NCBI RefSeq assembly: GCF_963676685.1
Contig: NC_092346.1
Span: 39,432,001 to 39,496,000 of the forward strand
Source of the DNA: Mytilus edulis
Lineage: Eukaryota
DNA: 64,000 nt
Reading direction: 5' to 3'
Shown here: piece by piece, positions 1-64,000 of the stretch
Position numbering within the stretch: position 1 is the first letter of the stretch
Layout of the letters: the number at the start of each line of letters is the position of its first letter
The notes under the pieces: model-generated
Told to the model about the DNA's origin: nothing
The model's input: the letters and a program-made list of their open reading frames with translations, nothing else
The model's database searches: none
Made by a program: the position numbers and the translations under genes

Positions 1-385
1 AATAAGTCAATTTGACCAAAATTGTCAATTGACCCCTTAAGGAGTTATTGCCCTTTAAAGACTTTTTTCACAATTTGTTCATCATGTTGACTTACTTTAA
101 AAAATCTTCTCCTTTGAAACTGTTGTATCAATTTCAGCCAAACTTAGGCTAAATGAGTTTCAGAGTATCTAGTATAAATTTTATATTTCATTTCCTTGTA
201 TGTCAGAAACATAGCTCCTATGGCTAAAATAGAACATAGGAGAAAAGGATTTTTTTTTTGCTTTTGAAGAAAATAGGACGATTCAAAGAACATTTAAATA
301 AATTGAAAAGCCAAAATAATTATTGATGAGAGATTTAACCAAAAAAATTAAGGTGAGCGATTCAGGCTCTTGAGAGCCTCTTGTT
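1..385 (+). mobile_element. 3' end of non-autonomous Helentron/HINE-like element
   Basis: Ends in GGTGAGCGA-TTC-AGGCTCTTGAGAGCCT-CTTGTT: a subterminal motif plus short palindrome before a TT site, typical of bivalve HINE-type elements. Confidence 0.5.
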
Positions 386-654
386 TATGTATCATCTGAG
401 TTGTTGTCACACGAATGTTTACTCCATAACCGTTTTGTTTTCTATATGTCATATTTTGCGGCATTTGTTGCTTTCCCCACATCCTTCCTTTTGTCTATAT
501 CATGATATTCTCCTGGAAAGAGCTCTTTTTGAATAAAAGGGATCAACGAACCCATTACCTTACCTTTAAGATAGATCAGTAAACATGGGCATAATTATGG
601 GTGATTATTCAGTCTAGTGCACACATTTTACAGTTCAAACAAGCTGTACACGAC

Positions 655-981
655 GTCTTTTAGACATCGTATGGCCATCGCGCAATCATCGTAATCCATC
701 GTGTAGCCTTCGTAATCCATCGTGTAACCTTCGTGATCCATCGTGTAGGCTTCGGCTGAGGTATGAAGCTTAAATACCCGTCTTCGGTTAACCTTCGTAT
801 GTCCATCTTTTGCTATCGTATATAATTTCGGCACCATCGTATAGACTTCGTTATTCATCGTACTTGCTTCGGTCATTTTTTGGTATTTTAACGAGATCGG
901 GACCAACTTCGTACGAACTTACAATTTTCGCATTCGGGTGTCAATCGTATATAAAAATCGGGACAGTGTGACGCGGGCATA
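655..981. mobile_element. Truncated Harbinger-like MITE end with CATCGT/TTCGT subterminal repeats
   Basis: Right end ...CAGTGTGACGCGGGCA-TAA resembles the GTGTGACCGAGGCT-TAA end of the 54240-55217 element; many short internal repeats. Confidence 0.45.
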
Positions 982-2500
982 AAACAGAACATAATAATCT
1001 GAAGACAAAGCAACAAAACAACGCCCCGGAAGGGTAAGCAAAGGTCCTGTTCCACTTGTTACACCCGTCGTGTTACTCCTATAACATAGATCAGCAGTAG
1101 GCACCACATAATAGTGGATTGGTAATTGACTCTTATCGAGACATTGTCACATTCGTAAACCACCGTTCAGGTAAATTTTCTAACTCTGAAGTTTTGCCGA
1201 ATATGAAATTTTAAAATTCAGAAACATATTTTCCAAGACAATAGGATAGACTAGTTGATAACGGTATAAACAACATATATTTAAAAATAAAAAATAAACA
1301 TAAAAGAACAACAATTATAACTAAAGCAAGAGTTGCAAAATCCAATTAAAAAATACAAGCGGTGACGTCACGTGCTCCTGAAGGATAAACATATCTTGCT
1401 TTACACGTGAAACACGTGAAACCCATTGTGTTGCTCATGAAAGTACCCCTGCAATGTTTACTAGTAATTTTGTTAAGATTAAGATGTTATGATTTGTTTT
1501 TCTGGGTTCGTGACATACTATGTAAGTATAAATGTTACAGTGCACTTTGCCACTGGACACTAATCAACCAACAATCAATCATATTACAGTACACGAAAAA
1601 TACAATATTAAATAAACCAAACAAAGGTTTTATTATTTTATGATTAATATGAACAAAAGATGTCAAAAAATCCTTCTAGGTGAACTTTTGAGTAAAAAAA
1701 AAAGAGTCTCAATATTTTGGCCCTACCTTTCCTAATATTTGTAAACATATAAACACAACTTCGCAGGTATGTCTTTCTATTTTTATCATCGCGTTTCCGC
1801 AATCCTTATCAGTTGGAAATGATTACCCTTTACGGTCACCTATATCTAAGTGAACTTTTGTCTGAAGTTTAATTAAATTCGAGTTATAAAACTTTCGGTT
1901 TGTTTCCAGTTTCTTTATCATGTTTACATAAGCATACAGATAACCAGCAAGCAGGAACAATTTAGTTCCACCATGTTGCTATTGTAATCAATGCAGCGAA
2001 ACGGTACCTTTAAATGTAACGCTCTTGTCCCATTTTAAATCGTAAGATATTTGCCTAGTACAAGGTCACTCGATTTTAGGTCTTGATTCTTTCCCAAAGG
2101 TGGTTTCATGCAGGAAATAGTCTGTAAGGTTTACCTTTTAATATGTATGGCCTGTAGTTTAGTGATAGTCGTTAGTTTGTGTCTGACACATTCGTAAATT
2201 GTTTTGTTATAAATCAATTAATTTGTTCCATGTCGGGACCGTTTATAGCCGACTATATATACTGTTTGCATTTTTCTCATTGATGAAGGCAGCACGGTTG
2301 CTTATAATTGCCTACACCCATTGCATTTGATCCTTGGTGTATGGTTGTCTCATTGGTTTACATACCACATCACCTTACTATTGTGTGACTGGTTTCTTTG
2401 AAAAACAATAATGGCTAAGAAACAGGACAACAGAATTGAAATTATTTGGTTACAGTATACAGATAATTAAATAAGAAATGTTATATATGTAATGTTTTTA

Positions 2501-4270
2501 TTACTTTCCAAAGCTATTTGGATCAAAGTTTGCAGAAGGAGCCTTGTCCGGATCGAAGGTGCCTGATCCCATACTATTTGGGGAGAATGATCCCGCTCCC
2601 ATGGAGCTTGGGTTGAAACTTCCGGATGGGACACTGTTCGGATTAAAACTTCCAGCTCCAAGACTACTTGGGTTGAAGGATCCAGCTCCTAATTTATTTG
2701 GGTCAAATGTTCCAGCTCCAGAGTTCGGGCTGAACTTACCAGCTGACATCTGATTAGGATTGAAACTTGCTGTGCCATTCGTATTGAACATGCTCAATGA
2801 TGCTAAAAAAGAAAAATAGTTCATTTCAGTACTATGGGTACCATATAAATTGCGCCACCTTATGACAACTGCGTTGCAAGTGATCGGTTTCGATTTTATC
2901 TTGAAAGAAATAAATATGCCACATCTACATGTAGTCAGAATATTTGCATTTCAATATTAGCTAGTAGGAACTGGCCGTCTCAAATTGAGTTTCCTGGCGA
3001 CAAGTAACTTCGTAAGGTGCAGAAGTTGTCGGATTATATATATCAAAAATATGTTCGTAAATCTTCAAATGAAATACCGTATCTCAATTATACACAACTG
3101 GTTTTCGTTTTCGTTTTTGTTTTCTTTGAATTTCATCTAAGGAACTACTGGTACATATATATTGATTTTAATAATTATCATTTCTTAATAATTTCTAATC
3201 TGATTAGATCAGACCATTTGCATTTGCAAATAGGTAAGGAAATTTAAAAAGGCAAATATACTAACTCCAATGGAATATAAGAAAACCGAAGTTGGGGAAA
3301 AAACAACTTTAAACGTTACACTAAATAGTAAAAATCACCAACAAAATAACGAACTCCAAGGTAAATCCATAAAGGGGGGAGTCCAAAAAAAGTCCCAAAC
3401 AAAATCAAACACTGACTTAATCAATCCACGAAACTAATGGAAATTAGCAGTCATATTTCTGACTTGGTACAGGCATTTTTTTTTTTAAAATAAAATGGTT
3501 GTTTAAACCTTGCTTGTAACTAGTTAAACTTCCCATTTGTATGACAGTTTATTGCTCCATTACATCGATTAAAGATTGTCAAAGTTCTATTTCGAGTCTA
3601 CTTGGAATTGGCTGTTGGGTGAAGTTTTATGCACATATTTCAGCTAATTTAAAATTTTCTTCCTTTTTATTTTCATTTTATAGAAGGAATAAAAACTTCG
3701 GTTGACTTAGATGAATGTAAAGAGCAACCGTTTCAGCAGTGTAAAGTAAGTAAGTAAGTAAATTATTGATTATAGTGACATGTGTACATTATGTATAGAT
3801 TATAAACATATAATATATGATAAATATTAATACACCCGGCCCAATGGAACTATAAGTCACCTCAAATAAAATAAAAGTGTACATGTTGATTTATGATAGG
3901 AATGTTCGGTTTGGAGGAATTTGAAATACTTGCATTTTGTTAATAAAGAGGAACGTTTTTATCAGAATATAATGGTACTTATCTATCAAATTTAAAACTA
4001 ATTGTGATGAAACTTGTAATTAAAAAAAACTGTCAATGCAAATAGCCTTTTACAAAAATTTAAAAGATTGACGAGATTGTATATATAACCGGAGAAATCA
4101 CCGAATCACCCTTGTGCCTATACATTCCAAAAAGTAAAAAACTTTTGAATTTTAACCCGCCAACATTTTTCGTTTGTTATATGTGTTCATAAAGTAAAGA
4201 AAGAAGAAAATAGATTCTTACCACAATAGCATGTAGGAATGAAAACTGTTAAAAATATTAACAAATTCAT
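2501..4270 (-). CDS. G1: secreted ~116-aa protein made of 10-aa GAGSF[DNS]Px repeats, ending NSFGK-stop
   Basis: Exon1 4270-4222 (MNLLIFLTVFIPTCYC, signal peptide, G|gtaag). Exon2 2802-2501 after a pyrimidine tract + ag, phase 1 in frame (ASLSMFNTNGTASFNPNQM...FDPNSFGK*). Nine F-[DNS]-P motifs; AATAAA overlaps the stop. Confidence 0.85.
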
Positions 4271-4591
4271 TTTAGCAAACTTGTGTCGTCGTTCTATTCC
4301 ACCTGCTGGTAGGATTGCCAGATAAGACAAAGAAATTATCATTAGGTCGCAGTCAAACACGTGGTCAACACTTTAAATTGTTTGTTATTTTTGTCTTTTA
4401 TCAGTCGTTATTTAAGATTATCTGAAACTGGGGGAATTTTTATATTTCATCTGATTAATGTCCAGCTTTTATTGGATAAATTCCTTATGGAAAGACAAAG
4501 GCGATAGTTTGTTTTAAATACGTATTGTAGAGGTACACATAGATGCATGTTTTGATCATGCCAGTCTCAAAGTACCCATCACTGAGACCTA

Positions 4592-4880
4592 CAAAAAGAG
4601 GGGCGAAAGATACCAGAGGAACAGTTAAACTCATAAATGGAAAATAAACTGACAACGCCATGGCTAAAAAAAACTGACACACACAAAAATAATAGTACAC
4701 AAGAAACAACATAAAAAACTAACGACTGAGCAACACGAACCCCACCAAAACTGGGCGTGATCTCAGGTGCTCAGAAAGTTAAGCAGATCCTGCTCCACAT
4801 GTGGCACCCGTCGTGTTGCTCATGTTTTTACAAACCCAGTAAATAGTCGATAGGTCACATTCATGAAAAGGGTAGGGGAA
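4592..4880. repeat. High-copy interspersed repeat (AAGAGGGRCGAAAGATACCA...GATCTCAGGTGCT family)
   Basis: Near-identical copies at 63715-64000 and 55818-55970, with partial copies at 23283-23370 and 49490-49655. Confidence 0.8.
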
Positions 4881-6670
4881 TGTAGTTACGATAACTTTCT
4901 ACGTTATGTGCCGATTCCTTAATCTTATTGAAATATATTGTAGGTGAAACAAGTTTTGCCAGACCTGCATAAATTCTGCCCCTTAGGTCCGACGATTAGT
5001 TGCATCTCTGCACTTGTCGCAGAAAAAAAATCCTATATAGACTTAGGGGTTGCCCATTTGATATTCTGGGGGGGGGGGGGGGCAGGAGGATTTTTTTTTG
5101 ACAGGTTATCTATTTTTGTAATCTAAGAGGACAAATTATTCATTTTCTGCACTATTGAAGCAAGATTTTTCATTTTCATTAAAGCAAGGGACTGATTATT
5201 CATTTTCACAACTGTATTTATGATATTCAAAACCATACAATTTTTAAATGATTTGTTTATCATAAACAACATATTTGTGTTTCCTTTGACATTTTTTTTT
5301 GTATGCCGAATGCTATAAATTTTATTTTGACATTTTTTTTTGTATGCTGAATTGATGTGCACGCTACTGCGTGTTGGCGTATAGGGAGCTACGCGCCTGA
5401 ATACAATTTAATTAAATATATTAAACAACTGGGAATCCTCCCCCTTTATAAGTAGAGACAATCCATAACCTACATCTCAGAAATATTAATCTTAAATTTA
5501 TATAAATGAAAAGTAAGCTTCCATAAATAAAATTCAACAATGTTTCTTAAAATTAGTAAAAGTGGTTTATAGTCATACCCCAACATGTTGACCATAGATA
5601 GACAAACAATTCACTTGCATTCGATTCGCATTTGAACTATATGTGTTTGTTAATGTAAACTGTTTCAAATGTGAATTAAACTAATTCAAATTAGGTGTGA
5701 ACTCAGTATGATTCTCAGGTAGTTTCAAACTGAAAGATACTTTTAAGGGAAGGGAAAGAAACAGATAAAATTATGTGTGTTACAAACACTGTTTATTCAA
5801 GTCAGAATCCTGGATCTCAATAGTACTTTGATAATGTCAAATAAAAACATGAATATGATAGTTACATACAATACTACATGTATTTATTACATATTAAATG
5901 ACATTTATTTTAGTGATTGGTAATTAGGAAAAATCTGTAATTCAGGTGTAAATTGAGACAAACAATATCACTGAATGCAGTTTCTAGTCAAGTGACCAGC
6001 AAACATGGAAATCTACCTTTTGAATGAAAGGAGAACTCTTACATTGAAAATGAATGATGTAAATCTAGATTCTAATAATAGCCGAAGGGAGCTCACATTC
6101 ACAACAGTTAAAGCATTGCTGAATTAGTGAACAAAGCATTTTTCTCATTAACTTGAAAATCCACCTATTAGAATGGATAAAACCCGAATTTTAAGACATA
6201 CATGTAAGGTCCGAGACCACAATTATTTCGTAGTGCATTTCTTTTAGAACATAAATGAAAATAAAAAAAATCCAACCTGTGCTTTCTGAAAGAAACTTTT
6301 ACAGTGTGTTGTACTACTCTTGGGAAAAATTATATCAAAATTATAGAAAACTTCATCGGATCTAACACAAACTATGAACAATTTTATGTTTAGGGCGTCT
6401 TGAAATCTTTTGACAGCTTCTGAAGTGCTAATTTTAAACCTTTTTCAGCTGGACCAAATCACTACTTTCCTTTAAAATTCTGGACTCAATTTTTTTACAG
6501 TGTAATATGACCCCCCCCCCCTCCCCCAGGGAAAACATGACCTAAAACCTCCTTCATATAAGACAAAAATACATGGGAACTCATACTGAATGGTCAAATG
6601 TGTTCAATACACCTTATTGCTTATAATTATCCCGGCTGACCCAGCCGCTTGAACTTTTGACACATACAAC

Positions 6671-7145
6671 TGTAGCGGGGTTGCTTCCCCTCAGTACAGG
6701 TAGAACATATAAAGCCAGTCTTAATCAACTGAGCTAGAGAATAGATTCTTTGGCTCAGTGGGTTAACGCACTGACTGTCATGCAGACAACCGGGGTCGAA
6801 TCCCAGTGGTGACAATATGAATTTGTAGAGTAGATACGTGCTCTCCGGTTACATTTGGCACCCGACTAAAAAATCCACAATGGTTATCTGGAGTATAGCC
6901 AGGGTTTGTGTTGTTAAGAGTCATATATGAAGATATGATGACTCTTGTGGTGGGGGAATAGTGTAGCAGGGTTGCTTCCCCTCAGTACAGGTAGAACATA
7001 TAAAGCCAGTCTTAATCAACTGAGCTAAAGAATTCATTCTTTGGCTCAGTGGGTTAACGCACTACCTGTCTCGCAGACGAACGAGGTTTGAATCCCGGTG
7101 GTGACGATATGAATTTGTAGAGTAGATACATGCTCTCCGGTTACA
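6671..7145 (+). mobile_element. Complete TRIM (non-autonomous LTR retrotransposon) with tRNA-derived Pol III promoter in both LTRs (Helenus-type)
   Basis: LTR1 6671-6853 and LTR2 6962-7145, both TG...CA. PBS TGGCACCCGA at 6856; purine-rich GGTGGGGGAATAG before LTR2; 4-bp TSD CAAC (6667-6670 and 7146-7149). A-box TGGCTCAGTGG and B-box GGGTCGAATCC / GGTTTGAATCC in each LTR. Confidence 0.9.
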
Positions 7146-7487
7146 CAACAATCACTTTTCCATTGTGGCGTCAGATATTTTGTTTTATGACGTCAAAATT
7201 TTATGGGAACCTGTGTGATATCCAGTAATGGCGGACAAATAGCGATAAGGTGTATATGAAAATTGCAGTTAAGATGGTAAAATCACAAATCAGCCATTAC
7301 TGTAAATGGACTAAAAGTATGACTTTTGAGCAAATTTAAAGGGAAATGACAGGGAAGGGGCAAAATAGTGTTCAAGGGGAGCAAATGCCCTTTAATTTGG
7401 TATGGAGGTTTCAAAAATAGAGGGAGAATTAGAGGGAAAGTTGAGTCATCTTTTTAGACTTCAGTTAAATAATGACTTATGAAGTTA

Positions 7488-7717
7488 GGGAGCTACCATT
7501 TTATTTTTATGGGGGGGGGGGGGGGGGGGGGCTAGGATGAAATTTGAAAAAAATAGGCAGGACCGGAGTTTTGAGTAAAAAAAAAAGTCAGGATAAACTA
7601 ATAAAAAAAAAAATGCAGGACCGAATAGAGTGAAAAATAATAAGGCAGGACAGATATTACAACTAAAAAAAAATGCAGGACAAATTTTTCATCCTAGCCC
7701 CCCCATAAAAATCAAAT
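7488..7717. mobile_element. Harbinger-like MITE (GGGAGCTACCATTT TIR), right end truncated
   Basis: Same family as the complete copy at 32201-32502; poly-G / poly-C subterminal inverted repeat. Confidence 0.7.
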
Positions 7718-8624
7718 TCTAATTCTAAAAAAAAACCCACACTTCTCAGAACTATGTCTAATTCACTTTGACTACTGATATGCAAACCTAAAAACAAACA
7801 GAAAAATATATCATAATATTATTTATAGTGATTGAAAGATTCATAACACTTTGAAAGGATAATTCACACGTGTTACACGGGGAGCATGTTTGTTTACAAA
7901 TAATAATGTCACGTGATCGCGCAGACCTCACATGTTGCATCGCCCTTACAATCCACTAATACATAACCAATTATCATGCAAACATGCAACGTGAATGTGA
8001 TTGGTTATCAAATAATACAGAAATAATGCATGTACAGTTTATGAAGAAATTAGTTCATCAAATAGATGCGATTTTCACTTTTGACACGAACAGGTCGGGT
8101 TGACATTTCTGTCATCGGGGATAATATTGAGATAAATTGGATAAAACTGACCGTCAAAAAGGTCTAGAGAAGCACATCAGTAGAACCTTAACATTAATAA
8201 GTAAAACTTACCAAAATTTCTCTAATTAATAAACTATATAACTGAAATTTCACAAAGATAACGGTAAATAATTTTGATGATGGTGATGATGGTGGTTAAA
8301 TTGGCGCGAAATAATATTCTTACTCCTATTGCTTTACGTACAAAAAATGTATAGAATTGAATTTGACTACAGTTGAGCATAAAAAACGTGAATATGCAAA
8401 AGCCTGGTAATATATTAATGATAAAGTTTGTATAAATTTCCGTAAACGAATTTACCCGTATACTTCACTAAGAATTACATTTGAGCGCAAGGAGATCTTT
8501 ATCATGTTTATTTGTGAATCGGTTTATATAACCCCGGTTGAACTCAGGGTCGTATTAACGGAATTTTTTGCGTTGCTTTTAAATCATTGAGGCCATCTAT
8601 TTTTATTACGGGTTTCCACATCTT

Positions 8625-9012
8625 TAAATCGGAATTATAGAAAAAATGGAATGTTGTTAGCAGAATCAAAACAGAAATGATGAACACTGCAACATTTTCA
8701 GCAAAACATAAATAGGATGGAGGATCTGTGTATTCACATTATTTGTAAAACTCTCCTTATTCCTGTGAAGCGTGTGCTTTACATCGAGGCTTTCTATGCT
8801 TATCATCGACGCCACAGTACTTCAACCAATTAGACAACGTTTATTTGGGGCATTCGACCTATTTTAACTCAGATTTTGGAATTTTTTAATCGAAATTATA
8901 GAAAAATGGAATGTTGTTAGTACATATAAAATAGAAAAAGATGAATACTATTAGCTAAAGCAAGTTTAGATGGGGTTCTGTGTATTTACATTGTTTGTAC
9001 AACTCTCCTTAC
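8625..9012. repeat. Local diverged direct repeat (~130 bp x2)
   Basis: AATTATAGAAAAA(A)TGGAATGTTGTTAG...AACTCTCCTTA occurs at ~8625-8762 and ~8887-9012. Confidence 0.65.
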
Positions 9013-10103
9013 TGATGCCATATTTTGGAATTTCCGTGACCTAAATGGTTCGCGAAAATTAATATTTTTATATATAGTATAGTAAATAAATATGCCTGTC
9101 CTGACAAAAAAAAAAACTTCCAAAAATATATACACGTGTCGTACCTATCGTGTGGTCAGTTTCCCACCGAAACGGTCATTCAGTACGACAGCGCCAAAGC
9201 GATCGGTCCTCTTTTGAATACTTGGTGAATTTTAATTTATTCAATTAGTCCCCCTTTTTTAATTATTTATAAGATATATATGATTGATAGGACTGGAGTG
9301 TTGTTTTTCTTTTTGGTATTATATTGTGTGAAGTATACAGTTGTGTTTAATATATATATACATATGCGTTTATGAATGTTCATCTGTACCATATTTAATA
9401 AACATAGCAGTGGCGTTGTCGTGTAGCTTTGCACTTTAATTATGAGTTTTGTATTCTTTATACTTTCACAGTATAAAAGGTTTTTCAAAGGCACACATTA
9501 TCATGGGGTGACGTACATGAGACTAGTATTATGTATTGAGGTTAATACAGAATGAAGGTTGTTACAAGAGAATTTATTTCTTAGTTAAAAAGGGGGGGGG
9601 GGGGAACTGAACTCCGACAACATTCAAAAAAGGAAAGTCCTTAATCAAATTTCAAAATCAAAAGTTCAAACACATCAAACGAATGGATAACAACTGCCAT
9701 ATATTCCTGACTTGGTATAGTCTTTTTTTTATGTAGAAAATGGTAAAATGGTGAAAATGGTGAGATATACCTGGTTTTAAAGCTAGCAAAATCTCAAACT
9801 TGTACAACAGTCACATACAATTCCATTATATTGACAACATGTGTAAACTATAAAAAAAAATAAAAAAATATATCAACAAAGAAATCCAAAAAGGCATATA
9901 GACAAAACACAATAGCTAAAATGAAAGACAAGAACACAAAAATGTATTATAGCACTATAAAGGCAACAGCAGTATACAACTGTTCAGAAGTTATGTATCA
10001 GTTGAGGGAGAAGAAATCCGGCTTACAAACTAAAACAGAGAGAAAAACAATAACTATAAGAGGAAAACAACAAAACCAAAACCTCTGAAGTGAGAAAAAA
10101 AAC

Positions 10104-10137
<34 letters not shown>

Positions 10138-10685
10138 AAATGCAAAATACAAGGAAAAGAATTATTAGATAATAACTACCCTTTTCCTGACTTAGTACAG
10201 GACATGACGGGATGTGTAAATACCGAGCCACGTTAAATGGATATTACCAAAAATAAACTAAACGGTAAAAGTATTCACAAAAACAATTAAAGAATACTTT
10301 AACACGTTATTTAAAAGATGATAAGTAACATCAGTACCTATAATTTAAATTTCAAGACCATCGTGTTAAAAATGTGAAGTTGGTACGGAATATTTATCAT
10401 CAAGGTCTTCCGATGTTGTTTTTTAAAAGAGGGTGAGACGTTCTTTGACATACTCCTTGTTCATAAACTTTCTGCTCAGCATGACACGTTGACGTGTTTG
10501 AAAGTCGCATGATAGTTTGATAAACCTGTGAAATGCCCACTCTGAGTCGGGTATTAAGTCATAATCGAGTTAGAAGCATGTATCAAATTAATACTTCTTA
10601 ATACTGATTAAATAATTATTTCGATGCATTCTGACAAAATTAAACAATCTTAAATGTAAATGTAACAACAATGATTTTAATTGAT

Positions 10686-11572
10686 TTATTTTCCAAAACT
10701 ATTAAGCTTGTTTGGATCAAAGGTACCACTTCCAGTACCGCCATTAAGTTTATTCGGGTCAAAGGTACCAGTTCCACTTCCACCACTACCAAAACCAGTT
10801 CCAGAACCGAAACCTCCAGTTCCACTTCCACTTCCTCCAAATCCAGTTCCGCTTCCGAAGTTGTTTACTTTATTAGGATCAAATGTTTCAGTTGTCCCAG
10901 ATGGAGCAACAGTCGATGCGGCAAATGTGGTCATGGAGCCTGCAAATGTTGACATGGAGCCGAATCCACTGCCTCCAAAGTTCTGGTTCAAAGCGTTTGG
11001 ATTAAAACTACCCCCTGCGCCTGTTCCAAATCCACCACTTCCGGCCGCGAAACCACCAGTACCAAAGTCCTTGTTTAGAGCGTTCGGGTCAAATGTCCCA
11101 TCTAAAAAGGAACATATTTATACATTTAATGATAAACTTTCTCAAAATCTTTTTCACATACCATATTAGACAACCTATGTTGAAGTATTCTCATCTTAAA
11201 GTCTCAAAGTAGGAATATCAGGCCATAAGTTCATATCATATATAATCATTCCAAATAAATTTTTGACAGGTAAAAAATATGATAATGAGTCAATTATCTT
11301 TTGCTCCGTTGCACTAAAGTATATAATATACCTTGAATATTATTACTTGAATTTCAAATTTTAAATTGAAGACATTTATATCAAGTGTATAGTTACACAT
11401 GGATTTGATTAATGACATAATGTTGTAGAAACCCAAGGCTAGTATTTTCACGAAAATTTAATTCTATTCAATCTTTGACTTCTTTTCATCATATAAATTT
11501 GATATGCTTACCAGATAGTGGAGCCGACAGACATGCCGGTAAGAGACAAAGAAGAGCTAACCAACCCTTCAT
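10686..11572 (-). CDS. G2: secreted ~158-aa Gly/Phe/Ser-rich FDPN-repeat protein, ending NSFGK-stop
   Basis: Exon1 11572-11512 (MKGWLALLCLLPACLSAPLS, G|gtaag). Exon2 11101-10686, phase 1 (DGTFDPNALNKDFGTGG...TFDPNKLNSFGK*). Five F[DN]PN motifs, FG-rich linkers and a central Thr-rich stretch. Confidence 0.88.
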
Positions 11573-11663
11573 TTTGACTTTCGATGATGATCTGATGAAA
11601 GCGTGTCTTGATCAGTCTTCTCCACTTAATTATCTTAAGTTACGATAAGACTTGACACAATTA

Positions 11664-11670
11664 CTATATA
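11664..11670 (-). promoter_or_regulatory. Putative TATA box of G2
   Basis: TATATAG on the minus strand ~90 nt upstream of the G2 ATG. Confidence 0.4.
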
Positions 11671-14600
11671 CAGCTGACTGTCAAAGATGGGACTTTCGAT
11701 GTACAAGATACCGTATATTTCCATCAAGGTTAAATAGAAATTAAGACTTTTCAAGTTTCTTAAAAGATGTCAACGATACTGACTATAAAAAAAAATAATA
11801 AAAGATTTTCATTTATTTTTCTATTGTCCGTTTTATTAGTTTCATAAATTTATATACCTACATATATAGTAAGAACTGTATAAGCTATTATAGATTAAAA
11901 AAAAACATTGACTATTCGAAATGGTTATGATGGCATCCAATATATTAGTAAATTCACTAAGTTGTTTCATAACTTGAGTGGACGTCTTTGACGGTTGCAT
12001 CTTTTGAATAAGGTAGTACATTAATTGCATGCTCTGAATACTTAAAAAAATGTGCCCAAATTCATTGAACATTTTAAGTTTTTAAATATTTAGCTGTATC
12101 AAACATAGATGTGGAATTTTGGTATAAGATTTGAATTGCTGGACATAAGATTTTGATATGTTTATTAAGCTTCTCATTTACCATGCAGAAAAGTGTGGTT
12201 CAATTACAGAGAATCCGTTCCGATTTCTGCACTTATAGCTGATCTAAACTTAACCAATAATCTTTAATTAGGATTTCTTACTATTTACCTGAAATCAAGG
12301 TTGAAAAGATTAATATTTAAGTATTATTATTTGTGTTTATTAGGTTCAATACAACAAACAAGATTTCATTCATAATGTGATTAACAAGATTTAAACATGC
12401 TATTCATTAAGTAAAAGACTTTTCATGAACCTTTTTACATATATTTTTTTCATCGATCTGAATTATGACATATGGTATAATTTTTTCCCACTCACATGGA
12501 TGGATGATTTAATCCAAATTCTGACTGTTTACCGAGGGAGACTGTCATTTTCAAAATTGAACTTGAAATAATAAAAAAAAAAAACAACATACTAGCCAAC
12601 AGAATAATTTCTAAATCTCAAAAAGCCTGTCTGTCGGCCAACAATATGTCAAAATTTTCGCCCTTTGTACCGGTGAACTACCTAATGTCCATGTGGTATC
12701 TTTCGCCCCTCTTTTAATACAGGACCTACTTATTGTTCATTTGGTTTTGTCCTGAACATGAAATGAACTGGACGTAAAGCAAACAACAATTACTCGTTAA
12801 TGGTTCGAAATTACACCTGTTTTAGCATTTGATATTATTCTTAAAATGCAATTTGAATAAAAGTGTAGAATTTGTGATAACAAAACTATGACATTGTATA
12901 CAACAGCAATGACAATTAATTTCTTTCAATGTAAAAATAAAAATAGAATCAATTCATTTTCAAACCTGTTCCCCTTTTCTATTCTATGACATCACCGAGT
13001 GACGAGTCCACACCCTTGACATCATCTAACTTTATCTGCCATAACTGCTTTTAATGTAATGAAATTTTATTAGACTGTCAAACAGGTGAGAGGTTTATAT
13101 ACCATGGTTAAATCCAACGGGTTGTTGTCTCTTTGACACGTTCCCCATTTCCATTCTCAATTTTATTGTCTACATAAGGTAATGCCTTAGTCTGGAATAT
13201 GACAGTTGTTTTCCATTCGTTTGGTGTGTTTGAGTTGTTGATTTTGCCATTTTATAAAGGATTTTCCCTTTGAGGTATGTTTTTATTTTTTGTATCGTTT
13301 TTTTTATACAACCAAATGGTAAATGAGAACAGAACATTCAAATTCTCTCAGTCCCCAAAATAACCAAATCGTACCTTTTGATAAAAGGTACATGGTATAT
13401 GAACATGAAAACGCAAAAATAAACTGATAATCTAAAATGATTCCATGAAACACTGATAATCTAATATTGAAGTCATATATGAAGTTAGCTTTTATATAGA
13501 AAGTTCCTAGATGCTTCTGTTTCTCAATGGAGTTTAGTATTAAACATCTTGTAGCTACATGCTATATATGATTATTTTGAGCAAAGATGGTGCAAGTGAA
13601 TAAAAGTGATGACGTCATAGAAGTGTTTACAGCATTTGTTTTTTCTGAATCAGAACTATTTATTTCAAATGTAATTTATCGTTATGCGATTTTTCATCTG
13701 AATGCATAAAGGCAACAGTAGCATACCGCAGTTCATAAGTCATAAATAAATTAAGAGAAAACAATTCCGTGTTCAAACTAAAACTGAGGGAAACAAATCC
13801 ACTACAAGAGGATTACGATGGAACAAATGTTGTTTAAACTAACAAAATGACACAAAAAATAAAAATATCACAAAATAACAAAACAATAAAAAGTCATTCA
13901 GACTTTTCTAAAAGCGTCTCGGCCGAAATAAAATGAATTTTTCTTGCCATTATCATTTTACATTTTAAATAAATTTTAAAGTTTAATACCAAAATAATTT
14001 CTACAAGACCATTTAGATCATGTGTATGAAATGTGTATTGTGTATTGCTTAAAGCACACAAAGTCAGTCTCAGTCATGAGAAAAGAAAAATGCTTCACTT
14101 GTAAAAACAATTTGATGATTTTTTTTATTGATTTCATATTAAGTTTAATAATTATAAATGTTTCAATTTGCAAAGTTTACAAGGTGCGTCAATTCATAGA
14201 TATTTATTTGGGCGTAAAAATATTATCTGAGTAAATGCCTTTTTTTAAAACAATTTCAACTTCCATCTCGGAGTGGTATAATGCAACCATGTTCATTATT
14301 ATTATTATTATATGCAAGGCTCCAAAAAGTCAGTATAGACGACAACTTATATTAAGGATGATCGCTCCTCTATTTCATATCAGCAAGCTTTTCAAAAGAC
14401 GGTTATTAATCCACTGTATTGGATCCCATTTCAACCAAAAACTATGAAAAAAATAACAAGGATTTCATAAGATTTTCAAAAATGGCTATGTCATTAAATT
14501 ATGAAAAGAAAAGAAAGGGTTACTAGTAGCCGTAATTTTTTTTATTGAATAAAACTAGAGGATTCGTAATATCTGACAAGAGTAGCGAACATCATTAATA

Positions 14601-15064
14601 GGCAACAATAACAAAACGATGTCATCTTGACTTTATAACTCTCCTGGCCCAAATGGCTCTAGTGGAAGTCTTAACACTCTGATGTTAATAGGGTTCAATA
14701 ACTATGATCCGTCCACATTTGCATCAGTCTGTCTTTTTTTTTTTACTAAATTTTAAATCAAGGTTGAAATGGTTTATATATTAAGTCTCTTTATTATTTT
14801 GATTATTACTTTCATACGAACATTAAGATTTCACTAATAATGTGATACATAAGATTTAAGCATGTTTTTTCTCTCTTCACAATGAATGGAAGCATTTCTT
14901 ACTGGTCATGAACTTTTTACAGTTTAAGTAGATACGTCAATGGATTATGTATGTAATCATTATAGTTCCAAATTTTACCCGTGTTTAAGCGTTTTTTTTT
15001 GAATATGAGAAATTCCGATAACTGCTTTACAGTTCGGTGTCATTGAGTTCACACCAGTTTTTAG

Positions 15065-15620
15065 TTTTTATACGCCCGTCGTCTTTTAGACGGGACGTAT
15101 TATGGTATACCGTTGTCCGTCCGTCTGTCCGTCCGTCCGTCTGTCCGTCCGTCGTCAACAATTCGGACAATAACTCAAAAACACTTTCACCAATTTCCAT
15201 GAAACTTAAGTGAATTGTTTATATCTATTGAAGTAAGCTCCCTTTCGTTTTTTTAAATTTCAGATTTTAAGTTTTGGATTTATGGGGCTTTATTCATAAA
15301 AAAGGGGGGATTTTCAACACTTCGGACAATAACTCAAACAGGCTTTCACCAATGTCCATGAAACTTTGGTGAATTGTTTATATCTATTGATGTAAGCTCC
15401 CTTTCAATTTTTATAAATTTCAGATTTTAAGTTTTGGATTAAAGGGGCTTTATTTATAAAAAAAAGGGGGATTTTTAACACTTCGGACAATAACTCAAAA
15501 AGGCTTTCACCAATGTCCATGAAACTTTGGTGAATTGTTTATATCTATTGATGTAAGCTCCCTTTCAATTTTTATAAATTTCAGATTTTAAGTTTTGGAT
15601 TTATGGGGCTTTTTTTCAAA
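15065..15620 (+). mobile_element. Helentron/HINE-like element with (GTCC)n microsatellite and 160-bp internal tandem repeats
   Basis: TTTTTATACGCCCGTC...GACGGGACGTAT terminus, GTCC/GTCT microsatellite, and repeat units starting at ~15161, 15321 and 15482. Confidence 0.75.
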
Positions 15621-16735
15621 ATTTTGCAAGCAAATGCCACAATTATCATTCACACTTCATTTATACAGTTTTATCAATTGTGTAGAGAAGGCATATTTAT
15701 ACCATAATCTATATTTAGCAAACCTGTTTTGAATTGTGATGTGATCATGGACATATAATCAAAACACCATAGCCAACAGAAAAAAAAACAGAAAAAAAAC
15801 CAAAAAAAATAAAAACAAAAGCAGTTTTTTCATAAAGAGTTATTCACAATTTTCCAATAGACAAAATGAATTCCATTCAACATAAAATTTATCATTTTTG
15901 TATCATCACTATTGAAAATGCGTTTTCAACATTTAGATTAAATAGTTTCAACATATCTGTTTTGAACGGTTAGAGATGCATAGTAGTATATTGCATTGGA
16001 ACAGTGATAACCATATCTGTTTCAGTCACGAGATAAAGGTTTCATTTGCAAAACATATTAAAGAAATGATTTTCAGTAAAAAATCTTAATCTTATAAAAA
16101 TGGATTGCAAACTCATCTGTAATTTGTTTGGAAATGTTTTCATTTTGAAACCCAAAGATTTTTTTTACTTTTAATTTCATTTTTTAGGTGCCTATAAGGA
16201 CGAAAAATGGTATATGCTACTAATCCCTTATCACCATGTGTTTAAGACTATAAGTAGTTATAGTTATAGTATAAGACGGGCTTTAAGAATAATGAAAGGG
16301 AATCCAACATGAAAATCAAATTATATTTCTTTTGTACTCTGCCCAAATGTAGTTTATGTAATTTCCCCTTACAAATATAATAAAAAAAATAGAGGTATCG
16401 GAGCAATTTTAAGCTACAAGTTGTGCAATTTTTTAGAGGATTATACAAGGAAACTAATTTTTATAGCTAGCTAAACCTTTCACATGTATGACAGTCGCAT
16501 CAAATTCCATTATATTTACAACGATGTGAGAACAAAACAAACAGATATAATAGGCTGCTATTTCAAAAATAGAGGTACAGCAGTCAACATTGTGTTATAA
16601 TCTTAATCATTATAAAAACAAACAAATATGTAACAAAGAAACACAAAAAGGCATATAGACAAAGGTTATGACCAAAAATGAAAGACAAGAATACAAAAAT
16701 TTACCATAGCCCAATAACACAATGAGGGGATGTAA

Positions 16736-17095
16736 AAAGTAAAATCACAAAAATACTGAACTTAGAGGAAGATCAATTGGGAAAGTCCATAATCACATGG
16801 CAAAATTAAATAACAAAACGCATCAAAAACGAATGGACAAAAACTGTCATACTCCTGACTTGGTACAGGCATTTTCAAATGTAGAAAATGGTGGATTAAA
16901 CCATGTAAACACGAAGAGACACGTTATAAAGATGATAAATAACGTCAGTACCCAGAATCTATTATACTTCAAGACCATCTTTCATTATTTGTGAAGTTGA
17001 TACGGAATATTTATCAACAAGGTCTTGGTACTTTCTTTTAGAAAAAGGACGAAACGTTGATTGACATACCCCTGGTTTATTAACTTTATGCTCAA
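16736..17095. repeat. High-copy interspersed repeat (AAAAGTAAAATCACAAAAATACTGAAC...CCTGACTTGGTACAGGC), probably a Penelope-like element 3' region
   Basis: Copies at ~3330-3550, 9600-9960, 39048-39230, 39753-40050, 44135-44270 (rc), 46400-46840 (rc) and 59495-59940; several continue into RT C-terminal-like fragments. Confidence 0.7.
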
Positions 17096-18775
17096 ACACT
17101 GGTTAGTGAAATTTAGTAAAATAAATAAGATTACTGAACATTTCATTATAAAAAAAACCTGAACTATATCTTGTCAAGCAATATAATATTAAAATCGTCA
17201 TATTGAATTTCTGTTTACTTGCGATCATAAGATAAATAACAATCCGTTTCTTATAAGCTAAAAATCAATTTAACAAAATTCTAGACGAATCATTTGAAGC
17301 TATTTGCAAGCAAGACCCACGATGTACCCTGGCTGTTGATAACCCTCTTGGAAAGTGGGATTAAACAACCGCGATCCCGTTCTGCATTTCGCGTCGAACA
17401 CAGGCCTACACATAACCATGATAACTTTTATTAACTACGATACAGCTCTTTCTATTAAATATGAAACCAAGGCCGAAAAGATTTATATTTTAAAATATCT
17501 TATTTATGTTTTATTAACACACAAGATTTCATTCATAGTAATATTTAAGCATATTAGTTTTTATAATAGTGAATACATCAATAGACGCATTTACATCAGT
17601 TCATTCCCCTTTTCACAGTGCACTTAGACTAATCACATTAACCACATGTGGTGTATCTTTTTTTTCCTACAATTTGTTTGACGGAAAGTTTTAAAAACTA
17701 GACCAAATAGCAGAAGAAAGAAAACCAGTAAATGTAATTCTATTGATAATATATTTTATTTGTTTGTTTTTGTTTAAACAGATTTGGGGTTTTCTTTTTG
17801 AATGTGTTATTTTTGGGGTCAAGGTGACTCACAAGGTCATTTTTTTAAATTAAGGTCAAATGAGTGAAGGTCAAATGGTATGATGTTTTTTGGGGGGTGA
17901 ACTATCTTTTTGGTGAAATGATATCACAAATGAGACCCATTCGTTAAAGAAAACATATGTGTGATATAAAGTCTGGCAGAGGTCTATTTTAAGGTAATGG
18001 AGTTCTGTAACTAGTATTTGAAAATACTAAATGTGAAAGCGGTTGTAGAGAAAACAAATTTACACGAAATCAATGCAAAACAGTTCACCAAAGGGATCAT
18101 GTTCTTACTAAACCGCTCTGTATCTCTTACACAATATGTAAAACAAAGGCAACAGTAGTATTCTGGTGTTCAAAAGTCATTAATCGAATCATACAACTGA
18201 AGGAAGACCAATGCGATGAAGATTTTCTAAATATAAAATAAGGAGATATGGTGTGCTTGTAAATGATACATAAAGACATGGATACATACAACAATGGTCA
18301 CCGTTCGGCCTTTAACCTATCTAAATTATAGCAATTTTATTTTTTGTGCTTCATTGCATGAACATCAAGTACAGTTTATCAGATATATCCTAAGTGTAAA
18401 ACTAAAAGTCACACCCTCCTTCTATTTGCATTGTTTCGTAAGATTTTCCGTAGGTATGAGGCAGTCATGTTGAATTCGGAAGTTTTGAATTGAAATTTGA
18501 GACACACTCGTCAACATTGGTTTGATATGATTCATTATTAATTTTTTTTACTAAAAAAAAAAATAACTCGCGAGTAGAAATAGATGTTTTCGATGTATTG
18601 GTGTTGATATTACAATTTTTGTAATCTTTTTAATCAGTAATTAATAGTATTATTCATGATACCTGGTCATGTTTACAATATAATGACGGTGGTGTAAGAT
18701 AGTGATGGTTTTATCCCACGACAGGTGCCCAGACCTCTTACATGGCGGATCAAAGATCAAGACGAAACTGAGAAA

Positions 18776-21700
18776 ATGACAGTTTTTACCATCTTTGTTG
18801 GAATTCTAGTATCGGGTATGTATTTTAGTGTTGTTTTTTTTAACACAGGATAATTTTGAGAAAACCATTTTTGTGTTTTCGTGAATTACTTAAACTTTCA
18901 TTTATATTGGTGAATAATTATTCATAAAAACACAAAACTTTTTACCACTCTAAGGCTATATTGAAAAACACTGGTTTACGACAATCGTTAAGATCTATAT
19001 TTTGTAAATGTATTATTTTTCCGAGAGAACACATGGGGATACTCGCCGAACGAGCTTTGAAACCTCTCCCCTTGCAAAAGTGTTTGCTGGAATTCTGCTG
19101 GATATATCGAATCCGCAATCCTGATATTCCCACTAGCATCATTCGTTAAAAAAAAAACTCATTAAGGAACAATGCCGAAATTTTTACGCAATGTGGTTTG
19201 ATTGCCAAAAGGACAACTACACAACAGAGTTCAAATAAAGCGTATTAAATCAACTATAGACTCAAACAGTGATCCTAACCCATACCTTGTAGTCAGGTTT
19301 CCGACATGACAAAACATGAAACATTTTAATCGAAAAAAAACTCAATGGTCTGATTCACGTCGACTCAATTCGAAAAACAAATATTACATACAGCAACCAA
19401 CGACAACCACTGTATAACTTTCTATATATTCTAATTTGCTGTCGAAATTGATTTTCATCTTGTGTCCGATCCTACCCTTTTTATGCTTATTTGATATCAT
19501 CAATTTCAAGTAAATCGTATTGTTCTTTTAAGTTACTGGAGCGTTCCTAGTAATTCTAAGAAGTGAAAACAGTAAGTTAACATGTCGGCAACTCAATGAT
19601 TGTAACTAGAAAAGAATCTAGATAGAAAAAAAAACGTACTATGTTAAAATACTACATTTAAATGTATTTCACCGAATACAACTAATTATCTTTGCAGGAT
19701 GTTATAGTTTTTCACTACCAGGTCTGCAAAATGTCCAGACAGATGATAATTTCACAAAAACTTTTGGAATTATACCAGGAAAAAGCACATACAAAAAGAC
19801 AGATCCAAATCATTCAATCAACACAGAACAACTTGGGGAACATGTACTCTCATCCCAGGAAAAAGTTTCCACTTCCGTCTCAAATCACGGTAGTCTTGCA
19901 ACAACGCTGAATCAACTATCTGGTATGTCTGCACTTCAGTTGCTGAAAATTCTAGGAGTACAACTTGGAAGTAATGCGCCTCTCAACATCAATACAAACG
20001 CCATCATCCATCGCCTGCCACAGCAACAAAACAATGTTCCAAAGAAGCAACATTATACGGTAGAACCATTGAAACCAACAATGAAAACACTTTCAAACTA
20101 TGGACAAAAAACTGGAAGTTTTATGCCTACTGATAACAACGTCTTAAGTACACCCCGCCCACCACAGCAAATGAGCAATGCTGGAAAGTTCAATACTCAG
20201 CAACAATTGAGTCCAGTTTTCATGATGACGTCAGGAATGGGTGAACAAAGCTTCCCTGATACGTCTTCAATTCAACATCCATCTGGTTCTAATCATGAAG
20301 ATAATAAAGCAAAATTGTTTGACCCTGATGCACTGATGCAAGAAATGATGAGCTCTTCTTCTTCATCACTAGGTGCTGGGAAATATATGGTAAAACAGAA
20401 TGTTTCTCCACAAAATTGGGCACCTAATCAACAGAAAAATATTAAAACGAATACCAAAAACAGTCCTGGCATGTTTAATCCTATGCATGGTCAAACATCT
20501 ATCAACTTCAACCCTGATTCATTCAACAACATAAAAATGAATTTTCAACCAGATGCACTCTTGCTTTCTGTTAATAAAGGGACACCGCATATTAGTAACA
20601 AACTTTCATATGATCCTGATAAACTTAACAACTACTATGGAAAGTTTAAACCTGGACAAATGTTCCAAGTTGAAGATATGAATACACCGCTACCACCAGT
20701 ACATCAAAGTTTATTCAATGCCGACACTTTAAACAAAAAGTTGATGAGCAGTGCCAAAAAGTCAGATGACCCAAATCCGAACAATGAAAACACATTAGCT
20801 TCATTGCAGTCCGAAATTGTCCCGCAACCGTCATTGAAGAAAATGTCAGGTTTTGTGCCTGGCTTACTTTTTCCTGGGTTTAAACCTGATAATGACGAGC
20901 TTGGGAATCACTTTTCGGAATATGACACAAACTTTGTAGAAAGAGCAGAGGAAAGTAAAAAAAGTATCAAGCATAGATATGCCTTTGTAGATATGTTATC
21001 AGATTTACCAGCAGAGCCTGACCATTCAGTTAACCCGGGAAACCTTACAAATCAAACTGCACTTGCACCAACTAGCCAATCACAGACAACCATTACAGCC
21101 ACTATGGATACTACAACTCAAGGGACTACTTTTGTGTTCACAACTTCAACTGATAGCCATGAAAACCATAGTGAATCCAGTAAATTTATGCCTGCTCAGT
21201 CAAACCACCCTCAAAATGGATTTGTTCCTGGGTCTTTGACAGGAGATGGGCGAACATTACAAATGATGGTAAATAAAGGAATGTATAACCCTAACGTGGT
21301 CAATCAGCAGGCTTTCTCAATGAATAATATTCAAAATACAGGATCATCAAATATCAACAATAACACAACGCATCAGACGTCGAATAGTTTTGGAATGATG
21401 TTTAATTTTAATCCTTCATCAGGTAACCAACCAAAAATCAGTTTCAACACTAATCAGCAAATAGGAATGGATGGTTCAAGTGGGTCGACGTCAAACAACT
21501 ACAATACATTTTATGATCCAAATAAAATAAATCAAAATTCATATATTAACCCATTCGACAAGGCCCAGACGAACATGAATAACATGTCAACAGGGCAGTT
21601 TGATAATTCACAATTCTTAGGAAATTTTGACGCAAACAAGGTTAATATGGGGATTATTGGAAATTCAAAAAATAGTACGCAAAATAGTATGAATTCTGGG

Positions 21701-22300
21701 TTTGGTGGACAATTTAACCCAACAGAAGTAAATAAAGCATATTTTAATCCAAATGTGGTAAATAAAGAGAGAATTAACTTTAACCCTTCTAAAATGTTGG
21801 AATCTAATGCTGGCTATGACAAGAAAACAGCCGAAAGTTATACATTTGATCCGAATAAAGTCAATGACTTACATGTCAATTTTCTTCCTCCTTTTCTTCA
21901 AGACAATTCAAACTCAACTGCAGGAAACAGTTCAGGTTCTGGATTTATCCCGGGTCTTCTGTCTGGAGGTAAAGATGATAGTGGTGTATTTGATCCTAGT
22001 AAAATGAAGGCTGGCATGTTGTTTAATCCAAACGCAATGATGAATACGAACAAAAATACGACAGAAAATGGCGGCATCTCAGATAAAAGTCAAACGAATA
22101 TGATGTTTAGTCCTTCGGCTATGATCGGTAACATGAAGGGTTTGATATCGGGAGCAAGTTTTGATCCAAATGCAGTAAACAAAGTTAACATGCATTTCAG
22201 TCCTAATGAAATGATGAAACAAGTCCCTGGCAACGTTGAAAGGACATCCAAGACTGATAATCCTATAATTGGTCAAGGAAGCGATGAGAAAGTAAAATAA
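18776..22300 (+). CDS. G3: secreted ~880-aa Asn/Ser/Met/Gln/Phe-rich protein with many F[DN]P motifs
   Basis: Exon1 18776-18815 (MTVFTIFVGILVS, G|gtatgt). Exon2 19698-22300 is in frame with the 791-aa ORF and extends it 5' (GCYSFSLPGLQNVQ...). Signal peptide MTVFTIFVGILVSGCYS; repeated FDPNKVN / FNPNVVN / GF[VI]PG motifs; AATAAA overlaps the stop. Confidence 0.9.
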
Positions 22301-23599
22301 AGAAATTATCGAACAAACAAAAGGATAGATATTATGTTTTTTTCTGACTAAAACAATGTTTTTTTTCTACGAAGGCCAATATGGTTTATTGCAAGAGTAG
22401 ACAGTTTAGCTATTGTTGGTATCGTTTGTTCTTAAATATACTGATATCTTTTTTTTTTGGGATAAACTTGCATGTAAATCAGGCTTGAAAGATTTTGATC
22501 CCTTTATGTTCATGCATTTTCTACCTCTTAATGTTTATTAATTCTCTTTGTATCAAGGTAAATCTGATATGCAGATTGACTATTTCACTTTTGTTATTTT
22601 TGCTCCATTTTGCGTTCAGTAATTTGAACAAATGTGCATTCACGTCGGAAACGTTAAAAAAAATAAAAATATGTGTATAAATATGACTTCTTCCCTTGCT
22701 CTCTCCCACAGAGGAATGTTTATAGAAGGTGGTCTTCGTAAAACTAATTTCGATTAAGCATGAATGCTTAACGAACATTTGATGGCAAATATTTCATGCA
22801 TATTTAAGGCGAGAAGAAAATGTTAACAAACTTGCTTTGTGAGTCCACAAGATTAAAAAAAAAAAAAGTGTAATTCACATATTAACATGCGATAATTGTA
22901 TTGCTAAAAGTTGTACACTTACATTGAATTATTATTGGTAAAACGAAGGTTGAATATTTTATTTAGATATAGAAAAATGTGTAATGATTGCCATTGAGAC
23001 AACTCTCCATCCAAGTCCAATTTGTAAAAGTAAACCATCATAGGTCAAATTACGGCCTTCAACACGGAGCCTTGGCTCACACCGAACAACAAGCTATAAA
23101 GGGTCATACAAACTACTAGTGTAAAACCATTCAAACGAGAAAACCAACGGTCTGATCTATATAAAAAAACGAGAAACGAGAAACATTTATGAACTACATT
23201 CGCTAACTTGATATGGAATATATATACTTCGGCAACTTCCATGAATGGTTTAATTGATTAAATTGTCAAACTGAATAAATGTAAAAGAGGGAAGAAAGAT
23301 ACCAGAGGTGTAGTCAAACTCATAGATTATAAACAAAGTGAAATCGCCATGGCTAAAAATATAAAGACAAGGATTTCCGCAATTTTATAAAAGTATCCCT
23401 TTTTGCATTATATGTCAGACTCAAAATTGCCACACTTCTCCAAAAGGTATGAACAAATTTAAAAGAGACTATACGTGATCCGGCATCAACCGTACGTTTT
23501 CTTAAAATAAAAAAACAAAAAAAAAAACAAAAAAAAACCAGCTACTGGTGAGGTGTTTTGCTTGAGATAAGGTACATGGACTGAGGTCTAGTTAATATA

Positions 23600-23815
23600 A
23601 AAAAGAAGAAGTGGTATTATTGCCAATGAGACAACTATCCACAAAAGACCAAAATGACACAGACATTAACAACTATAGGTCACCGTACGGCCTTCAACAA
23701 TGAGCAAAGCCCATACCGCATAGTCAGCTATAAAAGGCCCCGATAAGACAATATAAAACAATTCAAACGAGAAAACTAACGGCCTTATTTATGTAAAAAA
23801 AAAGAACGAAAAACA
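23600..23815. repeat. SINE-like interspersed repeat (GTGGTATGATTGCCAATGAGACAAC...AAAAGGCCCCGA)
   Basis: Copies at ~22970-23200, 37210-37400, 58750-58890 and 61497-61700, and inverted at ~27090-27285 and 54050-54170. Confidence 0.75.
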
Positions 23816-24873
23816 AATAGTTAAACTTTTTCTGACCAATAAACTAGGGTTTTATCGTTTCGAAGTTTTCGTCACTCGATGATGATAATAAACAGGTGCA
23901 AAAATATTTAAGTTCCTATAATCCAATCTCGCCCCACAACTGCATAATGGTAGAAGATGGTGAATTTTAAAATTGAACATCAAATATATAGATGGGTTTT
24001 TTTCATGCCTAAGAAAACGGCAACCTAAGTCTTTTTGTAAAATAGTATGATTCGGGAACTTAACTTTAATAGTGTTACCGAATTATTTGTGCCTCCCAAA
24101 ATCACGATTTTGTAGAATGAAATTTAGAAAATGCTGAGCCCTCTCACCAAACCCAGGTATCGTTTGTTAAAGTATCCATTTCTGATGAAAATAAAATAAA
24201 ATATTTTCCTCGCTCTCTCTTTGAACATAATCAAATAGGACAGAACATATTGACATTGACAACACTTTCTGAACATCCGTCACTTGCTTTTGTAAACTTG
24301 TAAAATATATCTTGTCTGATGCACAACAGGTATATAATGCACAACTGGTATGTGCTTATCCAAAAACACAATAAGTGGTTACACAAAGAATGTACAAAAA
24401 TGTGATTACATACACACTCCGTACTACAAGGATAAGCAGTGAATATATCATGACTTAATAGGGTGTGGCTATAAAGCAAAGTATTATATAACTTTTTTTG
24501 TCTTTAAAAAAATCACCACACACTATATTCTATAACAATTTCCAGTATTTGCTGAAAAGATGTTGGTAATTTTTCATTACCAACTTCATTGTCAATGACA
24601 CCTGTAATTGACTTTTAGAATAACAGAAATTTGATGATATTTTTCATGCTGAATCTTATCAATGGAATGGTCAATCCTAGGAACAAGATAAAACCTTGTT
24701 TTGAAACCGAATTAACTTGTCTGAAATCAATTACAAACAGCGTTATCTTGTTTAGATACTAGGACATAGGAACAGCTCCAGTCACTGTTACTGCCAATAA
24801 CATTATCGTCTAACTGTTTTCATTAATTAAGTTTCAGTAATTTTAGCCGCTAAAAGGTTGTACCTCAATTTAA

Positions 24874-25136
24874 GGTGGAACCTAACACTTTGACTAAAAT
24901 ATAATTGGCTCGTTTAATTTTCATAAAATTTGGACAAAATATTTACTTTGACCCCTTTGATTTCAAAATCTTTGCACCTCACATTCTCTCGGAAACCTTT
25001 CATTGGATACATAGCAATTTTACAAACACTATTTTTTTTATCATTGGGAAGCGTAATATTTCTTTATCAATACAACGTGATTAAAACGTTTATATGATTT
25101 TTACAGAGTTATCTCCCAGTGGTGTTGGGTACCACC
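24874..25136. mobile_element. MITE, Kolobok-like
   Basis: TIRs GGTGGAACCTAACAC / GTGTTGGGTACCACC, flanked by TTAA and TTTA. Confidence 0.6.
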
Positions 25137-26416
25137 TTTAGAAGCATCGTTTGCATCAATATCGTGGCAAGCACCATGCAGTGGCTTTATTTGAAATGTG
25201 ACAAATACTTAACTCTTACATTTTGAACCTTCATTAATTGTTTTCTTTTAGTTTTTTTTATGATACAATTCAAATAAATTATTTTGCTCCTTATCTTACA
25301 AATTCAAATTCAAATTCAAATATATTTTATTGCTAATCAAAGCGCCCACAAGGAGCAGAACAATCAACATTAATTACATACAAATAAATGATTACAAGTG
25401 ATTCAATATGATTAAGACACAAGCACAGTGTTTAGTAATATAACTAGGTTAAAAAAGGGGGGTCACTGGGCATTACTATATCTATATATCATTTAAGGAA
25501 AATTTTCTGTATGAGGATAAATTTTCAAATAATTCTCCGAGTTTCTAGAGTATGAAAATATCTTTAGAGGACATTAGCCAAATAAATTGTGATTTAATAT
25601 CTAAACCACTAATCATTTTTTACATGACCAGATTCAAAACTACCCGACATCCTTACCATAATAATTTTAAGTTGCAAAACATAATACAAATCCCGAACAT
25701 CAACCTAGAAAATAAAATTTGTATAGCTAAACATTTTAAGTCAGGAGTTTTGCATTGTAATTGAAATCGGTTTGAATAATTTGGTAGAAATTAAAACTTG
25801 GTTTCCAGTATAATCGTATTAAAAGTTTGGTCAACAGTTCCCGTATTGTACCACTTAAAGCAGATATTCATATGCTACATTCTGATGCAAGCCTTACCCA
25901 TTCGTTACAAATTTTACTAGCATAGTTTTCCGATTGGTCTAATGCACTGAAGACGGTGCATGTTGTGTTACAGTTTGTGAAAACGATTTTAAATTACAAG
26001 TGAAAAAAAAATATAATTTTTCCATCGTTATCTAATTATTACATATTTCATTAACTCTATATATTTTTATTTGCCAAAAAAAAAAACTTGGTTTATAAAA
26101 TTTAGATACACCATCCTTTTAACGAATATAATGACTTCGCGCTCCAAGATCAGACAACTTTTGTGCAAACGAAGTAGTGATTAGTGAAAACATGAAATAC
26201 AAGTTTGATAGCCGATTTCATGATTTTGTGACATGAAAATTTTTTCAGTTTTCACATAAATTTCTTTGTGAAGATAAGTAAGGGTTGAATGATCCCATAT
26301 CAATTCCACCTGCCGAAAGTATGTTATCGAAGACATGAACTTTTGATACGAGTTCTCACCTGCGACCTTCAAATATTAAAATAATCCTAAAATTTCATTC
26401 ATAATTCACACCGAAT

Positions 26417-29110
26417 ATGGCGTGGACAACGGTGATATTGTCGACATTATTGGTCAGCCATGCATTCGCCATTAGTGGTAAGTTTATATTTTTGGAAGGA
26501 AATTTCATGCTGAACGTAAACAAAAGGGAAAACCCCAAAAGTCTTTAAACAAAATATTATTAAAAAAAGTTCATTGTTTCTATTAGATTTTTGTGACCAT
26601 TCCCTTACCTTTGAAATTAATTCAAATTTAATATGATTTCGCCTGTACATGACTTAAAAAAAAATCACATAGCTTCTTTGATTCACATCTATAAGTGAAG
26701 ATTCATCGTTATACATTTACATGAAGTCATAGTAGTATTTATTTGTTCAGTTCATTACTAAATAATGTTTTGCTATTCTAAATTTTAATTGTTCCAACTA
26801 ATTTAAGCCTTCCTTATTTCAATTAGAAATTTCGTTTTTTTTTTTTTTTATCAAAGTTTAGATCAAAATAGGCTCAAATGACAGATAAAAAACAGAAACG
26901 GACGGTTCGGATAAAAGAACATGGTTACGAAAATATGCCACAACATATTAAATCCATAATAATCGAATTAAAAAAATCGTAATAAAAAATTATTTATAAT
27001 GAGACTCAGTGAGATTACATGGTAAAAGCAGTTTGAAAATGCAAAAAACAAAACATATACGATATGTTGACGAATGACAAATGCGTTTTTAAACCGTTGG
27101 TTTTCCCGTTTGAATGGTTTTACACTAGTAATTTTGGGGCCCTTTATAGCTTTTTGTTCGGTTACAGCCAAGGCTCCGTCTTGAAGGCCGTACATGGACC
27201 TATAATGGTTTACTTTTATAAATTGTTAATTGGATGGATGGTTGTCTCATTGGCACTCACACCACATCTTCCCATATCTATTAAATAGCAAAATACAAAA
27301 AAATATAAAACATGTATAATACTAGACTAACTTTAACGATGGAAGTATTTTTTTTATTTTTATGCTTTAAATCATTATAATAGGTACGAAAAGACTTCCC
27401 GAAATCGCGTGATTTTTCGCTAGTTTATACAAGTTTTTTTTATTTTCACGGAAATTTGAATTAGAGTTAAAATGTCATGTCAGGTGGTAATCTTGCAAGT
27501 TCTAATTAAAGCTTTAAGTTTATGCCCTTCATTTTCATTGTGTACGTACTTTCAAAATGCCTAGACCTTACTAAAAAAACAACCTAGAAGGATACATTCT
27601 TTTTAACAGAAATGTTATCAATATTTTCATTTCTTTTCAGTGCGACAAGCAAACAGCACATCCGGGGGAACATCAGGTGGGGGTTCTGGAGGAGTGACTC
27701 AGACTGGTGGAGGTTCTGGTGGAGTGATACCAAGCAGTGGAGGTTCCGGTGGAGTTACCCAGAGCGGTGGAGGTTCCGGTGGAGTTACTCAGAGTGGAGG
27801 AAGTTCTGGTGGTACACCAGGAGGTTCCGGTGGTAGCTCCAGTGGATCAGCATCACAGAATATTCAACCTCCTCAGTTTTTGTTAAATCCATCACAGTTT
27901 CTTGGCGGCGGAAGTCAGCAAAGGTATTTAGATACCGAGATTTTCTTACCAAACACATGGGTCTGGCAATAGTGCATTTGATCAATAGAACATAATGACT
28001 TGCTATGTTGTCATATTTTCTCAAATAAAAATATAGTAGTCTAATATTTATGGTGCCACACGTGGAGCAGAATCTTCTTAACTTTCCGGAGCACAGGATA
28101 TCACCCCTACTATAAATGAGTTAGAATAACCCTTCGATGTCTTTCGACACTCAATTATAGAATTGAACGAACTGAATAAGAACTATCATTTATTATACTG
28201 TTGTATTTCAGTTCTAGCGGAGGAGGGTCTAACAGCAGTGGTAGTGGTTCCAGTAGTAGTTCTGGTGGCGGTAGCAGCAGTGGCGGTGCCCAAATTCCAA
28301 ATTTTGATCCAAACAAAGTCAACCAAATACAAGCCAGTTTTCTAGATCCATCAAAACTGCAGCTAGGATCAGGCGGAGGAGGGGGCAGTGGTTTTAACCC
28401 CGACCAGATCAACAGCATGTTATTTAATTTCCTGAACCCTAGTCAAATGACAGCAGGGAGGCGTATGTATTCCATCTTTATTTATGTTTTTGTAAATTTT
28501 AATCCAAAAAAATAACCCAATTACACATCTAATTCCTGATTCAATATTATACGATAGCTGTAATGCGCAATTTACTGTATTATTTAATTTTTATTAAACA
28601 GGTAGACGACAGACAAGTCAAAGTAGTTCCGGCGGAAGTAGTGGTGCTAGTTCCGGCGCAAGTAGTGGTGCTAGTTCCGGCGGAAGTAGCGGTGGAAGTT
28701 CAAGCAGTGGAAGTCAGCCACCAAACTTCGACCCTAATAAGGTAAACCAGATACAATCCAGTATGTTAGATCCTTCCAAGTCACAGCTGGGTTCTGGTGG
28801 CGGTGGCGGAGCTATGTTTAACCCAGACCAGTTCAACACAATGAAGTTTAATTTCTTTAACCCAAAAGCACAAACTAGTGGCGGAGGTGGTAGCAGCGGT
28901 AGCAGTAGTGGAGGAAGCCAGCCACCAAAATTCGACGCAAATAAAGTTAACCAATTACAAGCCAACATGTTGGACCCATCCTCATCAAAATTGGGTCAAA
29001 GTGGGGGAAGCGCCGGTGGATTTGATCCAGATCAATTCAACTCCAAAACATTCAACTTCTTTAATCCACAAAACCAATTAGGAAAGAGAGGTATTATGTC
29101 ATTTATATAA
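26417..29110 (+). CDS. G4: secreted ~367-aa precursor with Gly/Ser spacers and three ~54-aa FDPNKVNQ modules; G-RRRR-Q and G-KR processing sites
   Basis: Exon1 26417-26477 (MAWTTVILSTLLVSHAFAIS, G|gtaagt); exon2 27641-27923 (VRQANST..., phase 2 end); exon3 28212-28462; exon4 28602-29110 (...NQLGKRGIMSFI*, AATAAA at 29113). All junctions GT-AG and in frame. Confidence 0.88.
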
Positions 29111-29593
29111 TCAATAAAATTTCATAGAAAGGAAAATGTTTCGAACATGTAAGTTAAAATTACAAGTAAATACATAATCAGAAGGAAGAAATTCAAATTC
29201 TTTATTATAAATAGTGTGATGTGTTGCTATGCATTTCATTTCAATGCACTGCTGTCACCCAGATATATAAGAAAAGAACAGTACCTCAAATCTTTAAAAA
29301 AACAAAACATATTCAAAACATTGGCATCCAGAAATGCTCCTGGCATCCAGAAATGCTCCAAACATCGATGTTGTCTTTATTTTACATGTATTATATACTT
29401 ATGAGTTGAATTGTAATAGCTAGCCCGTTGTGCTTCTTTTTGTTTCATTTTGAATAGAAATTTAGGTCTCGATAAAAAATCGTTTTGTATTTTCTGTTCA
29501 ATTGATTCGTAACTTGTCTATACTCAAATGATTTTGAACCTGAGATATGATATGGATGCTTCCATCATTTAAAATATGAGGTTGGCATCAAGA

Positions 29594-29892
29594 TTTTTAT
29601 GCCCCACCTACGATAGTAGAGGGGCATTATGTTTTCTGGTCTGTGCGTCCGTCCGTCCGTCCGTCTGTCTGTTTGTCCGTCTGTCCCGCTCCAGGTTAAA
29701 GTTTTTGGTCAAGGTAGTTTTTGATGAAGTTGAAGTCCAATCGACTTCAAACTTAGTACACATGTTCCCTATGATATGATCTTTCTAATTTTAATGCCAA
29801 ATTAGAGTTTTTACCCCAATTTCACGGTCCACTGAACACGGAAAATGATAGTGCGAGTGGGGCATTCGTGTACTGAGGACACATTCTTGTTT
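29594..29892 (+). mobile_element. Short Helentron/HINE-like element
   Basis: TTTTTATGCCCC...GGGGCAT left end, (GTCC)n microsatellite, GGGGCATT plus short hairpin and CTTGTT right end. Confidence 0.7.
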
Positions 29893-30511
29893 CTATATGT
29901 ATCGCTAGGTTTTCTCTCGTTTACGTATACATGGTATATCGAATGTTTAATTGTATTCAGATTATATAGGAAAATGAACAAATTTACAGACATGGATCTA
30001 GTACTTTTGCAATCACACCTAATAATACTTTATACTTCTCTATGATATGTAACTAACTTATTATCAGAATGCTCAAATTGAAAGATTTATCATTTGGAGA
30101 ACGTTTACTCATTTCACAATTTTCTTGTCGGAAATCTGTTTCAGAATTTACAAAAAAGGTAGAAGATTTAAGAACGTAGATGGTGTATAGCCCTTTTCGC
30201 GCGCATTTCACCGCCTGTTTTCAAATTTGATGTACCCATTGACATGTCTTCGTTACCAAACAAATAAAAGTGTAAAATAAAAATTCGTTAATTATCCGAT
30301 TAAAAATTTCAAAACAAATTTTAACCTATGTGGTTGGTCCTTATTGACTTGCTCGTATAATTTATATACTAATGCTTAAATCTATGTTTATAATCTTTAT
30401 ATTAAGTACTTAATTTTTTTAGTCCTTTATAGGATTGTAACTTTTACTTTCTGTCTTTAATAGGGTTATAATATTTACAAGTGTAAGTACTTTAAAAGGT
30501 CAATGAAACAA

Positions 30512-30800
30512 GGTTTTGCACGTGTTGGTAAAAGTTATTTGTGCGTGCATTAATGGAAGCAGGCGTGCACATGTTGGGAATAAGTAATTTGAACATAATG
30601 GCTAAGGGATAACTTATATGCACGTGTTGGTAATTATTGATTGATTTATTGTTGTGTAAGTCCAGCAGCAAATATTTCGTGCATCATTATGGACAACGTA
30701 TTGGTAATGAGTGATTATATGCGCAAAGGATAACTCATATGCAAATGTTGGTAAAGGGTAGCTTATTTGCACGTGATGGTGAAGGGTTATTTGTAGTGGC
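30512..30800. repeat. Degenerate ~29-bp minisatellite (TTATTTGCACGTGTTGGTAAAGGG-like)
   Basis: Recurrent TGCACGTGTTGGTAA / TGCAAATGTTGGTAA / TGCACGTGATGGTGA units. Confidence 0.5.
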
Positions 30801-32200
30801 ATACATTTTTGATGGTTGAACTTCAAATCATGTTTATTTTTATTTTTTTTAAATTGTGGTGCTAAATCTATGGCTGCAACTTCCTAAGGGGTTGGCGAAC
30901 TTCTATAGTTTTAAGTGTTAACACCGAAACATGTGTTACCTAGTCTACTGAAAGGCTATTTTGCTTTGAAGTCAAGAATGAACTTTGAAAAATGGCTGCT
31001 TTTGCATTGTATTGATATTGTATGATACTTATTTAAGTGCACGCGACACTTGTTTCTGTTTTGAAAAAATAAATATGCATAAGAAGTTTGAAAGCATCAA
31101 AACCAGGAATGCTGTAACACACGTGTCAACACTGTTTAAGGTCAATTGACTTTGGTTTGTACTTCAGTGGCTTGAAGTAGATTATCCGTACTCTATAAAT
31201 CTAAACGAGACGCTTAAGTACATGAAAAGTTAAAGCTAGCAGATGCGCAGTATACGTCAATGAAACAACAAACAAACACCACAATAACGAAAACAATATA
31301 CGTAACATACATTCTGACACAAGTAAGACTTTAATACCTTTCATAAGAACAGCGGTTTTTTTTAATTCGACAATAGGCGTTTCGATTCAACAACATTTAA
31401 TTTAGAGAGGTGTGGCCAATGTTTGCTTCACTAAGAAGCTCGAAATCTGGAAGATGATGGAGCCTAGAAGAATACAAAAAAGAAAAGAATATATGATGCA
31501 ATTTTAAAACGATTTTGCATTACTTCGGCTGTTTTCTGCTCTTTGGTCGGGTTTGTTGACTCTTTGACACATTCCCCTTTTCCATTCTCAATTTAAGTAG
31601 GATAAAAAGTCAAATGAGAAAAAAATCATTTTTGATCCCAACAGCTGTGATGTGCAGTCGTGGTTACTATTTAACTGTTGAAATTTTAAAACCTTGTACA
31701 ATCCTGAACCTGAAATAAGTGTTTTAATTACTAGTATTACTGCAATATTACTAAGTTGCTAACTACTTTTTATTTTTTTCAAGGTATTGATAAGTTTATA
31801 CCGGGGTCGCAATTTTCAATTTTTCAATTAAAATCAATGTTCTTTCGTCATAAATTTTACTGTGACAATTTGTATAACACCCCCGCCACAAAAATACCAA
31901 AACAAACAAACTCTAGCAATTTAAAAGAAAACAAAATTCACAGATAAGCAAATATCTCAACGCCCTTAAAAAATACTAATAAAACTTGCACTCACAACAA
32001 TTAAGAATATAACTGAGTTTTTCAGATGTGAAGATTTTCATAAAGGCAACAGACGTCATGTGGTGGCAATGACTCATTCTGGTTCTCTTAACCAAGCGAG
32101 CTTAAACCTTTTCTTAAGCTTCAAACCACAGTGTACATGCGTTTTTGTTCAGTATCACTATCACGGCCCTCACGGTACAATCATATTTCAAAGTTATTTA

Positions 32201-32502
32201 GGGAGCTACCATTTGATTTTTATGGGGGGGGGGGGGGGGGGGGGCTAGGATGAAAAATTTTGTCCTGCATTTTTTTGTAGCTGTAATCTCTGTCCTGCCT
32301 TTTTATTTTTCACTCTGTTCGGTCCTGCCTTTTTTTTTTAATTTATCCAGACTTTTTGTTACCTACATTGTCGTCCTGACTTTTTTTTTGCAAGTGTCTC
32401 ATCCTGCCTTTTGTTTTTACTCAAAACTCCTGTCCTGCCTATTTTTTCAAATTTCATCCTAGCCCCCCCCCCCCCCCCCCTAAAAATCAAATGGTAGCTC
32501 CC
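32201..32502. mobile_element. Complete Harbinger/PIF-like MITE
   Basis: Long TIR GGGAGCTACCATTTGATTTT...GGGG-CTAGGATGAAA and its reverse complement; 3-bp TTA TSD on both sides; internal GTCCTGCC repeats. Confidence 0.85.
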
Positions 32503-34812
32503 TTAAAAACTTGACATTTTCCATCATTCCCCTAAAGCTAATATTTATTAAATCGTTATTTTTATTGAATCAAGTTAAACCTGGAATATGCAGAAAGTTT
32601 GACAGGATTATCGATATAGATTTAAACAAAAAAATCGACATTGATACCAATCGGTGCATAGAAATAAATGGTTCATCCCCTATAACTTGCAATAGATAAC
32701 AAAACGAGTGCATGGTAAACTAATTTCAATATTCTCTTTTATTTACTTACAGATGCAGTTAACTATGCTACAGAAACCAAAAAAGAGCTATCATATGATA
32801 TTAAACATAATTCAGGAATCATAAAATGTATTTTGTACAGAAATTTGTTTTTAATAAACACAAATCCTAATAATTTGTTTTGTCTTAGATGTGTCAATAT
32901 TTCTTTTATGGTTTACATGATATTTTTTTTAATGATATTCTTCTTTTAATCTAGATACTGCGTCATTATGTTAAGAGTTTGCTATCTCTCATGAGCGGCG
33001 ATGGTCATGGTCTCGATCCTTTGTAAATTATGATTGTAATTCTTCTTTTTGTCTTTATGCTGTTGTTAAAATAATGGAACATTTTCATCTTCTTAAATTT
33101 TGATCATATATGTAAAAAAAAAATGTTTTTTTTTTTTACTGAGACCATATTATATAGTCATCATAGATACAAGGATTTGTAGGCCAGAAGCGCGTTTCGT
33201 CTACAAAAGACTCATGTTACGCTTTCAAGAGTGAGAAAAAAAAGTTTAAAAAGCCAAATTAAGAACGAAGTTGAAGAGCATTTAGGGCAAAAGTTCCAAA
33301 AGGTTTTGTCAAATACATTTAAAGTAATCTATACCTGCCTTAGGATATGGAAGATTCAAAGTGTTATAAACAGGTTAATTCATGTCAACACAGACTATAG
33401 TAGGTTGGTTACCGTGATACACTGGGAGATTACATCCCAGCTCCTTTGTTCTAACAGGGGTGATCTGAGCCGGATCACCCCTTCCAGATCACCCCAGTTT
33501 AAGTGTCTTTGTTATGCATGCTTTCCTTTGTTCTGAAACATTTTGGCGGGAAGGACACATCCACTGTAAAAGTTATAATTAATTATACGGAAAAGACTAT
33601 GCATCAAAATTCACGTAGAAAAAATCCAGTGTATATGCCGGCCATCGGGGTGATCTTACACTGACACACCGCGCCATCGTGGGATAACTATTAAAGAAAC
33701 TTCCACTAGCAGTGACATTGACGATGGAAACACTCATCATAGATATTTGACAGTAATAAAATTTTGAACGTCAGGCGCATATATTGTTAAGATAGCTATC
33801 GTAAAATTTTCCTTCATATATAGTTACGGTCTCGCTCAACCTTCTAATATGCTATGTGCATTTTATTCTGCTAAACCCTATCATTGGGTGATTCATCATT
33901 TGTGTAAAGGCGCAATTCATCGGTGATCCTTAACAAAATTCAATTTGCGAGTGTCAAAGCAAAACCAAATAAATGACCAATGGTAAGGCTCATAAAGTTG
34001 CTGCTGCTATTTAATATAAGATTATCTAGATACTGTATAAATTACTTATTGTAATCACTCGGGGTATGTCGTCTGTGTGTGTCTTCTAAAAAGCCTAAAA
34101 CGAATTGGTCAATTGTAATTTATTTGGACCTAGATAAGATAAGAAATAGCTAAATGTGAAAACAATAAAGAATATTAACTAGATCTACTGTTACTGGCGA
34201 AAACATACTCAGAGAGATTATTTTAGAATTTTTTTCAGTTCAATATAGAAAAGATTAATACATGTTTAGAACTGTTTTCAGGTTTAAATGGTCATCTTTA
34301 GTTTAAACATATATTTATAGTGGATTGGTAAACAAATTATTGCATCTTATATTAATCCCTTTCCACTTTGCGGGTGCGAGTGCTGCCTTGTAGCGGCATG
34401 AGCCTGCAAACACGAAGAATATGGAATTTATAAGCTTAATTACACTCCATTTCAGAAATTGTATCGTAAAATATCATAAGAACTAAACAAAGGCGACAGA
34501 ACAATCAAAATTCACAAAATGGAAACCCGACAATACCATGGCATGAAAACGAAAAAAAATAATTAAAAAATCGAGAGAAGACAATAGGTGCAATAAGCAT
34601 TTCACATAACACTACACTGAGTTACACGAGCCTCCCTGAAACAAGGAATAATTCTTATGTGTTATTGAACATTAGGCAACTAACAATAAATCAGAAACTC
34701 ATCAACAATAAAAATTGATTCAAAGGAATAACCCCAACACCATACATCAAATCTAGCTGTGATGCCAGCTAACTCCTGGGAGACATAAACATGAGTGAGA
34801 ATTTAAATAAAT

Positions 34813-35688
34813 AAACAGCTGCGCCATGAGCGCATGATACGCCAGTCGTCTTGTGTGGAAGTTTTATGCAATAATCATAAATAGTTTCTGAGAAAGTTTT
34901 AAGCAATAACCATTTATTGTTTCTGAGACACGGCGGGACATGTGAAACCCCCCACCCTGTTTTTTTTTTACAAATATCACTAAAATAAAATTTTGAATCA
35001 AACCAAAAAGTATATAGATCTTTAGATTAATATAACAAAGAAGTGTGTACAGTTTCAAGCAATAATCATAAATTGTTTTTGAGATACGGCGCGACATGTA
35101 AAAAAAAAAACCTCCCCTTTTTTACAAAATACTCAATAACTCAAAAATGAAATTTTGAATCATCACCAAAAAGTATGCAGATTTTTATATTAATATAACA
35201 AAAAAGTGTGTAAAGTTTTAAGCAATAATCATAAATCGTTTTTGAGATACGGCGCGACATGTAAAAAACCCCTCCCCCCCTTTTTTTTTTTACAAAATAC
35301 TCAATAACTCAAAAATGGAATTTTGAATCATCACCAAAAAGTATACAGATATTGAGATAAATATAACTAAGAAGTGTGTAAAGTTTTAAGAAAATTTTTA
35401 AGCAATAATCAAGAATCGTTTTTGAGATACGGTGCGACATGTGAAAAAAACACACCCCTGATTTAGTTACAAAGTGCCGTACCTCAAAAAGTTTAAATCT
35501 TATTTTCACCAAAAAGTATACATAACATTTGACATCATAAAAAAACAACTATATTAAGTTTCATGAAATTTAGATAAGTCGTTCTCAAGTTACGGTGCGA
35601 CATGTTTACGCCGGACAGACGGACGGACGGACACCGGACATTTGTATACCATAATACGTCCCGTCAAAATTTTGACGGGCGTATAAAA
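34813..35688 (-). mobile_element. Helentron/HINE-like element with ~160-bp internal tandem repeats
   Basis: Terminus ATACGTCCCGTC-AAAATTTT-GACGGGCGTATAAAAA is the reverse complement of the 15065 element terminus; (GGAC)n microsatellite; repeated AAGCAATAATCATAAATCGTTTTTGAGATACGG units. Confidence 0.75.
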
Positions 35689-35917
35689 ACAAAACAAAAC
35701 AAAGGATATATAGAGTATCAATCTATGAGAAAACAATAGCACTTTCACAACAAAAAAACACACAATAAGCAAAGGGATATAGCTTTTATTGCTGTTTTAT
35801 CTCATCAAGAGCGGAATTCGTTACAAAATAACTCCGGTAAATTTTGTAAGAACAAGTAACACAACAAAATCTTTTATTTTTGAAAGAAGCGTTTAAGTAT
35901 AAAATATGAACTGCAAT

Positions 35918-38900
35918 ATGTACACACCGAAGCCAGTGTGTTGGTGGTATGTTGTAATGGTATCATTGATTTTATTACTCAGAAATGGTATGTTGAAAAT
36001 GGGGAAATTATGACCACTTCGTATGCAATATACCTTAGTTTTGAGTAGAAATTAATGATCATTGGGTACTTTTAGTATTTCTAATTCTGAGTTTAATATA
36101 CTGATTGAAAGACACGTTTGATATACCAGTAAATAAAATTGAGGTGTTTTAATAGTGTTTTTGTATGTAATATTATCATTCAAAAAACATTACAGATGTT
36201 TTGATATATTGCGTTTCAAACGCTTTAAAAAACTTCTAAACTAACATGTATGCTGAATATTAGAAAAGTAAGAAAAACGATATAACAGTCAGAAACAACC
36301 ATTATAAGCACAGATCACAAGCTTATTTTGCTAGAGGAGTCTAAAAACTTGTTTTATTGTTTTAATATTATCAAACCATACAGAAGTCGGTTCATGATGG
36401 CTATTACTGTACAGTCACGCAGTGAAGTACGATTGAAATATTACATTAATATTTTTGTTTTCAATTGTCATACAGGAATGATTGCGATTTGTGTGAACTT
36501 ACGTTAAAATTAGACCATTCATAATAATAGGATATAGTTTAGTAACGATCAAGGTCAACTAGATCACTATCCTTATCTTATACTGATAAAATAATTCTAT
36601 TTACCCTTATTTAGGACTAAATATATTTATCATGGCATCGTTAAATACAATATTTACATTTTTGTGTATGGTCAGTTTGACCAAAACCCGAAATGGTGAG
36701 TCTGAATTTGTCACCTTCAACAATTTCGCGATGAAATTCTAGACAAAAATCTTATTTTACGTATTTATAATTTATGTAAATTGGTTATTGAGAAAACAAG
36801 TGTCACGGATGATATACCAAGGCAAACCACTGTTCAACTCCCAAACACTCTTTAATATGCATAATCAAATCTCTAAATGGTGGGCTTTGATTACGTGAGC
36901 AAAATGCATATCAATCTAATATTTATAACCTTTCAGATCACGTTTTAAATAAATATAGTCAATATTTATATTTTTTTTATGAAAAAGAGAAGGGAGATAT
37001 CAAACAATTGCAATCTATACCATAAGTCCACCTAACACAATACATAAAACTAAACACCTAAAAAATTCTATTAAAGCACGAAGAATAGGAGGATAATACT
37101 AAGGGAACATTCATAAGATGGAAATAAACAAACCGACAATGCCATGGCAATACATGAAGAAAAAACGACGAATATCCGACAAATCAACAAATAGAAATAG
37201 ACATAAAAACAAAGATGTGGTATGATTGCCAATGAGACAACTCTCCACAAGAAACCAAAAATGACACAGAAATTAACAACCATAGGTCACCGTACGGCCT
37301 TCAACAATGAGCAAAGCTCATACCGCATAGGCAGCTATAAAAGGCCCCGAAATGACAATGTTAAACAATCCGAGAAAACTAACGGCCTTATTTATGTAAA
37401 GTCTACGCAACACGAACTCACTAAAATGAACTCAGAACATAGATGTCCCGGAACGTATGCGAAACTTTAATAATCAAGAATGCTTAAGTTGCATCTCGTA
37501 ATGTCAAATCAACACAAAAGCTCCTAGGTTAAATATATTTTATATTTTATATCTAAATTTACTTATTTCTAGATAGTATTTATTCAATGTTGCTGGATCA
37601 TCTTATATTATTTTTCAATACAATTTTTACAGTCCGACAAAGTTTTAATCCTAATTCAATGATGGGAAGTTTTCTTGGTGGATCATCGTCCTCGTCTTCT
37701 TTGTATGGAAGCTTCAACCCTAATAAAATGATGTCACAATATACAGGCGGGGGTTCTAGTGGAAGCATGTTTAACCCTAATGCCGCGATTGGAGGAGGTC
37801 AACAGCCACAGCAACCTGCAAACAGTGGTCAAAGTTCACAGCAGAGTCAGTCATCCCAATCTACAAATAGTCCTCCACAATCAGGAGGAAGTCAGTCATC
37901 TGGAACTGGAACGTTTGACCCGAATGCTCAGATGTCATCGGGTAGTTCCGGTGGCACCTCTGGTGGAAGTCAATTTGGAGGCATGTCTAAGTCATCAGGG
38001 GGATCCGGTGGCACCTCTAGTGGAAGTCAATTTGGAGGCATGTCTCAGTCATCAGGAGGATCCGGTGGCACCTCTAGTGGAAGTCAATTTGGAGGTATGT
38101 CTCAGTCATCAGGTGGCTCTAGCGGAAGTATGTTTAATCCGAATGCCATGATAGGTGGTCAGCAACAACCAATGAACAGTGGGCAAAAATCACAACAGAG
38201 TCAATCTTCCCAGTCGACAAATAGTCCTGCACAATCAAGTCAGTCATTTGGAACTGGTATGTTTAACCCAAATGCGCAGATGTCATCGGGTGGATCTGGC
38301 GGAACTTCTGGTGGCGGTGGAATGTCGTTCAATCCGAATCAGATGACGTCTGGTGGTTCACAACAAATGAGTGGAGGCGGTGGTGGTGGTGGTGGTAGTA
38401 GCAGTTCAAACACAAATCCAAAGTACGACCCGAACAATGCTGTAAATACTGGTGCCAAGTATGACCCTAATGCTGCAAACAGTGGAATGAGTGGTTCTTC
38501 TGGTGGAGCAAAACCATCTTTTGCCAACGGAATGGGGTTTAATGCAAAACAACAAACGCCTGGTGGGCAACAGACTACGATTCAACCAAGCCAAAAATCC
38601 GGATCACAATCCGCGTCTAGTTTTGGTCAAGCATCTGGTCAGCAACAACAATCGGCAGCATCAAGCTTTGGACAAGCTTCAGGTCAACCATCACAGTCTT
38701 CAGCATCAAGTTTTGGTCAAGCTTCGGGTCAACAGTCGGGTTCTGGAAGTCAACAGCCTCAATCTGGCTCCGGTAGTCAACAGCCTCAACCTGGCTCCGG
38801 TAGTCAGCAGCCTCAATCAAATTGTGGACAGCAAGGCTCTTTTGATCCAGTAGCAGCCAATACAGGAGGAACTTCTGGTTTTAATCCTCTTAACCCACTT

Positions 38901-41900
38901 TTAGGTATGATTGATGTCAATAAGCTAATAATTATGCAAATTAGACAACTAATGGTTTCGGTAAAACTATAACTGACAAGATAAATCAAATTAAAAAAAA
39001 AATTATGCAAACTTTTCCATAAATACTTAGATATTTAATTTCTGACAAAAAGTAAAATAACATAAATACTGAACTCAAAACGGAAAGTTCGTCATCGAAT
39101 GGCAAAATCAAATGCTAAACACACCAAAGAATCGAACACAAATGTCTTTTCCTGACTTCGTACAGGCATTCTCAAATGTAGAAAATTGTGGATTGAACCT
39201 GGTTTATAGTGCTAAACCTCTCACTTGTAAAGGAATTTTTGTATTTCAACATACTTAGCTGTAATTACATGCTGTAACGCAAATGTATTTTATGAACGTT
39301 AACTTTCAGTTGAGAAAATATAAATGAATAAATATTTTTTCCTTAACATTTTTTTTCCTTTACATATATCTAATACATGATGCACACTTAGGCTTGTTTA
39401 GTTGATTTTCTTATATTTTATAGGAGGAAATACTATGAGTAAAATCATGGGACCGAAAACAGGATGTGGTAAATATATACAATAACATTATCTGATAAAT
39501 ACAGACTGCATGGTTCATCTGATTTCGACAGTATCTAATCGTATTTAATAGATGACCAAATTCATTCAAAATATCAGTTTTTGGAGGATAAAAAATTGTC
39601 TGACTGGGAAGCCAATTTTCTCAGAATTTCATAGCACGGCCATTTTAAAAATTGGTCTTTATCAAATAGGTTTCGTGTTTAGGTTTACCCAAGATTGGTA
39701 ATACAGATACCGTCAGAATTATCACTATTGTTGTTACTAGATTTGATATATAAAAAGTAAAATCACAAAAATACTGAACTTAGAGGAAAATCAAATCGGA
39801 AAGTCCATAATCACATGGCAAAATCAAATAACAAAACGCATCAAAAACGAATGGACAAGAACTGTCATATTCCTGACTTGGTACAGGCATTTTCAAATGT
39901 AGAAAATGGTGGATTAAACATGGTTTTATAGGGTTAATTCTCTCACTTTGATGACAGTCTCATCAAATTCCGTTATATTTACATTGATGCGTTAACTAAA
40001 CAGACACAATAAATAAAATGGTCAAAAGATGGGTACATCAGTCATCATAAATGTTACAGGTAAAAGTAATGGTGGCTTTGATCCTGGCTCCGTCAATATG
40101 CAACAAGCCAAGCTAGGAACCAGCTTAAACATGTTTGGCGGCGCTAAAGGAGGAGACCCAAGTAAAATGGATGCAAGTTCGTTAATGGGTGGATCCTCTG
40201 GAATGACGAGTGGAGCTAATTCAGTGATGACTCCAGGTGGAAGCAGTGGTGGGAGCACTGGGGCCAGTAGTGGAGGGGGAATGAATTTGAATCCAATGAA
40301 TATGATGAGCAGTATGACGGGAGGATCCGGAAGCGGAAGTGGGAGTGGTACGAATCCCATGAACGCAATTATGGGAGGAACATCTGCTACATCCAGAGGC
40401 GGAAGTAAGAGTTGATTTCTTAATATTCTAAAGGTTACAACTAAAAAAAGGAAATTTTTAAATGAATGTGTTTGCTTAATTTTCGCTCAATGCTTTGCGC
40501 TTTGGATTTTTCGGTATATTTTTATATGGTTGAATGATTATAAAATGCTTCATGCAGCTTGGTGTTGTAATAAGTCTTATAAAATATGCCTTGGCATTAT
40601 CTTTTCAATATTCAAATCTTTTATGCAGATATATTCCTTACTTGTTTTTGGTGCACATTAATAGTAAAAGAAAATGAAAAAAACAAACAAACAAAAAACA
40701 AAAAAACATCATAAACAGCAAAATAAGTAAACAGAGAATATAAAAAATAAAAGATAATGCCCCCTAAGTCATATGTTATAGGACTAGCTTGTTTTGTGGT
40801 TTGCAAACGCTTCTTTTAAAACTTTTCGACACTATTTATTATAGACAGTGGCTCTACAAGTCAAAGCGGAGGACAGACGGGTGGTAATCCGTTGGATCCT
40901 TTAGGGGCGATGATGGGTAGGTAGAACACTAATCTATATCAGCCGGTATCTGGCATATCAAATTGCAAAATATCAAATTGTCAGTTTGTATATAGGTTTT
41001 TGGTAAAATTGAATACGAGCAACATTAACATCAAATGTATACCATGGTGCAGTTGCCAGATAAAATTTAGTTTACTTATCTCTTTGTTTCAAAATAAATT
41101 TAAAGACCTAAATTCAAGTAATCTGTCAAAATATTGTCGTGTTAACAATTTTATGCATTTTTATGCATTTTTAATGCATTTTTATACTTATATATATTAT
41201 TTTCTAACTTATCTGTAACCTTTGTACTTGCATGGTTTTATGAGAATAAACTATCTATCTAACATTTGAACCACTTTATTTGAAAAAAAACCAACGTATT
41301 TTCGATTTTTTTAAAAGCTCTACCATGCCTCTCCACCTATTAACCAATTAACCATACGTTTTGTTGCAGCCCTGAACTTTTGAAACTTTCTATTTATCAA
41401 ATGACAGCTGTTATAGCAGATCATTGAAGTTTTATTTTCATTGAAATTTATAATTCTGTTTTATTTTCAATTCACCTTTACGCTTTATGACACTGGTTTT
41501 TTTTTGTATTTATTTTCATAGCACGAGGCTTGTTACGTATTAGATTCAACATCTTTTATTTTGTTTTATCTGATTGCATTTCTTTTGTAACAGGAGGTGC
41601 CCAGAGGTTTGCAGGAGGGAGTAATCTGATGGACCCCATGGGTTTTATGAATGGTAACTTAATGAAGATTGGCTTCACTCTGCTTGATTTTTTATAAATC
41701 TAAAATATATGCAAATTTGTTTACCCAAAAAAATATGATTCAAAGTCTTGTTTTGTTATAATTTCAGATCATTTATATTAAAGTATCACATATGTATACA
41801 TGTACTTGAAAGTTTACTATTAAACGTTTGCTGCATTGATACAAAACTATACCTTTGGCGCAATATCGTAAAAAAATTAGACCCTGCTTGCCTTGTTTGC

Positions 41901-43935
41901 CCCCAAAACTGATCTAAAACATATAAAACATCGGTTTGGTAAACAGTTTGAAAACCATGTGAGAAGACAATCTTTTGAAAATTTGAAGCAATCCTAAATC
42001 AGAGAAACAATTTATTGCTGTTCCTAATATACATATTTCTGATTGGTTTATGACAAAATCATATCGGATTATTTTCAAAAATACGTAAGCACACATCCAA
42101 CACAATTTTGTCCAACAAGTTATTCTTCATGCAACACCTGACATAGATTTAATTTTTAATCAATGAATGTTCTGTGTATTTCAGGAGGCGGACAAACTGG
42201 TAAATTTGGAAACCGGTTTTCCGTGCCGTTAACAGGTACGTACAATTTAACAATATCTGTTTACCATAGTTAAAATGTAAAAGATACAACATACTAAATA
42301 ATTGCATCGATAGATATAATATAATAATTAATTTTATAAATTATAACTTTAAACATGAAGAAGACGAAGTTTTATGGATTGCAAAAAAATACGGTTGCAC
42401 AATGAATATGCCACAACAATTGGAAATAAAAATTATTTTTATAAAACTGATAATTTTCAAGATACAAGATATCTCTATCTCGTTTTGCAGACGTTAACTT
42501 ATCAATATCGGGTTGATACTATATCGCCAGTGACGTAGCTCAGACAGGTGCAACTCGAATCCCAAGATGTCAACCAAGTTAATATTTTGTGTATATTTTG
42601 TTATTGCAGGAAGATCTTTGCAGACAGAAACGGGTAAGTAATCTTGTTTTATTCAAACATTTACAAATATATAGATTAAAAAAATTAAGAGTCTGCAGAT
42701 ACCAAGAGCCAATCAAAATCCATAAGTCGAAGTAAAACAGACGCACGGCTTAACGTTAAAACGACGTTAAAAAGAAAATACATAACAAATTGACTTAAAT
42801 AGATTTGGATCGTTTTTATAAAATGTTAACAAAATTAAAAAAAAATTAATTTAAATGTAATTATTAAGAATGGAAAAGGGGAATGAACCACATAATTTAC
42901 AGGATAATTTCATTTGACACATAACAGTTTGGCAAACACTAATTAGGATTATTGAGAAACTTGTTTTTGCCTTAGGTGTATTTAACCTTTTAAAACATAC
43001 TACAGCCCACACAACACATGACAGACGTATTTGATTAAATTGAAAATAAACTCGTCATAGATACAAGTATTAAAATTCTATATTTGCGCAAGATGCGCTT
43101 TTCGTCTACTAAATACTCATCATTAAAAAGTCAATTACAGTTCGAAGTTGAAGAGCATCGAGAACTAAAGTTTCCTTAACATTTGCCAAATACAGCTAAG
43201 TTAATCCATTCCTGAGTTAAAAAAGCATTTATATTTCAAAAATTCGAAATTTCGTAAACAGTTAATTCATAACTATGACCATATCAATGACAATTCATTT
43301 CAACACATGAATGCTGACTACTGGGCTGGTGATACCCTCGGGGAATAAAAAATCTCCACCAGTAGTGGCTTCGACCCAGTGGTTGTAAATAAACTCATCA
43401 AAGATACTGGGATCAAAATTTATATTTGCGCCAAACGCGCGTTTCGTCTTCAAAAGAATCACCAGTGACACTCGAATAAAAAAATGTAAAAAAACCAAAT
43501 AAAATACGAAGTTGAAAAGCATTGAGGACCAAAATTCCTCCAAGTTTTGCAAAATACAACTAAGGTTATTCATTCATGAGTTAGAAAAGCCTTAGTATTT
43601 CAAAAATTCTAAGTTTTGTAAACAGTTAATTTTATTATAACCATACCAATGACAATTAATGTCTACACAGGAGTGCTGACTACTGGGCTGGTGAACCCCA
43701 CGGGGAATCAGTTGATAAACCGACTTTGAATATCAATAAGAAAATACTGCTATACAAGAAGATAAATATAGACTAAATTTGCATTATGTGATAAACTGCA
43801 AATTTATAAATAGAATACCTTTAATAGAATATCTGAAACAATAAAAGTCAACAATCACCATTACCATTACTTTTCTTTCTAGGGAAGGGTAGTTCCCTGA
43901 TGTTGGCTAGAATTTTACAACACTCAGCACCGTAA
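35918..43935 (+). CDS. G5: secreted ~663-aa Gly/Ser/Gln/Met-rich FNPN-repeat protein with a micro-exon tail
   Basis: Candidate exon1 35918-35987 (MYTPKPVCWWYVVMVSLILLLRN, G|gtatgt). Further exons 37633-38904, 39424-39468, 40060-40404, 40845-40916, 41594-41653, 42185-42235, 42610-42633 and 43883-43935 (...LARILQHSAP*, AATAAA at 43959). All introns GT-AG and phase 1. Confidence 0.82.
43044..43710 (-). mobile_element. Tandem ~343-bp retrozyme-like repeat (about 2 units) with degenerate hammerhead cores, inside the last intron of G5
   Basis: AAATAAACTC recurs at 43044 and 43387. Each unit has the HHR-like GTTTCGTC...TCA(T/C)CAG segment; the second copy reads CUGGUGA...GAAACGCGCGUU on the minus strand. 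Confidence 0.75.
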
Positions 43936-45038
43936 CAACATTTGGTATAAGTAACAGAAATAAAGTGTTATTTATACATTAACTTTTGCATATTGTAACA
44001 CATAGTTGCAGCCAATTCAGGGAATATTTTTTATGTTATGTACTGAAATGTCATTACTTCGATCCAAATAGTTCAACAAAAATAAAATGTTATTACACAT
44101 TCTTGTTTGCGTATCATAAAACATAATTTGAAATTGCCTGTACCATTTCAGGAATATGACATTGTTGTCCATTCGTTTGATGTGTTTTGTTGTTTGATTT
44201 TGTCATTTGATATGGGACTTTCCGTTTTGAATTTTCCTCCGAGTTCAGTATTTTTGTGATATTACTTTTTGCTGCCAATTTGCCGAGTGTGTGTATGTTC
44301 TATTCTAAAATTCTATAATTTCTGTATAAGAGTCGAATGTATGAGTCTCTACCGGGGTTTGTATGTATGAGTCTCAACCGGGGTTTGTTTGTATGTGCGA
44401 TTGGTTACATTAGTTTATTTTACTCACGTAATTGGAAACGTTATGTAAATAGAAATTAAACTGTTGACTTCTTTTACTTTATTGTTTGAATACCATTTAT
44501 GAGTCATTTATATGATAGCCATTTTCATTATCTTGTGAATATGTCATTTCCTAAAACACTTATCTGAGGCGTCGGGTGCGATTTGCTAAAGATACTAACT
44601 TTTCTGGCGTCTTTGATATTTCCCAATGCCACAAATTGTATGTTTATGTTTATTGTATCATTCAAGACCTGGATTTGGAAACATAACGAACCCAGAAGTT
44701 ACTGTCTTGACACTAACTATAATTCTAAACATACAAAATACGCAATTAACTAATTTTTTACCAAAAAAAAACAACCAAAACTATTGTTCACTTTACTTCA
44801 GCTAGGTCAATTCCGACCTGATTGTCTGTGGCAAAAATCCAGACAAGTGCTTCAGACGTAGCAAAACCTTTGATATGTTATTCTTTGATAAGTCAAAAAG
44901 CCTAAAAAATCATTGAAGAAAAATCGAATACCCAATGTATACAAAGAGGTCGTCATGAATTTGTTTCCTTGAATGTGTGTAAGAATTGTATGAATGTAAC
45001 ATATATAGTTATCAAAAGTACCAGGATTATAATTTAGT

Positions 45039-45082
45039 ACGCCAGACGCGCGTTTCGTCTACATAAGACTCATCAGTGACGC
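45039..45082 (-). ncRNA. Minimal type I hammerhead ribozyme (intact core)
   Basis: Minus strand reads GCGUCA-CUGAUGA-GUCU(UAUGU)AGAC-GAAA-CGCGCG-UC^UGGCGU: stem I, stem II and palindromic stem III are all present. Confidence 0.85.
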
Positions 45083-46899
45083 TCTTATCAAAATATTTAT
45101 AAAGCCAAACAAGTACAAAGTTGAAGAGCATTGAGGATCCAAAATTCCAAAAAGTTGTGTCAAATACGGCTAAGGTAATATATGTGGAGAACATATAATT
45201 AGAACGCAACTGAACGATACAAATAACATGCACAGGGAAAATTTCAGAATTAATATGCGTCTTGATAATAAATCAAGTTTTAAATGATATCATGGTCTTA
45301 AATTTTCAATGATTTATAAGCAGAGTGTATCAACACTTAATTCTACAAATGAGAAAAGTAAGTTCTAAAAAAGAGACAACTGCAGACGAAGTTGAAGCAC
45401 ATGAAGCTACGGCTTGGTTAGACCAGTTTATATCTCAATATATTCAATCTCGATTGGTGCTATACCAGCAGTTACAGAGAAACATACTAAAGAAAACTAA
45501 TACAGGAAGCAAATTAAAATCAATAATAATGTTTTAACTGGTAGAAAACCACAAGTACAAAAATGAACAAAAATAAAAACTGAATAAACATCTCTCGATG
45601 GTTTAAAACCAACGCATAAAAACTCAATTGGCATAAAACCACATGTACAAAAATAAAACAAAAATTAATATAAAAACTAAATAAATACCTGGCGATGGTT
45701 TAAAACCAGCACATAAACACTCTGCAAAAAACCTCATCATCTTATACACTTGTTTTGGTGTCTGTTAACACTCGAGTAGGTTTCATACAGCTAGAGTCAT
45801 AAACAGAATGATTAGGTCATGTCCAGAACACCCCGTATATTATTTAATGAAGTGAAAACAAAATATCAAAGAAACTGTCTGTTCTTGCTTAGACGAGAAA
45901 AGTTTCATAAAAAAAATATGGTAGCCTAATTTCAAAACTGCTCTAATAAATCGAAATCAAGAACACGTTTGTTAATGTTCAAATATACTCCGTTGAAAAA
46001 GAAACGCATACTTGATTTTTTAAGATTTTAATACACGTATTTTGAATGGAAACTTTACAAGTCGTTATTCAAGAACTTGCAGCTGCTACTCAGACCTTTT
46101 TTAAACGTTTCTGGTGTCTGAGCAGAAAGTTGGTGAACCAGGATTATGTCAAAGAACGTCTCATCCTTTTTCTAAAAAAGAGTTCATCAGAAGACACATA
46201 GACCTTGCTGATAACTATTCTACATCAACTTCATAAATAATACTCATTGGTCTGGAAGTATAGATTCTACATACTGATGTTGGTTTATCATCTGAATGAC
46301 GTGTACTATTATTTTTTTATATATAAATCTTTGTAATTTATTACTTTGACTGTTTTGGTAAACTTTTGTTAATATCCGTCGGATGAGGCTCGTCCCGTTA
46401 TTAAGTTATTGTGCTATGGTTATTTTGTGTATTCTTGTCTTTCGCTTTTGCTATTGTGCTTTGTCTATATGCCTTTTTTGTGTGTTTTTATTGACATTTT
46501 TGTTTGTTTTAAAGTGATTACGATTATAACACAATGTTGACTGATGTACCTCTATTTTTTTTACATTTTTACCTATTGTGTCTGTTTGTTTTGTTTACAC
46601 ATTGTTATCAATATAATAGAATTTTATGCAACTGTAATACAAAGTGAGAAGTTTAGCTTGCTATAAATTTAGGTTTAATCCACTCTTTTTTTACATAAAA
46701 TCATGAATTTACTAAGTCAGGAGTATGACAGATATTATCCATTCTTTTGATGTGTTTGTACTTTTTGTTTTTGCCATTTGATAAGGGACTTGCCGTTATG
46801 AATTTTCCTCGGAGTTCGGTATTTTTGTTATTTTACTTTTTGAATGAGAAGGGGACGGTCAATATATCCCAATCAGAGTTACTTCAGATGCCATTACAG

Positions 46900-47760
46900 G
46901 TAGTACCATGTATGACTACCTCTCGCTGCTAACACTGCTATGCATATCTACGGCATGGATGTAATCAATGTTCTAACGTTATTGCGTGGAATTGCTCGCC
47001 ATTCCTGTTGCAACATTTGTCGGAGCTGATCAAGGGCATTGCATTGTTCTGCTGTAATAACTACCTCTTTTGGTCAGGTTAGGTTGGAAAATTTCGTCTC
47101 TGTACCTTTGAGCCGATAAATTACCCTGAACATGTATCATTTCCGTTTTATATATAGAGATTAGAGATAGCCATCCACATCATGACACCTCCTCCACTGA
47201 GGCTGTCCAAATCTTGGATACACGAAAGAGGAAATGGTTCAAACATGTGCCAGTAGTCACGAGTTCTGCTTTCACGTTTCAGAATCATATTAAAGAAATC
47301 ATTACTGAACAATACTCCGTGCCAGTTGCCCTGTCCCTTGATATGTTGCACCATTATACTCTGTTCCCTCTGTGTAACGGCCTCAAAACTGGTTCAAAAT
47401 GTGACCTCCTGCGTCCAATGTCATGCTGTCGCAGTCGATTGCGAACTGTTTGTGAGCTGATTCTTCAATCCTGGTATCCTTACTGCAGTGGCTGTTTCGG
47501 CAACGGTTCAATTCCATAGATGAAATACCCGAAATTATTGATTTTTTCTTGTAGTCGTTTGGCGAGGTCGTCCACACCTCGGGTGGTCATTGGTACAGCC
47601 AGTCTGTTGATATCTGTTCCAACGTCACATAATTGTGCTCTAGTTAGCTTTTTCAGCTCTGGCTTCTTCACGTTCGGACACTCCGGCTCTACCTTGACAT
47701 TGCAGCGTTTTAACGTTGTGATGAGTTACTCGGGTTTTATATGCATAAAAGTGTAACAAA
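46900..47760 (-). pseudogene. Tc1/mariner (Tc1-type) transposase relic
   Basis: Minus-strand fragments RISSQTVRNRLRQHDIGRRR..PVLRPLHR, WHGVLFSND..GGGVMMW and LDQLRQMLQQEWRAIPRNNVRTLITSMP*ICIAVLAARGSHTWY match Tc1 N-terminal, DDE and C-terminal signatures; broken by stops and frameshifts. Confidence 0.85.
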
Positions 47761-49841
47761 TGACAACAAGCTTTTATGAAAAACATTGGCAGAATTTCGC
47801 GGCGTAAAAGGTCATATACACTTTTAGCGAGTCGCAAATGTCATGTGCCAGAGAGCCAAATAAAAAAACCGGACATTTAAAGTTAACAAATTACCTATTA
47901 TAATTTGAAGATGCAATTGACCGTTCATTGTACCATGTAAAATATATTTTTTTCTATTTGAAAAATTCATCCAAAGTATGCGTTTCTTTTTTAACAAATT
48001 ATTTTGTAATACAGGCATTTTTTCATGCATATTAGTACTGTGACAGATTAAGTTGAGTTCCTAGAATATTTCGTAATCTTAACCTTATTAACGTTCTAAT
48101 ATGATAAAGACACAAAACACACTGAGCACAACTGGTCGTGCGTATTAAGGGAGGGATGCTGATCGTCAAACAGTTTTTAATTTGCCGAATGTTTTTCTTA
48201 AACTATGACATATTATCCCGTTGTCAGTTAACTGCTGTAATTCTGAAAAGCCATAATAAAAAATTGTGATCGTCAGGAAGAAAAGAATCTCAATATAAAT
48301 TTTATGGAACGGGGTTTGTAACGTAAACGACAAATTAACAAATGGTCAACCATTTAATTAAAATTGCCCAAAGTAAATTTATTAAACCATCGAAACTCAA
48401 AGTCAAACTCTATTAATTTAGTGTCTTCTTTTATGACAGAAATAAAGCAAATACAATTGATTGTGTATTACCAGTGTATGTATTAATTACTGTGGATTCA
48501 TTTCAACTCGTTTGATACCAGTTTTCTTTAATTTCGTGGATTCAGTTTAACGACCGGCAAAATTTTCTATGGACATCGGAAAAAAACACCAAACTAAGTA
48601 TCCACGAACATTTAAGTTTTTTTTAATCCACTAAAATTTGTACCCACTTAAAAGTAATCTTAGCATCACTGAAGGTACATTGCTTGTTCAAATGCACATC
48701 TGGTGCAGAAAAATGGTACTGTTTGTATAATTAGTAAATGTGAAGCCTTGTCTTCCGGCTACTAGCTGCTGACGAATATACTCTCTGTTAACGGCGGTAA
48801 TTCAAATTGAGCTTTTATCTGTAAATATAGAATGAAGGACTTTCGATTTTTTTCGAAATACAAAAGATTTTATCTATTTAGCAAAGAACTTAAACGTTAT
48901 GTCAAAACAAGTTATAACAATGAGAAAAAAGGTAATGTATAGATTGCATTTTTGAATGCAGATTTGCTTGATTGTGTTTGCGGAAGATATTTTAAATAGA
49001 AATCCGTCGGAAAATACATAGACGAAAAAGTTAAAAGTCAACGAGACACGTGTACAGTTGTATTCAACAGCATAATATACATCAGTAAAAGTTTGGTTTG
49101 TTAAAATTATGTGTTTCATGACCGATTTACTGACTATTTCATGAGGTAAATGAAATTGAACGAAACACAACGTAAAGGAAGATATAGAGATTATTACCAA
49201 TAGTAGTGTATTGAGAACTGTTTTCATAAGTGAAATCAAAGTTCAACTGATTATTCGAATATTTTCTATATATACTGCTAGTGTAATATCATTCCTTAAC
49301 AGAATATTTGACAAATTTACTATTTTTTTCAAGTATTATCCTTCGGCTCCACCGTTTGAAATCATCCCTTTTCCCAAACCGTAAAAGGTGACCTTTTTAA
49401 ATATTAGCTTTCAATTCCTGTGTGTATGCAATGTAAAAACATTGACAGAAAGGACTATGCCATTAACGGAGTCTACCTTTCTAAATCTGTTAAAGAGAGA
49501 CGAAAGAACCCAAAAAGACAGTGAACATAAACTGACAACGCCATGGCAAAAAAGAAGAAAAATACCAAAAAAGACAAACAACAGTACATAAACGACAACA
49601 TAGAAAACTGTCGAATGGGCCACATAAAACCCCACTAAAAACTGGGGTGATCTCAATTATTTCAAAACTAGTATAGACTAAGACAAACGATTAAAAGGCT
49701 TTTTCCTAGATGAATATTTAGTTTTACTCTTAGTTGATATATATTGACTATTATTCGATATAAATTCAATTGGGCGAATTAAAAGAAGTTCTCAAGATCT
49801 GAACATATTTGACTTTTTATAAATATTTTGTCTTTTTGTAG

Positions 49842-52800
49842 CGTTCGTTCCAGGAGATCTTGGATTTTTAGGAAAATTTGATCCAAACAAATACTTTCAA
49901 AACTGTAAGTAGTATTCATGTAATATTATTTTATCAATCTTTAGTCAGTCTGTTCAAATTTCAGTTGAATATTTCTGATACTTTACAATTTCGGTTTACA
50001 AATATGACTTTTTTTTAATTCTTTATAGATAGGAAGATTTCATATTTAAAAAAAACATCTTCATTATAATAGAAAGGAGGTGCATTGAATAACAACCTGT
50101 GTTTTGCTATTTAAAACTAATACATTTCCCCCATTTCAGCAATAAATAACAAGAAAGCTTGGAAACAGACCTGGGATGGTTCTTGGCCAAACAAAGGTAA
50201 GACAAAACTATAATAAGACAATTAATTGTGAAGATGTTTTCGATTTATGAGTTTGACTGTCCCTCTGGTATCTTTCGTCCCTCTCTTAAATGATAATAAA
50301 ATTTTGTAGTATTTTGTTATTTGTACGAGAAAACGTGTATGCTTAACCAATCTCTCTCAGCTAAAAAAAAACCCTCATCAAATATACCAGACCTGTAAAT
50401 TTGTGCGCTACACGTGCGTTCCTTCTACAAAAGATACTTCAGTGACGCTCAAATAAAACAAGTTTAAAGCCTAAATAGAGTACGAAGATGAAGAAATTTG
50501 ATGATCCAAAATTCTGAAGGCTTAAAGACATTTGTTCATGCCGCCATTATCATAGACAATAATTTAAATCCACCGCAGTTTATCGATGTTCAAATCTCAT
50601 TATCGATTAAGAATCGACATAAACGGATCAATTAGTTGCGTTGGGAAGAAATAAGCTTATCAAAAATTGAAAACAACACGTTTAACAAGCATTAGCCTTT
50701 CAAAAAGGGCTAATCGACTCTTAGCTGATGAAAATGGAAAGTGCTCTCGATTTGTAGATTAATTCATTTACTAGAATAGCCACGTGAATCAATCAAATTT
50801 TTTTACCACACACGTGATGTCACACGTTATGAAGTAGTATATATATATATCGTTTAACGTTGTTGTTTACGAAACTCCAGAAGATTCGACTATTTATAGA
50901 TAAAGGTTACCTGTGTACCAATATCATGAATATGCATGATTGATGACCAGTCAAAATCTAATTGCTAAAATAGAGAGGACAAATCCGATACTCTACGGGA
51001 TTGAAAGACATTTACTGGGTTTGGATTGTCCTAACCAATCAATAAACTTTGATTATTCACGTCTCGTAATTTCTTCCAACCAGGTAGCAAGAAAAATTCA
51101 CGCACTAACTGTCCATCGTTCAATTCTTAATCTCGACTCCTAGGAGTCGATAATAATCTCTTGCGTCCGAAGCGCTTTTCTAGATTTACCTTCATCAGGA
51201 ACACTCAAAGCCAAACATTTGAAATCCGAAGATGTATAAGTACCGAAACCGTTGAAGAGCTATATGTCAAAAAAAATAAATAAATAGCCAAATCAATCTC
51301 AAGACAACTTTGCCTGAGGGAGTTGAAACCTTGGTTTCTTAATAATTTCAAAATGTATAAACGGACAATTTTAGTAAAGTTTGTTAAATCATGCCAATAC
51401 CGAAGTACTGACTACTGAGCTGATGATACCATCGGGGACTGATAGTCCACCAGCAGAGGTATCAACCCAGTGATGTAAACAATTGAAAGCAACACGTTTA
51501 ATAATTTATTGCCTCCGAATCAAATCAAATTTTAGTTCTCTCTATGATAATGATAATAACAGTGATATTAATAACTTTGAGATGTATAATTCTATTTTAT
51601 GCTGCTGCTTATGTATTCAAGAAGTTCAAGACTGTTATAATTCGTCAAATTTAATCATATCTTTGAGATTTTTCTACACAAAGTATCATTCTCAGGTGGA
51701 AGCCAAAACGAACTGACGACGACTAAAGCAACGCCATCAGAAGTGGATATAGAATCGGGTTTAGGGAATACAGATATTAAGGAAGGATTAGTTCAAGCTG
51801 CTCAAGGGAACAATAACCACCATGGTATGTTCTTTTGTTGTCAATATGATGTATGTTCTTGTAAAAAATTCATTGTTTGAGTCTAGCATGTCCAGATTTA
51901 ACATCTATATCAATACCGAGAAGATTTGCGTGATTGCACCTTTCCCGTCAGAAAAAAATTATGAGAACATGCACTTCAGGCCACTCAATAAATACTATTA
52001 GTTTACAAAATATGTAGTGAAATTCAGTATAATTGTATATAATTTAAACACAGTACGATTTTGACACAGTGATGTATAAATCCACACGTGTGCAATGTCT
52101 GATGGATTTTTAAACATATGAATATAATTGACATATATATGTCGAAAGAAATTTGAAAATTAAGAAACTCCATTAAATCTTATGCTAACTTTTATTATGC
52201 ATTCTAGAGGAGAAGGATAAAGTAAAGACATGGGACGGATCTTGGCCAGGTATTTATATGTAAATTAGATATGTCATCACAAATATAAACCACACACGAA
52301 AAAAAAGCCGAACAATAACTGTCGTAAAATTGTTAAATATGGGTGTTTACAGAAGGCACGGATCTATTTCATAATTTCGATAACGTATTGTGAAAATGAG
52401 ATGATGACAGCCCCTTGGGATGGAAACTCTTTGCTTGGATAAACAAATTGAGGACATTGTTCATGTGTAAGACATTATTTTTTGTTAAAAAAGATTCTGA
52501 TAAAAAAATTTGAATGAAAGAAATATTAACTACAATATCAAAGAAAATACTAATAGTTTTGGTTTAATTTTGATATTATATTGAACTTATACTTGTACAA
52601 ACAATATTGTAGACTTATTTTTAAATTTTTATTTCTTTGTCCCAGGCGGTTATACAGCAAAGTCCTGGGCTGGAGCGTGGAAACAGGAAAAATCTGGTAT
52701 ATTGATAATTAACATTTATTTTGTTGAATTTATAAAATAGTATTGTCGGAATAAATTAACGACTATGAATTGAATATAAAAAGTGCGGGAAGACTACTAG

Positions 52801-55800
52801 AGACAATAAAAAAGAGCGAAAGTCGAACAAAAAAGACAACACGTGATCAAAGGCAATTAAGTAATTTACCAGTGTCACAACCACAAGAAAGAGGACTGGA
52901 CCATTGCTACAAGCAGAACTTATAAATGAATATCTGTTCCGATTTGGAATAACCAAATCATTTTGACGTCCGTAAACTTCGAGCGAGTGCCTTATACTCG
53001 GCGTTTCTTCAAACTTGCAAAGGCTTCCTTGTTAACATAAACCCTATACAAAGCAAATCATGATAAGAATTGAAGACACAATATTTCTATTAATTAGGAG
53101 ATTTATACTCCAAATGCAGGAGATGATGGAATGATGTTACAAACAAACGGAAATTTTATAAACGGGTAAATGCAACAATAAAAAATATGACAAATAAGGT
53201 TACTAATCATTGAATAAAGATAGGGGCATACTCATAACATAAGGTCATTTATAAATTGTAAAAAGGGAAGATGATGACAATTCCTTGGTAGAAACTCTTA
53301 GCTTGAATAAACAAATTGCTCGTGTGATAGAATTTTACCGTATTTTTAGAAGCTTGGGGTGAAGTAGCATAAACAGTATACATAGTTTTTAAAATCAATT
53401 GGTAGCATTTATTAATTAAAGAGCAAACAAAAAATGGAAAATAAAAATGGTAAAACGTACTTATCAAACAAAACAATGAATCACGTTAAAAAAATAAACA
53501 TAGTATTCTGTTTCATTTAATAATTGTACGATAGGAATGCTATCTACTACTTTCAGGGAAATAGTAAAATTTTATGTTTAATTTTTAAAATTGATATTAA
53601 TATATAAACAAACTACCATACCAGAGTCTTATTTACATAATTGTCTTTCCTTTTCACCAGACAGTGATACAGCAAAGTCTTGGGCTGGAGCATGGAAACA
53701 GGAAAAACCTGGTATGTTGATAATTTACATTTTATAAAGAATTTTTAGAATTTATGAAAACGATGATAGGAAATGAATTAACTGATTATGAACTGAAAAG
53801 TCAAAAGGGGAGACAATCACAAGGGAACATAACAAAGAGCTGAGAACGAATAAAAAGACAATACCATGATCCAAAGGGAAAAAGATCGTTCAGTTATTTA
53901 AAATTGTCACAACTGCAACAAAGTGGATTTTAACACAATCAGTTGGTAACATGTTTTAATCAAGGCTATTAAATACACACACAAAAAAAACTCGATAATA
54001 TGTATTTTTTTAAAACTGTACAATAAATCACTTAGTTAAAAGGTTAGATAGCTTGTTGTTCGGTGTGAGCCAAGGCCTTACATTGACCTATAATGGTTTA
54101 CTTTTATAAATTGTTATTTGGATGGAGAGTTGTCTCATTGTCACTTACACCGCATCTTCCTAATCTATAGACTAAGTTCTCCGTTTTTTATAACGTTTGT
54201 AAGGTACAGCTGAATTGCAAAACAAAATAGCATGTTTAAAGCCTCGGTCACACCTTACCGGATAGCTCGAACGAACGCCTAACGGATAACTTTTTTTCAA
54301 TCCGTTCATGTCCGTTAGACGTCCGTTCTTATCCGTTAGACGTCCGTCCATATCCGTTGCATGTCCGTTAAGCGTACGTTTTATCCGTCGACGTCCGTTC
54401 TGTCCGTTGGAAAATTTTGAGCATGTTCAAAACTTTGAACGGACGTCTTACGGATAAAATGTCCGTTGAACGTCCGTGTTAGGCGTCCGTTTTGTACGGT
54501 ACTCGTCCGTTTCGTTTCCGTTTTGTATCCGTTACATGTCGGTTCTACATCCGTTGGAGTTCTGGAAAATAAATTCACCAACGGACTTCTACCGGACGTT
54601 TTACGGATAAAACGGATGAGAAACGGACTTCTACCGGACGTATAATGGATAAAACGGATGATGAACGGATCTGAAACGGATAAATGCCAATTGAAAATTT
54701 CGCGTCAGAAATGCCAATTATTGGTATGTCAGATTTCTTAAGGTTCATAAATTCTTATTATTCATGATCGATCTTAGAGTATAAGCACGTCTTCACAATC
54801 AAGCAGTTCTTATTCAGGCCAGACACCGCCCTTTGGCAGAATTTCGAAGAACAAACCAAAACCAGTTACACAGAAACATTTTGAATATTTATGCGATTTA
54901 CATGTATTATTATCGTCGCCTTTGATTTTTTCCGTATATCTTGTTCATCCGTTTTATCCGGTACGCTTCCGTTAGGTGTCCGTTTTATGCGTTACTCGTC
55001 CGTTGGATGTACGTTCGACATCCGTTATGTCCGGTACTCGTCCGTTTCTCGTACGTTGCATATCCGGTGTGTGTCCGTTATGCATCCGTTACACGTCCGT
55101 TTTATTCAGTCAGTACATCAACGGACTCCCAACGGATAACAATTTTGTCAACGGACAACTTTTATTTTCATCCGTTAGGCGTCCGTTCGTGCTATCCGGT
55201 AAGGTGTGACCGAGGCTTAACGTTCTACAATTGTATGAAATAAATGCTATTAACCATTTCATATATTAATTTTCATCAGGCGGTGATATCGCAAAGTCTT
55301 GGGCTGAAGCAATGAAACAAGAAAGACCTGGTAATGTGATACTAAACATTGTGAAGAATTTCTTATGATAAACATTATTATTATTAAATGTTTTTTCTGT
55401 ACAAATTTTACAAAAAATATGTTTATCATAAACTGATAAATAAATAAAGTAAAAATGAAAGGGACAAAAATAAAGAATAAGTCCATGAAAAACTGACAAC
55501 CTCATGTCCCAAAGCGAAAAACAACACAAAGACACACAACAGTGCAAAAGCAAAACAACCCCCCTAATCTTGTTTGGGATTAAGGGCTCCGGAAAATCAA
55601 CAATTAATGCCCTACTAGTGTCACCCATTATGTTGTAATAGCTAAACTAAATTGTTGGTAAATTGCAATAAAAAAAGAATAAGTCGAAGAAAAACTGACA
55701 ACATCATGAGCAAGAGCAAAAAAATAATGAAACGACAGTCACAGAGCAATACCTCCTCAAAAAATCTTGAAGAAATTGTGTGCTACGGAAAAACAATCAG

Positions 55801-58279
55801 TTCATGCTGCATTTATTGAAAGAGGGACGAAAGATACCAAAGGGACAGTCAAACTCATAAATCTAAAACAAACTGACAACTCCATGGCTAAAAATGAAAA
55901 AGACAAACAGAAAAACAATAGTACACACGACACAACATAGAAAACTAAAGAATAAACAACACGAACCCCACAGTAATGCTTTAATGGCAATATAAATTGA
56001 ATATACCCATGTAAATCTGAGACAGTAATCCAAATCAGTATTCGTCCGTAAAGCAGTCTAAGGGATTACTTTTACTGGATGTATTTAAAGTCTACCTTGT
56101 TATCAGCAACCCATTATCAAATATACCAGGATACAACATACACGACCTGAATAATCGTGTCAACTAGGAGATATATACTCCGTCTGCAGGCGCTGCTGAA
56201 TTGATGCTACAAAGAAATGAATAATTCACAAACTTAATAATGAAATCATTGCTTGAAAACAAGTCAACTAAAATACAATGAAAGTATTAACAAATATACC
56301 AAACTCCTAGGTAAATTAAATACAGAGAGAAGTCCACAAAAACCTAACAAATTGGCTATAACAACGAAAAGAATGGAAAAACAATCGTAAAATTTCTCTC
56401 TTGGTACCAGCATCGTTTGGATTCAAACATAAATCGTTAAAACTCTCTCCGTGAAAATAATTTAAAAACACTTCGACATTTAATCGTCAAAGATCTTAAA
56501 GATATGAAAACAAAATAAATCACTATTATAGTATTCGCAAAACCGCAATTCATTGGAACGACGAATGAAGACAAAGGTAAACGCAGATCTAAAGTTCATG
56601 TTTGACATTTATTTTTTATTGATGGAAATAAGTCAACTGATATGTGACGTTTGTATTGAGTATAAAATATTTCATAAATCAAATATGGTTCAAATGAAAG
56701 GCAATATTTTGATTTATCTTAAAGTGTAAATGTTAATCGTTTGAATATCAATTATTTCAAATTCACTGGAATGATAAGATGCATAATATAAAATGTGGAT
56801 TATCAATTTCAGTAAATAGTTATCAAAGGTACCAGGGTTATAATTTAGTACGCCAGACGCGCGTTTCGTCTACATGAGACTTATCAGTGACGCTCAAATC
56901 AAAATATTTATCAAGCCAAACAAGTACGAAGTTGAAGAGCATTTAAAATCCAAAATTCCAAAAAACGTTGTGCCAAATACGGCTAAGGTAATTTATTCCT
57001 AAGTAACATCATGAATATTTCTAACAATGCATTCAAATTAGGATATATGGTTATGAAATAATTTTTATATTATTCTGTTTTTCCCTTCCTACAAATATGA
57101 ATTAGTCAATTTTAATGTTCAAAAGTATTTTGGTTATCTTAAATATTCAAGTATTTTTATTATCTTTTTATCATCGAAAGGTGTACCAGAAAGTAAAGCT
57201 TCCATTACCGACAGGGAAGAAAAAATGACACAAGAAACAGGTACGTTTATTCTATGTTCTACATTAATTTTTAAGAGGAAAAATGTTCAAAGTTAGACGT
57301 GTAAAATTTGCTACGTTCTTAAAGTATTTCTGTATTGACCTCAAAACAAAAAAAAAACCCAAAAAATAATTAAAAAAGGACGAGTGAATAAAACATGGGT
57401 TGCTATATAACAATGCCAAGGTCTATCAAAATTGCAAAAAAATAAACAAAAATCAACGATGAGCATAAGACACAAAGTTGTAAATAACTTTGCAGAATAT
57501 ATCGTTTGGAATTTATAATTATACACTTTTCGCCCATATAATATTTTCTGTTCAGTGCTTTTTGAGAATTATTAAAAAAACATAATTTGGTTTTTTAGTG
57601 TACATTTATACAATATTGTATTGTAAAACATGCATATATTTACTTTAATCTATTCTTGTGAATTACCGAATCAATAATAATTTATTACTTAAAAAAAATA
57701 GAGACAAATATAAACAAACGTAAATGTAACACATCTGATGTGACACAAATACAATTATAAAAATATAGTTATTTTATACTGGTATATTTACACCATATTT
57801 CATCAGACCAAACACGATTGTCTTAAAAAAAGATTAATCTATACTACCACTAAGATTCCGAGTTGAAATATTTTTAAGATAAAGTGAAGTTTCATCTTGT
57901 AAATAACCTAAAATATAAGGCAACAGTAGTATACCGCTGTCCAACATTAATCACACCATCGTTTTCAACTTAAAAAATCACTGCACCAGCTGGTCAATTA
58001 ATTGCACTGAAATAGAAATAATACAATAAGCCGTCTTCAAATTTCCTGAACTACCTGGTCAACAAATTAACAAGGTTCAGACACTAGTCTTGCTTAATCA
58101 ATTTGACTCTTTTGTTGTGTACATGTTTCTGATACCACTGCATGCTATTTTATTATTAATATTTTTAGTTTAACAATATTAAAAGTTCTTATGTATTTTT
58201 AGATGAAAACAGCTTTTCCAACTCCTCTAGAATTCTGTCAGAGATTATTGCAATGTTACAGAAGTTGAGGAACCCATAG
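49842..58279 (+). CDS. G6: micro-exon gene (5' exon not found) with an FDPNK exon and Trp-rich W-x3-W repeat exons, at least 193 aa
   Basis: Exons 49842-49904 (FVPGDLGFLGKFDPNKYFQN), 50140-50196 (SINNKKAWKQTWDGSWPNK), 51696-51824, 52208-52249 (EEKDKVKTWDGSWP), 52646-52696, 53661-53711, 55280-55330 (xxxxAKSWAGAWKQEK-like), 57181-57240 and 58203-58279 (stop, AATAAA at 58283). All phase 1, GT-AG, no internal stops. Confidence 0.8.
51163..51480 (-). mobile_element. Retrozyme-like monomer with a variant hammerhead (51163-51204)
   Basis: Minus strand GUGUUC-CUGAUGA-AGGUAAAUCUA-GAAA-AGCGCU-UC^GGACGC; the rest of the unit shares the CTGACTACTG(G/A)GCTG(G/A)TGATACC...CCACCAG...ACCCAGTG block with the 343-bp repeat. 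Confidence 0.65.
54240..55217. mobile_element. Complete ~980-bp Harbinger/PIF-like non-autonomous DNA transposon in a G6 intron
   Basis: ~45-bp TIR AGCCTCGGTCACACCTTACCGGATAGC.. / ..GCTATCCGGTAAGGTGTGACCGAGGCT; TAA TSD; dozens of TCCGTT/AACGGA subterminal motifs. Confidence 0.85.
56815..57000 (-). mobile_element. Retrozyme-family fragment with a mutated hammerhead (56850-56893)
   Basis: Nearly identical to 45005-45180, but the core reads CUGAUAA (G8 to A). Confidence 0.75.
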
Positions 58280-60839
58280 ATCAATAAACAAAGCTTCTCA
58301 CTGACTAGTATTTCGTTAGGTCAAGACGATTTTATGATAAAGCTACTTTTTTGGTGACTTAATGATAAAAAGCATAAAGCCTATAGTATTATACACGTAC
58401 GTCTGTCAAATAACTTAAAATATTTGTAGGAATTGTTCTTGCGATGAGATGACTCATACACCGACGAGGAAATTTCATTGTCAAATACATAATATGTAAC
58501 AATTTACCAAAAAAACAAATGACAGACATGAACCAACAACAACACAGAAACTACAGGCTCCTGACTAGGGACATACCCATTCATAATGTGGCGGGGTTAA
58601 ACAATGTTACATGTTTGAAGGCGCCAGACAGCCCCCTACCCTGGTTCAATGGTGTAACTATTGTCATCTGTCATAACTGACAACCAAAACGTAAAACTTT
58701 TACAGATATGATTTATCGTTTACCATTAAGAAACCTTGGTTTATAAATAAAAAAAAGGAACATGTGGTATAAATGCCAATGAGACAACTTTCAGTAAGAG
58801 CCCAAATGACACAAAAACTAACAACCATAACCATTCGGCCTTCAGCAATGAGCAAAGCTCATACCGCATGTCAGCCATAAAAAGCCCGTAGTTGAATCTT
58901 TGTAATTACGAATCCTCGATCAAAGAACTCCAGAAATCCTGCTAGGCAACGGCAGTTCCGGAGTAGGTTATTAAATTGGAGACATGTAATCAATATCTAG
59001 AATAAGTACGAATATTTGTGCATGAAAAATATAAAAAATATATAGGAACAGAAAATTAGAATTGGATCAATTCATTACACAAAATCACTTTATGCACTTA
59101 AAAATACCAAGCGTAAAGTAATAACGCTGCTTTCGTTGCTTTTATTACTCTTCTTGAAGTTATCGCTTTTGCCGTTGAGCTTCATTTGTGTTGTAATTTG
59201 TTTCTGGTTAAACTGCTTTAATGTTATCAACATGGTCGCTAAACATAAATATTTAATTTAAAGGCATCAACTTTATAGAGGAATTTGAATTCAGCGGATA
59301 ATGTTTGCTTCTGTGTCGGAATGTCTGCTAAAAGAAACAATTTTATTTTCCCTAGAAATGACAAATATATGACGAAAGTCGTTTACCAAAATATTCCACA
59401 GAGGTTGTAAGCCGAATAAATCTAGTATGATAATAGTCATCTAGATGATGTCAGTTTACACTAATTTAATTAAATGAATTATGGGGAAAGAAAAATAACG
59501 AAAATTCAAATTGGAAATTCTATATCAAATGGAAAAATCAAAAGCTTAGACAAATCAAACGAATGGAAAACAACTGTCATATTCCTGACTTGGTACATGA
59601 ATTTCGTTAACTAGAAAATGGTGGTTTTATTGCTAGTTAAAACTCTCACTTGTAAGACAGTCGCATAAAATCCATAATATTGACAACAATGTGTGAACAA
59701 AACAAACAAACATATTAGGTAAAATGTCAAAAACATGGGTACAGTAGTCAAAACTGTGTTATAAGCTTTATTACTGTAAAACAAACAAAAATGTAAAAAA
59801 AGAAATGGTAAACAATGTCAGAATCTACACTGCAATACCAACGTCGATTATTTCTGAAGTTGATACGGAATATTTATCAACAAGGTATTTGTATTTTCTG
59901 GCGAACCTTTTTTATAACCCTGGTTCATCTACATTCTGCTCAGGGATCGGTGAGATTTACTAAGTATGATTAGTAGCCGCAAGCTCTTTAATACCGATTG
60001 AGTTGGAAAATGTATACCCCATATGCAAGTGGAGACGCCATATTGCTACTTAGGTAGGGACAATTGATCATTTCACAATGAATTGTCTCGTTTGTCTTAT
60101 ATTCTGTACTGAGATGCCCGCTTATGTCAAATTTGAGGCATTAATTAAACAAATTCGTAAGAGTTCCGCGGAATCCAGTGTCTTTACTTTTTCTGTTAAT
60201 CGCAGGCTCAACAAAAACGAGGGAAAAAAATAATAAAGATATTCCTCTCGAGACTAACTTTTGATTGGAAGAAGCTTCTGTCTAAGTTTGGTAAATATCC
60301 AGGATAATTTATGAATCTAATAAATGTTTTGAAAACTTTAACTGCAGACTGTATGACATGTTAACTTGAAGAAAAATAAGACCATTTATAAGTCAAATAC
60401 AGATAAAAAGGTACGAAATTTTAACAAAATTGCCTACTAGATACTAGCTTATGTTCATAAACAAGCTTCTATCTAAGTTTGGTAGAAATCCAGGATAGTT
60501 TAAGAAAGTTATAAGAATTTCAAAAACGTTAACCACAGAGTGAATATAAGTTGAAGCCAACGACGGAATGTGGGATCGCTATGTCTCGCTTTTTCGACTT
60601 AAATCGAAGGATCGACATAAATGCGGCAAGGGAAGCCATGTCTGTTGTTTCTTTAATTTCTAGTTTTGGGCGATATATTAATGGAACCAAATAAAAAAAA
60701 TGCATTGGTAATGAAAAAAACCATCATCAATATATGTAAATGTGAAATAAAAGGATCTGGCTTCCTTGATCTTCTTGTTTTTGACAAGTTATGGAAGGAA
60801 CTTCGACTCATATAAAAATAAGGATAGGTCGACAAGAAG

Positions 60840-61300
60840 AAGGACACAGCTTGTGTACAAAGGAAACTATAGCTCATCTTGATTATCGTATCGACTAAGA
60901 GATGTATGTTCCATACGTAAGTGTTGCTGAAATGTTGATCAATGGAAATAGAAAGTTTACAGAGGAAGTTAAAATCATCTCTTTTGTCATAAAGTTTTGT
61001 TCGTAGCTGACTCCTATCGTCAATGTTTAGATGTAAGTCAAGATATGAAGCAGACTTATCTGTATCTATGGTATCCTGTATTTCAAGTTTGATGAGAAAC
61101 CTTTAACATTGTCACAAAACTTTGAATTGTTTAGTGAGAGGCATTATGAACATTGCGTAACGTAATTTTAAAGGATAATGCTAGCTTCTTTTCATTGCCA
61201 ATAAGAAGCTTCATATGAATGAAAGAAAAGTCTGCAGGGAGAGGATCACTGTTAGTTTGTCCTAAGGCATTTATTGTTTATTGAAAACAAGTCTTCCAAA
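60840..61300 (-). pseudogene. Penelope-like reverse transcriptase fragment
   Basis: Minus strand encodes LEIQDTIDTDKSASYLDLHLNIDDRSQLRTKLYDKRDDFNF, typical of the mollusc PLE RT C-terminal region. Shorter related fragments at ~53050-53170 and ~56100-56240. Confidence 0.7.
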
Positions 61301-61761
61301 TGTTAGAAACACTAAAGCTTCACTCATGAAGCTAGAACAATCGACAATCTAATTAACAGTATACCTGAGAGTTTTTCTATGAAGAAAACAACGTGTTAGG
61401 TATACACATAAGAGACTGCAACCAAAAGACCCCTCCAACACAAAGGTATCAAGGGTGTATACGTTTTTATGTAAAATGTATGATTTTAAACATATAAAAA
61501 GAAGATGTGGTATGATTGCTAATGAGACAACTGTACACAAAAGACAAAAATGACACAGAAATTAACAGCTATAGGCCTTCAACAATGAACAGAGCCCATA
61601 CCGCATAGTCAGTTATAAAAGGCCCCGAAATGACAATGTAAAACAATTCAAACAAGAAATCTAACGGCCTTATTTATATAAAAAAAAAATGAACGAACAA
61701 TAATATACTTTTGCATGGGAAAATAATAATGCAACAATTTTATTATTTCGTAGTGTATTTA

Positions 61762-62767
61762 TTATGCTATAAGATAAGCAGAGAACATACTGTAGTGTTC
61801 AGAATTGCCGAACAGAGCAGTATGACCGCCACCACCTTTCACTGTTACTTTGTCCCCTTTCTTTAAATGTAACACCATGTTAGCAGTAGCCTCGCTGAAG
61901 CCAGTACCAGGATACAATCCAACTGTCTTATTTTCATTCTGCCAAATGCGAACATGCACAGTTTTTCCCTGTGTAGACATGACTGTAGCTGAAACATGGT
62001 ACAGGCCTTCTCTTGCAGCTTGGAAAATTCCCGTTTTAGCATTGTAGTGGTTACCATTGTTTGTCCAAACTTTATCAAACTTTACTACATCATTAGCATT
62101 GATAGTCTGAGAAGCTGATAAAGATGCAGTAAAGGCAGGAATATCTCTCCATTTTCTGTAGTTTCTAAATTCTATTGAAATATAAACTTTTAATTTACAT
62201 TATTCACGTGTTTCTTTCCTAATTTGAAAATTACAATTTCGCATGTTTAATAGAGTAATACTTTCCAACATTTTTGGCCCTGTGCATATCTGTATGGGTT
62301 GTGAAGTTTTGCAGATTTGCACATTTATTTCCTTTGTTTGAATCTATGTGGTTTGGGTTTCAAATTAAGATATTTGATTTGAATTATAAGCAAGGGATAT
62401 TTCATATGTTATGAATGAACATGACCAAACAAAAAGAGTTATCAATCAGTACAGACTTTAATGAGCATCACACTTCAAAAATGTATCGAACTGTTCGTCT
62501 TAAACGAATACTTTTCGGACAAAAGTAATTATTTGAAAAGACAGTACCACCTTCAAAAAAAAATTGACAGAAAGTTCAATAAGTTATATAAACAAGTGAA
62601 ATATCACAAGCTTATTAAGTAAAAACTACGTTAACACATGTTTTCACTTCCCTTATACTTTTTAAATCTATAATCCATTCTACTGTAAACTAATCGTTTA
62701 TAAATAAATAACTTACCTCCTTTATATTTAACTAACATTGCAAAAAGGTCTTCAACTACTGCATTAT
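61762..62767 (-). CDS. C1q-domain-containing protein (C1qDC), 3' exons only
   Basis: Exon 62767-62717 (NAVVEDLFAMLVKYKG) and terminal exon 62171-61762: PAFTASL...VVKFDKVWTNNGNHYNAKTGIFQAAREGLYHVS...LHLKKGDKVTV...YSMFSAYLIA*, canonical gC1q motifs. AATAAA on the minus strand just downstream. Confidence 0.93.
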
Positions 62768-63714
62768 CTGTAAATATAAAATATTATAATATGAAAATAC
62801 TTTTGATTGACAACTGGTAACTGAAAATGTTTTCTTACAGCAGACCGTTTTTTTTTTAATGAAATGTCTTAGAATTAATGAAATCATAATGACATATGAA
62901 ACGTTCATTTACAAAAAAATGTTGATCATGTGTATTGTTTTAAATGTGGTATCTTTAAAAATGGATAATAAACCTACCAAGTTTTGGACTGCAGTCTGCT
63001 GTAGCCATCATCATAAGTTGAAAGAAAACAAGTCCAAAAATAAAGATCATCTTCTTTCTTTACAGGAAAAAACTCAGTTGATACATTGAAACACATATCA
63101 CTTATTTTGTATGAGTTCTTGATACTGTTGTCACCTGTATTTAGATTTCATGACAACGTGTCATTTGTAATTCAATATGGCAAATTGCTTTTTATCACGA
63201 AGCATATTATTTACCTGCCAGGTTGGGCTTAAACCTTTTTCTTGGCAAGTAATGTTTCCATGATAATTATACTCTGTAATATGATGATATCTGAGCTTAA
63301 TTGTGAAAAAATATGCAAATGAGGTGGTTGCATGAAAAACTTGTGATCTGTGTTTACCATCAATAGTTTAAATGATAAAGATACCAAGGGGGCATACTTC
63401 ACTATCATAATAAGCTCTTTACCCAATATGACTCCAGCTTGAATTCAATTCAATGCGTTAACAAGTAAATAAAAGGATCAATCATCGGTACACTGTACAC
63501 AGTAAGAAAACAATTGCAATAGCATATACAGCTACTAAATGATGTCATATACAAACTTTAATCTGACCACTGAATTAAATAAAGTCGCGATAACAACCTG
63601 CTGCACATTTACAAACTTCCAACCAGCAATTTACACATCATTATCGAAGAGAAGTTAAACAATATATGAAATCCGAAAACTTTTATCCAACCATCAATGG
63701 GTAAAAATTAAGAC

Positions 63715-64000
63715 AAAAGAGGGACGAAAGATACCAAAGGGACAATCAAACTCATTAATCTAAAACAAACTGACAACGCCTTGGCTAAAAATGAAAAAGA
63801 CAAACAGAAAAACAATAGTACACATGACACAACATAGAAAACTAAAGAATAAACAACACGAACCCCACCAAAAACTAGGGGTGATCTCAGGTGCTCCGGA
63901 AGGGTAAGCAGATCCTGCTCCACATGTGGCACCCGTTGTGTTGCTTATGTGATTACAAATTCGGTAAATGGTCTAATTCGATAGGTCACATTCATGAAAG
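63715..64000. repeat. Interspersed repeat, same family as 4592-4880
   Basis: High identity to 4592-4880 and 55818-55970. Confidence 0.8.

Follow-up and report, generated by a model that had tools for sequence, protein, structure and literature searches.

A predicted C-terminal amidation signal shared by two probably secreted repeat proteins of Mytilus edulis and their bivalve relatives

The 64-kb window (the whole stretch of DNA that was analysed) contains 2 genes for small Gly/Ser-rich repeat proteins, G1 and G2, each with a predicted signal-peptide exon and a repeat-bearing last exon, and at least 3 larger paralogs, G3, G4 and G5 (Table 1). Exon 1 of G1, which was assigned as a signal exon from prediction alone, joins exon 2 in frame without an internal stop to give 116 residues, and did not match oyster signal peptides significantly (314 of 5,000 shuffles scored as high). 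The signal peptide of G2 aligns with those of oysters, 9 of 14 residues being identical to P0003, a score reached by none of 5,000 shuffles. The span of 2501 to 11101 given in the original prediction covers the ends of both genes but misses the signal-peptide exon of G2. Since each gene has a separate signal exon, the possibility that G1 and G2 are alternative ends of one gene was rejected.

Table 1. Features of the repeat-protein cluster in the 64-kb window
Feature	Positions	Strand	Description
G1	2501-4270	minus	two-exon gene, 116 aa, predicted signal peptide, F[DNS]PN repeats
G1 exon 1	4222..4270	minus	predicted signal peptide made up of ATG and 16 hydrophobic codons; phase-1 donor GTG|gtaagaat; from signal-exon scan
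G1 exon 2	2501..2802	minus	array of nine decapeptide repeats in register, built around F[DNS]P[NSD]; ends FDPNSFGK-stop; one N-glycosylation sequon
G1 terminal NSFGK-stop	2501..2518	minus	predicted amidation signal; second TAA and AATAAA directly after
G2	10686-11572	minus	two-exon gene, 158 aa, predicted signal peptide, F[DNS]PN repeats
G2 exon 1	11512..11572	minus	predicted signal peptide then Ala-Pro, phase-1 donor CTG|gtaagcat; from signal-exon scan
G2 exon 2	10686..11101	minus	five F[DN]PN motifs set among spacers rich in Gly, Ser, Thr and Phe; ends KLNSFGK-stop
G2 terminal NSFGK-stop	10686..10703	minus	predicted amidation signal
G3	18776..22300	plus	related gene with FxPxx-hydrophobic repeats; predicted model of 880 aa with 14 F/Y-[DNS]-P-[NDS] motifs; 3' end uncertain
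G4	26417..29090	plus	related gene, signal exon and three Gly/Ser-rich exons
G5	36632..42633	plus	multi-exon relative of at least 644 aa; may continue downstream

The original prediction, that 2 divergent paralogs end in an identical NSFGK-stop, was confirmed in both frames: G1 ends in FDPNSFGK (stop codon at 2501-2503) and G2 in KLNSFGK (stop codon at 10686-10688). These ends are the 2 sites in 64 kb that match the degenerate DNA pattern, against 0.05 expected, and none of 100 shuffled sequences reached 2 matches. Across 86 aa, the last exons of G1 and G2 share 35% identity; the 2 endings use different Ser and Lys codons (AGC/AGT and AAG/AAA) and the 3' flanks have nothing in common except AT-rich sequence, which fits conservation at the protein level rather than recent copying. 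The identity of all 5 residues nevertheless appears to be partly coincidental, given that P0007, a relative 72% identical to G1 across the entire last exon, ends in SAFGKK and the relatives of G2 end in FG[KR][KR]. In the alignment, the Asn of the G2 ending occupies a repeat position other than that of the G1 Asn. Probably, 1 basic residue has been lost from each of the 2 ends, that of G1 reading AAG TAA TAA. The terminal Gly of G1 falls on the Gly position of the decapeptide register, and the special residue of this ending is the Lys, not the Gly.

The shared ending would be an artefact of reading genomic DNA if the stops were not real ends and the genes spliced onward. A GT overlaps the Lys and stop codons of G1, and any continuation of G1 past position 1 of the window would lie outside it. 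However, splice-through via this weak AA|gtaat donor, which had been raised as a way to overturn the original prediction, is unlikely, because the site lacks both the -1 G and the +5 G, as does none of the 15 predicted donors in the cluster. Furthermore, each of the 4 downstream acceptors found opens just 11 to 18 codons, G2 has no GT at the equivalent position, and the named oyster (RefSeq), pearl-oyster and zebra-mussel models stop at the same motif. Onward splicing thus has only a very slight chance of being correct.

Homologs of the last exon of G2 are present in Crassostrea, Saccostrea, Magallana, Pinctada and Dreissena; the named ones are C. virginica XP_022329287, M. gigas XP_011413369, S. 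echinata XP_061174655, P. imbricata FSP39_001387 and, in D. polymorpha, DPMN_087701 (the closest relative of G2) and DPMN_177200. From 23 distinct homolog matches, 10 were used for counting termini and combined with the cluster member P0024, leaving out 10 N-terminal exon fragments that run into introns (P0010 and P0012-P0020), 2 unrelated repeat proteins (P0039 and P0040), P0042, and P0022, a near duplicate of P0003. Conservation of the ending in orthologs, which had been proposed as a check, was borne out: of the 11 relatives whose C-terminus is visible, those of oysters, pearl oyster and zebra mussel among them, 10 end in F-G followed by 2 or 3 Lys/Arg residues, the 11 not being independent in that 6 are oyster sequences. 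The apparent end of the eleventh relative, P0041, is a bare F-G without a basic tail, so that F-G-[KR]1-3 terminates 12 of 13 sequences when G1 and G2 are counted. In these K/R-poor proteins the tail interchanges freely between KK, RK, RR and KRR; the Arg-Arg and Lys-Arg-Arg variants (P0005 and P0021) indicate a trimming signal rather than a Lys-specific function. Two other roles for the tail were rejected, namely, ER retrieval by di-lysine, since the products are soluble and an Arg-Arg variant exists, and Lys cross-linking, given the same variant.

Ahead of the terminal Gly, FDPN[SA]F is common to G1, oysters and pearl oyster, and only its Phe extends to G2 (KLNSF), P0005 (NSTLF) and P0021 (NTMSF). 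The bivalve homologs resemble G1 and G2 in having F[DN]PN repeats, Gly/Phe spacers, an F-G-(G)-basic end and, wherever the N-terminus of the model is intact, a signal peptide; for DPMN_177200, SignalP places it at residues 1-16 and the C-terminus reads FDPNSFGGKK (PMC9210306 supplement). They differ in ending with 2 basic residues instead of 1, and the decapeptide array of G1 is more regular. By sequence, G1 and G2 belong to a bivalve-wide, low-complexity F[DN]PN-repeat family with a conserved Gly-Lys/Arg end.

The names 'keratin-like', 'hnRNP A1' and 'GPCR' carried by homologs are automatic labels without Pfam support, and a keratin or hnRNP A1 identity was rejected, with no intermediate-filament rod or RRM domain in the Pfam and NCBIfam scans. 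In the Pfam scan, 9 queries that were repeat proteins or exons gave no family above the cut-off, whereas the tenth query, a C1q domain, did score; P0002, P0003 and P0005 matched no family, and P0001 gave 3 sub-cutoff repeat matches. No NCBIfam family was found in the 7 sequences scanned. The PDB sequence search returned 1 chance match (E 0.59), and the best ESM Atlas value was 0.80 for P0003, with nothing usable for the G5 exon. Two AlphaFold models were of low confidence (mean pLDDT 50.6 and 55.6, pTM 0.15-0.16), in keeping with a disordered chain, but the low pLDDT may instead reflect the depth of the alignments (3 and 6 rows). A description of the family was not found in the searchable literature, and the FDPN string is absent from the Mytilisepta atlas supplements searched (PMC5549309), the main table of which holds annotations and expression rather than sequences.

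Within the 13 sequences, only 3 of 243 internal Gly residues are followed by Lys or Arg, internal Lys and Arg amount to 19 of 1,091 residues (none in oyster mature regions), and no internal basic pair occurs. As G2-type proteins contain more Gly than any other residue and F-G recurs within the repeats, the Gly alone proves little; it is the combination of a family-wide F-G-basic end with rare internal Gly-basic pairs, a carboxypeptidase/PAM signature, that makes C-terminal amidation of G1 and G2 likely. The orthogroups listed for oyster and zebra mussel include CPE-like and PAM-like ones, and CPE and PAM have been invoked for amidation of Mytilus myticalins (PMC5577615). Alternatively, the tail could be kept, or merely trimmed, as a charged handle or a sorting or assembly switch on a structural protein. 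The repeat register accounts for the Gly, and Gly-rich shematrin-like proteins also have basic C-terminal stretches (PMC9210306); yet the tail always follows Gly directly, has 1 to 3 residues, accepts Lys or Arg, and is absent at the apparent end of P0041, so that we regard a handle or switch as improbable. The original prediction considered amidation unusual for structural repeat proteins, a view weakened by the finding that, among 22 further secreted proteins of zebra mussel with visible ends, 4 terminate in G-[KR]; secreted proteins of bivalves carry such ends fairly often.

If the signal is used, the signal peptide would be cleaved off, the terminal Lys cut by a CPE/CPD-type enzyme and the exposed Gly converted to an amide by PAM, as expected from established enzymology, yielding single polypeptides of ~98 (G1) and ~140 (G2) residues ending in Phe-amide; we infer passage through regulated granules. 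For cleavage after residue 16, the calculated masses of the intact products are ~9.74 and ~13.25 kDa, respectively, and G1 may also be N-glycosylated. Mature G1 and G2 are acidic (D+E 4 and 7 versus K+R 3 and 4; pI 4.58 and 4.27), contain 14% and 28% Gly, respectively, and have no Cys; their last exons have no Tyr. More tentatively, the N-termini may also be blocked, by Ala-Pro in G2 and oysters and by pyroglutamate formed from Gln in zebra-mussel members, G4 and G5. In G5, RxxR and then Gln follow the signal peptide, and in G4 convertase/amidation sites are predicted at the third junction (Gly and 4 Arg, then Gln) and at the end of exon 4 (Gly-Lys-Arg), downstream of which no further exon was found. 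No amidation signal is present at the predicted end of G3, the 3' end of this model being uncertain. An alpha-2-macroglobulin-like FLPNTW stretch near 27950 was discarded as intronic, lying beyond the donor at 27923.

Such products share with amidated neuropeptide precursors a signal peptide, a terminal X-Gly-basic processed by CPE/PAM, pyroglutamate predicted in relatives and the convertase sites of G4, and they could be neuropeptide or gut-hormone precursors, with an active FDPN[SA]F-amide freed whole or by monobasic cleavage. The FDPN[SA]F of G1, oysters and pearl oyster would suit such a role, but the repeats lack dibasic separators in all 13 sequences, the oyster proteins offer no internal basic residue for cleavage, the product is one polypeptide of ~100-140 aa, the residues before Phe vary, and DPMN_177200 would yield a Gly-amide. 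A weaker point is that none of FDPN, FNPN and FGKK appears in the text of one supplement, figures aside, of an oyster ganglion neuropeptide study (PMC8398477). We consider a signalling role unlikely. A defence role, antimicrobial or microbe-aggregating, appears quite improbable. The size of ~10-13 kDa, the Gly content of G2 and the predicted amide recall chelicerate Gly-rich antimicrobial peptides (acanthoscurrins, ctenidins and serrulin), and a mucosal location would fit, whereas the chelicerate peptides, compared here by description rather than alignment, are cationic and haemocyte-derived (PMC6784228). Myticalins are likewise secreted linear mussel peptides with predicted amidation, but they are hypervariable, have 23-42 aa and pI >11, and are freed from an anionic propeptide at Lys-Arg (PMC5577615); G1 and G2 have an acidic core and neither dibasic site nor propeptide, and G5 shares long conserved stretches with its zebra-mussel ortholog, DPMN_161919 (PMC9210306 supplement). 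Accordingly, of the 'bioactive or end-protected' products originally proposed, the former, in the neuropeptide or antimicrobial sense, fares poorly, and end protection fits better.

Hints of the tissue come from 2 zebra-mussel paralogs rather than from DPMN_087701, which is absent from the PMC9210306 supplement files searched, a set that did not include the gill-specific list. Expression of DPMN_177200 is 0 in mantle, 66.8 in foot and 6.4 in gill, and the 'foot' list containing it also holds gonad and digestive-type genes (PMC9210306); the value of 66.8 is low enough that scattered neurons or endocrine cells could account for it, as a signalling role would have it. Mantle is thereby indirectly excluded for this paralog, and the family may be expressed in gonad or true foot. 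Shematrin-like mantle proteins, although likewise secreted, Gly-rich and of low complexity, are unlike G1 and G2 in being basic, mantle-specific and built of G(n)Y repeats (PMC9210306). The 10:1 foot:gill ratio common to DPMN_177200 and digestive-type genes was discounted as a necessary result of the ordering by tau. In gill samples, the G5 ortholog shifts alongside a CLCA and a GH18-CBM14 chitinase (logFC -5.6/-3.8, -5.2/-4.4 and -5.0/-4.5, respectively; logCPM 5.9-6.0; FDR 0.46), hinting at gut or visceral epithelium, the likeness of neighbouring rows being partly by construction in both tables (sorted by tau and by logFC.High).

We therefore favour, with about even confidence, the reading that G1 and G2 are secreted, trimmed and PAM-amidated acidic polypeptides of a protease-resistant matrix or mucus of gut-type epithelium. 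A blocked N-terminus and an amidated C-terminus would confer exopeptidase resistance at both ends, the amide probably capping a protein of the gut or its mucus and not marking a hormone. Somewhat more tentatively, the Phe-Asx-Pro-Asn motifs could be the stickers of a disordered chain that forms a gel or covers a luminal surface. It is doubtful, if conceivable, that this ancient bivalve cluster draws on every step of neuropeptide processing (convertase, pyroglutamate and amide) for a self-assembling gut-lumen material, such as mucus gel, style or gastric-shield matrix, in which case amidation would belong to the assembly of a biomaterial and not to signalling. The enzymology is well established; the novelty lies in the substrate, an acidic, low-complexity secreted family mislabelled as keratin-, hnRNP- or GPCR-like. 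The pteriomorph and heterodont bivalves split in the Palaeozoic, and the family has kept the predicted amidation signal in both. If the reading is correct, PAM substrates extend to non-neural, probably structural secretions, and such proteins would be overlooked by mining pipelines for neuropeptides or antimicrobial peptides that depend on positive charge or dibasic repeats. As a separate observation, shared stretches as long as those between G5 and its zebra-mussel ortholog are unusual for low-complexity sequence.

Two minus-strand frames in this AT-rich eukaryotic DNA (GC approximately 26-46% per kb) end in NSFGK-stop, G1 at 2501 and G2 at 10686, as the original prediction had it, and a degenerate DNA pattern matched exactly these 2 sites in the window versus 0.05 expected. 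The chance of 5 identical terminal residues is about 3e-5 (pooled composition); despite this figure, the identity reflects shared ancestry plus selection, because G1 and G2 are paralogs (35% identity over 86 aa). Two of the 5 codons differ synonymously between them. The exact identity is partly fortuitous, since relatives differ both in the residues that precede the Phe and in how long the tail is.

Scanning the window for an ATG, a hydrophobic stretch and a donor yielded 1 convincing first exon per gene, both in phase 1, giving joined models of 116 aa (G1) and 158 aa (G2). Oyster signal peptides match the G2 first exon (0 of 5,000 shuffles scored as high); the G1 first exon gave no match to them and is a prediction only. 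The last exon of G1 is made up of 9 in-register decapeptides, and that of G2 carries 5 F[DN]PN motifs with Gly/Phe spacers. Neither last exon contains Cys, Tyr or Trp, neither model contains basic pairs, and AlphaFold gave no confident fold for either. In their predicted mature form both chains are acidic, with pI 4.58 for G1 and 4.27 for G2.

Predicted first exons of G1 and G2 and other features of the window
Feature	Position	Strand	Observation
G1 first exon	4270-4222	minus	ATG/hydrophobic/donor scan; in-frame join to acceptor at 2802
G2 first exon	11572-11512	minus	ATG/hydrophobic/donor scan; in-frame join to acceptor at 11101
Exon-like segment in G1 intron	3684-3745	plus	opposite strand to G1; good acceptor and donor; reads like a degenerate EGF start
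Repeat pair	6660-7140		two similar copies of ~170 bases (by eye), which we take to resemble a tRNA-derived SINE
G3	18776-22300	plus	single ~2.6-kb exon with abundant Asn, Met, Ser and Gln, carrying ~20 FxPxx-hydrophobic motifs; nothing matched in Pfam
G4	26417-29090	plus	laid out like a prohormone; a module carrying FDPNKVNQ, LDPS and FNPDQ motifs is duplicated, and Gly plus basic residues follow each copy; no exon found beyond 29090
G5	36632-42633	plus	low-complexity exon sharing 22 identical residues (two YDPN motifs) and an FNPLNP motif with DPMN_161919
Small exons	49842-55330	plus	Trp-rich repeats (TWDGSWP x2, KSWAGAWKQE-type x3) and one FDPN exon
Open frames	47130-47840; 60656-61102		GC-richer; no Pfam match; presumably resembling mobile-element remnants
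C1q-domain gene	61765-63050	minus	Pfam PF00386, E 1e-22; candidate signal exon 62978-63050

A GT overlaps the G1 end, and the original prediction had considered that transcripts might splice out before the stop, so that the NSFGK ends would not be true termini. This artefact is extremely improbable: the G1 donor lacks both the -1 G and the +5 G, unlike all 15 predicted donors in the cluster, the 4 candidate acceptors downstream of the stop within the window open only 11-18 codons each, and G2 has no GT at the equivalent place. The G1 terminus reads AAG TAA TAA and P0007, a relative of G1 with 72% identity, ends FGKK, which suggests that a mutation turned the second of two Lys codons into a stop, creating the GT by accident.

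Searches with each exon and a profile returned 23 distinct matches (10 with a visible C-terminus, 10 N-terminal exon fragments, 2 unrelated and 1 unfetched), all named homologs being bivalve. The 10 and the cluster member P0024 make 11 relatives, 6 of them oyster sequences, representing approximately six to eight independent lineages. The anticipated conservation was borne out: 10 of the 11 end in F-G followed by KK, RK, RR or KRR (Crassostrea virginica, Magallana gigas, two Saccostrea, Pinctada imbricata, Dreissena polymorpha and further records), and the eleventh, P0041, apparently ends at a bare F-G. Across G1, G2 and these relatives (13 sequences), K/R account for 19 of 1,091 internal residues, and of 243 internal Gly only 3 have K/R as the next residue. 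A carboxypeptidase that trims the end ahead of PAM needs a tail of any basic residues, variable in number and always placed after Gly, which the variable-length K/R tails match. Judging from the visible ends, the Gly-basic C-terminus is a real, conserved feature, and amidation of G1 and G2 to a Phe-amide is predicted as likely; a basic tail that stays non-amidated is unlikely. The same carboxypeptidase/PAM logic has been applied to Mytilus myticalins (part of PMC5577615). Among the zebra-mussel foot rows covered in the PMC9210306 supplement, 22 other secreted proteins have an end that can be read, and 4 of them also end G-[KR], which counts against strong novelty.

Under the proposed mechanism, signal cleavage, Lys removal and amidation would release each product as one disordered acidic chain with both ends blocked. 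That this chain forms part of a matrix or of mucus, its Phe-Asx-Pro-Asn motifs serving as stickers, is a tentative suggestion; the reading as a whole stands at about even chances against its rivals. A signalling peptide is rather unlikely, given that dibasic sites are lacking, residues before the amide vary and the motifs are absent from one supplement of an oyster ganglion study (PMC8398477). An antimicrobial role is still more doubtful, as G1 and G2 are acidic, unlike acanthoscurrins and ctenidins (part of PMC6784228). The family behaves as an amidated secretory precursor would, yet multi-copy neuropeptide precursors, Gly-rich AMPs, myticalins and shematrins each have defining features that it lacks. 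It is unassigned in Pfam, NCBIfam, PDB and Atlas searches, and no description was found in the open-access literature searched; subscription journals, figures, bioRxiv and most PMC supplements fell outside this scope, so a proteomics listing may exist. The portion of PMC8557429 consulted holds nothing specific to it. This bivalve protein family is thus apparently undescribed and probably carries real amidation.

Tissue hints are indirect, coming from zebra-mussel paralogs rather than G1 or G2, in PMC9210306 supplements (term searches and 5 of 248 parts of one archive). The secreted DPMN_177200, ending FDPNSFGGKK, is listed as foot-specific there (foot 66.8, gill 6.4, mantle 0); DPMN_087701, the closest G2 relative, was absent from the supplement files covered. 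In the 56 of 173 rows covered, the foot-specific list also holds genes of oocytes and meiosis and others of digestive type, so visceral mass was probably among the tissue sampled and "foot-specific" needs caution. Several small secreted proteins in the covered part of this list end in Gly-Lys or Gly-Arg. DPMN_161919 falls in gill samples, as do a chitinase, a CLCA and one apolipophorin-like gene; these four are the rows, among the 28 examined out of 339, whose logFC.Moderate is -4.8 or lower (PMC9210306). In Mytilisepta, chitotriosidase is a marker of the digestive gland (part of PMC5549309). The joint fall in these partly covered tables hints at carry-over of gut epithelium, but with the caveats that the tables are sorted and the FDR is 0.46. 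CLCA is a mucous-cell marker.

The motif recurs in the 3 plus-strand neighbours G3, G4 and G5. G4 carries Gly, four Arg and Gln spanning a junction, with Gly-Lys-Arg closing its fourth exon, and G5 has RxxR then Gln after the signal peptide; convertase, pyroglutamate and amidation signals, all predicted, thus recur across the family. The predicted end of G3 has no amidation signal. Long near-identical stretches are common to G5 and zebra-mussel DPMN_161919, a conservation that is strong for low-complexity sequence. The small Trp-rich exons downstream may continue G5 via a 24-base exon (42610-42633) or belong to a separate gene starting at 42567.

What the first reader, a model, noticed from the sequence alone, without database searches (positions are those of the whole stretch)
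2501..58279. Cluster of six predicted secreted low-complexity F[D/N]P-motif proteins: a candidate undescribed extracellular material or secretory-granule system
Seen in sequence: six adjacent genes (two on minus, four on plus, divergent between 11.6 and 18.8 kb). Five have a separate signal-peptide exon ending in a phase-1 intron. They range from ~116 to ~880 aa and use different spacers (GAGS, FG, N/M, GS, SQ, W-rich), yet all contain the F-[D/N]-P-x motif, often extended to FDPNK[VL]N. I recognise no globular domain in any of them. Established: Asx-Pro is a turn/helix N-cap motif, and aromatic residues spaced by G/S/N/Q linkers drive coacervation or cross-beta assembly, as in FG-nucleoporins and prion-like domains. 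Gly/Met/Phe-rich FGGM repeats (present in G5) occur in abductin of the scallop hinge ligament. Inference: a co-regulated, lineage-specific family of sticker-and-spacer proteins that co-assemble into a bivalve biomaterial (ligament, periostracum, byssus/foot, mucus or gamete coat).
Basis: partly seen in the sequence, partly recalled or inferred. Interest (0 to 1): 0.9.

Follow-up and report, generated by a model that had tools for sequence, protein, structure and literature searches.

The report
Mussel cluster of secreted F-D/N-P repeat proteins
A single locus in a Mytilus mussel genome holds five, perhaps six, neighbouring genes for secreted, unstructured proteins that share a short motif found almost nowhere else in the genome; one of them is conserved across bivalves and looks like a hormone precursor, and the function of all of them is unknown.

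Summary
G1 and G2 lie on the minus strand and G3, G4 and G5 on the plus strand. G1-G4 have a separate signal-peptide exon ending in a phase-1 intron, and the annotated M. galloprovincialis orthologue (879 aa) confirms the G3 model. The motif F-[D/N]-P-x-x-hydrophobic-[N/G] is enriched in G1, G2, G4 and G5 over every composition-matched shuffle. Paired forms of it occur almost only in this cluster in the 1.37-Gb genome. Pfam finds no domain and AlphaFold2 confidence is low.

G6 is different. It is a string of W-rich phase 1-1 microexons with one FDPNK, and its border with G5 is unresolved.

New here:
- The G4 module (about 55 aa, usually followed by Gly plus basic residues) also occurs in a unionid and a scallop, so G4 is not mussel-specific.
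- G3 was found only in mytilid-like sequences.
- In G3 the motif positions are about four times more conserved than the spacers.
- In the low-confidence G3 model the motif reads as a helix N-cap with a hydrophobic staple.

Beyond the motif, the genes are not alignably homologous. Co-expression is not supported: G5 is nearly silent in two RNA-type assemblies that hold G4. Tissue and function remain unknown. No paper or family matched. Other notes of this scan, on this same window, had already flagged the prohormone-like sites in G4, the shared NSFGK ends of G1 and G2, and the repeated G4 module.

The parts
4222..4270 (-). G1 exon 1: start codon and signal peptide (16 codons plus 1 base, phase-1 donor G|GTAAG)
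2501..2802 (-). G1 exon 2: 99 full codons plus stop, with about ten-residue repeats around F-[N/D/S]-P. It ends in NSFGK-stop, a Gly-Lys amidation-type end.
11512..11572 (-). G2 exon 1: signal peptide (20 codons plus 1 base, phase 1)
10686..11101 (-). G2 exon 2: Gly/Phe/Thr/Ser-rich, with five FDPN/FNPN-x-[LV]-N motifs. It ends in NSFGK-stop.
18776..18815 (+). G3 exon 1: signal peptide (13 codons plus 1 base, phase 1)
19698..22300 (+). G3 exon 2: N/S/T-rich, 866 codons. Orthologues are 98, 86 and 83% identical in three Mytilus species, and 47-34% identical in unnamed transcript assemblies.
26417..26477 (+). G4 exon 1: signal peptide with an A-F-A cleavage-type end (phase 1)
27641..27923 (+). 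G4 exon 2: starts V-R-Q, then a Gly/Ser-rich spacer with 30-nt tandem repeats; phase-2 donor
28212..28462 (+). G4 exon 3: spacer plus module 1. It ends in A-G-R plus one base of the next Arg codon.
28602..29110 (+). G4 exon 4: splicing completes R-R-R-R followed by Q-T-S. It then carries modules 2 and 3 and ends Q-L-G-K-R-G-I-M-S-F-I-stop, with AATAAA just after.
36632..36695 (+). G5 candidate exon 1 (21 codons plus 1 base, donor G|GTGAGT). It is a weak signal-peptide candidate with no RNA support.
37633..38904 (+). G5 large exon: starts V-R-Q like G4, is S/G/Q-rich and carries FNPN/FDPN/YDPN motifs, three 57-nt FGGM repeats and SQ repeats
40060..40415 (+). G5 next exon (G/S/M-rich, with one FDPGSVN). 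It ends either at the stop 40413-40415 or at a possible phase-1 donor at 40404|40405.
41513..41653 (+). Unassigned exon-like stretch. A 348-nt contig of run X2 lies on 41513-41652 and then leaves the genome at a G|GTAAC site. It may belong to G5 or to G6.
42567..42633 (+). G6 candidate exon 1 (22 codons plus 1 base, G|GTAAGT); unverified
49842..53711 (+). G6 phase 1-1 microexons: 49842-49904 (the only FDPNK), 50140-50196, 52208-52249, 52646-52696 and 53661-53711 (W-x-x-x-W). The exons further on, up to 58279, were not worked out.

Best explanation
This is a single-copy tandem cluster of five genes (G1-G5) that probably arose by local duplication. All five encode secreted, intrinsically disordered proteins. 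Their functional unit is a seven-residue motif, F-[D/N]-P-x-x-hydrophobic-[N/G]. I read it as a capped one-turn helix start: Phe sits before the cap, Asx is the N-cap, Pro is at N1 and the hydrophobic residue at N4 closes a hydrophobic staple. Many such small hydrophobic knobs are strung on flexible Gly/Ser/Gln/Asn spacers.

G4 carries conserved Gly-plus-basic sites and a Gln right after the cleavage site. G1 and G2 end in Gly-Lys. This suggests that these three pass through regulated secretory granules, where they would be cut by a proprotein convertase and amidated at the C-terminus.

After release, the products most likely associate through the many weak motif contacts into a hydrated extracellular gel or elastic matrix. 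Because G4 is conserved across bivalve orders, this would be a secretion common to bivalves rather than a mussel-only adhesive.

Shown: the gene models for G1-G4, the motif specificity, the conservation, the processing-site pattern and the lack of a predicted fold. Inferred: the helix-cap structure, the processing itself, the self-assembly and the material role. The tissue is unknown.
For: - Signal-peptide exons with phase-1 introns are present in G1-G4, and P0001 validates the G3 model.
- The motif is enriched over all 2000 shuffles in G1, G2, G4 and G5.
- Genome-wide paired-motif patterns: 3 of 5 hits and 4 of 5 hits lie in this cluster. The hits elsewhere carry stop codons or put the second motif out of frame. 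The reversed-pattern controls gave 0 and 1.
- Every gene searched is single-copy in the genome: G1-G4.
- G3 motif positions are 45% invariant across four divergent orthologues, against 11.5% elsewhere. Phe and Pro are the best-kept residue types.
- Ten of 16 modelled G3 helices begin at the motif's Pro position.
- The G4 module occurs in Potamilus and Mizuhopecten.
- Eighteen of 26 modules across homologues are followed by Gly plus 1-4 Lys/Arg.
- Splicing of G4 exons 3 and 4 creates the R-R-R-R site.
- G1 and G2 both end in NSFGK.
- Fourteen RNA-type runs from six studies hold 0.38-0.42 of the sampled words of 27000-29400. My own count of the exon share is about 0.41. One of these assemblies has only 2 million letters, which suggests an abundant transcript.
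- G1, G2 and G4 have no Cys, Tyr or Trp, and acidic content is low.
Against: - No tissue, protein-level or assembly data were available.
- G5 is essentially absent from two RNA-type assemblies that hold G4, so joint secretion of all members is not shown.
- A profile of the G4 module does not find G1, G3 or G5 above shuffled controls. G2 only just exceeds them: 10.5 bits against a shuffle maximum of 7.9. Common descent therefore rests on the motif, the exon plan and adjacency.
- The AlphaFold2 models have low confidence, so the helix starts are only suggestive.
- Convertase and amidation signals are more typical of signalling peptides than of structural materials.
Confidence: 0.45

Rival explanations
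1. G4, and perhaps G1 and G2, are precursors of large amidated signalling peptides (hormone, pheromone or gamete/larval cue). On this reading the conserved module of about 55 aa is the ligand, and the Gly/Ser stretches are spacers removed or tolerated after cleavage.
For: - The build is signal peptide, then repeated conserved modules bounded by [K/R]-R-Q-T-[S/T] upstream and Gly plus dibasic or tetrabasic sites downstream.
- Module identity is very high across bivalve orders: 71% between Mytilus and Potamilus.
- G1, G2 and a Potamilus relative end in Gly-Lys.
- A related transcript comes from a collection labelled 'merc', accession ERR1711860_343652. I take this to be a marine eukaryote transcript catalogue; that is my assumption.
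Against: - The products would be 60-190 aa long with internal poly-Gly/Ser and no Cys, which is unlike known molluscan neuropeptides.
- The transcript is fully assembled in many small RNA-type assemblies, including one of 2 million letters. This suggests abundance rather than expression in a few neurons.
- The module strings are absent from the held supplementary files of the scallop ganglion neuropeptide catalogue PMC5996578.
- G3 and G5 lack regular dibasic sites.
Confidence: 0.2
2. These are matrix proteins of the hinge ligament, or of another shell-associated organic layer, and work like abductin or the Met-rich insoluble proteins of pearl-oyster shell and ligament.
For: - G2 and G5 are rich in Gly, with Phe (G2) or Met (G5), and G5 has FGGM repeats.
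- The G4 family has so far been seen only in bivalves, which fits a bivalve-specific structure.
- Met-rich insoluble proteins are reported in Pinctada nacre, prisms and ligament (PMC7591529).
Against: - Gly is 22-28% and Met 6% or less, far below what I recall for abductin.
- No F[DN]P strings occur in the held supplements of PMC7591529 or of the Mytilus shell proteome PMC4517812.
- The proteins are not acidic.
Confidence: 0.12
3. These are byssus or foot-gland proteins, that is, new mussel foot or thread-matrix proteins.
For: - The host is a mussel.
- The proteins are secreted, low-complexity and clustered.
- G3 was found only in mytilid-like sequences.
Against: - G1, G2 and G4 have no Tyr at all, so DOPA chemistry is impossible for them.
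- G4 is conserved in a unionid and a scallop.
- No motif strings occur in the held supplements of the Perna byssus genomics paper PMC7971044.
Confidence: 0.07
4. The genes are neighbours without a shared role. The short motif recurs because of biased composition or convergence, and some members (G5, G6) may be weakly expressed or decaying.
For: - There is no alignable homology between the genes beyond the motif (searches found no cross-hits).
- G5 is almost silent in four runs.
- G6 differs in build.
Against: - Shuffles that keep the composition never reach the observed motif counts.
- Paired motifs are almost exclusive to this locus in 1.37 Gb.
- G4 and G5 share the V-R-Q start of exon 2.
- Upstream regions share hexamers more strongly than 99% of random sets of six pieces.
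Confidence: 0.1

Closest known systems
Prohormone / neuropeptide polyprotein precursors
   Same: G4 has a signal peptide and repeated conserved modules. The modules are bounded by basic cleavage sites, with Gly as an amide donor and Gln after the cleavage site.
   Different: The modules are about 55 aa long with internal poly-Gly, and the Gly/Ser spacers are long. The transcript seems abundant. G3 and G5 lack regular cleavage sites. No receptor or neural expression is known.
Abductin (scallop hinge-ligament elastomer; from my own knowledge)
   Same: Both are secreted, lack a domain and are Gly/Phe/Met-containing repeat proteins of a bivalve. G5 has FGGM in a tandem repeat.
   Different: Abductin has much higher Gly and Met and a decapeptide array. 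It has no F-[D/N]-P motif and no convertase sites.
FG-repeat sticker-and-spacer proteins (FG nucleoporins, prion-like domains)
   Same: Aromatic stickers sit on polar flexible spacers, and G2 has many FG dipeptides. A multivalent weak-contact mechanism is expected.
   Different: These proteins are secreted, not nuclear. The sticker is a fixed seven-residue capped turn rather than FG, GLFG or FxFG. There is no homology.
Tandem clusters of secreted disordered matrix genes (mollusc shell-matrix low-complexity proteins, vertebrate SCPP genes, mussel foot proteins)
   Same: The genes are tandem, the signal peptide has its own exon, the body is low-complexity, and evolution is fast in some members (G3 is 86% identical to M. 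trossulus).
   Different: G1, G2 and G4 are not acidic and have no Tyr or Cys. One member (G4) is deeply conserved. Amidation-type ends are present. None of the proteomes I could search contained them.
Pfam PF25296 'Decapeptide repeat region'
   Same: G1 has about ten-residue repeats and gives a weak match.
   Different: The score is 20.4 bits against a cut-off of 45, so G1 is not a member.

Membership tests
Prohormone-type polyprotein | N-terminal signal peptide | tested here: met
   G4 exon 1 has a hydrophobic core and an A-F-A end. This was judged by eye; no SignalP run was possible.
Prohormone-type polyprotein | Repeated conserved peptides flanked by di- or polybasic sites, with Gly as amide donor | tested here: met
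   Splicing of exons 3 and 4 forms R-R-R-R, and the last module ends Q-L-G-K-R. Eighteen of 26 modules in homologues are followed by Gly plus Lys/Arg.
Prohormone-type polyprotein | Products detected as processed, amidated peptides; expression in neuroendocrine cells | not testable with these tools
   Tissue labels of the runs are coded and no peptide data were available. The module strings are absent from the held supplements of PMC5996578.
Abductin | Tandem decapeptide array of the FGGMGGGNAG type with very high Gly and Met (from my own knowledge) | tested here: not met
   G5 has only three 19-aa repeats with FGGM, with Gly 22% and Met 6%. G2 has Gly 28% and two Met in 137 aa.
Abductin | Sequence homology to abductin; expression in ligament-secreting epithelium | not tested
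   No abductin reference sequence was available by reference, and no tissue data.
Mussel foot proteins / thread matrix proteins | Tyr-rich, so that DOPA can form | tested here: not met
   Tyr count is 0 in G1, G2 and G4, 4 in G5 and 17 of 866 in G3.
Acidic shell-matrix proteins | Asp/Glu-rich calcium-binding regions | tested here: not met
   D+E counts are 4, 6, 10 and 7 in G1, G2, G4 and G5, and the pI ranges from 4.9 to 9.9.
Any Pfam family | Score at or above the gathering cut-off | tested here: not met
   There were no hits for G2-G5 or for the homologues scanned. G1 has only sub-threshold repeat matches.
   This is met for G1-G5. G6 has a single FDPNK among the exons I could define.
   The G4-module profile scores G1, G3 and G5 within the shuffle range and G2 just above it. 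Own-genome searches with G1, G2 and G3 hit only themselves.

The most novel reading that the evidence does not exclude
This would be an ancient, bivalve-specific class of extracellular sticker-and-spacer proteins. They would be made like peptide hormones: cut by a convertase, capped with pyroglutamate and amidated in dense-core granules, perhaps stored there as a condensate or functional amyloid through the F-N-F-F-N-P-type segments. Once released, they would build a hydrated gel or elastomer through capped one-turn helix knobs. That would be a secreted counterpart of FG-type hydrogels, with a defined, conserved seven-residue sticker.
Probability: 0.2. Interest if true: 0.75.

Novelty: new variant of a known kind. 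Interest (0 to 1): 0.5.

Why it matters
If the reading holds, the locus gives materials scientists a natural and simple sticker grammar, F-[D/N]-P-x-x-hydrophobic-[N/G] on Gly/Ser/Gln spacers. The stickers are conserved while the spacers drift, which makes the grammar directly testable with short recombinant modules.

It also raises a biological question: why does a bivalve-wide secreted protein carry the full set of hormone-type processing signals? An answer would link peptide-processing machinery to the making of an extracellular material, or it would reveal an unknown large peptide signal in bivalves.

For genome annotation, the locus turns several 'uncharacterized' or misnamed genes ('homeobox protein 2-like' in M. 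trossulus) into a defined family.

Tried and rejected
- The homologue search with the large G5 exon found nothing, because low-complexity candidates saturated the list. This says nothing about orthologues.
- The profile search with the G3 alignment added no new taxa.
- Both ESM Atlas look-ups gave no usable hit.
It showed only repeat-derived peaks (37201-37400, 39601-40000) and depth 3-5 contigs in X2. These also cover non-exon parts, so the G5 splicing stays unproven.
- A triple F[DN]P DNA pattern was useless genome-wide, because satellites dominate and the control count is similar. The two stricter paired patterns replaced it.
- A weak own-genome hit of G1 on contig C8 turned out to be an unrelated tandem repeat.
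- Full-text searches for motif peptides and accession numbers found nothing relevant.
- The held supplementary files of four papers contained none of the strings: scallop neuropeptides, Pinctada Met-rich proteins, Mytilus shell proteome and Perna byssus genomics.
- No complex prediction was run, since no specific binding pair is claimed.


Full report
**Source and layout.** The window is AT-rich (about 33% G+C) and has no N runs. It lies at contig C3, 39,432,001-39,496,000, of a 1.37-Gb genome. The 791-codon ORF at 19925-22300 is 98% identical to 'uncharacterized protein LOC143068882' of Mytilus galloprovincialis. It is 86% identical to a M. trossulus protein misnamed 'homeobox protein 2-like', and 83% to an unnamed M. 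coruscus protein. The host is therefore a Mytilus mussel.

**Gene models, G1-G3.**
- G1 (minus strand) has its ATG at 4270, then 16 codons plus one base before G|GTAAG. The acceptor lies before 2802 and 99 further codons run to the stop at 2501-2503, giving 116 aa.
- G2 (minus strand) has its ATG at 11572, then 20 codons plus one base. Exon 2 is 11101-10686.
- G3 (plus strand) has exon 1 at 18776-18815 and exon 2 at 19698-22300. The join reproduces the N-terminus of the annotated 879-aa orthologue exactly.

**Gene model, G4 (plus strand).** It has four coding exons: 26417-26477, 27641-27923, 28212-28462 and 28602-29110.
- The exon 3/4 splice builds the fourth Arg codon of an R-R-R-R site.
- The frame ends Q-L-G-K-R-G-I-M-S-F-I-stop, with AATAAA right behind.
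- Fourteen RNA-type runs from six studies and two species labels hold 0.38-0.42 of the sampled 31-letter words of 27000-29400. DNA-type runs hold 0.51-0.77.
- I count about 978 of 2371 words lying wholly inside the three exons of that stretch, or 0.41. The RNA-type runs therefore hold the exons and not the introns.
- One such assembly has only 2 million letters, so the transcript is probably abundant there.

**Gene model, G5 (plus strand).**
- It has a 1272-nt exon (37633-38904) that begins V-R-Q like G4 exon 2.
- A second exon starts at 40060. It ends at the stop 40413-40415 or at a possible phase-1 donor at 40404|40405.
- Its first exon is only a candidate (ATG 36632).

**G6 differs in kind.**
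- It has a candidate first exon (ATG 42567).
- It then has phase 1-1 microexons of 14-21 codons, most with W-x-x-x-W.
- Only one of them (49842-49904) holds FDPNK.
- A 348-nt contig of run X2 lies on 41513-41652 and leaves the genome at a G|GTAAC site. The G5/G6 border is therefore open, and they could even be one gene.

**The motif is not a composition artefact.**
- F[DN]P occurs 7, 5, 7 and 10 times in G1, G2, G4 and G5. The means of 2000 composition-preserving shuffles are 0.09-0.22, and no shuffle reached the observed count.
- The longer form with a hydrophobic residue three places after the Pro behaves the same way.
- The G3 row was translated out of frame and is not used. The G3 orthologue P0001 has 11 F[DN]P.
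- Instances in all five genes fit [F/Y]-[D/N/S]-P-[N/D/S]-x-[V/L/M/A]-[N/G/M].

**The motif is specific to this locus.**
- The DNA pattern for FDPNK followed after 5-15 codons by F[DN]P has five matches in 1.37 Gb. Three are in G1/G2 and two are elsewhere with stop codons. The control count is 0.
- The pattern for F[DN]P[DN]-x-hydrophobic-N followed by F[DN]P has five matches. Four are in G2, G3 and G4 (twice). The fifth has its second motif out of frame. The control count is 1.
- G1, G2, G3 and G4 are each single-copy in the genome. A weak hit elsewhere was an unrelated repeat.

**Are the genes a family?**
- A profile of the G4 module scores the three G4 modules at about 102-103 bits.
- It scores G1, G3 and G5 within the range of their shuffled versions. 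G2 is just above that range, at 10.5 bits against a shuffle maximum of 7.9.
- Own-genome searches with G1, G2 and G3 find only themselves.
- Common origin therefore rests on four things: the locus-exclusive motif, the shared exon plan (a signal exon ending in phase 1, which is common among secreted proteins generally), the V-R-Q start shared by G4 and G5, and adjacency.
- I consider tandem duplication followed by repeat turnover the simplest account, but it is an inference.

**Conservation of G3.**
- G3 has full-length relatives at 47%, 46%, 36% and 34% identity in unnamed transcript assemblies. A profile search added none.
- Across four divergent orthologues, 45% of residues in motif heptads are invariant against 11.5% elsewhere (odds ratio 6.3, Fisher p 2e-13).
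- Phe (40%) and Pro (34%) are the best-conserved residue types.
- This is the expected signature of conserved stickers and drifting spacers.

**Conservation of G4.**
- An exhaustive HMMER scan of 1.84 billion representatives with G4 exon 4 gave only 24 hits.
- The named hits are Potamilus streckersoni KAK3604401 (71% identity over about 137 aa) and KAK3604399. These two are locus tags 015535 and 015533 and are both listed with a longest contig of 531,025 bases, probably the same contig.
- The other named hit is Mizuhopecten yessoensis OWF35745.
- The module is therefore old in bivalves, and 'lineage-specific' does not hold for G4.
- The Potamilus and scallop proteins also carry stand-alone FDPN-x-[L/I]-[Y/N] motifs outside the module.

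**Processing signals.**
- Among 26 modules in the window and its homologues, 18 are followed within a few residues by Gly plus one to four Lys/Arg.
- Several modules are preceded by [K/R]-R-Q-T-[S/T].
- G1 and G2 both end in N-S-F-G-K-stop. One Potamilus protein ends in M-G-K-stop.
- From established knowledge of secretory processing, this is the substrate pattern for proprotein convertases, carboxypeptidase and the amidating enzyme. The N-terminal Gln could cyclise to pyroglutamate.
- Other notes of this scan on the same window had flagged these features. I checked the splice-made tetrabasic site, the NSFGK ends and the threefold module myself.

**Structure.**
- No Pfam family reaches its cut-off. 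G1 has only sub-threshold repeat matches.
- AlphaFold2 gives mean pLDDT 54 (pTM 0.16) for G4 exon 4 with a 23-row alignment, and 32 (pTM 0.20) for G3. No globular fold is predicted.
- In the G3 model, 10 of the 16 short helices begin exactly at the Pro position of an F-x-P motif.
- This fits textbook helix capping as I recall it (Richardson and Richardson 1988; Muñoz, Blanco and Serrano 1995; Aurora and Rose 1998). Asp/Asn/Ser act as N-cap, Pro is favoured at N1, and a hydrophobic staple forms between the residue before the cap (Phe) and N4 (Val/Leu/Met). The closing Asn or Gly are typical C-cap residues.
- The models are of low confidence, so this is a reasoned reading and not a demonstration.

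**Expression.**
- In X8 and X2 (assemblies that hold G4) and in two raw RNA runs, the only strong signals are at 37201-37400 and 39601-40000. Both behave as high-copy repeats, with many variants and loose ends.
- The G5 exons have zero depth in X8, X21 and X24. X2 shows only depth 3-5 contigs, and these also touch non-exon parts.
- Contigs show presence and not absence. Even so, this gives no support for co-expression of G4 and G5.

**Upstream regions.**
- The 150 bases upstream of the six start codons share CTTATC (a GATA-type site) in 5 of 6, ACTGAT in 5 of 6 and CACCTG/CAGGTG (an E-box) in 4 of 6.
- Five of the 19 such E-boxes in the whole window lie within 110 bases of these start codons.
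- Only about 1% of random sets of six pieces reach the best observed sharing.
- This is post hoc and weak. It could reflect shared regulation or simply shared descent.

**What it is not.**
- G1, G2 and G4 contain no Tyr, Trp or Cys. This excludes DOPA-based adhesive chemistry and disulfide networks for them.
- The proteins are not acidic.
- G5 has three FGGM repeats, but its Gly and Met contents are far below those of abductin.
- Full-text searches for the peptides and accessions, and the held supplements of four relevant papers, gave no match.
- The Pinctada paper reports Met-rich insoluble proteins in shell and ligament. Its held sequence files contain no F[DN]P strings.

**Verdict.**
- The best reading (0.45) is that these are secreted disordered proteins with capped-turn stickers. 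G4, and probably G1 and G2, are processed like prohormones. The products form or condition a hydrated extracellular matrix that bivalves share.
- The main rival (0.2) is that G4, G1 and G2 yield large amidated signalling peptides.
- The ligament or shell-layer reading (0.12), the byssus reading (0.07) and the no-shared-role reading (0.1) remain open.
- The kind of thing is known: a tandem cluster of secreted low-complexity genes. This family is new in three respects: the fixed sticker, the deep conservation of one member and the hormone-type processing signals. I could not find it described.
- Tissue-resolved expression and proteomics that allow for amidation would decide between the readings.

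Noticed in passing
window 4271-4420(-), 11573-11722(-), 18626-18775, 26267-26416, 36482-36631, 42417-42566: The 150 bases upstream of the six (candidate) start codons share CTTATC (a GATA-type site, 5 of 6), ACTGAT (5 of 6) and CAGGTG/CACCTG (an E-box, 4 of 6). Five of the 19 such E-boxes in the window lie here. About 1% of random six-piece sets reach this level of sharing. G1 and G4 also share CTGCGACCT.
   Followed up: partly
window 37201-37400 and 39601-40000: Two short stretches around the large G5 exon draw very high depth in all four RNA-type runs (up to about 3e5 summed word depth in X2). They show many variants, loose ends and back-joints. They look like members of a high-copy transcribed repeat family (SINE- or MITE-like).
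   Followed up: no
window 50140-50196, 52208-52249, 52646-52696, 53661-53711: These phase 1-1 microexons encode W-x-x-x-W (T-W-D-G-S-W-P and S-W-A-G-A-W-K-Q-E-K), and two of them are near-duplicates about 1 kb apart. The Trp spacing is one residue wider than the W-x-x-W C-mannosylation consensus, so the likeness is loose. The gene they belong to (G6, or the tail of G5) is not resolved.
   Followed up: partly
window 41513-41653: A 348-nt contig of run X2 (depth 5.6) matches 41513-41652 and then leaves the genome at a G|GTAAC donor-like site. This hints at a spliced exon between G5 and G6.
   Followed up: no
window 15155-15616 and 34893-35390: Two tandem arrays with periods of 161 nt (2.9 copies, 93% matches) and 163-168 nt (2.5-3.1 copies) lie in the G2/G3 and G4/G5 intergenic regions.
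   Followed up: no
window 44855-45058(-) and 56717-56869(-); also 16872(-) and 39890(-): Dispersed repeat copies show up as near-identical open frames: T-K-R-A-S-G-V-L-N-Y-N-P-G-T-F-D-N-Y occurs twice, and M-P-V-P-S-Q-E-Y-D-S... occurs twice. They are probably fragments of transposable elements.
   Followed up: no
window 10681-11169(+), 37759-38151(+), 38491-38853(+), 40022-40360(-): Long ORFs lie in other frames or on the opposite strand of the Gly/Ser-rich exons (Pro/Leu/Val-rich translations). They are mirror products of the biased coding sequence, not separate genes.
   Followed up: partly
P0002 (M. trossulus orthologue of G3): The public name 'homeobox protein 2-like' is spurious. No homeobox or any other Pfam domain is present in the orthologue family. 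The name probably comes from Asn/Gln-rich low-complexity similarity.
   Followed up: partly

Follow-up and report, generated by a model that had tools for sequence, protein, structure and literature searches.

The question raised by this locus is whether G4, a gene of Mytilus edulis that carries copies of an FDPN module, encodes a precursor cut and capped in the manner of a prohormone, and what its products would be for. The window analysed is a stretch of 64,000 nucleotides of contig NC_092346.1 (positions 39,432,001 to 39,496,000, forward strand), with ~33% GC, within a 1.37-Gb assembly; its features are collected in Table 1. A first-pass annotation, made from the letters alone, had joined 26417-26477, 27641-27923, 28212-28462 and the frame from 28602 into a protein of 367 aa, and the RNA-verified model has 361 aa.

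At least half of the sampled words were present in 20 of the 24 RNA runs listed (11 studies), and the RNA contigs of four runs (X11, X2, X5 and X24) were compared with the G4 locus. In three of these (X11, X2 and X5, from three studies) the exons of G4 are covered and introns 2 and 3 are not, so that they represent spliced RNA; the contigs of X24 (6% of raw reads) cover none of the G4 exons. Intron 1 is spliced in two of the three contigs, which creates the ISVR-Q join, and introns 2 and 3 are spliced in all three. At intron 3, X2 and X5 skip 139 bases bounded by GT..AG, and X11 has the same RRRR junction minus one 24-base repeat unit. The unit missing from X11 (28624-28647) belongs to a tandem repeat of exon 4, and its absence represents an in-frame length allele of the Gly/Ser spacer. 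Contig depth, a poor measure of abundance, was ~10-18 for G4 in the three covering runs. Exon 1 is preceded by an in-frame stop, and the N-terminus that it encodes has, by hydropathy, the hydrophobic core and A-F-A end of a signal peptide. Within intron 1, a short interspersed repeat (27089-27282) shows very high cover in all four RNA runs, arising from many other copies.

Table 1. Positions of G4, its modules and sites, and the neighbouring FDPN genes in the window.
Feature	Position	Strand	Description
G1 second exon	2501..2802	-	F[DN]PN repeated as a decapeptide; true codons give a terminal F-G-K-stop; ATG 4270 in a signal-like exon
G2 second exon	10686..11101	-	F[DN]PN repeats; true codons give a terminal F-G-K-stop; ATG 11572 in a signal-like exon
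G3 long frame	19622..22300	+	~15 F[DN]P[NS] motifs; no terminal G-K
G4 exon 1	26417..26477	+	Predicted signal peptide by hydropathy (residues 1-18, ends A-F-A), then I-S; phase-1 donor; joined to exon 2 in two of three contigs
G4 exon 2	27641..27923	+	VR-Q site (Gln 27646-27648), Gly/Ser repeats, FLLNPSQF motif
G4 exon 3	28212..28462	+	Gly/Ser spacer, module 1, G-R, first base of split Arg codon
FDPN module 1	28303..28440	+	46 aa, two 22-aa half-units; 85% identical to Ylistrum copy
G-RRRR-Q site	28456..28612, interrupted by intron 28463-28601 (139 bases)	+	Predicted furin-type site with an amide donor before it and a pyroglutamate start after it; junction in three of three contigs
G4 exon 4	28602..29090	+	489 bases, both ends in phase 1; opens with RR-Q, followed by modules 2 and 3 and G-KR
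FDPN module 2	28727..28864	+	Linker type, no basic site after it
FDPN module 3	28931..29068	+	87% identical to last Dreissena copy
G-K-R	29081..29089	+	Predicted amidation and cleavage signal after QNQL; within RNA-covered exon 4
G4 splice donor and intron start	29091..29110	+	Three of three contigs diverge from the genome at 29091
Candidate G4 exon 5	29970..29977	+	Predicted; would add G-K-stop; AATAAA 293 bases further on
Predicted G5 signal exon	36615..36695 (36632-36695 from ATG 36632)	+	Ends R-N before V-R-Q
G5 main exon	37633..38905	+	Opens with VR-Q; F[DN]PN repeats, degenerate, set among spacers of Gly/Ser/Gln/Met

The earlier reading of the end of exon 4 as GIMSFI* was not borne out, as all three contigs diverge from the genome at the donor and exon 4 ends at 29090; we reject this tail as protein, the three RNA contigs showing it to be intron read-through. 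In each of them the match ends at 29091, one base into the GT donor (AGA G|GTATTA), with 46, 141 and 36 letters left over. Since the same alignment stopped exactly at the last matching base at intron 3, we take the extra base, a G, to be the first letter of the next exon, to which exon 4 of G4 splices from this donor. Besides the candidate in Table 1, starts at 30433 and 30464 (G-L-stop) were considered, among 18 acceptors listed. Exon 4 is also in frame with the acceptor at 36615, which lies just ahead of the exon predicted to encode the G5 signal, making G4-G5 read-through a possible candidate, and the oyster model likewise runs from G4-like into G5-like sequence. A direct splice from exon 4 to the second exon of G5 was rejected, because that exon starts with T and the contigs match G.

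Once the exons are joined, ISVR-Q, MTAG-RRRR-QTSQ and NQLG-KR can be read as had been proposed, the first join being present in two contigs and the RRRR junction in all three. A junction that removes RRRR, named beforehand as the outcome that would speak against the proposal, has no corresponding acceptor in the three contigs (contigs drop rare forms). The tetrabasic site is formed only by splicing, as claimed, but this is ordinary and in itself unremarkable: a phase-1 intron lies in an Arg codon, and the read-through sequence already gives G-R-R on one side and R-R-Q on the other. Regulated creation of RRRR by alternative splicing was rejected, no variant junction being seen in the three contigs, and in-frame skipping from exon 1 to exon 4, possible on paper, was likewise seen in none of them.

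All six Arg of the 361-aa model fall in VR-Q, G-RRRR-Q and G-KR. In shuffles of G4, RRRR appeared in 0 of 20000 and at least two G[KR]R in 21 of 20000. A predicted assignment of these sites to furin or prohormone convertases fits RRRR, formed at the spliced junction, and KR, which lies inside exon 4 of the mRNA; the first site, ISVR-Q, has a single Arg and fits neither the furin nor the dibasic consensus and, being monobasic, would be the weakest of the G4 processing sites. Established secretory-pathway chemistry makes convertase cleavage, amidation and pyroglutamate formation quite probable for G4, with cuts likely at G-RRRR-Q and G-KR and less sure at VR-Q. The two products with one and two modules that had been foreseen follow from the RNA-verified model; the C-terminal tail had been wrong, and its correction leaves the G-KR amidation signal untouched. 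The first predicted product (174 aa, 15.8 kDa, K2/D3) would carry one module and end in QMTA-amide, and the second (157 aa, 15.5 kDa, K8/D7) would carry two and end in QNQL-amide. Both would start with Gln, consist of 41-53% Gly+Ser, contain no Arg, Glu, Cys or Tyr, and have a near-zero net charge.

The module itself, present in three copies in G4, has 46 residues: a Gly turn connects two F[DN]P[ND] half-units of 22 residues each. Among 5000 shuffles, the score of one half against the other was matched 0, 3 and 76 times for the three copies. Relatives were found by sequence search in Dreissena, Ylistrum and Mercenaria, and the module matched 23 of 1.84 billion representatives, the named ones coming from Potamilus and Mizuhopecten (20 proteins looked up, most of them unnamed). 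The named relatives are bivalves throughout, and the absence of the module outside this group is weak evidence, since two of the three word searches scored only ~8000 candidates. In the mussel genome it was found in G4 only, besides one match at E 0.47. In a tree of the modules, built on 46 columns with P0016_m2 as a partial, mis-parsed row and leaving 16 of its 29 inner branches open, module 3 of G4 falls into a starred group alongside copies from Dreissena, Mercenaria and Potamilus, module types otherwise not separating.

The processing signals recur together with the module. Among 40 module ends in 29 sequences, which are related and not independent and include many unspliced gene calls, with some basic sites straddling predicted donors, Gly plus at least two basic residues was found within 18 residues in 24, and a dibasic site lacking the Gly in none. 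Ten others are mostly of the Q-A-Q-S-G-G linker type followed by another module, two are truncated, and four have Gly and one basic residue at the model end, which may be donor read-through. P0007, P0026 and P0027 gave no parsable module end.

Uncharacterised orthologues sharing the module and the site pattern include Crassostrea CGI_10006774, Mercenaria XP_053389211, Dreissena DPMN_099867, Ylistrum LOC132562224, Mizuhopecten KP79_PYT10582 and Potamilus CHS0354_015533 and 015535; none has a functional name, and they differ from G4 in the number and order of modules (five in oyster, three in G4). R-Q starts recur in the Ylistrum, Mercenaria, Mizuhopecten and Potamilus proteins. The oyster protein, read by eye, is colinear with G4, with a signal peptide, R-V-R-Q (more Arg lying upstream of its VR-Q than in G4), the FLLNPSQF motif that exon 2 of G4 shares with the oyster and Mercenaria orthologues, a module and G-RKRR-Q; it continues with two modules, G-KR-VIH-KR-Q, two more modules, and G-KR-xxxxx-RR-Q leading into G5-like sequence. 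Mercenaria has G-KRRR-Q at the place of the G-RRRR-Q of G4. The oyster and Mercenaria models are thus colinear with G4 but fused to G5-like or G3-like sequence. The exon 4 unit is present twice in the oyster model, and an in-frame duplication of this exon would be allowed by its phase 1 at both ends. The unspliced relatives P0005 and P0006 read G-K-R and then M-Y by read-through, as in G4, so that the intron position after G-K-R looks old. In the scallop models P0002 and P0010, QSQL-type modules precede the exon-2-like and exon-3-like parts, an order unlike that of G4. On this comparison, the predicted processing architecture of G4 is well supported by conservation across bivalves.

The neighbours of G4 are degenerate tandem-repeat proteins of ~100-870 aa. 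Two further FDPN genes lie less than 10 kb upstream of the window, on the minus strand (L023, 256-2085 and 4449-4841); behind a signal-like exon their sequence opens with RR or KR, and it ends in G-K-stop or G-KR-TVK-stop. Together with G1 and G2 they make four minus-strand genes, each having a signal-like phase-1 first exon by a hydropathy filter. A terminal G-K or G-KR is found in four of the five neighbours with a readable end (three G-K-stop, one G-KR-TVK-stop; G3 has none), where composition would give ~1% each, the neighbours being paralogues and not independent. G3 resembles the N-terminal half of the Mercenaria model P0003, whose start is G3-like (34% over 119 aa). G5 had been credited with the same VR-Q start as G4, and it does read R-N-V-R-Q, but only on a predicted first exon (36632-36695). 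Several small downstream exons of G5, rich in Met and N-P-M motifs, lie at 39425-42240, and the end of this gene was not located. In oyster, CGI_10006775, adjacent by number to the G4 orthologue, is G1/G2-like, with KR-Q and a terminal F-G-KK (read by eye), and Potamilus has two module genes whose locus numbers differ by two, on contigs of the same length. From such ids and the fused models, the FDPN cluster looks syntenic across bivalves. Elsewhere in the window there is a C1q domain exon, a common bivalve gene type (61762-62199, minus strand; Pfam PF00386, E 1e-22), and by eye the frames at 60653-61102 (minus strand) and at L024 104-700 resemble LINE-type reverse transcriptase fragments. Downstream of the window (L024-L026) there are at least three tandem genes whose N-termini, by eye, are Cys/His-rich and B-box-like.

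Searches of databases placed G4 in no known family. Pfam returned no family for three G4 exons and sub-threshold matches alone for three database relatives; the five weak matches among PDB sequences (best E 0.017) were judged chance, and the ESM Atlas gave no usable match for either of two queries. The AlphaFold2 model of module 1 had a mean pLDDT of 60.5 and a pTM of 0.21, with two low-confidence helices, and it had no Foldseek match, being too weak to be informative. Metagenome contigs gave 16 loci with 18-19-residue matches (E ~2e-4), treated as chance, and Rfam had nothing within 25500-31000. Main texts searched by module motif, relatives' accessions and topic yielded no relevant paper (figures and subscription journals could hold one). 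The module strings were absent from the searchable supplements of PMC5996578 (six files), PMC8398477 and PMC4944945, from those of PMC4200219 (two picture files unsearchable) and PMC3896809 (9 of 16 files covered); the supplement of PMC13190495 gave one unrelated match. Among the supplements covered, one on the nacre proteome of Pinctada and one on silk-like proteins showed no module string.

How the products would arise can be laid out step by step. Signal peptidase would remove residues 1-18, furin or a prohormone convertase would cut after the basic sites, and carboxypeptidase E would trim the basic residues so exposed; peptidylglycine amidating monooxygenase would then convert the exposed Gly to an amide, and glutaminyl cyclase would cap the N-terminal Gln as pyroglutamate. 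With less assurance, we suggest that cutting takes away every Arg and both end charges of the chains, that the Phe/Asn/Pro-rich modules may act as stickers on flexible Gly/Ser spacers, and that the chains might assemble together with products of the neighbouring FDPN-repeat genes. The composition of the products fits that of sticker-spacer proteins. Many module columns are 90-100% conserved, against 30-60% in the residues before the amide Gly, and the distance from module to amide varies from 5 to 13 residues. Because the predicted products are long and neutral, because conserved positions run the whole length of the module and thin out ahead of the amide, because the amide spacing varies, and because degenerate-repeat neighbours carry the same signals, we favour a matrix or gel role over hormone signalling. 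Bivalve precedents for the caps are the pyroglutamate of shell and ligament proteins (PMC13080008) and the amidation predicted for non-neural Mytilus peptides (PMC5577615). The reading of G4 as a spliced, single-copy bivalve precursor cut into capped chains that build a secreted gel or matrix has, in our judgement, an even chance of being right. Against it stand the modest contig depth and the one run lacking cover, which do not suggest an abundant structural transcript, the lack of module strings in the Pinctada nacre and silk-like-protein supplements, a module identity between distant bivalves that is high for low-complexity material, and the scallop precursors P0002 and P0010, which would release compact capped peptides of 55-61 aa with little spacer and a hormone-like look.

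These same observations (the high module identity, the compact scallop products and the low RNA depth) keep alive the possibility that identical processing yields new large peptide hormones or neuropeptides, with the module as receptor ligand and the Gly/Ser stretches as spacers, which we regard as unlikely. Conserved modules repeated between G-KR and R-Q are the standard prohormone layout, the RNA signal is restricted as well as low, and the oyster orthologue, which sits in a SignalP-filtered set, passed an automated proneuropeptide candidate filter. Its id occurs in one of the six supplementary files of PMC6425005 (file 2), by file order Dataset S1, which that paper describes as the pool left by an automatic filter, with between 173 and 14,195 candidates for each species; there it is pooled, with no family assignment in the accessible part. 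This unclassified candidate list is the sole trace of the family in print that our searches met. The hormone reading is further weakened by the lack of a conservation peak at the amidated end with its variable spacing, by the absence of the motif from the text supplements of three neuropeptide surveys, including scallop and oyster ganglia (two picture files unsearchable), and by amidation signals common to degenerate repeat neighbours that are unlike ligands. The description of G4 as built like a prohormone therefore stands for its layout and its conserved sites, with hormone function less likely than a structural one.

It is improbable that G4 works uncut, as a full-length low-complexity secreted protein in which the clusters of basic residues serve as binding patches or merely arise from exon ends. 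The sites do lie at exon boundaries, a G-K or G-R at a model end can be G|GT donor read-through (as in the four uncertain cases of the 40 above), and cleavage is a prediction from sequence; yet all 24 dibasic sites have a Gly in front of them, spliced RNA contains the G4 sites as genuine codons, and the G-K codons that end the neighbouring genes do not belong to donors. Least probable is that the products, once processed, serve as exocrine effectors with a binding target such as mineral, microbes, gametes or particles (surface defence, pheromone or mineral templating), for which there are precedents in the accessible parts of PMC5577615 (Mytilus myticalins, which outside the nervous system combine a signal peptide with a dibasic site and predicted amidation) and PMC13080008 (LICP, a pyroglutamate-capped mineral peptide), since the G4 products are neither cationic nor acidic and their module is conserved and single-copy in this genome, against variable defence families.

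Under the favoured reading of G4 as a source of processed secreted material, we tentatively propose that bivalves possess a syntenic cluster of FDPN genes, at least seven in number and so far undescribed, which uses processing and capping to switch on material assembly around an ancient 46-residue module; alternatively, that module would represent a new bivalve-wide hormone class. As judged from sequence, what is new is an uncharacterised precursor family and gene cluster with a prohormone-like layout, outside the known neuropeptide families tested. With 85-87% identity across distant bivalve lineages, no counterpart in Pfam, the PDB or the Atlas, and exact predicted end-caps, the module is directly testable. 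If structural, it adds a bivalve secreted-material family whose assembly is controlled by hormone-type processing; if signalling, a peptide hormone class has been missed in mussels, oysters, scallops and clams.

In comparison with known systems, G4 is like multi-copy neuropeptide and prohormone precursors in its signal peptide, repeated modules, G-[KR]R signals and Gln after the basic sites. It is unlike them in the length of its predicted products (157-174 aa, about half Gly/Ser), in its conservation, which is not concentrated at the amidated end of a short peptide, and in having no Pfam match; a match to known molluscan neuropeptide families was found neither in Pfam (three exons) nor in the three survey supplements. 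With the Gly/Met/Phe-rich ligament and silk-like proteins of molluscs (abductin, LMP), G4 shares a secreted, low-complexity, Gly-rich sequence with periodic aromatics. We know of no amidation-type polyprotein layout among these proteins.

The myticalins of Mytilus come close in another respect, being, in the accessible part of PMC5577615, non-neural secreted mussel precursors that have a dibasic site, close to which lies a phase-1 intron, and for which amidation is predicted. However, they are hypervariable peptides of 23-42 aa with more than 10% Arg and a pI above 11, whereas the predicted G4 products are long, conserved, Arg-free and neutral, and do not show the myticalin hallmark of a short cationic Arg-rich peptide with an anionic C-terminal extension. 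Among biomineral proteins, LICP is an acidic peptide of 10 residues, and the accessible part of PMC13080008 describes no FDPN module for LICP, Prismalin-14 or PPL3. According to the same source, pyroglutamate is known on bivalve shell and ligament proteins, and all three of these secreted bivalve material proteins carry it at the N-terminus, as predicted for the products of G4.
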